64,000 bases of DNA from Trichosphaerium sp. ATCC 40318 (GCA_038496445.1 JALMLS010000361.1:224385-288384), one strand, 5' to 3'; shown: positions 1-64,000, numbered from the stretch's first letter. A program made the numbers and translations. Notes: generated by a model not told the origin, from the sequence alone.

Positions 1-298
1 CTAGGTTTAGCCACCACTTATAGTTATTGGACGCTTGTGTGGTAAGAAAGTACTAATTTTATCTGTGAAGGGTACGTATGAGACAACATTGTAACGCGCA
101 TTTAAAGCCACGCACGTTAAAATATATATTTTCCACCTTTTTGTCTTTTCGCTCTACAATGTCACGTGACTTTTTTACTGTAGTAAGCTAGTTTTGAACA
201 TATCCACCAGTAGTTCGTTTTCTTATATATGCTTGGTTCTAACCATTTTAGTCTCGACACGAAACAACGCTGAATAAAAAAACGAACTTTAAAATAGC

Positions 299-1318
299 AT
301 GTGTTCTTTGCTGGATCTACCTTGTGAACTTCAACAATACATTTGCACTTTCAATGCTGAGACTTTCACCAAGTACCATACACTATCAAAGAGAGCAGCA
401 ACCAATACACACTTTGACGAAGGATTACAAACAAAAAAAGGAAAATGGATATCATGGTACAAAAGCGGTAAAGTTTTTCGTCATGTTCATAAGAACGGAC
501 CATCTGCAACTTGGTATGAGAATGGACGCCTCAGGTCACAATTCACGATGATTAACTGGAAACTAAATGGCGTACAAAAAGAGTGGTATACGAATGGACA
601 ACTTAAAGCACAAGGCGCATGGGTTGATGATGTGAGTGAGGGAGAATATAAAAGATGGTACGAAAATGGACAACTTATGGAATGTGGTACATGTGTTCAT
701 GGCAAACTAAATGGCAAACTCAGATCGTGGTATAAAAATGGAAAAATTAAATTGCAAAGTATGTGGCTTGATGATAAAAAAACAGGAGAAGAAACCAAGT
801 GGTATCAAAACGGTCAAGTTGAGGTAAAAACCACGTGGGTTGATAACAAGAAAAATGGCGAATTCAAGGCGTGGTATGAGACTGGAGAACTCTTGCTAGA
901 AGCAATGATGGATTATGGTAAGCAAACAGGATGTCAGAACGAGTGGTATAAAAATGGACAGCTAAGTACACAGAGCATGTGGATTGATGGTAAACAAAAT
1001 GGAGAAACTAAGAAATGGTATGAAACTGGTGAAATTCAGCTTATTGCCTTTATGGTAGATGGAAAACAAAATGGTGAACAAAAAGAGTGGTATAAAAACG
1101 GACAACTTAAAGCACAAAGTATGTGGGTTGATTATGTGTGTAATGGAGAATACAAAACTTGGTATGAAAATGGACAACTTATGGAACATGGTACATGTGT
1201 TGATGGTAAACTACATGGTGAATGCAAAACGTGGTATCAAAATGGAAAGCTCAAGGAAAGGAGTATGTGGGTCAATGATATTAAAAGTGAACAGAAGTGT
1301 TTGAAAATGGAGAAATAA
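299..1318 (+). CDS. Intronless F-box-like + MORN-variant (YwqK-type) repeat protein
   Basis: 339-aa ORF; N-terminal LLDLPCELQQYICTF resembles an F-box start; about 11 24-aa repeats of the form GxxKxWYENGQLxxxxxxVDGKxx. Confidence 0.85.
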   Translation: MCSLLDLPCELQQYICTFNAETFTKYHTLSKRAATNTHFDEGLQTKKGKWISWYKSGKVFRHVHKNGPSATWYENGRLRSQFTMINWKLNGVQKEWYTNGQLKAQGAWVDDVSEGEYKRWYENGQLMECGTCVHGKLNGKLRSWYKNGKIKLQSMWLDDKKTGEETKWYQNGQVEVKTTWVDNKKNGEFKAWYETGELLLEAMMDYGKQTGCQNEWYKNGQLSTQSMWIDGKQNGETKKWYETGEIQLIAFMVDGKQNGEQKEWYKNGQLKAQSMWVDYVCNGEYKTWYENGQLMEHGTCVDGKLHGECKTWYQNGKLKERSMWVNDIKSEQKCLKMEK

Positions 1319-1557
1319 AAGTTCAAATAAAATTAATTGATATGATTGCGATTTATTTCAACAAGGTTTGACACTAGTCCCATATAGAGCATATCGTTGA
1401 GAACATAAAATAACCAACTGCAAGTACTACTACTATTCTTTAATAGTTCTGTTACAACATTGCAAAGCACAATAATTTTGTCTCCATCTCTGCAACGGAA
1501 TTAAGTGACACTGTCCCATAGTTGGGTCCGTTCATTGGTGCCATTCTTCATTGTAAC

Positions 1558-1856
1558 TTACCTCTGATATGACCATTTTCATACTACATCATATGCTCTG
1601 CAAGTTGAATGCCTTCAAGATAACTACACTGTACTTGTAGTTGGCCATTTCTGTACTAAACTTTACTATCATTTCTTAAAACCGTCAACAGCATGACTTG
1701 AGCTCGCCTTCTTTTTTACCTTTTAATACCATGCTCCATTAATTTGCCATTGGCATGAAATGTCTTGTACTCACCTGCAAGAATACCTTCGATATTGTAG
1801 CATTGTTGTAGTCGATTAGGTTAATCCCACTCTTTGTACGTTCCATGATATAAATC
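1558..1856 (-). pseudogene. Degenerate MORN-variant repeat gene remnant
   Basis: Minus strand reads DLYHGTYKEWD*, EGILAGEYKTFHANGKLMEHG, SKV*YRNGQLQVQCSYLEG..MM*YENGHIRGK; TAG sits where the repeat has Trp (TGG), and there are frameshifts. Confidence 0.75.
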
Positions 1857-2425
1857 GTGTTTGAAAGTAATCTAACAAGCAATGTACTCAACCTTTTACA
1901 ACAAAATGTTCTTTTTTTTGTTTTTTACATGATGATAGTGGAACCCCACTCTGGCTGTGGGGTAATAGTAGTTTCTTTTAAAGCGCTTGTAATGTATTTT
2001 CTCTGGTATCACCAAAGAGGCGTTTCGATACTTAACAGGTGCAGAACAACTAAGTAGGCACTCACCAGCTTACCCTCCTACGCTTGATCCATGGGCATAT
2101 GAGGATCCTCAATGCGTAACTCGCGCCATTTGTTTGGAAAATAGACTATGTTGTAAGATCCCCACTGAAAATAGTAATAAATATGAGATTGAGTGTTTTT
2201 GCGATTCCTGTAGTTACTGTCCTATCGCCGAAAACAGTTGAGCATAAGAGATTCCCAACAAGTTGCTTTAACCGATACCACTCAATATAAAATTACAAGT
2301 ATGTTTATTTCTGTAACAGTGAAGTTTTCAATACAACACAAAGAAAAGCTGTACAATCACTACAAATAAAAGAGGTAGTAGATAAAGATCTCACCCAAAA
2401 AAATATAGGGAGAAATTGAGTTTAT

Positions 2426-5400
2426 CTAATTACGTGATCTTAAACGTCGAGCAACAGGTTCATTAGACTTTGAAGCTTTAGATGCCTTTGAAGCAGTACC
2501 ACGAGTACGTCTTGTACGCTTCTGCTTGTTAGGAGAGTTTTCACTGTCATATGTAGCTAAAGAACAAAAAAATGTCAACAAGTGTGTACACAAGGTTTTG
2601 TAAGAAAAAAACAAGAAAAGAAAGAACATACCTTCGACAACTGGCTTTTTCTTCTTAATAACAACCTTCTTTTTGACACGAATAGTACGCTTTGTAGGTG
2701 GTTTTACTTGTTTAGGAGCTTCTTTTTTTGTTTCTTCCTCTTGAGGCTCAGCAACAGGTTTTTTCTGCAAATAAAGGTTAGTTTAAGGTATGGTAAAAAG
2801 CTGGTTAAGTTCGTTGTACATACCATTCGTCTCCTGATACGAATAATACGTCTTGGGCGTCTGGTTTCTTTTTTAGGCTCTGGTGATGCCTCTCTTTCCT
2901 CGGATTCTTCTTCGGAAGCTTCAATAGGTTCAGGAGTTGGCGTTTCTTCAACGACCTCCGTTTCTGTTGTTTCTGTTGGAGTAGCTTCTTTCGCAACTTC
3001 CTCATCTTCTTCGATTTCTGCTTTAGAAGATTCCTCAACAACAGAAGCTTCTTCGCTAGCATCATTGGCATCAATCACATCAGTTTCTTGTTCGGTTTGT
3101 TCAACTTTTTCTACTTCGGTTTCCTCAATTTCTTCAGCAGGTTCGGCATCTTCAGCACATTCAGCTTCAGCATCTTGCTCTTCAACGGCATCAGTTTCCT
3201 CAAGCTGTTCGACTTGCGATTCATTTGCGTTATCGTCATTTACAACGGCTTCTTCCATAGAAACATCAGCAACATCAGCTGCATCAAGCTGTGATTTAAC
3301 AACCTCGCTAGGAAGATAGTTAGAAACAAAACCGGTCACGTGAAATAAAAATAGTTACCCTTGTTCTTGTTCAATAGCATCAAACAAAGATGGTTCTTCA
3401 ATGGCATCTACGAACTCTTCAGCTTCTTCTTGTGGTTCTTCTTGGGAATCATTAGAAACTATAACCTCAGCATCAGAGAAGCTAGAATCAACCATCTCAT
3501 CAGCAGAAAAATAACAAGATTCGTCATTAACATCAGCTTCCAATTTAGCGTTTTCGTCAACATTGCTGCTTTCGATGACTTCGTCACCCATTTCAGATTC
3601 CATAGGTGTTTCGTCAACAACATCCTCAGCACATTCTACAGGCTCGGCGATTTCTGTTTCGGTTTCGACGGTTTCGACAGGTTCGGTAGCCTCAATAGCT
3701 TCTACAACTTCAGCTGCTTCTTCTGCTTCTTCTGGAATGTCGTCAGCAATTTCTTTGGCAGGTTCTTCTACTGGGGCTTCTTTAGGTGTTTCCTGGATCC
3801 AAATTATTAATTTGCAAAGCGACTAAGCAAACAGCAGAACAACGTACATCAACATTGGCAGTAACTATCTCAATAATTTCGGATTCAGGTGCGACAGCAG
3901 TAGACTCATCAACTTTCTTAATCTCTTCAATAGGTTGCTCTGGAGAAGCGTCAGTGGTTTCTTCAGGTTGAGCCTCGGCAATCTCGACATTGTTGACAGG
4001 TTCAGATGTGGCAGTTTGTTCATTTTCTGGCTCTTGCATAGGCTTGGCTTCAAAGCGGATCTCCTTATCAGGAGAGCGGTGTAAGGCAGTTGGTGGTCTG
4101 ATGGTTTTTTCAGGAGTAGAGTGAGAAACTGGTGCGCTTGGTTGCGAAACAACTAGGGTAAAAGAATAAGAATAAAGAAAAGAAAAAACACTTGACTAGC
4201 TTTGCAAGTCTAACTGACAATCACATACCTCTAAAAGGAGATGGCTCACTATCTTTGAAAGCAGTAGATATATGTGGAGGACGAACCTAGTTATTAAAAG
4301 TAAGTAAAAATAGAATGTGAAGCGCTTACTTGTCTTGGTTGTGTTGGTTGTGTTGGGAATACAGCGGTAGCTGGTTTTGGAGCTTGCATTACTACAGGAT
4401 CTTGATTTTCGTCATTAGCTTTTGCGGCTCTGGCGGCTTTAGCAGCAGCCATGAGCTTACGCTTACGTGCGCGTATGGCCAATTGTGTGGCAGAGAGACC
4501 AGTTTTCTTTGGCTTGTTTCTGGCATCCAACTAGAAATTAAAAGAATAAGATCACGATTGTCAGTTCCGCGAAAGTACGCACACGTGATTTTACGGAAGG
4601 ATCCAGCTTCTGGTTGATAGATTCTTTGAAGGCAGGGAAGGTACTTTGGTAGTAAGTATAAAAGAGTAAAGCCTCACGTCGGACTGGGGCCTGGTGCAAA
4701 ATGTAAGTCGAAACTACTTTTTAAAGTATTCGTACGATCTTGTCAGCAAGACCTGCGGCAATACTCTGCTCCAAAATATTCTTATCAATAGATCGCAATA
4801 AGCGTTCTTGCATTGTAGCTTTTTCACCTGCGAAGCTCTGGTGTAGGTAGTGCAAGCATCTATTGAAAGTTATTAGTACAAATATAAAAAAAAAAAACTA
4901 AGTTCGTTTTTATTTTGGCGGGATTTATCACGTGCGCAGGTATTAAAAAAACGGTTTGAATATTTGAAAACTTTTCAGAGTATCAACGCTTACCTTGCTC
5001 TTACACGACCGTGTTTGAAAGCACAACCCATTGTGAGTTCTTCAAAGTAAGTACCAAGGCGAAGTGCTTTTACAATGCGTGCAAGACAGTTATCAGCTGC
5101 CTTCCAGAAGACTTCCTTTGTCTTGGCTAGTACACTGAATATGTGTGGTGCAATATCTAAAGAATAAACGCATAAGCACATGAACAGTGTAAACGAAACT
5201 ACAAAGACACAGAAAGTTGAAAAAAAAAGAAAGCACGCAATTACCTTCTAGGATATCTGTGGCCTTATCTTTCATCTTTTCAAATACGAAGGCAACGGTA
5301 TCCAGAGCCTTTTTAGCAACAACAGAACGTAAACTTGTCACCTGATAATAATCAGTGAGTCTCTAAAAGAGAAATGTTTCAAAAAAAAAACTAACCGCTT

Positions 5401-5915
5401 GGTTAAGGTGCTTCTGAAGTGTCTCGTGAATGGCCAAAGCGCATCTCGCAGAGTTTGTAAGAGCGAATTTTGCAAACATTGCGCGAAGGTCATCTAGAGC
5501 TTCAACTTGTTTTGTCCATGGTTCTGTCTCAGCAAACACTGTACCAATACGTACAACCTCGCGTTCTAGGTGTACCTACAACAAAAAAAAGTTAAATTAT
5601 TTGATTTCCCTCCAAAAAGGTTAACGGTCGTTTACGTACTTGCTTTGGATTTATAGCTAGACTGTTAGTTCGTCGGCGATCCCAACTACCGCCAAGATCG
5701 AGTTGAGTTGTCATCCTGCGTGATGTAGGTCCAGGAATACGTGATACGCGTCTGTTACGCTGTAATGGGCCAGGAGTACGAGCTACTTGAGGAGTTCTTT
5801 GTTTAAACGTTCGAACTCTGTTAGATTGGTTTGTTGGGCTTAGTATTCTACTCTTGAACTTGTTTGTAGATTTAGGGGTTAGAAAAGGCGTCTGTAGGCC
5901 GGAAGAGGCGTCCAT
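2426..5915 (-). CDS. CLASP-N/TOG-domain protein with long acidic E/A/P-rich C-terminal region (multi-exon)
   Basis: Exons give EPWTKQVEALDDLR..., SLRSVVAKKALDTVAFVF, KTKEVFWKAADNCL, FKHGRVRAR (TOG/HEAT motifs of CLASP N-terminus); basic N-terminus; acidic low-complexity region 2700-4150; basic C-terminal tail. Confidence 0.7.
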
Positions 5916-6218
5916 GTTGTAAAGTGTTTGTATTTTGTAACGGCTACAAAAAAATCAACGAAATTCTAGCGGTAATTTGGCTTAAATTCGTGGGCAGTGT
6001 AACACAGCTTAGTTTTGTACGTAGTGCAACCAATTTTGGTACAACGTTTGTTGTATTACTCACGTTAAAACTTGTAATTTATCCAATTGTTTTAAAGTGA
6101 CCTGTTTGCTAATGGTACGCGTAGGGGGTGCAAAATAATGACAAATTGTACTTTTGTGACATTTCGTTTGAATACACAGCCAAACATACAACACTTACAC
6201 TAAAACCCTGACGCCTCG

Positions 6219-8688
6219 ATGATTTTGAGGACATGTAAACTTAAACAAAAGCAAAATGTAGCTGGATTACCACAACAACGTACAGTAAACGCTAAAGCGT
6301 GTAATAATGCGTCAGTAGAAGTATCCATCAGAACACGTCTTTTTTCTGCCAAACATGGGCATATTTATACACCGTACGAACTTGCCGCAATGCTTTACGC
6401 TACCAGTTTGTCTTGAAAATACAGTTTTGGTGTCATGTCATTCCAAAGTATTAATCAATTCCTAGGCAAGGACCAGCCTCTCAGAGCTCCTCAACGTTAA
6501 CAACAGATGCCAACACGCCTTCTTTAGCTACCCATAAAGCCGTAGGTAGTGTTCCTGAACGCCCTTTCAAGCGTGTTCCAATGGGATTCTGGAATGATAG
6601 TGCTAATCAACGTAAACGTTTTGATGAGTTTGGCGTCATACTTAATGTAAAGACATTGGATGCTTGGTACCACGTGCTAGCAGACGACATATTAAAATTA
6701 GGAGGTAGAGGTATACTGGCAAAGTAAGGAAAATACGCCAAGCTAGAGATGCGTTAACTGATAGAACTTTAGGTACGATGGATCACTTGTGAAGACTTTA
6801 GCAGTGATTTATGATTGTTTCGAATGGGTTCAATGGAAGTTTGAGTGAGTATTCTTCAAGGTTTGTATGAACTAATAGGGATATAGTTTGACGTCTCCAT
6901 TGTTCTGGGAGTCCGAAGAGAATCATAGGTTATGGATGGATGATGCTGGTAATATGTTAGGCGTGATGACTTTGGATGATTGGAAAAATATATCAGAGCT
7001 TCATTTGCGCATTTTCTATGGCTGGCAGATAATAATGAGCAAGTACGGTGCTCGAAGTGGACATGTTTTTAAGTGATTTTAACAAGTTTACACAGGTATA
7101 ATAACGACCTTATAACTGCTCTTAAGTCTATTTTCCATTGGGACAAGTGGTACTCTGTGAAATTCAGGTACATTTTTTTGAATGTTTTTTTTTTACCGTT
7201 TTGGATTCTGTTAATGTTGTGTGTTAGGTACATGTTCTTTGATAGGAAGTCTGAAGTTCCGGCAAAATTCAAGTACGATTGATTAGTGACCGTAAAGGAT
7301 GTAAATTGGTAATTGATTATAAAGGAAGCATGCCAAGGGTTTACGAGTAAAACGGAAATTAAGGGCTAAACAAAACTTGGGTTTACAAAATGATACTGTG
7401 CAACCAAATGCTTCTGACTTGGTTCTTTTTAATCAAAGAGAGACGTTCAACGATATTGCACGTGCTTTGGATGTGAAGATATTAGATGGATGGTACAATG
7501 TAACAAGACGGAGTATAGAAAACAAGGGAGGAGGTCATATAATCATGAAGTAATCCTTTTTGTTTTTCGTAGTTTTGTGAGTACTCAAGTTGATTTAGAC
7601 ATGGCGGATCAATTGCTGTTACTTTAGAGAATCTTTATCCATCACATAAATGGGTAAAGGATAAGTTCAGGTAAAGAAAAAACAGCATTTAAGTTTAGAA
7701 GCCCAAAAGTTGATTCCACTTTCAGAGAGGCTTTGAAGCAGCGTACATCAGGGCATAGGCAACGATGGAAAAAGATTGATGATGTTGTTATTTTCTTCAA
7801 ATCAGTTGCTGAAAAGTTTGGCATAACAGAACCTGACATGTGGTAAGTTGGGTCAAATACAAGAAGCATGTAGTAAAATTTTATTGTTTTTTAGGTACCG
7901 TGTTTCAAGAGCACAACTTATAACACTTGGAGGAATAGGTATTCTTAATTTTTGGCCAAGAATCCTTGAAGTACTTTATCCAGAACATAAATGGAAATCA
8001 AAGAATTTTGAAGAACGTGATAAACGTTCAATGCAAAGGTAATTTTATTGAACTGGCTGTTTAGTTTTCTGAGTTTTTTCTTCTTTGTGTTCTGTTTAAG
8101 TTTAATTGCGTTTTAGATGGCTTGGTCAATGTACACGGGAAGTATTTCCACAACGTGATATTATTGAGGAATACTACCTATGCTCTAGACAACACTTACA
8201 CCGAAAATCTCAAGTTTCTTTGGATATTTTCATTCCCAGTATCAACCTTGGTTTGGAGTATCATGGTCAACAGCATTACTATGATATTATGGGTAGGTTC
8301 GGTCCTGCATCAGTTCAAGAGAATAGAGACTTGGATAAATGGCAAAAATGTAGAGAATTCGGTAAGAGACTGTTTTATGTTCGTTTAAAAAAACGTCTAG
8401 TTTTGTACATCCTTTTCTTTCTAACCAAGTTACATTTCAGGTATTACACTTGTAACAATTCCTTATTGGTGGCAAGGAGATACAGAAAGTGTAGCAGCTA
8501 CAATAAATTTCTACAGGTTAGCGCAAGCTTATCAATAAAAAAATAATCAGTCAACCTTATTATTCCATAGGCCGGATTTGGGATTATCCTTTCCCAAAGA
8601 TGTTGAACCTCTACATCAAGATCATATAAAGAAATCTAGTGCTATATCACTTATGCTTCCTAAGCTAGAACAAGGATATGTCTTGTAA
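6219..8688 (+). CDS. W-rich ~70-aa tandem repeat protein with C-terminal Vsr/DUF559/RAP-like nuclease domain (paralog 1, 4 repeats)
   Basis: Spliced model: PMGFWNDSANQRKRFDEFGVILNVKTLDAWYHV..GGRGILAKYDGSLVKTL..EWVQWKF repeats; C-terminus IIEEY..LDIFIPSINLGLEYHGQQHYYD..RDLDKWQKCREFGITLVTIPYWW; GT-AG introns keep frame; TAA at 8686-8688. Confidence 0.85.
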
Positions 8689-8930
8689 TGACACTATGAC
8701 ATATTTGAAAAAAAAAAATGTGCTGAGTTGATCTCTTATGTATCTGCACACTGTAAATTACCATGATAAAAGCGTAGCGCTTCGCTTTGTCAGTTTTGTA
8801 AGTTGTTTTGAAAAGTTTTTCTCGGAGAGAAAGGTGGTACTCACTTCGCTTGTTTACGTACTAATTAACAGTATTTGAGTTGATTCTGACTTAATATCCT
8901 ATTAGCTCCTCTTTTTTATTGTCTTTTGCG

Positions 8931-11376
8931 ATGCAAGTCACACGAGAAACATTTGCGCGTGTCCTACCTGACATTAAAAGGGCTATAAAAAGATGTGACT
9001 TTGTAGCAGTTGATCTTGAAATGACAGGCCTATCGAACACTCACGAGCGGCCGAGCACATTCGAAACGCTAGACGAGCGCTTCTCGCGTGTTCGTACCTC
9101 TGTTTCGCAATTTGTACGTGTAACCGCTAGACGTTTGTTTAATTTTGCTAGTTTCCTTGCCAACTGGGTGTATGCACCTTCACATGGGACAAACGCAAAA
9201 AAAAGTACGTTTCCAAGCCTGTTTTTGAAGAAATTGCTTTGAAAAACGTCCTGCGGTGACGCGTACTTCTTTTTTACTCAGTCCTACACTTATTGACCCT
9301 ATTTAGATTCGTTAGTAGACCATTCAATTGCTATGTATTTCCAAGGAGTTACAAAGGCATAGAGCGTTGTTACATGAGCGCGGCAAGCTCTATCGAGTTT
9401 TTAGCAAGCCACAAGTTTGATTTTAACAAGTGTATGTATGAAGGTACAGAAACGGGTTCTATACACGAAAAACGTATTGTACAATGGTTTTGAACGTCTT
9501 TTTAAGGAGTGTCATTCTTGAATGAGGCAGAAGCAAAACACTTGAAGAGAGCTCACGAAAACCGTCTTAGCAAGGTGCCTGATGTATCATATGGCGGAGC
9601 AGACAAGGAATATGTCGATGAAGTCATGTACGAAAGTTTTTCATTCTCCCAATTTGGATGACTTACTTATTCTTTTCAAAAAGGGATAAAATACAGACCT
9701 TCTTGGACACCACTGATGAACCTCATCTCGATCTTGAGCATGCTAATGGATGGAAGAGAAAGTTGATACACCAAGAAACAGCAAATAGGTACTTCACGTG
9801 GTATATCACGTGATTTTTTGATGAAAGAAAGTCACGTGAAAACGCGTTTTTCTAACTTGTTTATGTCGTATTTGAAGATTTAAAAATGCTGTTACTGAGA
9901 CGATTAAAGTCGAGAACTCTTTCAAACAATACATCCGTGTTGTACGCTGTGACGGTAAAGAAAAAGAAAGAAAACATAGAGAAAAAGTTAAAGGACTTGA
10001 GGACGAGTTCAATGAAGCTTATGGTGTTTCAGCTGTACGTAATTAGTATCAGTATTACTGTTTGTGTCGCGTAATTTATCTACTGCATATTTAGCCTATT
10101 CAGTGTATTAACAGTTGTGTGTAGATTATGGATTGCATAAAAGAAAATAAAAAACCTTTATTGGGACATAATATGTTGTTCGATCTATGTCATATTCATC
10201 ATCACTTTTGTAAGTCTCTTCCACTTACAATGGATGACTTTAGAAAATCAATTCATGAAATGTTTCCAGTGTACGCGTTTTCTCCAAATAAAAAGAAACA
10301 AGCAAGCAAAGGTACTCCAACTAACAGCTTGAAGCATTTTCGATACAAAACACTTGGCATCAACCCATCCTGCTCTTACAGTACGTCTTAATCTATTAAG
10401 CTATTTTTAATGTAAAAAAAGAGTTTGGAATCTACAGCACTTGGACCATTAAGCGAGCTACTAGCGGAAAGTTTGGAAGATGGTGAAAAGTTTTCTGGTA
10501 CCCGTCTCCTAATTACAACGCGTTAACTCATATTTCTTTGCACTTTAGTACTTGCAAAGGATTTTACAGCCTATGGCGATAAAGAAGAAGGAGATGATAC
10601 ACCAGCAGCTTACCATGAAGCTGGATATGATGCATTGGTAACAGGAAACGCATATATTGGAATGATTCAGCGTATAACGAGTATGTTAAGAAACCAAAAA
10701 CCAAAAAAAAATTCTATCTCTTTTTTAGAAGCAACAAAAGTACCTATTGTGCCGACTGATAAGTTGTTGTCATCATATGTGAATACATTACATCTTATGT
10801 TCTATGACTCCCCATTATACCTTGTAGGCGAACAGCGTAAGTAGTGAAGCCCGAATTCTTCTCAAAACCAAGAACATTTTTTTGTTCGTTTCCATTATGT
10901 TTATTCAAGTTTTTTAGGCGATGTTGACAGATCAGGCACTTTTTATGTTACTGGTTTGACGACAAATGATTCTACAAGAGATATTATGAGCCACTACCAG
11001 AAATATGGTAAAGTCTACGTAAGATGGATAGACGATGTGTCATGTTTTATCAAATTTCTTGAGTACGTTTCTTTTTGAAAAACTAAGAAAAAATGCTGTT
11101 TCTAATGACTTTACACTCAGTGACTCGTTTACTGATGAAAACAAACAAAAAATGTTCGACAACAATGACAAGTCTGCTTATAATGTAGCAGACTATGAAA
11201 AATACGTTGCAAAGCAACTAGGTACGAACTCAGCATTAGTAATTAACTAAACGTGACGAACTGATTTTTTTCAATAAAAAGACAAGAAACGCAAACCAGA
11301 AACTGACCTTGACAGAGAAGAATCGAAGCGTCAAAAACAAAGACAAAGAGAGTTTCCTGAGTGTATTATATTATAA
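8931..11376 (+). CDS. PARN: Poly(A)-specific ribonuclease (CAF1/DEDDh family)
   Basis: MQVTRETF..DFVAVDLEMTGL, SRPFNCYVFP, SSIEFLASHKFDFNK, LLGHNMLFDLCH, FDTK, YHEAGYDALVTG; RRM-like segment near 10920-11040; last exon ends FPECIIL*. Confidence 0.9.
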
Positions 11377-11620
11377 AGGAAGAACATATAAGGGCTACAT
11401 AAGACTACGATAATAAAATAAAGCAAACACAAAAAAGGTCTTTTAAATGGACTTCAATCAAAAAACTCGTTTAAAGTTACCCGAGACTAGACCACCTTCT
11501 ACTGAACCACATGGCACTTGAAGACTGGTTCAAAAAACGCAAACAAGTATTTGTCTTGCCTTAATACCTCCACGCGGAAATCTTGGCGTGCAGGTCTTTG
11601 TTTATTCTTTTTTTTTTGTT

Positions 11621-14600
11621 TTATGTAAAACTTCGTACAGAAAATACAAATGTTCTTAGTCTGTTTAAAAAGACGCCTTGTTCAGCACCAGCTGCCATAA
11701 AAAGCTCTTGAAATGAGTGTTTAAGTTTATCTGATATTTGTGGAGGATATTTTGATACTACAGCAACAGCCACTCGTTCAAAAGAAACCTATTAACATAC
11801 TTAGTACTTAAATGGAAATTAATCAGAATAAAATGAGATTTTGGTGCGGCAAATGTTTTTTGAAGTAGTGTTCAATGATTGGTTTTTTTAACAAGTTTGT
11901 TTATTGCTTGTTATAAAAGAACCTCGTTATACAAACGAAAAAGATTTGAAAAAAATCGTAAAAGTTACCTTATCAAAGTGAAGCAGATTAAATATTGCCT
12001 TGCCAACTGACTCAAGTACACCAAGATCTATCTTTGTTTTTGAAAGTAATAATTTAATGATTTCTCCAGATAATGCATTCAATCCAGGTTGTTTATCTTG
12101 TGGTAGAACTAACAATAAACGATTAGGAAAAAACCTCAAAAAACTAGAGCGTATACCATTTTTAGTCAGCTTCAGCGCATTTGCTGTCAAAACGTTTAGA
12201 GCGTCTGCACCTTTAAATGCAATAGCAGAAGACGAAGTAGATACACAATAATTTAAATCAGATAGTATACGATCAAATATGTGAGTTGGAAGCCTCCAAA
12301 TTGTCATATTGTAATTACTAACACTTGTGACAAGTAATGTAAAATACTGGCTGCTGATATCAGGATAATTAAGTATGTGAGGTTGTAAACACTGCATAAC
12401 AACATGCATTCCAAGGAAAAGTACTTCTCCTCCTTTAGCATGACGTTGATCGCCAATATGGTCCAGGATTTGTATGAGCCGCTTAAGGTCCTTACAATTT
12501 TCATTTTTTCTGTCAAACTCTGCTTTTGTTGTTTTGTATTTAGCACCTAGGACTATTAGCACGTGCTACTGTAATTTGTTTTTTACTGCGTACCTAATCC
12601 TAGCGAATTGTATAACTCAAATAATTTTGCTATTGAGCCGTAGAAAGAGGTAGCACCGACTTCATCAAGGAAATCAAGCTTAAGAATAAAGTAAGAAAAT
12701 ACAAGCGAAGCAGTTTGTCTTACCATGTACTTTGAGGCGTCTTTGAATAGAGATATGATCAGTTTAACTACAAAATTTGATCCTTTGAATACATGGAATA
12801 GTGAAATGAGTGTATCAAAGTGTTGTCTCATGAAGTTATCAATTATTTTTACATTGCGAGGTTGTGTTGCTGTTACAATGCCACGACACCACTTGTGAAG
12901 AAAAAGTTAGTAAGTCTCCAATGCTATACAGTTGTAGTTACCTCTAATACTGCTTCCACGTGATTCAGGACAGCTTGAGAGCTACATTGTTTTGTTACAT
13001 GTTGCTTATTAGCAAGCAACATCTTACATCCCGCCTGTTGCGATAGGTGAGCTTACTGCATTTCTTAACGAAAAGGCAATAAAAAGTACATCAATAGGTG
13101 TTATTATCTGGTTATAAAACATAGGTCTATCGGCATCAGATACACCAAGGGCTAATTGCATAACACCTGATACAAATCTCCTATGTGCATTTGTTAGTAC
13201 GTCTTGGTTTCTATAGAAACATGTGCCTTTGTAATCTACCAGGTAGTTTAATAAATTTTTCTGTTTTTTCTGTATAAATAGATATCAATCCTTTCCACGC
13301 ATCTGCGTTAAATTATCAGTAGGTAAACGTGTAAAACTACACATTGTATTCCTACCTGTGCTTGAAATAAGGACACCATTCAAGTCTTTCTTTGCCACTT
13401 GTGTTAATAAATTGCAAACCTAGTTTAAGAATAAGTTAACCGAACGACACACAAGAAAATTGAAGTAATACCTGATCAACAACATCTTCTTCAAAGTGGT
13501 AGTGTACAATGTTAATCACCACTTTTTGTAATATGAATTCTAACAGTTGGTATGCACTTTCACTACGTCTACCATACGCTCTTTGAAGACCAGCACTAAA
13601 ATAAATTAGCAGTCAAAAGCAGAAAACTATCACGAAGGATAATGTTACCTTATCGAGTTGTTGCCGGCAGGAAATAATAAATATACTGGCACCCATCTCT
13701 CTAATAACATGCATGTGCGCTCACAAATAAGTGGGCTCCACATTTCAAGTTTGTTCTCTGTCAAACACTTGTTTTCGAACTTGATTATATTAAATACAAC
13801 GTTCATCAATTGAACTACCAAGTCTGGTTGCTAAGACATTTGTCAGCATTAAAAACAACTGTCAAGTCACTAGTATAAAATAAAAATTGTACGTTTGCTT
13901 GGGCACATTGAGAGCAAGCCGATTTTATCCTAGGAGGAATACAAGGTGTCTCTGAACTGAATTTATCAGCAAGAACATATCCAGATATTAGAAGCAACCA
14001 ATTTAATTCCTCCAGAGTATGTACAAGCAAGACACCTTTAAAAGCGCAATGTTAATGGATTGTCATAGTGGGGAATGGTTTGTAGTATACTAACCAGAAC
14101 GAGGACCATCTTTTGCGAATGCAACGAGTTTATCAAAGACAACTTGAAGACGACTTGTCAAAAGTCTTAGACTTGTCACAACATCGTTTCGTGCGAGCGT
14201 AGCAACAGCATCTAGTTCATCATCATATTTTAACTAAACAACATTACTACTACTCTAAGCATACGCATTCACAATAACTTACGTCATCCTTAAGGGAAGC
14301 CAAGTCGATATATTCATCTCCTTCTTCTGATAGCTCCTGTTGCGCAACAGAAATTCGTGCATCAACATAAGACATGAAGATCTTATTTGTGTACTCTGGT
14401 GGAAACGTGCCACTAGGTCCCTTTGCTAGAACTTTAAAAACAGTATGGTTAGTCCATCGGCTAGAAGTAGGTCAAGTTGGAGGTACCTAAAGCGAGCCAA
14501 ACGAAAATCATACTTTTGAAAGGACGTTCGACAAGTATTCTGTCTTCCTCATCTTGTGCACTCTTAAACTTTCCCAGGCAAAAATTATACCACTCCAATA

Positions 14601-16215
14601 ATGTATTGATAAATTTCTGACCTAGTGCAAGTTAGAAAATACTCAAAAGTATTAAACTAGGTACCTTCTGGAACGCTCAATATATTTGTCAATCCAAAGT
14701 TTTTAACAATCTTTTCTACAATAGTACACACGCCATCAATAGCCTCTACATTATCGCTACACAAGAAATATTAAATTATATCATAAAACAACAACGCACC
14801 CTGACTGAGACATTAAATGTTGTGTAACTTGGATAAGTTTTTGTAAATGTGCAAGGCGTGAATTCTTGTTTTCGAAGACATTCCCATCTGAAAAGTTAAG
14901 TTAATCTACAAATCCACACGTATTTACCTAAGCATGCTAGAGCAGATATACCGCCAACTATTGAAAAATATGCTTCTTGTTGCTTGACAAATCCGTAAAC
15001 CTTCAAAAAACAATTAAAACTGAGTAAAAGTAACATCAATTACGTTAGCATAAAATTGAAGTATCCTCGTGTCTTTTAACAGCAAATCTCGCCACGCAGC
15101 GCCTGGTTCGATTGTTACTGAATTTCCAGTGTCTAGAATACCAAGGAATTGGCCTATTCAATGCGATTGAGTGGATAGTTTAGTGACTGGATTATGGTGC
15201 TTACCATAATTATCAAAAGGCCATGTCAAGACTGAACATATAACTTTCAGACCGCTTCTGAAATACTCTAGATCACGTGTTTTTTGTAAAGATTGTTCCA
15301 TTAGAAGTAAAGCATATCTCATGACGTCTAATAGATCTTTTTGCTATATACAAAGTAAGGAGCTTTGGATATAAATAATTGTTAAAACCTGGAATGATTT
15401 GAAACAACTGCAATGAAATTCACGCGAAACTCCAAGCCCAGATGCACTTCTAAAGGAACTAAACTCATCTACAGTAGCATTCAAGAGCTCAAGAGCAATT
15501 TTTAGCTATGAAATAATGTCAACAACGATGCAATGAGGATAACACAAGTATCTTATACCTGCGGTATTGTGCCTTCTCGCAATTTGTTAAGGTTCTGCCA
15601 GAACGTGTCACGAAGAGCTTTGTGGAATTCTCCTGCTTGTAGCGTATCCTGATCAATCCAACCACGCTTCATAATCAAAGCAAGGCACTTACAAGCCTAC
15701 GAAAAATGTTACAAGCACAGTCACTACGAAGAATAAAAAAAAAGTACTTGGTTTATGTTGTACGCCTTTGCTGTTTCTGCTCTTGTCACGATGTACGATA
15801 ATATAAAATCCCGCCATTGTATAACCTGTAAAGGAGGGAGAGTATGCCATTGTGTAGGAATAACGTCCTAGTAATGTGTCACGCTTGAAAAAAGTCACAA
15901 TAGTGATTACCACAACGTACCTTCAACGCTGTAAAAATCTGGTACTGCATCGCTTCAGAGGCATTGTTTTCTATGAAGAAGTGACTAAAACGTTCAAAGA
16001 CGCGCCCATAGCGTATATTGGCGTACCTAACGCGTACTGGCTGACCGCCAACGCTTGAGGAGAGTTTCTGAATTGTAACAAGAACTCATGCCCATGAGAA
16101 GAGGGATTTTGCTATTACTAGGTGTTATAGTTGCTTTCTCGGTGGAGCGTACACTAAATGCAAGACACGCGGCCTCAAGTTTCTGTGCTATCTGTCTTAT
16201 CTCTGTTTGTGCCAT
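11621..16215 (-). CDS. XPO4: Exportin-4-like karyopherin (multi-exon)
   Basis: MAQTEIRQIAQKLEAAC.., ALIMKRGW, VDEFSSFRSASGLGVSREFHCSCFKSF, LEELNWLLLISGYVLAD..ETPCIPP, LNYPDISSQYFTL: motifs typical of exportin-4. Confidence 0.8.
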
Positions 16216-16475
16216 TTTGGAGCGCTAAACTGAAAAACGAGTGTTGTTCAGTACAAAATAGACAGGCGGGATTTTTAAATGTAGCGTTGTATTACGTGTG
16301 TTTGTATAAAGTGTTAGCGATTGACAAGTGCTGCCAGTTGCTTAGCTTTGTTCGAAATGTTGTGAGAATTCAAAAAATTCGGTTTGACTTCTGTAGCTGT
16401 ACGTCAAACTTCTGCTCAGAGCGTCTCATAGCAATACACACTATTAAACAGCTTTAAATTTCCAACTGCGACAGT

Positions 16476-17593
<1,118 letters not shown>

Positions 17594-17685
17594 AGTTGCG
17601 CGTAGACGGTTTTGTTGGTTAAGTTGGTTGTAAATGAGTTAAGGGAATGTACAAACAGTTTTTGTGTGATTTTAGTAAAAAACGT

Positions 17686-19807
17686 ATGTCGTATCACCCA
17701 CCAGCTCTTCATCAACTGTTTATTTTCAACCCGTTACTTGGGCCCAAAGAGCATGAACAAGCAAAAAAAATATTATATTTTCATCCACCCACAACGTCAA
17801 TGGATATACAAATGGGTGCCATTGGCTTGAGCGAAGGGTTGATTAACTTTACAAAGTGCGTTTTGCGTTAAACAAAATACGATATTAACCCAAAAGAACT
17901 TTCGCTGGTGACAAACCATGCGAAACTATGCACACATTGAAGCATAAACACGTCTATTATTCGCCTGAGGAAGACTTCTGGATAGTGTTGGTGCGTGAAC
18001 ATTTTAAAGCGTATAAAGCGCCTACTATAGCGTAGGTCGTAAGCTGTCCAAAGATTGTGCGAAGTGGCGCTGATGAAGACGAAAACAAAGGCGTTGACTG
18101 GCAAGAGCATCAAATTGATGACATTGCCTTACATAATGTCGTACGACAAATCTACAATAGATTTAGGGTGCGTATATAAAATGTCAACAAGATTTCGTTC
18201 TGGTGCGGTTCTTAGAGCCTCTAACTGTTCGAAATAGATTTTTAATGGCACTCTACAACGCCTTTTAACAAAGAAAGGCCCTGAGGGACTAAAACAACGT
18301 CTTTTGAGTACAATAACAAATCTCGTTCTACAAGTTGATTTCGAGCACGTAGACCTCTTTACAACGCTCGACGGTACTCTAAGGGATCATTAATAGCAAC
18401 ATTTCTAAGTCTGGTATCTAGGCATGCACTTCCTACCTGTTAATAAGAACGTCTATTTACGTATACAATCATTTATAAACTTGACTGAAGACAACTTTAA
18501 AGGTACACAAAAAAAAGAAGTAACAAATGAAGCTACTTCCTTTTTCGTAAATTTTCGCTGTTTGTGCTACCAGTAAGTTTTTCTTAACTCTTTTATTAGA
18601 AGAAATAGCATATTCAGCATTTCTTTATAAGGATAATTTAGTTTGGAGCGGCCTTGGTAAGTCTGGATGATGAGATCGCTTTTCTTTTTTTTTGTAACTT
18701 TTTTGTTTTACTTTTTTGTTGATCCGTGTCTATTAGAGCAAGAGGATATGAGAATTTTCTATAACTACCTGGTACTATTGATCTAAAACTATCACTACTA
18801 TAGCCTTGTTACTGACTCTTTTATTTTGTTGTAGAATGATTTGAGAAAACATACTAGTTTTAAAAGAAAGAGTGGATTTGTTACTGGTCCTAATGATATC
18901 AGAGATACTAATACAGAAATTGTTGTGCCTTCTGTCTATATTGGAGAGGATGCATCAAAAAAATACTCTTTTGTTATCTTCAAGGTGCGTATCACGTGAT
19001 TTTTTGTTTCAGTTCCAAAAAACCAAACTCCTACCACGTGACCTATTTATCGCTTTGCCGTTGTGAAAAAACAAAAAGTACAATATGGGGTAGCGTTGAG
19101 GACTAGTTGGGTTTTTTGTTTGCATGTTGTGAAGTGCTAATTTAGAATTTGTTTAGAAAGGTGATATTACTTGCTTGTATTTGGTTCAACCTAAGGCTGC
19201 ACATACACTACAATTCTATCACAGATTATTCGATACAATAAGAGAACATATTGAATTCTTAGATCCAATTATCCAAGAACATTACAGTCGTAGACAAGGG
19301 TAAGAGAACACAGAAAAAAATGCAACTTTTTACTAAGAAAATGATTTTGACATTTGTTAGGGTTGATGACGAGTATCGCTACATTTATTTTAATCACATG
19401 AATCTTGCGCTAAAGACATCGCTTAAATATAGAGGAAATGAATTATCTAAAGATGTTGTGCGGTTACTTAATGAAATGCATAGCGACTTAGCTGGGTAAG
19501 TTTCTGTATTTTTGTTGCTGCAAGAAAATTTTGAGAAAAAAAACCAACATGTTTTTTCTCTTTGTTGATATCCTGAATAGGCCTGATAATATCAATGAAG
19601 TCATGGTTCGTACTCAAGGAGATGGATGGATTGTTGGGAAGAAGTCTGACCAACGCGAATTTTATGTCATCTTTGACAATAAGAGCGCAAACTTGTTGGA
19701 AATTAATGGTGAAGTCCAAAAAAAAAATTTCTTTTTGACTTATTTTTTCTGTAGATCAAGTTAAAAAGTTGAGTGATACGTACTTTAGTAGTATTTTTAT
19801 TGGTTGA
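17686..19807 (+). CDS. CCZ1: Vacuolar fusion protein CCZ1 (Mon1-Ccz1 Rab7 GEF subunit)
   Basis: LFIFNPLLGPKEHEQAKKILYFHP..IGLSEGLINFT, MHFLPVNKNVYLRIQSFIN, LVWSGL, YIYFNHMNLALKT, DGWIVGKKSDQREFYVI. Confidence 0.9.
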
Positions 19808-20073
19808 AAAAACTAGAACAAAATATTTAATAAAACACATCAAAAGCATCAAAAAAAAACATACGACTGTTTGGTGGATAAAAACTTTAAAGTGATGTGA
19901 CAATTTTTTGATGAGGTTGTAATGTAAAATATTACTGTACATCAAAGTCAAGTACATGTGTTTGTTATCAATACTATAGTTTAGGTATTTGCGTTTATTT
20001 ACAGCTAGTTTGTACAAAGATAACCAAAAAAACACCTCCTATGTTCAAGAACTAAGGCAAACAAATGGATTTA

Positions 20074-22876
20074 CTAGTGAACTAAAATTTGGGAAGCCTG
20101 CATGCCTTTGTCTGTGGCATCTAATATTACTATTAACCACGATCCTGATAATTATGTTTACTTACGTTCTGAATTAAAGTGATCATCTTCCGGAAGGTGA
20201 ATTTGTTCTTGTTCATTGGTTTTTAGCAAATTTACAAAATTTGATGTTGCATCTGTTATCAGTTTTGTCAATTGCTTTTTATCGCCTGGAACCCACCAAT
20301 AAGGTACAGATACGAGAATAACACCTAGACCATCATTAAAAGTGATCATTGGCAGAATTTTAAGCACAAATAAACATGAACGGAAACTGTGATCAGCTAA
20401 CAAAGTCTAAGATTCTTACCTATTTGTCGACAATATTGAACTTTCTGGGCATCAAGAGACTTTGTAATTGCAGATGGTGCTGCAAACCGGAACACATCAT
20501 GGTAGTGCTGCTCTCCTATGATGAAAGAAGGTTACATTTTGTGTTTGTTCAATGTTTGTGACTTGTCATTTAATGATTGTACCTTGATACTCAAGTGCTA
20601 AGTTTAGAAGTGGAATATAAACATCTACTGTTACTTCTTTTTGTGATAAATCATTTAGCCCAATTGAATGCTCCTCTCGTACAATAGTGTTTGGAAATAA
20701 AGACTTTACAGTATTCACCAAAACACTATTTAAAAAAACTGTTAGTTTCATAAAGATTACAGGCTATGGAGGGAATCCACGTGTCAGTATAGTTGTACTA
20801 TAGTGCCATAAAAGAGAGTTGTGGCAACCTTTGCAGTTCAAATCGTTCAAACTCTTCGCTTCCTTTTTCCCAGGCTTGAAAGTGTTGTATAAGCGAAATA
20901 CCTTAGGTATTTCTGGTGGAAAAAAAAGGTAGGGTTTGAACGAAGAGAACTGTGGCTGCGCAACTAAATGTTCTTTTGTACCCTTGTAAAGATTTTTTGC
21001 TCATTAGCGAGAACTTTTTCCAATCCCATTTTTTGTTTGGATACATTACTTGAAGGATATGAGGGAAAAGTGTTGTTGTGCACAAATCATGGAGGTTTCT
21101 GAATTGCTCATTTGATATTCTGTACCTACGAGATAAGATAAGTACCAATTGTACAAAGAAAAAAAAAGAGAAAAAAGACAAGAACATTAGAAGATAAACG
21201 TCACTATACCACATGTATGGATCTGAAATGTCAAGCATTTGTTCCACTTTTTTAATATACTTTATCTGGTTTTGTTCTGTTCTCCAGAACGCTGTAGGTG
21301 TACGCCTAAATATGGAGTATTTAGTTTGATTACCAGATAAAAAGCAATATTGGAGAATATTGATGCATAACGTACTTGAAGGATAATGGAGACCACTTGT
21401 ACTTTGGATAGAGGTTTACGAGAGTCCGATACAAAGAATGATTATACCTGTACCAAGTTAACAAAATAGCTGCGCAACAAACATGATTTTCCTCTCTTTT
21501 GTTGAACTTAAAGTTGCTGATAAAAATTACCTTTTAAGGACACTTGTTGCTCCAATTTCTTGTATTTCAGGGGCTTTAGCGTTATACCATTCATCCATGG
21601 TTTTGTATCCTAACTCATGAGCAACTTCATTAAAGCTATCCACTTGGTTTTGTTTACTATCCCAGTAGCTATGAGGTGCACAACTAACCCATAAAAACCT
21701 TGTAAGTTGGAAATCTAAAATATTTTTAGATTGTACGTGAACTTCCATGGTAGCCATCTGAACTCTGGATACAACGCCGTCATTACGTTATACATTGATG
21801 TCTTATACCTACAAGTAAAATAAATAAATACCGTTATGACTTGCCACAGTAAATGAATGAAAAAAACCGGCTTGAACCTGTTAATTATGCTAATTCCGCC
21901 AGATTTTTGTATTATTGCGTTTGTAACATTGTACCAATCTGTCATTACTTTAATACCAATATTTTCAGCTATGGTATCAAAGCGTGCTCGTTGGTTTTTC
22001 TTGTCTTCCCAGCAACCTACTGGAGCTGTACTAAATCACAATTAGACCAATCACGTGATAAAAAAGTAGAAAAAAAAAAAGTTTTTTGTTGCTCGTTACC
22101 TGAAACGCCAAGGTTCCCAAACTATCTCTGGATAGATAGTTTTAAGTGTCAAGTACAACGAGCCATTGTGCCTAATTAGGTAAATTACAACGTAATTTCG
22201 TTATCCTAAAACAAGTACTCCCAGTGTCTACAAATGTAATGGAACGTACAAGGCTAGTATCCGCTGTCCACCATCAAAATTAGCTAGGTCAGCTACAACA
22301 ACGTTATACCATTTGCTTGGTCTATCAATGCCTAGTTCCACTGAAATCTGATCGTATCTTTTACGTTTGTTTGCCATACTATTCCAGTATCTCATTGGTG
22401 CATTTCTTTTATGTTTGTGAGTTTTCATTTAATTGGCTGCGAAACTTGAAGTTTGTCATGGTTCTCAACCCTTACCTGAACTTCCAAGGCTCCCAATAAA
22501 ACTCTGGGAATACTGATTTAAGCATAGTGCTCATTGAGCTGGAGTATCTAAAGCAACATGAGTGGTTGGAGTTGAAGATTGTATTCATTGAAAGTGTCAC
22601 TTTCGTAGTTTAGCCCTGTAAACGATACTGCTGTCACAATTATAATCATTGCGTACAAAGATATTAGCTTACTGTAGCCTCTCTTCAACATTTGGTGTTT
22701 TGTAATATAATACCAGTCCTCATACAAGCGTACATGTAGTATAGGCGCCAGCTCATTCAATAATCTACGTTGATAGCGCTTATCCCGGAAAATGTCTTGT
22801 GTGTATAAATTTAAGAGCAAATGGTATTTTTCGCACTCTCAGTGACCGGTTGGGCGACTGTTCGACTTAATCTCAT
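20074..22876 (-). CDS. W-rich repeat + Vsr/RAP-like nuclease protein (paralog 2, 5 repeats); start approximate
   Basis: Repeats such as APMRYWNSMANKRKRYDQISVELGIDRPSKWYNV..GGQRILAL..IYPEIVWEPWRF; C-terminus VREEH..VDVYIPLLNLALEYQG|EQHYHD..GVILVSVPYWW. Confidence 0.82.
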
Positions 22877-23016
22877 CTTTGGCTCTATCTATCGCGAAAA
22901 ACCCTGTAGAACGTAAAAAATAGCCTCTCCATCACGCCAATTACTCCAACGCTTCGTTTATCACAATCACGGTTGGTTTTTAATCAGTCAATTTGTTTCA
23001 TAACAGCAAAACCACA

Positions 23017-23638
23017 ATGGAGGAAGGAGATGAATACATGCTTGTAGTGTACTCTGTTAAACTATTGCCGACGACGAAACTTACACCAGACACAGTGATG
23101 CCGTTTCTTGACAAATTTGGACAAGAGTACGTTAATTTATTATAAACAACATCTCTAATGCATTAGGTGTGGTCCACCAATCTCTTTTCCGGCTGGTACG
23201 GTGTTTAAGTTTTTTGAAGTCATAAAAGAAGTTACAACGCTGGATATATTGAGTCTGGTTGGTGGCGGTACTGTTGGTAGTGATTATCCACCAGAAGATA
23301 GTTTGTGCTGTGGTATTTTACAACCAGTACGCTATTACGCGTAATCTCGCTCTAAAACTGTCAACAGGAAGTGACACTTGCGTCAGCAGCAAAAATTGAA
23401 TACTTGACAGAAAACGATAAAGACGACTACACAAAGGCTACAAACGAGGCAAAGAAGAGAGGAGTACGTACATCTAACCTACTATGTGCTTGAACGAAGA
23501 AAGTTGGGCCAAAAACTTAACAGTCTCACAATTTTTTAGTTGGATACAGAGTGGTTTATGACAACTGCAAGAGCGCTCGGTAACGCCTTTGCTGAAAGAC
23601 TTAAAAAAGGAGGCGATACTATCGCAATATTTGAGTAG
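23017..23638 (+). CDS. Small hypothetical protein (about 4 exons)
   Basis: MEEGDEYMLVVYSVKLL..; GT-AG-bounded exons; last exon LDTEWFMTTARALGNAFAERLKKGGDTIAIFE*; no family recognised. Confidence 0.5.
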
Positions 23639-23802
23639 ATGTATAAATAAACTAAGTGTCACATTTCCTTGCAATGTATTCAACTTTTTGAAATGCTTCG
23701 CTGAAAATTTTGGCTGGAAAATGCGCGATTGCGGACCAAAATCCATTAGGCTAAACAAAACTGTGAGACAAAATCTACAAACACTAAAAACTCTGCAACA
23801 CA

Positions 23803-24883
23803 ATGCTTAAAGGTTGGTCATTCCGTAATATCTCTAGAGGTACATTAAAACATTGTTTGAACATAATAAAAAAAACCCAACTTCATTATTGTAACTAAAA
23901 TCGCCTTAGAAACTACCCCAGTCATAAGACTAAACCCTACAACCGTTTTACCAGACGAACTGTTAATGGAAATTTTTACACTACTACTCGACGAAACTGT
24001 TTATGGGGTACGCTTAAACGCTCTACTATACACCACGTAGTTAGATTAATTATTTTTAGACGCTACCATTAGTTTCCAAACGATTTAATTCACTAAGTAA
24101 TGATGATTTGTTATGGCGATACTTTTGTAAGATGTCCTTTCCTCATTTAAAAGCACCAGTCGGTCTTAAAAGTTGGCGTAAATTCTACGTTGACAGTCAA
24201 CTCCACGAATGGCGCGTTGCCCGTGCACGCGAGACTACAATAGTACAGAAATTAAAGGATGGTTTAATGGACCGCTGGACAGGTTTAAAGAGCAGGTAAG
24301 AATAAACAAGCAACCCGAAGAATTATTTTTTTCTGACATGTTTTGTAGATTGTTGGGTGAACAACAAATGGTTATTTCTGGTCCTACATCGTGCACACAT
24401 ACAATGCATATTGGTTTTGATGCAAATGGATTCCAAACACGTGGTATACCAGAAGAATGGCGTGTAGGATTAGCATCAAACTCAGATGAAGAGGAAGAGC
24501 CTTTAGAACGAGTAGAGGATGCCATCAAAATTGAAACTGAAGACAGACTTGATTTTGATGCAATGTCAACTGCTGAGGATATGTCTATGTCTCTTGACGA
24601 TTCAGATTCCGATAGTGTATCTATGTTTGGAGACGAAGAAGATATTAAATCTATTGAAGATATGCATACTAGAACAGAAGAACTAACGTACGAAAATAAT
24701 TAATTACAAAAAAAACTTAAAACATTCGCATTCTGGCAGTGTTTTTACGGTTTTTTAATTTACTGCGCTCTCTTGAACTGTTTACTAATATCGCGTAGGA
24801 CCGTTTCTATGCCTGCTCCACCACTACCACCTACAGCTATGACAAACGTATCTGAAGATGAGACTGATGATGACGATTGGTAG
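23803..24883 (+). CDS. F-box + CRIB/GBD + acidic C-terminal Trp-motif protein
   Basis: Spliced: LPDELLMEIF..LVSKRFNSLSNDDLLWR (F-box); VISGPTSCTHTMHIGFDANGFQTRGIPEEWR (CRIB-like); ends PAPPLPP..EDETDDDDW*. Confidence 0.75.
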
Positions 24884-24973
24884 ATAAACCAACCGTTATG
24901 TAAAAAAGAAACAAACCAATTTTTTGTAAATAAACCCCATAAATGACATTATAATCATCCAGGTTTTTGGCAT

Positions 24974-27170
24974 TTATCGCGTGTCTACAGATGATGCTAG
25001 AGTATCGAATGCGTTTGCAAAACTAATATAATCTCCCAACTCATTGTATACTTGGCATGACACTCTTATAAACCTTCTTTGACGCATCTGTGTGCCTTCA
25101 AGAACTGGTATTTCATATCCTGTTATCTACATCTTTCTTTTAGGTTTTGTAATTAAGAAAAAAGAGCAACGTACCCATGCATTGTAATTTGAAATAAGTT
25201 GGGCCAGCATTTTGTTAAGATCCCAAGTATAACAGATTTCAGGGTCCGGGTGATTACAAGGGAATTGAACGTTTGTCATTGACGCCATCATATCAAGTGG
25301 TATAGGTAGCGTTGTGTTCCATCGAGTTGACATGAACAAAGCTAAATACTCAACTCAGTATTCAAATTGATCGGTGGAAATGTTTCGGTTTTCGTACTGG
25401 CGTTTCTGCACAGATCATTGTTGTATTTGTACCACTCTCTATCCCCAACTTTAAGTCTAAATATAGTTATAAGTGTGCAACTTGTAGCGCGAGTACCTAT
25501 AATTAAGAGCGTCTTCAACAGAAAGCCAGGCACTGTAATCACGTGTTCCGATAAATCCAAACTCCTTTATGTATCCTATAACAACTTAGTTTGTCTGAGT
25601 TTTATCGACAGTACCTTCGTAAATGTTATTTGATATTACTGGAGGGTGCATTGTGTTCTGATGTTCTTTGGCTACATACAGAAAAGCACTTCCTTTAATG
25701 AACGTCAGTACACGAACAAAATGATACACGTTTTTTTTCAATGTCATGTATGTTTACCTTTTGCTGAACAAAGCCATTTGTGCCCATTGGAAACATAAAA
25801 ATCTGGTTGCATCGTCCTTAAATTTATTGGGATCTGGCCTAAAGCATGAGCACCGTCGATAAATACCATTGTATTCCTTGATATTAAGCGGAATCAGCTG
25901 TTATTAAAAAAGTAGAAAAATAAAAGAAAAAACAATAACTTACGCAGCATGACATATTTGTATTAGTTCTTCAACTGGCAGAATTATGGCGGGGACACTG
26001 GAAATGTGACTAATTATAGCGATTTTGATGTTGTTATTGTCCACATAGCTCTGTACCAAGTCGATAATCTACACACCAATCAAACACGTATAAAAACACA
26101 ACTAACTTGACTACCTTTTGTTTTGTAGTTGGAATTTCAACGACCGCTGTCATTACAGTCAAGTTCCATCTATTCTGAAGGAATCTGTTTACGTTTTTCA
26201 CCATGGCTGTAGTTTAAATTAGATGTAAGCCTTGAAGGATAGTCCTAAAACAACTCCAGAAATTCATCCTTAATAAGGTGAAGTGTTTTTAAAAGAAAAT
26301 GTTCTTACGGTAGGCAACACTCAGCTCTAAAATAATGTCGTCCGGTTGGAAATCGATAGATCTAAATACAGCATTTACTCCATTCGAAGCATTTTCAACC
26401 TTAGAAATACAAAACAGTTAGATTTCTTAAACAGGCTACTAAATGAAATTTATCACTTATTACCCAAACAAGATCATCTGGGTCGCTGTTAACATACAGT
26501 GCGATGCTTTTTATTAGTTCACGTGCTCTACCTAATAGGTTTTTAGGTGATACTTTAGCGAATATAGTGCACATAGTAACTTCATAACGTTTTAAATAAA
26601 TCAAACATTTGCCCCTCAACGTTTGTGGTACATACTTCTTACTTTTGCAAACCATTTTTGGGTGTTTTTTTCCATTTCTTCCATCCACCTATGCTCGCTT
26701 TCAATGACAGGTTTTAGTGTTGCACCATAACTCCCATGATTTAAAACGAGATCTTAAAAAAGCCATTATATTCACCATTTTTAGACGTGTTTCGTCAATA
26801 ACATACCGTTTGGATCAACATAAAAACTCTCGCTACGCATTTCATGACCAAAGGACGGCATTTCAGGTTCCAGAACGCTCTTATCTACACATTGGTTAGT
26901 AAAAAAAAGATAGTAAGAATTCGTGTCACAAAGTGGCTTTTTTATTAATCACGTGACTATGTGACCGATTTGTAAGTTGAAGTTAAAAAAAACAAGGTTG
27001 AGGTAATTTTGGTAAGTACTCGTGTCTATCATGTATATCGGTAATATGATTGCAGTAGCGATAGCACCACCAATAAATACGCCAATAAAGAATATTAACC
27101 ATTTGGGCCAACATGGGCGCTTATGAAATCTCTCACTGTCTGAGGGAGTCAATAACGCACTATCTTCCAT
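24974..27170 (-). CDS. Class-V PLP-dependent C-S lyase (isopenicillin N epimerase / L-cysteine desulfhydrase / Egt2-like) with N-terminal transmembrane anchor
   Basis: LNHGSYGA, VENASNGVNAV, SHISSVPAIILPV, DGAHALGQI, YVSNGHKWL (PLP Lys), IRVSCQVYNE..DY; N-terminal WLIFFIGVFIGGAIATAIILPIY hydrophobic helix. Confidence 0.85.
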
Positions 27171-27269
27171 GTTGTAAATAAACTGAGCACTTGTCACGTG
27201 TTCTGTTTACAAGTATCGAGGTTGGAACGTTACAGTCAACTTTTTTATTTTAGGTTATTTTTTTAGTAG

Positions 27270-28992
27270 TCACGTTTTATCATGGAAAAATATGCTGGCG
27301 TATTTCAAATACCATAACAGCCTAGTGACCCAATAAGCGCTTATAAAAGCCATGTTGAATGAAAGAACCATACAAAGCAGTACAAGACGTTCCTACAACT
27401 TGTCAGCAATGGCAAAAAAAAAAGAGAACAAAATATCTAATGGTTTACGCTCGTTTGCTCTATCAACAATATCGTACATGCTTGATCAAATCATTTACAT
27501 TCTTCCATCTTATGAAATAAACTTCTTCAGCATTTGTATTAGGCCAACCTTGTTGAGCTTCAACGAGCCTTAGATAGCTTAATCGCCTTTCGACATCTTT
27601 TTGATAAACAGCAGGATTTTGTCTAAGACCGCTTTGATTGTCCACTTCCCATCCCCTATTTGATTGCTGTTAGGTTTGTAATAATAAACATGACAAAATT
27701 TATGCTCGTACTTGACACAGCTTTGGCAACCCTTAGGGCTCTCATCTACCTCACAAGCCACCCAAAAATGATTAGTTGAATTCGTGACAAGTTCTGGTTC
27801 TGTACTATTCGTTGTTATATTATGCCAAGGACGCCTTCATTGTTTTGTTGTTAGTACTGATGTAATAATACATACAGAATATTTCAAGAAAGAAGAAGGG
27901 CTTGTGTTGACTTGAGTGATCATCAAATTGAATACAAATGCGTACCCGATATGCATAACAGGTGCCAGGCATAATCTGCAATAACTAGTAGATTGCTCTT
28001 CAATCACACAAGCGTAAGTACTCTCCGACATACTATTTAAAAACGTGAGTAATTGCTAAAAATGTAAAGAGTTACATTTCAAGGTTTACGAAGTATCCTG
28101 GCATCATATAAGCAAGCTCATTCGAATAATTCTCCCTGAATTCATTCTCAGGGGTTATGGTGATTATACCTACCAACATTAATGCATACAGTTCCCGAAA
28201 TACGGAAAAAAAAAAGTCCGTCATGCATGCTAAGAAAACTCACCTGCTTTATCGATATAGTACAAGTCACGGCACACCACACCTAAAATTCAGTGTGAAA
28301 TTACTAATTTTACAATAGCAACGAGCTTGGTACCTATTGTAATACCAACAATAATGGAGATTACAGCAATGCCCAAATGAAGTATTACCCACTCAGTAAA
28401 CTCAAAAATGACGCCTGTAACAAACGTCAAAAGCGATCAAAATGACCTATATCTACCTCTTATAACAAAGTAGTCGCCCAGCTGAGCACTATTTGTACTT
28501 TTAGACTCAAGAAGGCGAATAAAAAGGTCAAATCAAAGAATTATTATCAACGAACCAATATTTTATGAAAATGTACTGTCCAATACAAGGTAGGAAGAAA
28601 CTTATTAGCCCCACAGCCCATGGATGCCCTACACCTAACCAATACGCAAGTATTTGGTAACTAAAACAGAGTTAAAGAATTTTCAAATAAGTTTTTGTGA
28701 CAACGCACGTGAAAAGTATTAACAATAAGAACCCTAATAGCAACCAACACCTTGTAAACCATTCGCATTTCTCAGAACCTTTTTTGCCTTTTTTCGCATC
28801 CCTCAATGGCGGGTTCTCCTTCTCTGATTCCTCCGAGTCCTCTGTAAGCAAAGGCATTGCGAGAGGTGGGTTGTTGAGTCTATTGAGCTGTGGTTGGTTT
28901 TGAACACTGTTAACAGCGTCGGTTCGTTCATAATCGCTTGGTAACTCGTCATAATCCATCGTTACAGCCACTGCCTTTTGGCTGATGCGCAT
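27270..28992 (-). CDS. Hypothetical multi-pass membrane protein with Cys-rich loop
   Basis: Exons with hydrophobic stretches (CWLLLGFLLLILFTCVV; LVLLCMVLSFNMAFISAYW) and Cys-rich segments (YACV..YCRLCLAP; VACEV..GCQSCV); family not recognised. Confidence 0.55.
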
Positions 28993-29595
28993 TATGTAAT
29001 TACTGGAAGCTAGCTTTACGCCAAATATTGCTCTGGTCTACTTTAACGTGAAGTATGTTGATTGCGATAAACGGAATAATTAGTTATGGCTAATTTTGAT
29101 TTTGCTCATCAAATACCCAGCGAGTAATTTGATCCCTTCCTCGTGTCACTCTTTATTATGATTTAAAAAAAGCCTTTTCCCTCAATCCCGTTTTCTTCGT
29201 GTACTAGTGAAAGCAGCCACAAGTAAACAAAATAAAATTTCCTTTTCCAGATATTAGTTCACAATGTTATCGCTTTTCACGTCTCCAGTAAAGGTTCGCT
29301 TTTGAAACTGGGTTTACAATGAATATTATACGTAGGAAATGGCTATGAGAATGCTCACTATGGTACAATAGTAGACTAAATGAGTTTTGAAAAAAATTTC
29401 TTTAACATCAATACTTTTCCTCAGCACATAAACGAATCGCAAAATAGATTTTGGGCCTATAAGTGTAGCATTATAGCTACACGTTAAAAATACCAATTGA
29501 AGTTTAAGATGGTTCTGAGGTGAGTAAAAACGAGACGTCTCAAATATCTTCGATATATTAAAAAATCAAAGTTCCATAATTTTTCGAAACTGAAT

Positions 29596-29911
29596 CAAAA
29601 GCGTTGCTCCTCTAGGCACCATCGAGAAGCCCTCTCCTTTCTGTGCCTGCGCCATTCGTAACTATTGACGCCCAAACGTACACGAAGATGGCCTCTGCCT
29701 GAATCTTGTAATGGTTGCCGTAAAGATACTTTATTGGTTAACATAGTTGGTGGCGATGGCCACTTCTTGCGATTGGTATGGAGGCTTTGGAGAGTGTACA
29801 TCCCTACGCGATACCTCACTGACGCAGGCAGAATGCGCCACCTTACTGTTACGAAACTGGACTGGCTGAGGTTTGAGATATTGGCTTTGGATTTCCGGCT
29901 ACCTTTTTTTT
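29596..29911 (+). ncRNA. Candidate structured non-coding RNA (possibly Pol III)
   Basis: GC-richer island in a long intergenic gap; nested complementary segments tgcctgcg/cgcaggca, gtacac/gtgtac, gaagatggcc/ggccacttc; ends in a T run; family not identified. Confidence 0.4.
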
Positions 29912-30349
29912 GTTTTGAGGCTTGCAATATATTCCTATTAGAGTGTATGTATACGCTATTAAGTTGCATTAACTACGTTCAAGCCTACCTTCATGAGCCT
30001 GCATCAAACAAATTCCGTCGTATAGTCTCTGTAACGTAACCTGCAGCAAAACATACTAGGAGCGCTGTTGGATCATGTGCTTACAAGTACAGTGATGGTA
30101 GATGGCCATTGTGATACAAAAAAAAAGGAGAAGCAGACGAAAATATAAGATTGGTACAAAACTCAGTAGCGATCCTGACGAATGCCAACACTTTACTTCT
30201 TAATACATAATAAACGAAATGACAAATAAACACCATCATTTACTAGTGACAACAGCGTAGTACTAAAATAAAGAAAAATTGAGTGCTGGTGCATCACTCT
30301 TTTTTTTTTTTCGGGCTTTGTTGTGACTTATTAATTCATTAATGAGCAA

Positions 30350-33300
30350 TTATCTTCTTCTATCATCTTCATCGTCATCATAACCAGCGTCACCGTATTG
30401 CCAGATACCGATACGATCTTCTTTTGCAGCTTCTTGTTCCTTACGCAATTCTTTGACCTTGAAAAAAGACTGTCAGTGCCTGTAAAAACGCCCAACTAAT
30501 TTCAAAAAGAAAACAAAATAATCATAAAAAATCAGAGCGCAGTTATTCTCAGTGACAACCTCCTACACCAAATATTTGGCGCAGGAGGTGTCATCAAATG
30601 ACACGCAATACGCGGGATATCATCAGAACGATGAGACAAAAAAAATAATAAGAAAGCGTCCAACTACGTACTTGGTTAACCATTTCTTTAGGCCATTTGC
30701 GTGGACCACCAATCTTTCTCTTATCTGACGGTACAAGTGCAAGACCGTGTTTTACCATTTCAGCGTTGAGGAAGTACTGTCCATCTGTATCTCCAAGGAG
30801 CACATGAAGGCAGTCACCCTGTCTAAATTGGACCTTTGCGACTGTTTCGCGACCCCAAGCAAATGATTTCAAAAAGTCAACAGCATCTCTAGCATTGTCG
30901 TCTTCGTGTTCTTCTTCTGTTGGACACTAAAAACGCCAGTACATTAGCACACTGAAAAAATAAAAAACGGTTATTCACTAAATCAAATACGTACTTGAAT
31001 GTAAGCAAGCTTAGCAAAAAGTGCTTGGCTTGGGAGTACTGAAGGACCATGGCTACTTGCGTTGATAGCACGGATCTTAGATGGCAAAGTGATTTGCTCC
31101 TAGAAAGGAATAAGACACCAACATACTAAATAAAGAAAAAAAACGCAATACGTACGTTACCGTAATCGACGAAGAGCAAGTGGTACTTAATAGGTTCTGG
31201 GGCAGCAGGTTCTTGGCCTTCTTCAGGTTTCTCGATCTTTGGTCTCAAGACCTTCAAGCACTTGGCACGATACCATTGACCATCAGCATCAAACTTGGCA
31301 ACACAGATATCACCGGCGGAAGGTACGAATTCTGGCATAGATGCGAAATCAGTTTGACCAAATTCAGCCATGAGTTCCTCAAGTTGTTTAAGTTCATCGG
31401 AGACAGTTTGGAACCAGAAGGTATGACCATCAACAACGTGTGTCAAGTAGATTTTGTGGACTTCTTGTTTAGCTGCCATCTTGGCGCCAGGAGTACTTTC
31501 ATCTCTCTCTCGTCTTTTGGCAGCACGCTCAGCACGAACCTTCTCGCGGTCATAACCTTGCCAGACGTTCTTCTGTTGGTCTTGTGCTCGTGTTTGAGTG
31601 TCAGAGTAGATTGTCTCGAATCTGTGACCCTGATAGTAAAAAAGAATGAGAAAAGGAGTTGTAAGGAAAGAAAAACAATGTTACCTCGAGGGAAGAGTAG
31701 AAAACCTTGCCCAAACCTTCTTCGAGAATCATTTCGCCAAAGTCTCTATCGCCCATCTTTAGTGTACCGAAGAAAGTACCATATTTATCAATGCTTTCCA
31801 CTCGGATTGTAACGTAGTGTTGAAGTATCCTGAAATAAGTGTTAATAGGAAAGATAAATATCATTATCATACTTGTCGCGAGCCCAGTGGAGTGCGTAGT
31901 TACCGAGACTTTCGTTGCGGTTGTAATAAGCTGGTTTTCCTTGTGGAGATGTTCTTTTAGGTTTCTCAGTACTAGAGGATAAGTTAGCAACTGGTTTCCA
32001 TTAAAAAAAAAAAGTACGTACTTGATACCAATTAGGGAGAATGAGAGCATGATGGATTCACGAGGGATCCACAACTTAACACGGCTAGCACTAAAGACAT
32101 ACTCGACTATAGCACGCATATCACCGCTACGTTTTAAAAATTCGACTTGGACCTTGCACTTATTACGTGTTTCCTTGTTTTGCTGGGAAAAAAGTTAGCC
32201 CAAGAAAGGAAACTAGTCAGGAATAGAAAAAAAAAAAGCGCACTTGAGAAAGATCGTTAACACGAATATTTGTTGGTGGTTTCTTTGAGTGTAATCCTCG
32301 GTTTGTTTTTTTGGCGAGTGCTTCAGCTTCAAGTAGTTTACCATAAGCGTCGTTACGGTGCTCACCACTAATCAATAAATAAACAATGAAAAGATAATTA
32401 GGAGGCGTACCGAGCATCGACAACCTTGGCGAAACCACGTCTAACGAGCTCAAGTGCAACGTTAAGGTCAGTCTCTTTACCAGGCAAATGTACGCTCCAG
32501 AATTGCTTCTCTGGGACACCATCTCTGAGTTTAGGACGCAAGTAATCAGCGTGACATTCGACCTGAAACAAAGTCAATAAAAACAAAAAGATGATGATTT
32601 TCAATGTGCATACAGTTTTGCCAATGAGAGTATCACGCAAGTATTCTCTTGCTTGCCAAGCGACAATAGCCTCACGTTTCTCGTTTGTCTTTTCAAGGCG
32701 CTCTTCTTTTGTACCTTCAATCTTCATTTGATCGATATCGGTACGTCTGACTAAGCGAGGTACAGAAATTGAAGACAAGCTCAATTTCATGTCGAGTTGG
32801 TTCTTGTTGGTGTTACGCAAGATGCGGATGGTACCAGCGTTGACGATTTCAACGACGCGAGCTTTGAAGTTGAGCTTGCTACCGCGCTTTTGGGTTTTTC
32901 CGGCGCGTGCAACATGTGCTGGGTCCCACAAATGTGTTTTGGCTTCTCTTGCAACATTTTCGGCTTTTTTCAAGCTCTCGAGTTGATCAGAAGGGGCAGA
33001 CCAGCTTACAACTTCAGCTAAACCAACTTGAAGGAGCTCAATAGCAATATTCTTGCCGTCGACCAAAACAGTTCCGAAGAAGCTGTCAAATTTATCAATA
33101 CCTAAGACTGGGATCAGAAACCTATTTTCGACACGTCATCACGTACCCTCAAGTATCAAGGTAGCATCTCTGTGAAGACCTTGACGTTCAGCATAAAATT
33201 TAGCTTCACGAGCGAATGGCTCAGGTTCTTTGGCGTTGTACTAAATAAAGTCAATAAGAGTCAACATTGATCTTTTTGTTCTTCTCTTTGAAGAGACGTG

Positions 33301-34571
33301 CGGGGGTATTACTTACCTTGTACATTGGAGTTTTGATACCAGCCAAAAGAACTTGGAATACGACAGCCTCACCTCTGTCGGTCAAATTAGGGACAAATAC
33401 ACGGAATGTGCTTCCTGAGCGAATTTGTTCAATTACGCCTAATGGGAGTGAGAAAAACTCAATGAATAAGGGCACAATACCATCAAGTGGCTTTTTCTTG
33501 TATTTGTTGAAGAAATCAAGGCGATTTGAGTCTGTGATTTCTTTAATCTTTCTAGGTGCTCCAGAAGATGCGTCTGCGCTAAATTGGCCTACTTTGGCTT
33601 CTTTTGCTTTGGTTTGAAGAGCATTTACATAGCTAGAAACTCCATCAACAACGAAATAAAAATACAATAATTACATACTCGTAAAGGTACTCATCTTTGC
33701 TACCACGCTTTCCTTTACCTTCATTTACAGTGGCAAAACCAGCGGCTACGACAGCAGAACGGATATCCTTGGATAAATAAGCGATTTTTGACTTTATATA
33801 TACTTGAATTCAAAACAAAAAAATTTGTGAAGGTCAGATTTTCATGGTACCTTATCTTTGTCGAATTTTGTGCCTAGCCAGACTTCAGAGTAGTTACGCA
33901 AGCCTTTGCCAAGAGAGTGCTCAATTCTGAAGGTAACAGTTTGGCCAATGAGCTTCTTACGCAAGAATTCACGAGCTGCGAAAGCGAATTTCTGAAAAAA
34001 GTGTCAGAACGAATTTATAAAATAAAATTACGGCTTACAGCTTCTTTTTGGTCGTTGCTACGTCCAAATAGTCTGGTGAGATATGGTGCGCGTAGGCCCA
34101 CGAGAGTGAGTTCTTTCTCTTCAGGGGTACCACTGACGGATGAATCAATAACCCAAACCTACGCAAGAAGCTACGTCAGCATAGAGAGGGAATAAAAAAA
34201 TTATTTCTGACAAAAAATTTCGTTTCAGTATTCTTTTGGCGTACCTTGATTGTATCTCCTGAAGTGACCTCTTTTACAAGACCGCGGTACAATTTATTTC
34301 TGTCGGCGCTTGTTTGGCGCTCCTTTGCAGCACGTTTACCTTTGTCTTGGCTTTTGTTAGCGCCTTTGTTTGCGCCATTGTTTGAGCCCTTCTTTGGTGC
34401 AGCAGCGCGACCTTTGTTCTGACGTACTCCAGCAGCGACGTTGGATGCTCTGTTGCCTCTTGCGCCTCCGTTTGACCGCTTTGGCGCTTGTTGACGAACA
34501 GGTTGCGCAGCAGGTGTGCTCGAAGGTTCGCTTGCCTTCGACCAATCCTTTGGTTTGTTCCACGCACTCAT
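30350..34571 (-). CDS. SND1: Tudor staphylococcal nuclease (Tudor-SN)
   Basis: GLVKEVTSGDTIKV, AREFLRKKLIG, EPFAREAKFY, NIAIELLQVGLA, NVALELVRRGFAKV, Tudor GDICVAKFDADGQWYRAK..FVDYGN, C-terminal IWQYGD. Confidence 0.95.
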
Positions 34572-35644
34572 ACTGTAGAAAAGGCGTCAACAAAACACGG
34601 AAAAGTCTCTATACTTTAAAAAACACTGCAACTGTTTAGTAACTAGCGACAAGGATCCACAAAAGGCTAACCAATAACGTCTAGCTACTAAAGAGGCACA
34701 CACAAGAAGATCTGGAGCAATACGGAACGTACGAGGAATAGGTGTATTAAGAACTAGTGAGGTGTTCGCAAGTAAGAGAGGCTTGCTTGGTCAAAACAAA
34801 TAACTCTTAAAATCTCAACTTAAAATTGGGTTGGACTTTTTTGTGCAAAATTTTCCTACGCTAAAAATTGCCAACAACGAACTTCACTCTGCTTCCTATG
34901 TTTATTTCTTTGTTGAAGCTTTCTAGTTTTCGTTAAAACTCCAAAATTACATTATTTCGCCACGTAATCACTGCAAACCACTTGTAATACATTTATTGAG
35001 CGTAGAGTACAATGTAGTGAGTGTATTACCAATATCGCCACGTGGCTGACGACTTTTCGTGGTGGGTCAAGACCAGTGAGTCAGATTGAAAAGAGCTGCA
35101 ACAACCTTCCACAGGACGGCCCTCGCGTACGGTCGCTATTTTTGGTGCAACTAGGTGCGCAGCTTCGTTTGCGAAGTAAATCTATTAAACATACGCCGTT
35201 TTACAAACGAAAACCTATTTTTTAGCGTGCCAATGCATTTTGATGAAAAATAAAAAGCAGTTGAGTTTCTTAGTTTTTAGTTCTGTTATTCAATGAGTAT
35301 ACGCAATAGATCTATACTAAAAGAATATCCCTAACGTGAAAACTACCTGTAGTTCGAACTGATCCTTAGGAGGACTAGAAACACAGTTTTCCTGAAGCGG
35401 AAAACAGAACAAAATTTGCAGCAGTCCTGTGAGTGACTCGTACAAGACCAGTTATGGCATATGGCCATATGTGATGTGGCTATTAACGACTTAACAAAAA
35501 TGTGAAAAAAGTTGTTTTTTGATGGCATAAAAAACCGCTTGGAGTTTATTCCGCAGTCAAAGTTCGTTTGTTACTCAGTCGTGGCACCAACAGTTGTGTG
35601 ACATCGCTGCATGTATTTTGCGAGTGTACCGTTGGTATTGACAC

Positions 35645-37906
35645 ATGAAAAGTGCTGCTACGGCGTTTAAACGGCTACAAGAACCTACCATTAACCGACG
35701 GAGGCAGTATCTTGACCATTATGCAGAGGACAAGCGTATTTTAATTCTAGACGACTGGTACAACGTTAATTACGCTGACTTAAGATTTCACTCTAGAGCT
35801 GGCATAGTGTACGCAATTATACGACCAATTGGTGTTGAAAAATAAACTAGTTACCAATACCACGACAACCTAGTGTCGTGCCTTGCACATACTTACCCTG
35901 ATATGAATTGGAAGCCGTGGCGCTTCAAGTACGCTTTTTTGTGATAAATGTAATTACAATGACAACCAAAGGCAAGTGTCAGCAAAGGTATGGCAATTAG
36001 CGCAGCACCAAAGGGAAGCTATAGAATATGTCAGCGAAGTATTGAGTGTAAAGGAATTAGATGCGTGGGCTGGAGTGACAATAGCTGATTGTGTCAATGC
36101 TGGTTTGGGCGGACTAATGTGAGCTATGAACAACGGTAATGAAAACTTATTGCATTTTTTATTTAGCCAAACGTGTTACAAGGGCTCATTGACAAGCTGT
36201 TTGAGCACTCTATACCCAGAGCACGTGTTTAGTACATGGTCAGTTACTAAATTCGTTTTTTGTAATCATTTTTTGCTTCTTCTTGTTAATGCTGTATGTC
36301 AGGCTTACAGATAGTTTAAATAACGTTGCAATGGATCTTAAGATTAATTGCTTGGATGATTGGTATTACGCCAGTATTACTGATGCTGTTAGAGGCGGTG
36401 CAAGGCTTCTTATGTAATTTTTGTGTTTACTGAAATGTTGTACTCATTATTGTTTAACAGTGAACGTTATGAGACACTAGCTAACTGTGTTTCTATTGCA
36501 TATCCCCATCATTCATGGCAACTCCACAAGTTTGAGTACGAAGGATTGTTTGTTCTCTCGTTTGCTCATAGTGTCGTAGATCCATGCCCTTAGACTATTG
36601 GAGCAACGAACAGAATCAAGCACTTGCACTTAATGAAATATCACAGGAATTGAACATCAAGAGTTTGAGTGAGTGGTACAATTACGAAGAGTCTAAAATA
36701 CGAGTACTCCTGAAGATGCACGTTGCAAGCGGATTACTGTACAAATGTTCACAGCAAGACATCAAACTAATGTATGCTTTGCAGATCTTATTTTGATGGC
36801 TCCGTTAGTGCCTTGCTTAAAAGCTCTTTCCCTGGGAACTCTGGTGTTAAAAGAGTATTCAAACGGAAATCTCTTAACTGGGCTGAGTTATTTAAACGCA
36901 TTCCTTTGACTCGACCAAAAAAGCAAAAATCCAACAATAGTGTAGAGTTGTTTGATCAAGCAAGGGAAGATTTCAAGACAAGACCATTCACTTCAGCTAA
37001 AAAAAGTTATTGGCTCCACAAAGGAGATGACATTGCATTCTTATCAAGTGTAAAAGCAAACTTGCGGATAACTAATCCAGAAATGTGGTACAACTCTTTT
37101 TGTTTTGGACTTTTATCGCATGTATGCGCACTAAGCTATGTAGGTACCGGGTTCCGACTCAACTATTAACAATGTTTGGTGGGCGAAAGCTTATGAAGAA
37201 CTGGCCTCACGTGCTCAAAAATGTTGAGCCGAACTTTCCATTTGTTTGGGAAAATTTCGCTACAAGTACTAAACAACATAAGCAAACGTACGTTCAGTCC
37301 ACTCTATGTTTGCAACAAGCTCACTTTTTAAATATTAGTAAGCTAAAGGGAGTCATACAGTCGATATTCCCAAATTGTACAGTAATGGAAGAGACTACAG
37401 TTGAGTTAATGTCCACAACCAAAAGTGGTGTTGTTGTTGATGTTTATGTACCATATCACAACCTTGCTATTGAGTATCAAGGTGTGCCTTGATGTATTTT
37501 AGCATATTAATAGTTGTATTCAGGCGAACAACATTACAAGGATGTATTTAAATGGCATTCTAGCAATGTACAACGATTACGTGATTCAGAAAAGAAGCAG
37601 CTCTGCGAAGATTCAGGTACACATTGTTAGACAATCTCTCATTTAACGTATGCGACTAGGAGTTGTACTTGTTCCAATACCTTTTTGGTGGAGTGGCGAT
37701 AGAGCGTCCATAATGGCTACGCTTATGTACTATAAACCGAGTTTAAACTTGAATGTTAGCAAAGAAGTGGCTCCTCTTTTAGATTCAGATTTTGATTTTG
37801 GAGGTTTGCATTTTCTTTCTTTGCAGGTATTTTAACCATCTTTTTAGCTACCAACATGAAAATCATGAGTCCTGGAGAAGGTGATGTATCTGGAGCTGTA
37901 CAATAG
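35645..37906 (+). CDS. W-rich repeat + Vsr/RAP-like nuclease protein (paralog 3, 5 repeats); start uncertain
   Basis: Repeats RRQYLD..LDDWYNV..YPDMNWKPWRF, PLDYWSNEQNQ..LNIKSLSEWYN; C-terminus VMEET..VDVYVPYHNLAIEYQG|EQHYKD..RDSEKKQLC..GVVLVPIPFWW. Confidence 0.82.
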
Positions 37907-37985
37907 CGAATAAGTGTGTAGTTACATTTGTAAATAGTAGTTGGGATTGTTTATCTTTATTGTTGAAAACTCTGGTGTACAACAA

Positions 37986-39026
37986 TTACAGAACTCCGTC
38001 CATCGCCTTGATAATCATATTGACGCAAGTAAACTTACATGGTGTCTTTTTATTTGTAAACAAGTTTTTTATTGCTTTTGTAAGTGTACACTTGTAACTA
38101 AGTTTTTTTCCATGTACAAACTCCCACATCCTTGTATTTTTGAGTATACCCAGCCATTTAATACCCTCTTCTGTTATATTTTGACACTCCATCAACGTGA
38201 TGGTGTGTGCACCGACCAAAGCTTTCAACCCTTCATCTGTTACCTTTGTTCCAGAAAAGTAGATTGTGTGTACACCTGCTAACGCTTTTATGCCCCTATC
38301 TGTGATTAAATGACAATTCTCCAGTTTGATAGTGTGGACACCTTCTAGTGATTTCAAACCTTTATCAGTTACTTTTGTTCCTGATAAATCAATTGTATGT
38401 ACTCCTTTCAAAACTACCAAACCTTCGTTTGTTATATTGGTAAATGCTAATCCAATTTTGCGCACCGGCTCTTATCTGTTATTAAACATCCACTCAGGTT
38501 TATAGAATAACACCCTGCCAAGGGAGTCACTCCTTCATCTGTAATATCACAGTAAGACAAGTTGATAGTGTGTACACCAGCTAACGCTATCAAGCTTTCA
38601 TCAGTTACCTTTGTGTATGATAAATCAATGTCATGTACACCTGCTAAAGCCTTGATTCCATTAGCTGCAATATGCCTACAATATGAAAGACTGATTGTGT
38701 ACTCCCGAAAGCATAATTAAACCATCAAATAGCTCAGGGCTTGGTAAACTATTGTACCAAATTTTCGTGTTCTGAAGTAAAGGGCTACCAGAAAGCAGGT
38801 ACAGATCATCTTCTTTTGTTACGTAAATATTACTATATCCAACGTGCATATGGACAATCTCTCGCATCAAACGACAGGTTTGGGCTGATCTCAGAGTAAA
38901 TGTGCCGCATTTCAAAATAAGAACGATAATCTCAACTGGAAGCGAGATGAGGTTGACTGAACGCCATTGGCTTGGGCCAGAATCGTTTGTCTTTTTATTC
39001 GTTGGTTCGTTTCTTCTTTTTTCCAT
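37986..39026 (-). pseudogene. Intronless F-box + leucine-rich-repeat (GVHTIDLS type) gene with two frameshifts
   Basis: F-box LISLPVEIIVLILK; LRRs GVHTIDLSGTKVTDKGLKSL continue across three frames; breaks near 38696 (CAC A ATC, likely 2-nt loss) and near 38470. Confidence 0.8.
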
Positions 39027-39338
39027 GTAGTGTCTATAAAATGAAGACCGCTAATTTGTAGTCACCCACGTGAAATTGTTATGATAATGTTAACTAAAAA
39101 TTGAATGAAGAGTCTTGACCCGCCTTGGAGTAGACGCGTACTAAATAACATTGTAAAAGTATAGGATTGCTTTACTTAACGTGGATTGTAGAAGTTAATA
39201 ACAATAAATCACGTGATACTTTGACAAAGGAGAAAAAATTTGATTTAAAAAGTTAACTACTATCCATACGGTTGCTTATCTGGATTAGTTACAGTTGTTA
39301 CAAACAAGTACTTGGTTTTTTTTTTTGTATTTCATAAA

Positions 39339-42300
39339 TTACATTTTAAGTGCACCAATTTCTTTGGCGCTTACACTATGTGCTAGATTCTGTTTTACAT
39401 TTATATTTTCTGTGATGAGTGCTTGTGTATTAGTAACCGAAGGTAAATCGATGTCTGGCCTGATAGGTTTTAATAAGAGAAGAACAGAAATAGTTTTATA
39501 GTACCTAAAATGTGCTATAGTTGAAATTAACGAGCTGTTGTCACCTTGCTTCCACCAATATGGAATAGGAATTACTGTAATACCATAGTCATGACATTTC
39601 AGGACCTTGTCTGTATCTCTACTTTCTTGAGCACTCGCTGAACCAAAACTACTTGGATTGTCATGGTAATGATGTTCTCCTTGATATTCAAAACCTAGAT
39701 TTAGGCTTGGAACAAAGGCGTCTAAAGTAAACGTTGTAGCAACATCCCCTGTCATTCCTGGACTATATTCCTCAATGATGTCGCGTCCAGGAAGCACTTG
39801 GTGTAAACATGCTATCAGCCGTCGTTGGTCCGACAGTTTTTTCCGCTTAGAAAAGGCAGATGCTATTAGTTTGTGATTAGGATAAATCTGATGCAAGACA
39901 CCAGGCCAGTGTGGAATGAGACCGCCTGCACCAAGAGACTTTGTTCGTGTTAGAATATATGGGTGATATTTTAAACCGCACCGTTAGGTTTGCTTTAGAG
40001 ACTCTGTACCAGTCTGATATAGACCCAATCTTAAGCCTTGCTCTTGTACCGGCAAGAAATGCTTTTACGTTAGCTTTGTCAAGCCAGTATCCACGTTCAT
40101 GGGCTAATTGGTAATGTAAAAACAACGAAGGTGGCATGTTCTTAAAGGCTAAATTGTCTTACAATCGTTACGTGCGAACAAGTGCGAAGGCCAGTTTTCA
40201 AATGGATATAGTTCCTGTAGCATTGTGCGCATGCTGTTGTCAAAGTAGCTTGAGTAAAAATAAGCTATCAGCTTGAAGTATTCACCAGGCGTACACGAGC
40301 ATACTTCTACCACCATTATTCCTGAAGAAAGTGTGTTGAACTGTATGCCATTGCTTTGTACTTTGTATGTTGAACTCTTTTGCTTTCTAGACGAATGATT
40401 TGGAAAAAGGTCGGTAATTTAACACACGCACGTGTTTCATAAATGCCAATTGATTTTCTCTTTTTGTCCAGAATCCGTTGGGTACACGATCTAGAGGCAT
40501 TTAGAAGGTAATGATGCATTATTCTTACGTAGGTTCCATGGTTGCCATTTATGTTCAGGGTATACATTATTTAAAGGTTCATATAGAGACCCATTAAAGT
40601 GCCTAAAAAAGTGCTGGTTAGCATACATTTAGCTAATGGTTTTTTTCGCCGTACGCAATAAAATCTTTCACTTGGTCCCCCAGTGCATTGATATCTTCAT
40701 TGCTAACTTTATACCAGTCCGTGGGTTCGCGTATTTGCAAAGAGGATTCGATCTATATAACTCATGTGAACGATTAATATTGTGAAGAGTGTACTTTGTG
40801 TAAAAAGTCTTTTTGATTTTGGACCCTATCCCAACGTGATGGCTTCTGTGGAGCTACAAATTTGCCTATTTACAATTAACAATACAGCTTGATGACAAAA
40901 CCTACGTTTTGCTTTTGGAGACCAATCATGTACTGGATAGAAGTGCTCAAGCGTAGTTTGCCAAGATTTATCAAATTGTCTAGGTTTCTGTTACTATAAC
41001 ACTACAATGCTAACAGACTTGCCTTAACAATCCAAGACCACCCAAATTAGTTATATCTGATGAATCTACATAGTTCCAATCATCTATGATCTTTACACCA
41101 TAATGTTCAGCAGCCTTTTTAGTTTAGCGAAACCATAGTATGTTAAGTCACGTACATGTTGTAAAAATAGTTTCTGATTCGATTGTGTCCACCAATTTCT
41201 TGTCATGTGCCCTTGTAATACTACTAAGTACTCATTGATAACATGGATCTTACTGAATTTCCAAGGCAACCATATGTAATCAGGATAAATGTTCGTTAAT
41301 AACTTGGTAAAAGTTCCTTCTCCTAGTTTCCTGGCACACATGTTACTCGCTTATAACTGGTTTAGGATAACATACACTAGCCATGACTCGCCACCTAAAC
41401 TCACGAGGCTTTTGAAATTGACGTGGTACCAATGATGTAGTTCTTTTATATTGAGACTCTCTTCCACCTTTTGTTCCGTCAGCATCAATCAAAGAACACT
41501 CAAACTTACACTTCTTATAAAATCTATACGATTTTCTTCACGTGCAAAGAAGTTTTCTTGTACTTGTGCTAACATGATAAGTTAGCGGATGCTTTAATAT
41601 GGTGTATGCGCATACGAAACTTCCATCCACACCATTTGTATGAAGAGTAGAATGCTTCCAGAAGCCGTTTCATAGTGCCGTAAACGCTAGGATTTTTGTT
41701 TTGTTTGTTGTATGATTATTAAGCATGCAATACCTCCAAAGACCTCGTGCATATTTGTGAAACCTAACATCTTTCGCTCGCACTCGGTACCAATCACTGA
41801 CTTGCTTTATTTTAAACTCTCGTTCTAGCTATGTCAAAAATATACGTCAATTCTCTTTCACATTATCACGTGATGTTGCACCTCCAAGAACATGTCCATC
41901 TGATAGCTGCGACGCGCCCAGAAGTAGCCCGGCTTGTACTCTTCATTAATGTTAACCCACGCTACAAGTAATATAACGTACTGAATTTCCATGATTCCCA
42001 TTTATACTTTGGATACACACTTCGTAACGCAGGGTAAATGAATTTGTAGTGCCCTAGAAGGTTGCGACCACCTGATGTGCGTAGTGTCTCAGGTCTGACT
42101 GTGTACCAACTGCTTAGATCATTAAAGTGCAGACGGCGCTCAATCTAACCAATACGTTAGTACTGACAGGAAAAATGTAAGCCTATATTTCTAAACCTGT
42201 TTTATGATCCTGAACACCTCTGTGTTACTGAATCTGGCATCTTTGGTCGTTTTAGACCTGTTTGGAACATGTACTTTTGTGGGTTTGTTCTAAGCTGCGT

Positions 42301-42447
42301 TAATTCGCTTTTTTCGTGGTTGAATAGCGATATTTACGTTGTTGCGCCGTTTCTTTCGGTTCTTCGTTAATTTTGGCTTATGAGCGATCAAACGTATACG
42401 CGCTCTCATAAAATAGTATGTGTACGCCCAAAGTTACTTTGGGGCAT
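39339..42447 (-). CDS. W-rich repeat + Vsr/RAP-like nuclease protein (paralog 4, 7 repeats); start approximate
   Basis: Repeats e.g. IERRLHFNDLSSWYTV..GGRNLLGHY..VYPKYKWESWKF, PNGFWTKRENQLAFM; C-terminus IIEEY..LDAFVPSLNLGFEYQGEHHYHD..RDTDKVLKCHDYGITVIPIPYWW. Confidence 0.82.
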
Positions 42448-42657
42448 TTTTTTAGACACCCAGTGATGTATTGTACGTAACGACTACGTTGTTGGCTTAA
42501 GTTGCTTACAATGCTCGCAATACTTACAACACAGTGCCGGCGTACTTGAGTAAGAACGTATTGCAAAACTAGGGACACAGTTCTGTGGCACGTGTTGACG
42601 TTCTAGGGTCAATTTTATTCGCCTGTTACGCCTTCAAAGTAGCGCCAGTAACGCTCT

Positions 42658-45600
42658 ATGGAGCTTACTACCACGAAATCTGTCGTTTATGACCTCGACG
42701 TTACTATTTTACAAGCGCGAAAGCTAAAGGTACTTTATCTACGTATTCCGCGCGTTGACAATATTTTAGGGTTCAAAAACTGGTATGTAACCATTTTATT
42801 GTACAAGGGACCTAAAACTCTTTCCAGGCGCCGTCAGCGCTTACGTTAAGGTTTACAAGGAATCTGACGACGAAAAGCGACACAAAGTGTTCAAAACTCA
42901 AGTACATAAATTAGTAATGAGTGTAAACGCTAATAATACCAATGTAGGTTCTAAAAAATACATTAAACCCAAGGTGGAGAAAACTGTGCCCAATGTACGC
43001 CACAAAAAAGTTAAAATGACATGAACGCTGACTATCACAGACCCGCAAAGAAGGGCGATATTATTACATTTGAGGTTTATGATTATGGAACCCGCAACGC
43101 GTTTTTAGGGTAAATCACCGAAAGACTTGTGAATTTGACTAACACCCACAAACAGGCACTTTGTCTACAAAGTTAATCTGCCGCACAATGATTTGAGTTG
43201 GCATAAGCTATCTAAGAGAAAAGGAAAACCCAAGGATGGGCCAGGAGACTTATATTTAGGCACATTTTTTGTTCACATACTTCAACACACGTTTTTTTTT
43301 CGCTTTCAAATAATGACACGTGCTCAGATTTTTCATTCAATTCAGATCAAATAGACATTCCCAAGAAAAACAAAAAGACTAAACAGCGCAAAGGTGGAAA
43401 TGTTACCCGTGAGGCGCTTGTAAAGAAGGCGAGGCAACGGAAAGCCGCAAACAGAAAGGTATGGTTCAGTTGAATTCATTGAGCTGACCTGAAAAGCAAT
43501 TCTCTTTGCATGATAGATACCCTGAAGCATTCACTGAGGCTAAAAAGACACCTTCTCCCAAGAAGAAACAAGGCGGCAAAGGAGAGAAAGAGAGGTTGTT
43601 TACAACAGAAAAAGAAGAAGACTCTTCAAGTGATAGCCTAATAATCAAGAAACCAAAAGCACCACTAAAGACAATACATTTGGCACCTCCAAAAGCACCT
43701 GCAGCGAAGGTTCCTAAAATGCCTTGTACGTTTTCTTGATGAAAGATACAGTCATTTACAAATGGGTATTTTTAGTAACACCCACGTGGTATTGGGAGAA
43801 TGGCAAAGATTGGGAGCCATACGATCCTATTGCTAATTTGGCGTTGGAAAAAGGTTGGATAGCAAGAAACACTGGTCAAGAAGTTACGTTAACACATGGG
43901 TTCTTTTCGAAGGTGAAAGGTACATTGGATACAGAAGAAACAAAGCTCAGCAATTTTAAGGTGGTTATGTCATCAATTTTCAAAAGATGCATCAAACTAA
44001 TATGGCAACAAAATTTAAGCGTAATGTAAAACGTGTTGCGAAAGATAGGTACTACCATTGGCTGCACATTGATCTATTGAATCACTCAAGTAATTTAGTA
44101 CCAAATCGGCGTCAGGAATAAAGATGATAGATGTCCGAATGCTACGAGTACAAAGCCATTAAAGAAATAACCTCAATTCACCGATCTTTATAGGTTGCAC
44201 AGCTTGTAAAGAATGATACAGACAAAAGAAAACCAGTCCTTGCAAATTTATTAATGGAAGAAGATGGTGTCACGTGGGATGAAGCAAGCAAGCCTGATAA
44301 TTATAATGGAAAAGAAGAGGAATCAGACGAAGGTACTTGATTATTGGTGCATAGCTTCCATTGCTAAAAGAATATGCAGACGTAGAAATAGAGGAAGAAG
44401 ATATGCAAGACAAAAAAGATAAGTCATGGCTTCTAGCTTCTTCAGACAAGTTTGAAATTCGTGTACGAGAGACTACTTATTACATAGATTAACGTCATTT
44501 TAAAAGGAGCCAACCGATTTTGCCACAAACGATGATTTACTCAAAGTTGAAATGGGGCAGGTGATTCAAGGTGGAAACATTGGTGCTGTATGCTCTCTAT
44601 ATGGTTTGTTTCCGTTTTGTTTATAATGTTGTAGAGCACTAAAGCAAATGGTCAATTAATAGTTTGGATTGCTATACGCATGTCATCTCTCTCAATGCAA
44701 GATGCTAGTTCACGTGGTATAGATAAAACAAAACGTCTCGTTTGCAAGTTAGTGTTTCCTACATCTAGGTACATGGCCCAGGTAACAACTGTTTTTCTGC
44801 TACTATATTTACTGACACCAACATAGAGTCCTGCATCAGCTGCTGGCGGTATAGAGATTGGTCAATCAAAGAAAGTCAACTTTAGGAATGTGACTACGTC
44901 TAAAGAAATTGCTGATTGGAGTAAACCTGGTATTTGGTGGACGCTCGAGAAATTACTAGCTCGATTTCTAAGGCGGTGGTGGTCTGAATTCACAATATCT
45001 GCGCAGGATGCTTGTGGTAAAATTATGAAAGCAAAGAGTTTTGATAAAACAATACAAAATATCCGAACTTTCCTGGGTATGACAAAAAAAGAAGATGGTA
45101 TAATATTGGCTGCTCTTGAAAAATGTCACTACAGTGAAGAAGATGCTACAAACTTACTCCTACATCCACCTTCAAAGAAAAAATTACAACCCAAAACAAA
45201 CGTACTACTGCAAATTGAATAGCAGGCGATACTAAATCTAGAACTAGGCTGTGAAGAGCGCTGTATCATCCGAAAACAACTTCCTTCTGAAACTTGTAAA
45301 AGAGCTACATAGTTCAGTTAATAATTGTACAAAATACTGTCTGACATGCTTTTCACCTCACCCTCTTGAACTGCTGAAGCCTACAGTTTGTCACAAGGAT
45401 CTTTGCAATTTCCAGTACGTCATTGGTATATGTGAATTATTAAATAAACTCGCGTAGGTTTATATCCCTTGGGCTAGGCGCTTCAATAACTACTGAAATA
45501 TTAAATAATCCTGTGGCCGTAGATCTACTCATTTGCTGTACATGGGCCTCCGCTAAGGTACGTTAACTTATGCTCTTTTAAAAATAACATTTCATAGACC

Positions 45601-46773
45601 AAGCGATTCGATCCATACCCATCATCAGTGCAACGTGACATTGGTGGGTTAACATTATCATTTCAAAAACAAGATGAAGTTGCACGTGCAAATACCTTAT
45701 TAATTTTATCCCTTACACTACCTCTAGGTTTCTTGTTTAGATCAAATACCGAGTGTATATACTTTACAAGACTGGGCAAGAAAAGGAGAGCTTAGACAAA
45801 AGCTAGAGGTACCTAATTAATGATTTATGCCTGCTAAATCTTCAAAGGCATCCCATCCACTAGCGTTTCTGTTGTTGAGGTGGATTGTGGCAACAAACAG
45901 AGGACATCTTGCTGCAATAGATAACCCTAGTGAAGTGAGCAGATAATATCCGTTTACATTTGATCTAATTGCTTACTAGCGCGTGCAAGGGATTGGTGCT
46001 ACACATCAATTTATTATAAAGTCAACGCCACCTGAAAAGGAAAAGAAATTTCACGATCTTACTAAACAAAATAACAAACAAGGGTCCTTCTGGGCGTATC
46101 ACGGTTCCGCTTTTGGTACAATACACGGTGAGAATGTCCGTGCATAACAGTCCATTTAGGAAACTGGCACTCTATTCTGCGAAATGGCTTAAAAAATTAC
46201 AGTACAGTGAACCTTGTCCTCTTAGTATGTTGACCTTTTCACAGGTAATACCAAAAACATGACAGCAGGAGCTGTGTACGGACCAGGAATTTATCTGGGT
46301 GCAGACGCGCAAACATCATTTTCGTACACAGGAAGAGCACCAGTTTGGAAAAACTCTCGTTTGGGTAGCAACCTGGCATTGATGGCTGTTTGTGAGATGT
46401 ACGCTGAATGTCAAAAGCTCTTTGTTTACTGGTATTGTAGCATTGATTATGGTAAAGATAGCAACACGTGCATTGGCACCATACACAGGCACCATACAAT
46501 TTATATTGTGCGAGAGCACTAACACACTATAGACCGCGATGTCAGCATAGTCCTAAATCACCCCACATTCGTTGTGAAGCCAACGACTTTTGTGTGACAC
46601 GTTATGTATCCAACTCTGTTTTTTTTTTTACTTTGTATTAAAATCCCTTAACTGTCAAGTTGTTACTGTTTGATAATAACACAAAACCAAACAATATTAA
46701 AGCATCTCAACTAAAGATACCGAGAACGATGCTAAAGAGTAATTTCCATAATGTAACGCGTCCGTTACGGTAA
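42658..46773 (+). CDS. C2 + WWE + PARP6/8-like mono-ADP-ribosyltransferase
   Basis: C2 (LDVTILQARKL, VLKNTLNPRW, FEVYDY..FLG); WWE (WYWENGKDWEPYD..YVINFQKMHQTN); Cys cluster CLTC..KPTVCHKDLC; catalytic AYHGS..NWHSILRNGL, GAVYGPGIYL, MAVCE, VTRY. Confidence 0.85.
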
Positions 46774-46815
46774 ATAAAAAACTGAATAAGAAAAAACCAA
46801 GAAGCGCTTGTAAAA

Positions 46816-49406
46816 TTAAAGATCCCATTTATCAATGATGTACTCTTCAATTTTACCCAAAAATCTGTCACCTTCGTCCTTAGTCGCTTTCGTAGTTATG
46901 CGCGATTGCAAAGAAGTTTTGAGCTTGCTCAGTTTGGAGATCGGCACCTTGTTGTCCTTTGGATCAGTATTACCTTCATTAACTTGCTCTGTGACATCTG
47001 CCTTCTTCGCACTGTATCTCCACAGTGAATCAAAAATGGTTCGCGTTGGATAGTCTACATAAGAATCCAGTAACTCAAACTAACACGTGTAAGCAACAAA
47101 GGTGGTAATCACTTCAGCTAGCGTACTGCAGTTTTTTCTGTGTCACCGCCTATGCTATCACTCTGTACAATTTCGTGATTGACATACATTGGTCTACCCT
47201 ATCAGAGCTAGTTAGCATCCAAATACAAAAAGAAAGGTAAGTTGTGTAATGTGCATACCGCCATGCCAGAGGTTTGCGAGTGGCGCACATAAAACCAGTT
47301 TATTATGGACACTGGAGTTGGCATGCGTACATCATACGATCCTAAAATGTGTCAGTGAGTGATAATCAAATTATAAAGGCTATGTTACATACCAACAATT
47401 ACACCAACAAACGGATCTTTATCATGTTCTTTGTCTCGGAATAAAATTTGATAGTTCGCTTGGTTTTCAATATCAAGTAAAGAAGGGTCTAATAAAAAAA
47501 TATGTCAACCAATGATTTGTTGTATCATCCGCGTGCCTGGTTGGAAGACAGGATGGCTATGATACCAACCAACAACCTTTAAATTTTGTTGTTTTATTTT
47601 CTCCCGGATGCCAATCTCTGAAGCTGGATCCATTTCCACGTTGATATTGTCACTGCCTGTCTCCAAGCTCATACAAGGGAAGGCTTTAATAATCTCTAAT
47701 ACCATATTCTTAGGATCCCAGCGTCCCGCCAGAAATCCAATAATTTCAACACTGATGTACGATAAATACTAAATTAAATGGAAAGTATATGGAGTACCGA
47801 GCCAAATGGGCGTGTAAATCAGCAATCAATAATGCATTTGAGTGGCAAATAACTTTGAACGGCTGGGTATACTCGCCACCGAAACGATCACAGGCTACCA
47901 TTGTATGTGGGTCCTTAACATTAGATGATAAACAATACAATTATTTTACCAAGCAAAACGTACCACATTTGCGCCTAAAGCACTCCATTTTACCGAAGCC
48001 TTCTCTCGAAGTCGATCCTTGTATATGTCGTCTTTTCCGTATAATACCTGACCAACGTTGACGCCATAGTCGCTTTCACGGAAAGGCGCCTTTACTTTTT
48101 TGGTACTTGATTTCCTTCAATACGTGAGCATGTAAATTGCTTCTTGTAACAATGCGCACTTTTTTTTCTTTCCAGAACCTGAAGACGCTTTTTCACTTCT
48201 CTTCTTCTTTCGTGCAGCCTCGTATTTCTTGACAGCTTTAGCAGGCACCAAATGTGAGTACTTTCCTGTTGGATATAAGTCAATTGTGACTTACACTTAA
48301 TTTTGTACCTGTCAAGTATTTACGCGCTGTGGTGGAACCAGGGTCTAGGGGCTTTCCTGACAAAGTATGACCTTGGCCAGATTCAGCAACCTTAATAAGG
48401 TCAGAGCTTGGACATAAACCTAATCACATTTTCTATACCTTTGCTGGTAGCGGCTTTCCTTCACGATATAGTTTTATAAAGTGTTTTTGAGCGTGACTTC
48501 TGTAAGGGTAGGTAAGCTAATAGGTTCAAAGAACAGCGAACTCACCTAATTGAATCTTTGTCACGTGTTCTTAAATGGTTTTGAACTCCTGTCCAATCCC
48601 TTGGACAACAGATGAGCAAAACAAAATTCTACATCACAAACGAATACTTACCGACCGTGCAATTCTAGAGCTTCTAGAAATAGTCGCTCTTCTTCGTCGC
48701 TGTACTTACCGCTTTTTTAAATTGATTAGCAAGGATTAAAAATCAACTTGTTGACTTACTACTGGAAGTGCATGAGCGACAGTCCCTAGTTGATTGTAAG
48801 TAATAAATTTAAAACATCGGCTACTTACTTCTTGATTGCCATTATCCCCTGTTTTTCCTTTTTTGGTTGGATTTTCATCGCCACCCTCGCCAGCGCGCTT
48901 GCGCTTTCGATACGGGCCTCTTTTTTTTACTGGAAAGCAAGTCAAAACGGCACGTGATCAGAGGTTGAGCATACCTTGCCCTGTTACTTCTCGTAGCTGC
49001 CTCTTTATTTTCTCTGGCATGTAGTCATCATCTAGATCTTCCTCATTCACTGTTGGCTTATCTTCTACTGCCTCCAGCTCCAGAGTAAACGAAATGCAAC
49101 AAAAAAAAAAAGAGAAAAAAAAAGAAAATGGCGAAACGTTGAATGGTTAGCGTACTGTGTTGTTATCGTATTGAGCGTCATAATACGGATTGTTGTTAAG
49201 CTGATCTTCCATCAACATTGCCTGTGTTAATTTAGAAATCAGCCTCTTCATTGTCATTTCTTTATTTAAATTTACCTGTATCAACGCTGCGGTTTCTGCG
49301 TCGGTTTGCTCTAGGGCCTTCACTAGTGTACTGTTTAGGATTTATCAGTCAAGATTTAAATAATTTTTTTTACCAATAGAATTAAAAAATCCTCATTATA
49401 ATTCAT
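46816..49406 (-). CDS. MYSM1-like Myb/SANT + JAMM/MPN deubiquitinase; start approximate
   Basis: YSDEEERLFLEALELHG..RSHAQKHF (Myb); DLHAHL..EIIGFLAG, VEMDPASE, VVGWYHSHPVFQP..PSLLDIENQ (JAMM). Confidence 0.85.
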
Positions 49407-50096
49407 GATAATTTGGCTCTCACACTCAAGCAGTAAAATTTTGGCGTTTTAGTTTTTTTTGGTACGTCTGATTTTCTAGCACATTTGCAAAATGGAAAGT
49501 TTTGTACGTTATGCTATCACATAAGTGTTGTTATACGCAATGGGGGTTGTGAAAGACGTATTACTACGCATAACGGCCAAAATTAAAAAATTGGTGTCAA
49601 ACAAGCTGCTTTAGAGCGTACGGTTTTGTTTGGTGGCCGTGTCAATGTCGTCACTCCCTGGAGTTTGCTACAAGACATTTATGAGACGTTTGAGCGATGT
49701 TGAATGAAGATTTTTCCAGACGGCATAAACACTATTTCCAGACGGTAATTGTACCTTTTTAGCTCTCCTACGGCTCCTTGAGGCCATTTTGGTAGCGTTT
49801 GCCAATTTTTAAAAGTTCATTCACTTCCGTTTTTTTTTTTTGATTTTGGCGCGTCACCTGTACGCTCAAAAAGCAATGGATACACGTCCTGTTGCTAAAG
49901 CACTTTACAAGCAACCCTCTGTTTCAGAACGGCTCGCTGTTTGATTTTGTTTTGACTGGCGTCAGTTTTTGGGTGCCAAAGTCATGATTTTGACGATAAC
50001 TTTATTTGTCCGTGCATCTTAGTGAGCTTACAGGCGACAAAAAGCCATAAAACAGAACATACTAAGAAAAATGCAATAAAAGAACGGAAAAAACCC

Positions 50097-51694
50097 ATGT
50101 CTAGTGAAGCTGAGATAGATGTAGATTGGTCCAATTTAGATCTACCTAAGTTCTACACTCGCACGTCGTTGGGTTTAATGGCGGTGCGGGGTGTCGCTTT
50201 CCCTTTCTTTCTCGTTAAGACACGCTTGCAAGCAGCAGAGGTACGATTACCTCACTTTCTACGCATAGAACGCCGTACTTAGTGCCAAGCTGTTTGAGCA
50301 TTTCAAAAAAAAAAAAAAAAGCGTAAACCAAATACCAACTGAGTCATAGGCGAACCGGTACGCTTCTACATCGGACGCTTTCCGACAAATATGGCGTAAG
50401 GATGGCATCAGGGGTAAGTTTGTTTCGTACACGTATAATTATAAATTTATCCTGCTTTTCCGCACACTACTACTAACACTACGCTACAATAGCGCTATTT
50501 TGAGCGTTGTCACTACAAATTGGCGACTTACTTTGTTTTTAGGTTTCTACCGCGGCTTTATAACAAGCGCCGCTGGCGTATTACCCGCACAAGCGACGTA
50601 CATCACCACGTACGAAATTATGAAATCAACAATTCGGTACAATTGGCAATCGGGTATTTGTTTCTTCAGAAAATTTGTTTCGTGGTTTTACTTATAATCG
50701 TTGTAGATGACCCAAATAAATCCATCGCGCTTAGACTGTTCGCCACCAGTACGTCTCACATGTTTTTTTTTTCTTTCATAGGGCAATTTGGGCATAGCCC
50801 GGTCACCAAGTCTCTGAAAAAGGTGTCAAACTCAACAAAATAATGCGTGCACTACTGATGTATCTTTGTCTAGATTTCCTTGCTGGTGGTGTTGCTAGCA
50901 TAGCATCAGCTTGTGTCTGTAAGTGCTTGAACATTTGATTTTGTTGCAATGTGTCACCCAGTGAAAACTAATGTTTATTATAGCTGTACCTGTAGACGTT
51001 ATTTCACAACGGTTGATGATGCAAGATTCCAAAGGTGGTTCGAGCAAGTATTCTGGTGGTTTGGGTACTTATTTTTTATTTGTGATGATTTAGCCCTTTC
51101 TAATAATTGGTGTTAAAGATGCTCTATTTAAAATAATAAAACAAGACGGTGTCACTGGTTTGTGGAGAGGCTTGGGCGTATCGACCGTTGTATATCCTGC
51201 AACTAGCGCAACGTGGTGGGGTTCCTTCGGCTTCATTAAAGGTCACCTGTTTCCGTACTTCAGCGGCACGTCATTAACAGAAAAAGCGTGTGTTCGCATA
51301 AGTGCTTACTAACGTATAGGAAACGATTTCACAGAAGTCTTATGCTCTAGTATATGTGGCGGACTAGCTGCTGCGTTTGCTGGATTACTAACCAATCCGT
51401 TGGATATGGCAAAAACGCGTATACAGGTGAGGTTACTTTTTTTTATTATTATGATTTTTCCTTTCAATAAGCACGTTTTTGTGCTCACTGCTCCACTTTG
51501 TCCAGACTCAACTTAGAGACGGCTCCTCCAAACCTTTGACAGTATCCGCTGCAATCAAACAAGTGTATAAACAAGAGGGCCTTTTAAGATTGTGGACGAA
51601 GGGCTATCCTGCAAGACTTCTTGCAATGTGTCCAATGTCAATGGGAATGGTGTCTGCTTATGAATATGTACGCACTATTTCAACAGAGATGTAG
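50097..51694 (+). CDS. Mitochondrial carrier, SLC25A44-like
   Basis: DVDWSNLDLPKFY, FPFFLVKTRLQ, GFYRGF, VPVDVISQRLMMQ, TNPLDMAKTRIQ: three PxD/ExxK/R carrier repeats. Confidence 0.88.
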
Positions 51695-51907
51695 AGCTGC
51701 ATGATTACTAATTGATGTTTTTGTTCAGATGAAAAAGTCGAGTAGGATTAATGTAGACTGATGCAAAGAAAATGAAGTGTAGTTGGACATTACCAACAAA
51801 ACAAATTTTTTTTGTTTAAAGATGGTTTACTTTTCATAGCAAACAAATAACAAACGGCGATGGAGTGAGCAAGAACAGGTGAATAAATTAAAACATTGTA
51901 CATGTAA

Positions 51908-54900
51908 TTACTTCCTTGCATCAGCATACTTGCTCTTTCGCAAGTCGAAAAGCTTTTGACGTTCCATTTTGAGACTCTCTTCAAGTTCCAAAATTTTGGT
52001 GTTGAGTTCAAGCTCGTCTTTGAATGAGCCCGTCCATTTCTTGGCAGCTTCGGCAATTTCCTTTTCGCGATTTGCTCTTCCCTAAGCCATATGTATTAGT
52101 CATTGTGGTTGTAACAAAAGACACAAAGGAAACTAAATTACGTACAGCGAGTCTAGCAGCTTCTACGAGTTTACTTGTTGCTCCTTTTACAGCAGCGGCG
52201 GCTCTATCTAAGCCAGCCTATATACGATTAATCTGAGATTATGGGCTAATTGTAGTACCTGTGTTTTGCTTCCAGGATCTGACTTTGAACGTGTAGCAGC
52301 TACTAATTGTACTGTCGCTTGTGCTACGAACTTACTTGCAGCAATCAAAGCAGCTTCTTCAATCTCGCCTTTAAGTACGTGATTAGCACAGAAAAAAAAA
52401 CTCACACAAAAAACCCTTACCTTGTGCGGCAGCATTAGCTGCTGACACTAGTTGGTTAACTGCAGCAGCTACTGCTTTAGCAGCTGAGATGAGACCTTCG
52501 GCCCACATAGGGTCACTAGGACAGACATTAGTAATTGTTAATCTTACAAAAAAAAAAAAAAGTGACACATACTCTAGGTACTTCTTCTGACCAGGTGTGG
52601 CGTGACGGCCTTTGGCTTTTCTCTCTGCTTGTGCGCCAGCAGCAGCCTTAAAATTAACAAGTTAGACTACCTTTGTGTAGCATGTACTACGTACTCCAAC
52701 AAGGATTTTAGTGGCCTTTGTAATGGCCATTGCTGCGGCCATGATAGACTCGGAAACTTGTAATTGTTCTGGTGACAGAGCAACATCACGTGCAGATGCG
52801 CTTTGCTCAAGACTCTTTGCTGCCATTTCAATAACTCTGGCTGCTTCAAGTAGTTCTCTTTCAGCAATGTCATCAATATTTTCGCCCTCTGGAATAGCCA
52901 AGTTGTACTAGTGAAAAAAATTGTTTTAACATAACGTTATAAACGCATTGCTTTGTACTAACCTCAACGGCTTCTTTGACAGCTTGTTCGAGACTATCAA
53001 TTTGGCTTGTAACCTAAAATGGCGCCTTTTAGTACTTTTACCAGAGCCAAAACGGCAATACCTTATCTTCGCTGGCTTGTAAAAATTTGAGTTGGTCAGC
53101 TTCTGGCTCGTCTGGTCCGATCATTTGTACATGGTTTAAAAATTTTGCGGAGCCTTCTCCAGTTCCTCTATTTAACAACAAAGTAAGGCGATTTGTAAAT
53201 AATAAAAAAAAAAAAGGTACAATTCTTTAAAACTCACCTAATTGCATCCAGCAATTTGTGTTGAATAGAAGGATCTTCAACAAAGTTGGAGTATCCTCGA
53301 CCGTCTACAATCAGTTTTTTCGTAGTGTCTGATAATTGTTTGGAATACTGTGCAAAATGTTAGCACGTATCAGATAACAGCAATGACGGGCTTACCATTA
53401 CAACATTATCGGCACCATCTCCCAAATCACCCATCATGGATTTGAATGCATCACGAAGCGCTGCTGCCGCATCAAGCAGATCTTGTGCACTAGCGTTCTA
53501 CACATACAGAATTTAGAGACGAGTTTGTTGTATGTTTTGTGTACTTGGTTTCCTTTGTACTCTGGTTCATCAAGTCTAAACAATGATGCACCAATTCCTT
53601 TAGAAGCAAAATCTAGGCGAATTGCAAAGTGAGAATGCGAGTGATGGTGCAAAGTAAACAAGTCGATTTTTTTTTTCACACAAAAAACCAAGCACATACC
53701 AATTTGTTCGTCAAACATTCTTCTTCTCTCCTCGTCAAACTCATCCTGGAGGCTCTCAAGTTGTGCACGTAGCTCAACATTTTGCTCTTCTACTTGTTTC
53801 ACGTGTGTGTTGGTCTAATGGGGTGGCTGTAAGAAAAGTAGTTGAATACGAATTTATGCAAACTTACAGAAGCAACTGCATCCTGAACTGTGGATTCAGC
53901 AGATTTAAGGGCATTGCGCAACATCGAATTTTCATCTGTCAATTCCTTGATAGTGGCCTAGTACAAAAACAGAGGTTGAGGAATCAATGGTACAAAAATA
54001 AAAAATATTAAAATGCTGAATCAGTCATTTACCTTCAATTGCTTTATCTCTGCACGTAGAGCGGCGTTCTCTGCGTTGGTCTTTGCATTAGCCTGAACAG
54101 CAGCAGGGGATGGTACTGACTTTGGGGGAGTTGGCTTTGGTACCGGTGTGCTAACCTGTAACAGATCTGCGAATGGTTCATTGGGGTTCATGTTCATAAA
54201 TGGGTTAACCTCAAAATTTGGTTAGCCAACAATTAAAAAAAAAAAAAAGAAAATTAGTTACCAAAGGAGCTTTTTTGGGTGGGACAACAACAGGCCTAGT
54301 AACGGGCAGGTTTTGTACAACCGGAAGGACTTTTGGGGTATATACAGGTTGACGTGTAGGGGCAACTTTGATAGTGTTCAAACCGCTCATAAAGTTGGTA
54401 GGCTAATAGTTCGGTTAGAAAGAGAAGTACAATAATTTTTCTCTGACATTTTCAACGTCTACAAACCAAAAAAACCAAAAAAACAAAAAAAAAGTCATTA
54501 AACAGAGAGAGGTTGGCACGCACTGGTTTTACTACTGGCTTCACGACTGGTTTTGGCATGGTGGCCTTCTTTTTTGTAGCGGTCTTTCTTGGTGGCGGTT
54601 TAGAAACAGTTTCGAACTTTGGTGGATTTGGGGAAAGTGTAGGGACAGCTATTTGACTCGACACATATTGTAGTTGCTTTACCTTTTGGTAAAACTTACG
54701 CATGTCACCATACATTGTGTAAAATCTGTCTGTCAAGAATGTCAAAACATCAATGTTGTCAACAACTAGTTTGTAAACACTTGTTAGTTTCGGTTTAATA
54801 ATACGTGCATAGCATAAATGAACGTACCAGTCATCAAACGCTCCAGGAACCATTTCTACAAAATTTCTGTTAGATTTTCTAACCATACAAAGTAATTTTG

Positions 54901-56123
54901 TTTAAAACGGCAAATTCTCCGTACTGTCATTCGATAAATCTCAAAGGATTCCAGTACAAGCGGAATGAAGCATGCAACCTTGAGGTCATTTAATCCAGGG
55001 TTCTTGAATACTGCTGCTTCAAAAGTAAGACATGATTGTTGCAAATCTAATAAGTGGTTCACAATTTCAAGCCTATTTACAGTGTCAGTGCATAAAGCGC
55101 CATAATGGCGAACACAGATAACGCAATCAAAATTATAAATTGTACGTCAAAAAGAAAAAGGGAAAGAACTAAACGCATCAAAACGTTTGTGCATGCGCTC
55201 GTTTTGGTTTTTGTGTATTTCTCCAACAAAAAATCAAAAAAAATTATGATGACATAAGCGTTGCACAACATTTTAACGTACGCTTGCTTCACTGGAGGGA
55301 ATTTATTTTTTTCTGTGTATTTCTGGATGGAAATAGTGCCCTCAATCTCTCTGTGTGCGTGGTGAAAATTGAGTTTATCCAAAATGTAGGTAATGTATGC
55401 TGCGTTAATTATACCATACTCTAGATCGAATGGTTAGGAACATTGGGAGGTGACCATTAGCGTAAAAGAAAAATCAAAAAAAAAAAAAAAACATGTTACT
55501 AAAAGTTCGTACCGCTTGGAAATCGTTTCCAAGCCTTTCGCAGGTTGTCGAGGAATGATCGACGCACAAAGCCGTCCGAGAGACTCTATTACAGAGCTAA
55601 GTATTGGAGTTACGAGAGGGCACAAATTCTGGAGTTGTAAACCTTCACGTATAAATGCCATAAGCGTTGTGTACCTGTGGGTGGCCATGAATAAGCAATT
55701 TATGCACAACGAGAAGCGTTTTGAGGCATTCGATCTGTTTCTGGTCTAGCGGTTTTCTGAACAATTCAGATAGAATATTACTGGCGCCACGTTCGTTCCA
55801 GCTTTCAATTGTGATCGCTAGAACAACTGAGGAAAACGGCGAAATAATAACAAAAATAAAAAAATGTAAGTAATTATTTTTAAATTCGCTGAGCTATCAC
55901 TGAGCGCGGTTCGCGCCGCCTAAGGCCGATGCTATCGTGGCTGTGCGTTCGTTAACGTACTGCGCTCGTGTTTGTTTTTAGGTGGTATCGGTTTTTTCGT
56001 TATAATCTTTCTGATCGCTTCCTCCAGTTGCGCTTGCTGTTTTGTGACACCGCGCGTGTTGATGGTGTGGTTATTCGCGTATTGCACTGCTACCTTCAAA
56101 TTCTTTTTGGTTGTGCTAGCCAT
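51908..56123 (-). CDS. HIP1/Sla2-like protein (ANTH, coiled coil, talin-like I/LWEQ)
   Basis: PPKNKHER, CLKTLLVVHKLLIHGHP (ANTH); DPMWAEGLISAAKAVA, ATVQLVAATRSKSD, KILELEESLKMERQKLFDLRK (I/LWEQ). Confidence 0.9.
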
Positions 56124-56312
56124 CGCGATAAGATTAAATACTACGAGCGGCTGGTTTTGTTTAAAGGGTTTTTGATGGTATTGATTTTGGCCAGCAAAAA
56201 GTATAACGTTTTCATTTCACCCAAAAACAAAAAATTAAAGCGTGCAAGCGCGAGTAAAATGTACATACATAAAGAAAAACCATTCATAGTTGCAGTTGGT
56301 AGTGATTGATTA

Positions 56313-56735
56313 GACTACAAGCTGAATGGGAAGGAAACAACACGCCTGGCGCCCAAAAACCTTACTTGGTATGTAAAATTGCCGTGCGCGTTGGTTAAAT
56401 GCTTTAGCGTTATTTTTTAGTCTAAAACTTTGTAGATATTAAAGAAAAAGCATTTAGCTACGCAAGTTCATCCACAGACGACAAAAGATGACCATTCGGC
56501 AGTTACATGCCTGTTCGACCAAACTTCAAGGAAGAACAGCTGTGCAAACGTGCGCCAGGGCAGGCTTGTTGGCAAGATGACATTTGATGAAAATGTCTGC
56601 TACGATTTCGCCAAAAACATCACCGGCATGCATCTACAAACTCTGAAAATCTGTACCAGTGAACACAAACGCAAACACACAAGAGGTGACCAATCAAAGG
56701 AATTTATGTGCCAGTATCTGGCATTTGTACAATAA
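56313..56735 (+). CDS. Possible small hypothetical gene
   Basis: Exon 56436-56735 is open for about 100 codons after a canonical acceptor, with a phase-compatible upstream exon; no recognisable motif. Confidence 0.3.
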
Positions 56736-56869
56736 TGTATCTTGTAAATGTAGCTGTTAAAGAAAAATTAATACATAATCATAAAAAAAGGTTTTTTATC
56801 CCCAAATTCCAAATTCTAACCATTAAAGCCAAAGTTTAACCGTATAGAGTTGTAAACATAACTTGCACC

Positions 56870-57140
56870 TTAACTCTAAATGGCAATAACCCTAACCCTA
56901 GCCCTAGCTAACTGTCAATGTATCAAACACTTGTAAACCTAACTTTAACCCTAACCAACAACAGATGTATAACAATCATTAGGGTTGTAAACCTAACCCT
57001 AGCCCTAATATCAGATTGCAATTACATGTCAAAACCTTAATCCTAATAAAGTACAATAACAATTAGGATTATACCTTAGAAGCCAATTAGGGTTAGAAAC
57101 TATGTGATTTAGGGTTAAGAATTTAAGGGTTAGGGTTAGG
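56870..57140. repeat. Degenerate telomere-like (CCCTAA then TTAGGG) tract
   Basis: ccctaaccctagccct, ccctaacc, cctaaccct on the left; ttagggttag and agggttagggttaggg on the right. Confidence 0.75.
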
Positions 57141-57179
57141 GATCTATGCTGTTGCTAAACAGCATGTAGGCAATGTATG

Positions 57180-58893
57180 TTGCCGATACTTATACATATA
57201 GTACTATGTAACAGTGCGAAGCACTGTGTAGAAATATATCGCGAAGCGATATATTATAGGGTCACAACGACAACATTCTGTAGCGAAGTGGCAAAAAAGC
57301 AAAAAACTCATAGAATCCAACAATTTGTAGCGAAGCGGCACGCATGCGGGACCTAAAGTGGAATGCATTATGTAGCAAAGCGGTAGGCATGCAAAGATTA
57401 TGGTGGAATGCATTCTGAAGCGAAGTGCCATATTACAAAACCTAATGCGAAAAAAAAATTAAAAGAATCTAAGATACTGTAGCGAAGCGGTATGCATGTG
57501 ACACCTAATATCGGATGCATTATTCAGCGAAGTGGCACATATGCGGTGCCTACAGTGGAATGCATTCTGAAGCGAAGCGCTTCATGTGTAAAAAATGAAA
57601 AAATCCAAGATATTATAATGAAACAGGTCTAAAAATTAAAGTGGTATATACCAGTTTTTTTATGGTATATACCACTTTTTTCAACAAAATGGTATATGAA
57701 CTGGTATATACCATTTTGAAATACCACTTTTTTTAGAAATTAAGTGAATAAAAAAGTGGTATATGGAAGTGGTATATACCACTTTTCATTCACATAATGA
57801 GACCTTCTAAAAATGGTATATAAAGTGGTATATACCACTTTTTTATGGTATGTGGTATATACCACCTTTTTATTGGTATATACCACTTTTATGGTATGCT
57901 TCAAGAAGGTCATTAAGGAGCTTTTTGGTAATGGGTTTTCTTGTTGAACGATCATAGACGTCATACATTGAACGGTGCGTAGGGACCTTAGTATATCATA
58001 GAATCTAACCAAACCAAGCTCATTCGAACCACAGGACCTGATTCCAGTACCAATATTAAGGAACATACATTGCAGGTATTATACAGACGTTCGTGGGTAC
58101 CAGACAAAGTTTTATTTTATTTTCGTTTGATATACATTAACCGACCTCCGTAGGCCTTAGTAATTGATGGATTCAGGTGGGACCACTTTCATTAGGTGCG
58201 CAGCATGTTTTTACAGTAGGTACAGCAAGCTCATAGAGATGGACGAATTTTCCAGATGCCCATAGTAATGTAACTGTAGTGGACATTGTCCAAAACTTGT
58301 AGCTCACAAACTGTGTATTAAATAAAGTGTATTTTCTGGAATTGCAGGTGTACCATAAGTAGGCATAAAGTGGTATATAAAAGTGGTATATACCATGAAA
58401 AACTGGTATAAAAAAGTGGTATATACCTGGTATATACCTAAAAAAAGTGGTATAAAAAAGTGGTATATTTTTTTTTTTCTGGTGAAAAAAAGTGGTATAT
58501 TTTCTGTTTTTATACCTGTTTTTTTTGGTATATTGTTGGTATATTTGGTCAATATACCACTTTTTTTGGTATATTTTGGTCAAAATATACCACTTTTTTT
58601 GGTATATACCATAAAAAACTGGTATAAAAAAGTGGTATAAAAGTGGTATATACCAAAAAAACTGGTATATTTTTTTAGACCTGAAAAAGAATATAATACC
58701 TAAAGTGGAATGCATTATTTAGCGAAGCGGTACATGTATAAACCTCAAAGTGGAATGCATTTTGAAGCGAAGTGCTTTATACAAAAAAATGAGGAAATTC
58801 AAAATATTGTAGTGAAATAAGAATTACAATATTTAAAAGTGGAATGCATTATTTAGCGAAGCAGTACATACGAACCTCACAGTAGAATGCATT
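57180..58893. repeat. Degenerate satellite (GCGAAGYGG..AAAGTGGAATGCATT units), interrupted by a TIR element
   Basis: Same-orientation units at 57240-57620 and 58690-58890. Confidence 0.75.
57624..58683. mobile_element. Non-autonomous DNA transposon / MITE-like element, 1060 bp
   Basis: Terminal inverted repeats CAGGTCTAAAAA (57624-57635) and TTTTTAGACCTG (58672-58683); subterminal arrays of palindromic AAAGTGGTATATACCACTTT at both ends; splits a satellite unit. Confidence 0.75.
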
Positions 58894-58902
58894 TTGGGTT
58901 AG

Positions 58903-61362
58903 AGTTAGGGATTTAATTTGAACCATGCATTACCGCATACCTTATCATATCGCTTAAGTCAATTTCGTTTTTTGTACCTTATACATTGGCATAAATTACC
59001 CGATTGCTGGTGGTTTGTAGGATTTTATAGCAGTATACGTCGATTTGGTGAGCCATTCTTTGATTTTTGGATTTTTTCTGATTTTTCCAATGGGATTTTT
59101 TTAGCAAAAAATTGGATACATCTTTGCTTGGAGGCTGCAGTTACATGATCACCTATAGTACACTTATACATATACATGTATGCCATTTTGCTCAAGGAAT
59201 CCAATGCATTCATTTATTTTATCATACCTATCCATCATGAATAGTTATTAATTCATTTATATGTTTTACCTTTTATAGCATATGTTTTTGAAAATGGTCA
59301 CGGCCAACAACATGATGGATCGATGGCGACTGAGGATATATAGTGCTTGGCATAGTAATAATAAGAGGTATACAGTTTATTTGGTGGGGTGGCATATATG
59401 CGATCCAAAATCAGGAAAATGTAGAAATTTCCTCCATTTTTTCATTTTTTAGTGGTCGTCCACCATACCCCCTATGAATATTTACTTTAATTGTTATGCC
59501 ATCTTAATATACTTTATATAAGCCTACATAAAAACAAAAATGATGATTGGATTTAAAAGCTTAGAAGCATTTTGAGTTTGTGCCCTTTTTGGCCAAAAAT
59601 GATGACATCGTTCGTTGATGCACCAGGCCCCCCATATATTATCTATGGTGTGCGATTCTTCATTTTTCTATTAACAAACATCATGGCATCATCTTATAAT
59701 TTACTATATATACATAGATGATCTTGATGAAGCTACCTACAATCATACTTTATGGTAAAAAAACCAAAAAAATGCCATTTTTGCCAAAAACAGCTTTGCC
59801 TCCATGGTACCTCTTGATGCCATATATCTTTGTTATATGGCTACTTTTTATCTATTTGGAGATGTTATCATGGGTGTAAAATTATATTGGCATAGAGCTT
59901 TTTATAGTGCCAATAATTTTTTTGGTGTGTGTTTATGAATTCATCTATTTTGTTGGACTTATATCATATATTTACAATCTATTGCACATACATGATCTCA
60001 AGCATGGTAGTTGATGATTTGTGAAACATGAATATAATAGATGTTTTTAATGCAGCGACACAGATGTTTTATTGAGAATTATAGCTTTTTTATTTTTTTT
60101 TGTGGTATATATGCCTATCAAGGCCACTTATGGGGTTAGGAATTTAATTTGAACCACGCATTACCGCATACCTTAACATATTGCTTAAGCCAATTTCGTT
60201 TTTTGTACCTTATACATTGGCATAAATTACCCAATTGCTGGTGGTTTGTAGGATTTTATAGCAGTATACGTCGATTTGGTGAGCCATTCTTTGATTTTTG
60301 GATTTTTTTTGATTTTTCCAATGGGATTTTTTTAACAAAAAATTGAACACATCTTTGCTTGGAGGCCGCAGTTACATGATCACCTATGGTTGACTTATGC
60401 ATATACATGTATGCCATTTTGTTCAAGGAATCCAATGCATTTATCTATTTTGTCATACCTATCCATCATGAATAGTTATTAATTAATTTATATGTTTTAC
60501 CTTTTATAGCACATGTTTTCAAAAATAGTCACAGCCAACAACATGATGGATCGATGGCGACTGAGGATATATAGTACTTGGCATAGTAATAATAAGAGGT
60601 ATATAGTTTATTTGGTGGGGTGGCATATATGTGATCCAAAATCAGGAAAATATAGAAATTTCTGCCATTTTTTCATTTTTTAGTGGTCATTCACCATACC
60701 CCCTATGAATATTTACTTTAAATGTTATGCCATCTTAATATACTTTATATAAGCATATATAAAAACAAAAATGATGGTTGGATTTGAAGGCTTAGAAGCA
60801 TTTTGAGTTCATGCCCTTTTTGGCCAAAAATGATGACATTGTTCGTTGATGCACCAAGCCCCCCATATATTATCTATGGTGTGCGATTCTTTATTTTCCT
60901 ATTAACAAACATCATGGCATCATCTTGTAATTTATTATATATACATAGATGATCTTGATGAAGCTACCTACAATCATACTTTATGGTAAAAAAACCAAAA
61001 AAATGCCATTTTTGCCAAAAACAGCTTTGCTTCCATGATACCTCTTGATGCCATATATCTTTGTTTTATGGCTACTTTCTATCCATTTGGAGATGTTTTC
61101 ATGGGTGTAAAATTATATTGGCATAGAGCTTTTTATAGTGCCAATAATTTTTTTGGTGTGTGTTTATGCAATTCATCTATTTTGTTGGACTTATATCATA
61201 TATTAGCAATCTATTACACATACATGATCTCAAGCATAGTGGTTGATGATTTGTGAAACATGAATACAATAGATGTTTTTAATGCAGCGACACAGATGTT
61301 TTATTGAGAATTATAGCTTTTTTATTTTTTTTTATGGTATATATGTCTATCAAGGCCACTTA
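58903..61362. repeat. Tandem duplication of a ~1231-bp non-coding unit (2 copies)
   Basis: Unit 1 about 58903-60131 and unit 2 about 60135-61362; both start gttagg(g/a)atttaatttgaacc and end tatcaaggccacttat; scattered substitutions. Confidence 0.95.
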
Positions 61363-61909
61363 TGTTAAAATAACATACATAATTGTTTTTATATTTGATT
61401 ATTAGATATATAACATACTTTTTATAAAAGAATATATCATCTTAGTGCTAAAATAAAGGTTTTTTCTCAATGTCAACATGCAAAAAATGCTATTTGTACT
61501 AAAAAATGATGTAAATAACAGTTTTAATATCAGCTATGTTATCATACAATATATTTTTATAAAGTATTATATTGTAGTTACATAGAAATAACAATGATTT
61601 GGTTCTAAATGATCATGGTATTTAGTAGTGATAGTAAATAAATATTTTTTTTCATTTTATAGTTTTATCCATTAGGGTTGCCTTGATTACTCGCCATGTA
61701 TATCATCATACATGTAGCGCTTGATGTATATTATGTCAATATGTCTTAATTTATTGTGTATAAAGTATGAGTTATATATATTACCTTGGTGTATTGTTAT
61801 GAGGTGTTTTTGTAAAAGTACTAAGTTTTTTAATATTCAGTGTTTATTTTCGCTTAATGAGCAAGACTTGCCTTTTTTGGTAGTTGGTTCACTGAATGAG
61901 AATCAGCGA

Positions 61910-62130
61910 ACACTAGGGTTTAAACCTCTAAGCCTTAGTGTACAAAACCCTAATTCACTGATACTAGGGTTTTCACCGAACATTAGGGTTAGAGTTTAGG
62001 AGTATGTACCAACCGTATTTTTTTGTACACTACTCTACCTTGTTGTAAAATTTTTTCGATTTTTTTGGCTTTTTTTTATGTTTTTTGCACATACAATCTC
62101 CCTGTAGGGTTACAGCAAGATAGGGTTTTT
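61910..62130. repeat. Second cluster of telomere-like TAGGGTT/AACCCTA motifs
   Basis: ctagggttt, aaccctaa, ctagggtttt, ttagggttagagtttagg, gtagggttac, tagggtttt. Confidence 0.6.
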
Positions 62131-62316
62131 TACAAACCCAGGACCTCATCAACAATCTTGCAAACTGTCAAATTCTCATTTTTTTCTTACTTTTTTTAAA
62201 CAGGCGAAATTTCTGATTCACATTTCGAAACACGAAATTTTCCTGTCTATTTCTCAATGCGATTATTGGGGGAAAAAAAGCCTCATTTTACTTTTTTGAC
62301 TTTTCATAAATCAAGG

Positions 62317-64000
62317 ATGAGCTCAGATGAAGACCTCTCTCTCATAAACATTGAGTTTTCTGATGAGGATGAGCCCTCCAAAGAAGCTGATGGTAAGCCC
62401 AGGCTCAGGAGGAAGAGAGTACTAGGTACTAACCTCTTTTTTACTCTTTGTTTTTTTAAAACCCCCTTTATTAGTCTTATTTTAATTTTTAAAGACTAAT
62501 AAAGGGGGTTTTTTTGCTTTTAAATGGTTTTTTCAAAACCCCTAATTTTTCAAATAAATTTCGAAAAAAAATGACAGTTTTTGTACACGGTTTCCATGTG
62601 TCCGATTTTTTCGTTACCATGCGGTTTTTTTGCATGGTAGAACCAAACCAAACGAGGGTTTCGTAACATGCAGAACGCATGTGTGTTGTTTTTCATTTGG
62701 TTTTGGTTCACACTGTTTTATTTTGCTTTAATTTTCAACAGCGAGCTCGCCACGGCATTAGAACACGTATATCGCGTGTTAGAAAGTCGCGCTAGTTGGC
62801 GGTTGGTTTTGGTACACAATTAAATTGTGTACTTTTTTTTTAATTTTTTTTGTTGTTTTGCTTTTTTTACAGACCATGATCTCGCTGTACGGTTTTAAAC
62901 ACGGTTTTTACGTGTTCGTACATGACCGCGAGCTCGCGGTCAGTTTTTGTACACATAAAAAGTGTGTACTTTTTTAAAAACCGTTTTTTTTATAAAGTCT
63001 TGCTTTATAACTGACTGTAAGCTTGCTGCATGGTATACAACACATGTTTATTGTGTTCGTACCTGACCGCGAGCTCGTGGTCGGTTTTTGTACACATAAA
63101 AAGTGTGTACTTTTTAAAAAACCGTTTTTTTTTTATAAAGTCTTGCTTTATAACTGACTGCAAGCTTGCCGTTGTGTATGTAACACGTTTTTAATGTGTT
63201 CGTTTCCGACCGCAAGCTTGAGGTCATACTTTCCACACAGAAAAAACGTGTTTGTATATTTATTTAATGTGCCATCTTCTAATACTCTTTTTAGCTCCAA
63301 CAAGCCCTGGTTGGATGATTGTGAGTACCCATGGAAACCACAACACTGAAACAAAAATTGTGGGTACTCTCATTGGAGAACACAGAGATGTTATCTTTGG
63401 TTTTGAGTAAGTTGGTTGTTTTTTTGGTTTTTTTTTTGTTTTGTCCATTTTTTTTTTTTTTTATTCATTAAATTTTGCGTTCAATGCAACACGTGCGGCG
63501 CATGTTCGTAAACGTAGCTGTCATTTATATTTTTTTTTTATTTTGTCCATTTTTTTTTTTTATCCATTAAATTTTGCGTTCAATGCAACACGCGCGGCGC
63601 ATGTTCGTAAACGTAGCTGTCATTTATATTTTTTTTTTATTTTTGTTGGCATGTGTTGGAGTCCCAAATAACTCCTAACAACAAGCTGAAGGCAGCATTC
63701 AAGGTACGTTTTCCGATACATACACGTTCGGGCTGTGTTCGTTTTATTTCAGTTTTTTTTTTTTTGATTTTTTTTTTTTTTTGATTATTTTTTGATTTTT
63801 TTCCCTAAAGTATTCATAACACATTTTTCATGTGTCAAACGTGCGACTGCGAGCTCGCGGTCGTGTACGAACACTTAAATATCCTGTTGTAAAATTGTCA
63901 GCTTTTAGTGGTTTTTTTTTTTTGTTTTTTTTTTAAATTAATTTGTTTCTGTAGGAGAGATTTCCATTTGTTGAAGGAGTAGACCAACTGCAGAAGTTTA
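62317..64000 (+). CDS. Unknown gene (5' part) with long repeat-filled introns; runs off window; may be a pseudogene
   Basis: Exons 62317-62425, 63295-63406, 63649-63703 and 63955-end join in frame: MSSDEDLSLINIEFSDEDEPSKEADGKPRLRRKRVL-APTSPGWMIVSTHGNHNTETKIVGTLIGEHRDVIFGFE-HVLESQITPNNKLKAAFK-ERFPFVEGVDQLQKF; exon-3 acceptor reads TG, not AG. Confidence 0.6.
62905..63230. repeat. ~142-bp intronic tandem repeat carrying palindrome TGACCGCGAGCTCGCGGTCA
   Basis: Perfect 20-bp palindrome at 62923-62942; variants near 63064, 63207 and 63844. Confidence 0.85.
63439..63640. repeat. ~100-bp intronic direct duplication
   Basis: ttttgtccatt..cattaaattttgcgttcaatgcaacac..catgttcgtaaacgtagctgtcatttatat present twice. 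Confidence 0.9.

Follow-up and report, generated by a model that had tools for sequence, protein, structure and literature searches.

Four Trichosphaerium genes join arrays of a 75-residue repeat to a Vsr-type nuclease domain and belong to a large, probably uncharacterised protist family

Arrays of PPR, PUF, TALE, and OPR/HPR-RAP repeats aim enzymes at chosen nucleic-acid sites; they have taught us much about organelles and have also found use as tools. Four genes within a 64-kb stretch of DNA from Trichosphaerium sp. ATCC 40318 (the window) follow the same array-plus-enzyme design, but with a different, unstudied module of 75 residues and a nuclease domain that still looks active. They belong to a very large, uncharacterised protist family whose members probably cleave DNA or RNA where the repeats direct them. 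Identifying what these proteins act on would either close a gap in our picture of amoebal mitochondrial RNA handling or uncover a novel form of DNA nicking and repair directed to specific sites, and if the units read sequence regularly, they would provide a new programmable scaffold for designed site-specific nucleases.

Long ORFs are absent across the region of the four genes, each of which is interrupted by GT..AG introns that measure no more than 37 to 256 nt. HMMs of a few seed units identified 18 exons encoding the first half of the repeat (A-half, W..NQR..F...DWY.V....GG) and 14 encoding the second (B-half, Y.GSL...L...YPE..W.PWKF), with E-values of 1e-7 to 1e-21; every one of them falls within the four genes, and the rest of the 64 kb has none. 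The curated spliced models (g1 to g4) are open from the start codons to the stops that an earlier note had proposed for four paralogs, on the strands it gave, and each has a single terminal stop. A full-unit HMM finds four, five, five, and seven units in g1 to g4, including the distinctive terminal unit of each array, which are the numbers previously counted by eye. The features are as follows.

6219-8688, plus strand: g1, 550 aa, 15 exons, four units and nuclease; curated model, pI 9.55
6219-6279, 6332-6373, 6466-6495, 6546-6723, 6773-6844, 6887-7042, 7096-7167, 7228-7272, plus strand: g1 exons 1-8, curated model; the first three (6219-6545) of low confidence, with splice-site scoring as sole basis
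7325-7549, 7599-7670, 7726-7842, 7895-8038, 8117-8361, 8441-8516, 8571-8688, plus strand: g1 exons 9-15, curated model
6572-8009, plus strand: g1 array, four units (6572-6842, 6900-7165, 7431-7668, terminal 7760-8009); unit HMM E 1.8e-25 to 9e-16
8117-8516, plus strand: g1 Vsr/DUF2726-type nuclease domain; D441 (codon 8223), E452, G455, H458 (8274), RD..K at 476
20074-22876, minus strand: g2, 537 aa, 15 exons, five units and nuclease; curated model
22876-22837, 22795-22657, 22547-22476, 22405-22250, 22171-22100, 22030-21878, 21808-21737, 21683-21531, minus strand: g2 exons 1-8, curated model
21447-21376, 21305-21210, 21125-20982, 20725-20583, 20515-20420, 20324-20166, 20120-20074, minus strand: g2 exons 9-15, curated model; the 256-nt intron 20981-20726 was picked via paralog comparison, and an alternative model has an extra exon
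21011-22843, minus strand: g2 array, five units (22843-22478, 22401-22102, 22026-21739, 21679-21378, terminal 21304-21011); unit HMM E 9e-27 to 2e-14
20250-20725, minus strand: g2 nuclease domain, three exons; D424 (20625), E435, G438, H441 (20507), LD..K at 459
35645-37906, plus strand: g3, 555 aa, 13 exons, five units and nuclease; model and RNA
36536-36579, 37088-37143, 37288-37338, 37482-37523, 37617-37659, 37804-37847, plus strand: g3 introns supported by run X1 contigs
35693-37243, plus strand: g3 array, five units (35693-35926, 35976-36306, 36316-36533, 36584-36833, terminal 36996-37243); unit HMM E 2e-17 to 3e-10
37339-37803, plus strand: g3 nuclease domain, three exons with RNA-supported junctions; D444 (37439), E455, G458, H461 (37532), RD..K at 478
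39339-42447, minus strand: g4, 677 aa, 22 exons, seven units and nuclease; curated model, first three exons of low confidence (42447-42229 based on splice-site scoring alone)
39870-42240, minus strand: g4 array, seven units (42240-41983, 41822-41617, 41563-41255, 41200-40913, 40836-40533, 40488-40179, terminal 40098-39870); unit HMM E 7e-23 to 5e-12
39460-39830, minus strand: g4 nuclease domain; D566 (39722), E577, G580, H583 (39671), RD..K at 601

Transcriptome contigs of 100% identity (run X1) skip six of the 12 g3 introns and extend to 38044; g3 is thus transcribed and spliced. For g4 we found no clear RNA evidence, as an X1 scrap matching 39450-39649 diverges (loose end at 39552) and may derive from a paralog. 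Phase-2 introns fall at unit position 51-52 in g1 and g2, with others at position 32 of the g1 terminal unit and, again in phase 2, between g2 units. The scheme of g4 is unlike that of g1 to g3: phase-1 introns separate its units, and within a unit introns fall at positions ~20 in phase 0 and ~50 in phase 2. The fourth unit of g3 has a degenerate B-half and is separated from the terminal unit by a basic linker of ~55 aa.

The repeat unit is 74 to 78 aa long with a modal period of 75 aa, and 561 database units have residue frequencies in keeping with the consensus drawn from the window (W7 89%, N12 74%, W32 97%, G45 88%, P66 85%, W70 91%, and F75 99%). Sequence searches of Pfam and PDB with the unit gave nothing significant, and Pfam showed no match to PPR, HPR, OPR, or TALE repeats, whose periods are 34-38 aa; identity with any of these was rejected, as the earlier note had anticipated. 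Structure prediction instead makes each unit a compact five-helix module rather than a PPR/OPR/TALE-like hairpin. The arrangement between modules is uncertain (pTM 0.44), so the model does not demonstrate the grooved solenoid that the earlier note had raised as a question. The logic of modular repeats plus a nuclease is shared by PPR-SMR proteins and engineered TALENs, with homology of neither part. The terminal unit (MWYRVS..GG....WP..L..YP) precedes the nuclease in all four genes, and the terminal units are closer to one another across genes than to their neighbours.

The nearest database entry to the unit is Pfam DUF4046 (PF13255), a 90-position model that aligns to one unit of a relative (P0237 residues 144-213, profile 12-87) with a best score of 21.7 bits against a gathering score of 22.8. 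It gave no match at E <= 10 on the window units and did not appear in the 25 best-ranked families when 107 database units were compared with Pfam; a sub-threshold relationship is plausible. In precomputed data, 13 of 120 relatives carry the DUF4046 tag, and one Atlas cluster of Discosea proteins is so named; DUF4046 has no known function, and our literature search found no paper on it or describing the repeat or the family. The family is unstudied, as had been suspected, yet it is not wholly new to databases, which touch the unit marginally and auto-name some relatives 'DUF4046' or 'RAP domain-containing'.

Each of the four genes keeps the complete C-terminal motif D[IVA][FY][IV]P..NL..EY[QH]G.[QH]HY...[RL]D..K...C...G......IP[YF]WW, including the acidic and His residues singled out beforehand. 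The domain of a relative (P0033) is confidently predicted (pLDDT 92.3) to fold into an alpha-beta-beta-beta-alpha-beta-alpha core, which contains the alpha-beta-beta-beta-alpha-beta core of PD-(D/E)XK nucleases. All of 69 relatives have D60, G74, H77, and D96, and E71 and K99 vary only rarely among them; this set is present in every window gene. The catalytic Asp, His, and second Asp (the D of [RL]D..K) are D441/H458/D477 in g1, D424/H441/D460 in g2, D444/H461/D479 in g3, and D566/H583/D602 in g4. By motif order, spacing, and published comparison, their counterparts are D51/H69/D97 in Vsr and D196/H213/D222 in I-Bth0305I (PMC3239194), in which the D-to-H spacing is likewise 17. DUF2726, which has been grouped with Vsr and DUF559 (Steczkiewicz et al. 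2012, PMC3424549), matches 43 of the 69 relatives at E <= 1 and is the only curated family to reach its cut-off in them (best 26.4 bits versus 24.7). Pfam gave no match for the spliced g2 domain (E <= 10) or for the unspliced g1 nuclease-exon fragment 8106-8546 (E <= 1), and its RAP model (PF08373) matched one of the 69 domains, at E 0.037. The predicted fold and the catalytic residues support the earlier assignment to the Vsr/DUF559/RAP branch of PD-(D/E)XK nucleases, and DUF2726 is the best curated match. Prokaryotic Vsr/DUF559/DUF2726 nucleases have the fold and catalytic residues in common with the family, whereas they are single-domain proteins or fused to modules other than this array.

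The catalytic D/E/H/D/K residues are invariant or almost so in the 69 relatives, divergent as these are, and none of the four window genes lacks them; such conservation would be surprising in an inactive domain. We therefore consider it very improbable that these proteins are non-catalytic scaffolds, in which the array would make protein-protein contacts and the nuclease-like domain would serve only for structure or binding, as it does in FASTKD4 or mitoribosomal RAP proteins. Five-helix SAM-like modules do often mediate protein interactions, although the sole sign of them here is a set of sub-threshold SAM_TNK matches, and some RAP-type domains are structural components of ribosomes or bind without being active (PMC11879112).

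The very large family that the earlier note expected comprises 5,124 clusters when grouped at 50% identity, and its copies are scattered through the Trichosphaerium genome. It is expanded in Amoebozoa and Heterolobosea and is also represented in bins assigned to giant viruses and in one bacterium. Three relatives (P0049, P0082, and P0224) continue from array and nuclease into an ATP-dependent DNA ligase and a fourth (P0233) into Pol X; such fusions to DNA enzymes are few (four of about 250 examined, none in the window). In viral-bin members the array is joined to a DUF559-like nuclease or to zinc fingers of the C2H2/BED type. The four window proteins are basic, with pI 8.7-9.6, as is the family (median 9.0), although the family-wide mean net charge per unit is just +0.5. 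A leader of at least 20 aa, which looks like a mitochondrial presequence by a composition heuristic rather than a targeting predictor, is found in 101 of 229 complete members (~44%), and its first 20 residues lack D and E in 50% of cases versus 7% of random windows. In the window, the N-termini are short and basic in g2 (MRLSRTVAQ) and g3 (MKSAATAFKRL) and acidic in g4.

In the reading that we tentatively favour (probability roughly 0.45), an array of four to seven divergent five-helix modules of ~75 residues would hold the protein on nucleic acid, the specialised terminal module would couple the array to the enzyme, and an Mg2+-dependent endonuclease of the Vsr/I-Bth0305I/DUF2726 type would nick or cut nearby. 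The most likely role would be to nick or cleave organellar (or invading) DNA at selected sites, after which the gap would be filled in and ligated. We judge DNA to be a likelier substrate than RNA, a view favoured by the fusions whose partner is DNA ligase, Pol X, or zinc fingers, and much of the family probably acts in mitochondria. Also in favour of this reading are the predicted nuclease fold and its conserved catalytic residues, the basic proteins, the leaders, the expression of g3, and the hundreds of relatives of the nuclease core in phages, bacteria, and archaea, the viral ones being annotated as homing or restriction endonucleases. The scarcity of the fusions, the heuristic basis of the leaders, the short or (in g4) acidic N-termini in the window, the low charge of the units, and the uncertain inter-unit arrangement count against it. 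An extension that we consider quite unlikely is that the module is a new natural nucleic-acid-reading unit, each copy contacting a few nucleotides through variable helix positions, and that array-nuclease proteins, alone or fused to Pol X or to ligase, form a protein-guided cut-fill-seal system for mitochondrial genomes or transcripts; these amoebae have unusual mitochondrial genes in which letters need adding back, and such a system could be connected with them.

RNA would be the target if the analogy with RAP and FASTK proteins holds. To our knowledge, all well-studied eukaryotic proteins that pair helical repeats with a Vsr-like/RAP domain (FASTK, OPR-RAP, and HPR-RAP) act on organellar RNA. 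It is a realistic possibility that the family is their amoebozoan/discoban counterpart, with the array finding a site in a mitochondrial transcript that the nuclease-like domain cleaves or merely binds. The presequence-like leaders of many members fit this reading, the many divergent paralogs suit the one-factor-per-RNA-site logic of PPR, OPR, and HPR proteins, and Foldseek with the whole protein ranks Toxoplasma mitoribosomal RAP proteins first, albeit weakly. A published survey could not detect RAP in Amoebozoa and Excavata (PMC8190603), the lineages in which the family is expanded, and FASTKD5 cleaves mitochondrial pre-mRNA (PMC12242768). However, FASTKD5 is reported to be metal-independent with another key residue, and FASTKD4 lacks the catalytic His and is inactive (PMC11879112), whereas the family has the full catalytic set of Vsr-type DNA nucleases. 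The structural match to RAP proteins is confined to model residues 343-466; their FAST_1/FAST_2 and HPR repeats, built of 34-40 aa hairpins, do not superpose on the five-helix units, and the Pfam RAP model all but fails on the nuclease domains. DNA ligase, Pol X, and C2H2 fusions and members in giant-virus bins and a bacterium also fit organellar RNA poorly. The organellar RNA factors invoked in the earlier note are thus one of two live readings, and the intact Vsr-type catalytic set and the DNA-enzyme fusions point at least equally to DNA.

The window genes are intron-rich, lie scattered among housekeeping genes, and share just 24-29% identity; on this sequence evidence they are old and without recent duplication. 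Phage homing endonucleases of the I-Bth0305I/'EDxHD' type, by contrast, use NUMOD/HTH binding modules and reside in group I introns or inteins, and membership in this mobile class was rejected for these spliced nuclear genes. Their age and surroundings, the absence of a PADLOC match, and the leaders, which suggest an organellar housekeeping role, make it unlikely that the family is engaged in conflict, whether by cutting foreign DNA (giant viruses, plasmids) as a diversifying defence or as domesticated homing endonucleases exchanged among amoebae, giant viruses, and bacteria. Extreme paralog divergence would fit such a role, as would repeat-bearing ORFs in putative giant-virus MAG bins (L262 and L300) and on a 117-kb putative viral contig (L263). 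The nuclease core EY[QH]G.[QH]H[YF] has relatives in phages, bacteria, and archaea, at no fewer than 507 viral and 577 prokaryotic loci (tblastn-confirmed). For viral relatives, the annotations in BFVD, a structure library, name phage/giant-virus homing endonucleases, restriction endonucleases, and proteins of group I introns, and structurally similar ESM Atlas clusters pair the nuclease with the tandem DNA-binding modules DUF723, treble-clef Zn, and NUMOD1. The array itself is present at one of 80 prokaryotic loci examined (L084), where the bacterial copy adjoins a Schlafen/AlbA_2-type gene.

Six-frame motif searches mapped the repeat motifs and the four IP[YF]WW tails precisely to the four intervals claimed as genes in the earlier note (g1 to g4). 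In the ORF listing of the 64 kb, these intervals lack any long ORF; the sole long uninterrupted ORF of the window encodes a MORN-repeat protein.

299-1318, + strand: MORN-repeat protein, 339 aa, the longest ORF (MORN_2, 8 stretches, E 8e-43)
6219-8688, + strand: g1, 550 aa, 4 units
20074-22876, - strand: g2, 537 aa, 5 units
35645-37906, + strand: g3, 555 aa, 5 units
39339-42447, - strand: g4, 677 aa, 7 units

Each repeat unit is cut by short GT..AG introns into an A-half exon (W..NQR..F...DWY.V....GG) and a B-half exon (Y.GSL...L...YPE..W.PWKF). HMMs of the half-units, searched against the whole 64 kb, found 18 A-half and 14 B-half copies, all within g1 to g4 and none outside them. Spliced models were built by dynamic programming, supported frame by frame by the half-unit HMM matches and using region-trained splice matrices, and junctions were adjusted by paralog comparison (four in g2, one in g4). 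All four models run from the ATG to the stop codon proposed in the earlier note, with a single terminal stop. The full-unit HMM returned the same unit counts as that note, and the distinctive terminal unit and C-terminal motif were found as it described them. One g2 intron (20726-20981) is 256 nt long, compared with the 37-95 nt typical of the region; an alternative reading has an extra in-frame exon (EEFERFELQRLPQLSFMALY) at ~20799-20858, immediately upstream of the nuclease domain, which may reflect alternative splicing or an artefact of the model.

One public transcriptome run (X1) includes contigs with 100% identity to the window from which six GT..AG introns of g3 are missing, all six predicted independently by the spliced model. 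The supported junctions span the terminal unit and every nuclease exon, and the contigs extend into the 3' UTR, to 38044. An X1 fragment on g4 continues into unlike sequence (loose end 39552) and may be a transcript of a paralog; it and a contig on g3 (loose end 37464) match conserved nuclease exons only and then diverge for 255 letters. These two look like transcripts of other paralogs, and several family members may therefore be expressed.

The C-terminal domain had no Pfam match when pieces from the window were searched. It occurs, usually at the C-terminus, in 86 of the 153 proteins fetched with the A-half profile. Alignment of 69 domains gave invariant D60, G74, H77, and D96 and nearly invariant E71, Y72, K99, P114, and W117. 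Pfam DUF2726 matches 43 of these domains (best 26.4 bits, cut-off 24.7), and RAP and DUF559 each match one (E 0.04-0.1). Vsr, DUF559, and DUF2726 belong to one PD-(D/E)XK group (Steczkiewicz et al. 2012, PMC3424549), and the AlphaFold2 model of the domain (pLDDT 92.3) contains the canonical core. By motif order and spacing, the invariant residues line up with the Asp, His, and Asp of the Vsr and I-Bth0305I catalytic set (PMC3239194). The assignment to the Vsr/DUF559 branch is supported. All four window genes keep this Asp/His/Asp set, whereas in FASTKD4 Asn replaces the catalytic-position His and the protein behaves as inactive (PMC11879112); the FASTKD5 RNase is reported to be metal-independent, with another key residue (PMC12242768). 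Among relatives of g1 to g4, the Cavostelium protein P0026 has tandem nuclease domains (341-478 and 549-695) downstream of its array. Three others (P0109, P0015, and P0047) have ~300-aa extensions after the nuclease, where P0049 and P0082 have a DNA ligase; the extensions have no Pfam match and may represent either ligases that have diverged or partner domains of a new kind.

Across the family the unit period is 74-78 aa (mode 75), and arrays comprise 2-25 units, the longest seen being in P0001, a single 2,124-aa ORF with 25 units and a nuclease (8001-14375 of its locus, L003). Searches of Pfam and of solved structures with 107 single units and with their profile gave no significant match. In some relatives one unit aligns with Pfam DUF4046, at a score under the cut-off of that family, and precomputed annotation assigns DUF4046 to 13 of 120 relatives; our literature search found no paper mentioning it. 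Structural matches to RAP proteins were confined to the nuclease domain, with none over the repeats. In the full-length model of the relative P0033 (pLDDT 87.5), each unit is predicted to form a 14-residue helix and, after it, four short ones (e.g., H57-70, H76-81, H84-89, H93-98, H103-110); the mutual placement of units is predicted without confidence (pTM 0.44). Conservation is highest at aromatic and Gly/Pro columns of the unit (W7, W32, G45, P66, W70, F75). Variable columns, which the earlier note had proposed looking for, are most pronounced at 37, 38, and 41, in and around the third helix.

In g1 to g3, phase-2 introns lie between neighbouring units and, without exception, at position 49-53 of each regular unit; in the terminal unit the intron consistently falls between W and Y, at position 32. 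The scheme of g4 differs: phase-1 introns separate its units, and a further intron, in phase 0, lies at ~position 20. The arrays therefore expanded through duplications of symmetric exon sets, and did so in two or more old sub-lineages. A unit now shares 29-43% identity with its best match, and the terminal units of the different genes match one another best. The four proteins share 24-29% identity overall and 30-40% in the nuclease region; they are thus old paralogs rather than a recent tandem burst.

A very large family was recovered with an A-half profile made from window sequences only: among 1.84 billion cluster representatives, 5,124 proteins matched it at E <= 1e-3, of which 329 reached E <= 1e-30. 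Named sources are transcriptomes of Cavostelium apophysatum and Physarum polycephalum (Amoebozoa) and Heterolobosea sp. BB2, together with MMETSP transcripts, and Atlas clusters extend the family to Tubulinea and Discosea. Paralogs also cluster on long intron-poor contigs that are eukaryotic by their neighbours (TBP, Utp12, SRF-type MADS, kinases). On one such 1.5-Mb metagenome contig (L001, 5525-11838), a 6.3-kb stretch contains three members, with 4, 6, and 7 units, on alternating strands. Other organisms, too, have the family in clusters. Relatives of the nuclease core occupy at least 577 tblastn-confirmed loci in a prokaryotic genome collection; one of 80 examined also carries an array (577 aa, six units), on a contig of a Deltaproteobacteria MAG where a sigma-54 activator is a neighbour. 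At this locus (L084; 1792-3525 and 4233-5876) the bacterial member adjoins a Schlafen/AlbA_2 + HATPase_c_4 gene with weak PADLOC matches to Argonaute-associated proteins, and the setting may be a defence island.

IMG/VR contigs retrieved with a pattern back-translated from the unit carry uninterrupted ORFs of 4-6 units, including two contigs binned as giant-virus MAGs and a 117-kb contig. In three (L262 258-1823, binned as a giant-virus MAG; L312 650-2236; L326 1285-2982) the array ends in C2H2/BED-type zinc fingers and the nuclease is absent. Two viral-bin ORFs (L263 1733-3439, L300 9708-11720) join six units to a C-terminal ...C..SGF.Y.FIWESEW domain, unrecognised by the nuclease HMM and Pfam, which may be a divergent Vsr-like domain.

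DNA comes slightly ahead of RNA as the substrate, with a probability of roughly 0.45. The Vsr-type metal site is intact in sequence, and prokaryotic and phage relatives of the nuclease are annotated as homing or restriction endonucleases. Arrays with the nuclease are recurrently fused to ATP-dependent DNA ligase (P0049, P0082, P0224) and once to Pol X (P0233), and viral-bin members join the array to C2H2/BED fingers. Organellar RNA is a somewhat less probable substrate. The architecture matches that of FASTK, OPR-RAP, and HPR-RAP proteins, and 101 of 229 complete members have acid-poor, basic leaders of mitochondrial-presequence composition (63% satisfy a simple presequence rule vs 15% of random windows). 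The family is also expanded in Amoebozoa and Excavata, where a RAP survey detected no RAP proteins (PMC8190603). A conflict-type role, likewise on DNA and adding a little to the weight on that side, is improbable.

RAP proteins and I-Bth0305I-type homing endonucleases share the same design of tandem binding modules with a Vsr-like nuclease. The putative binding module is new in that it is unstudied, and the literature searched held no description of this unit combined with an apparently active nuclease in so large a family, in keeping with the earlier suggestion of a possibly undescribed system.
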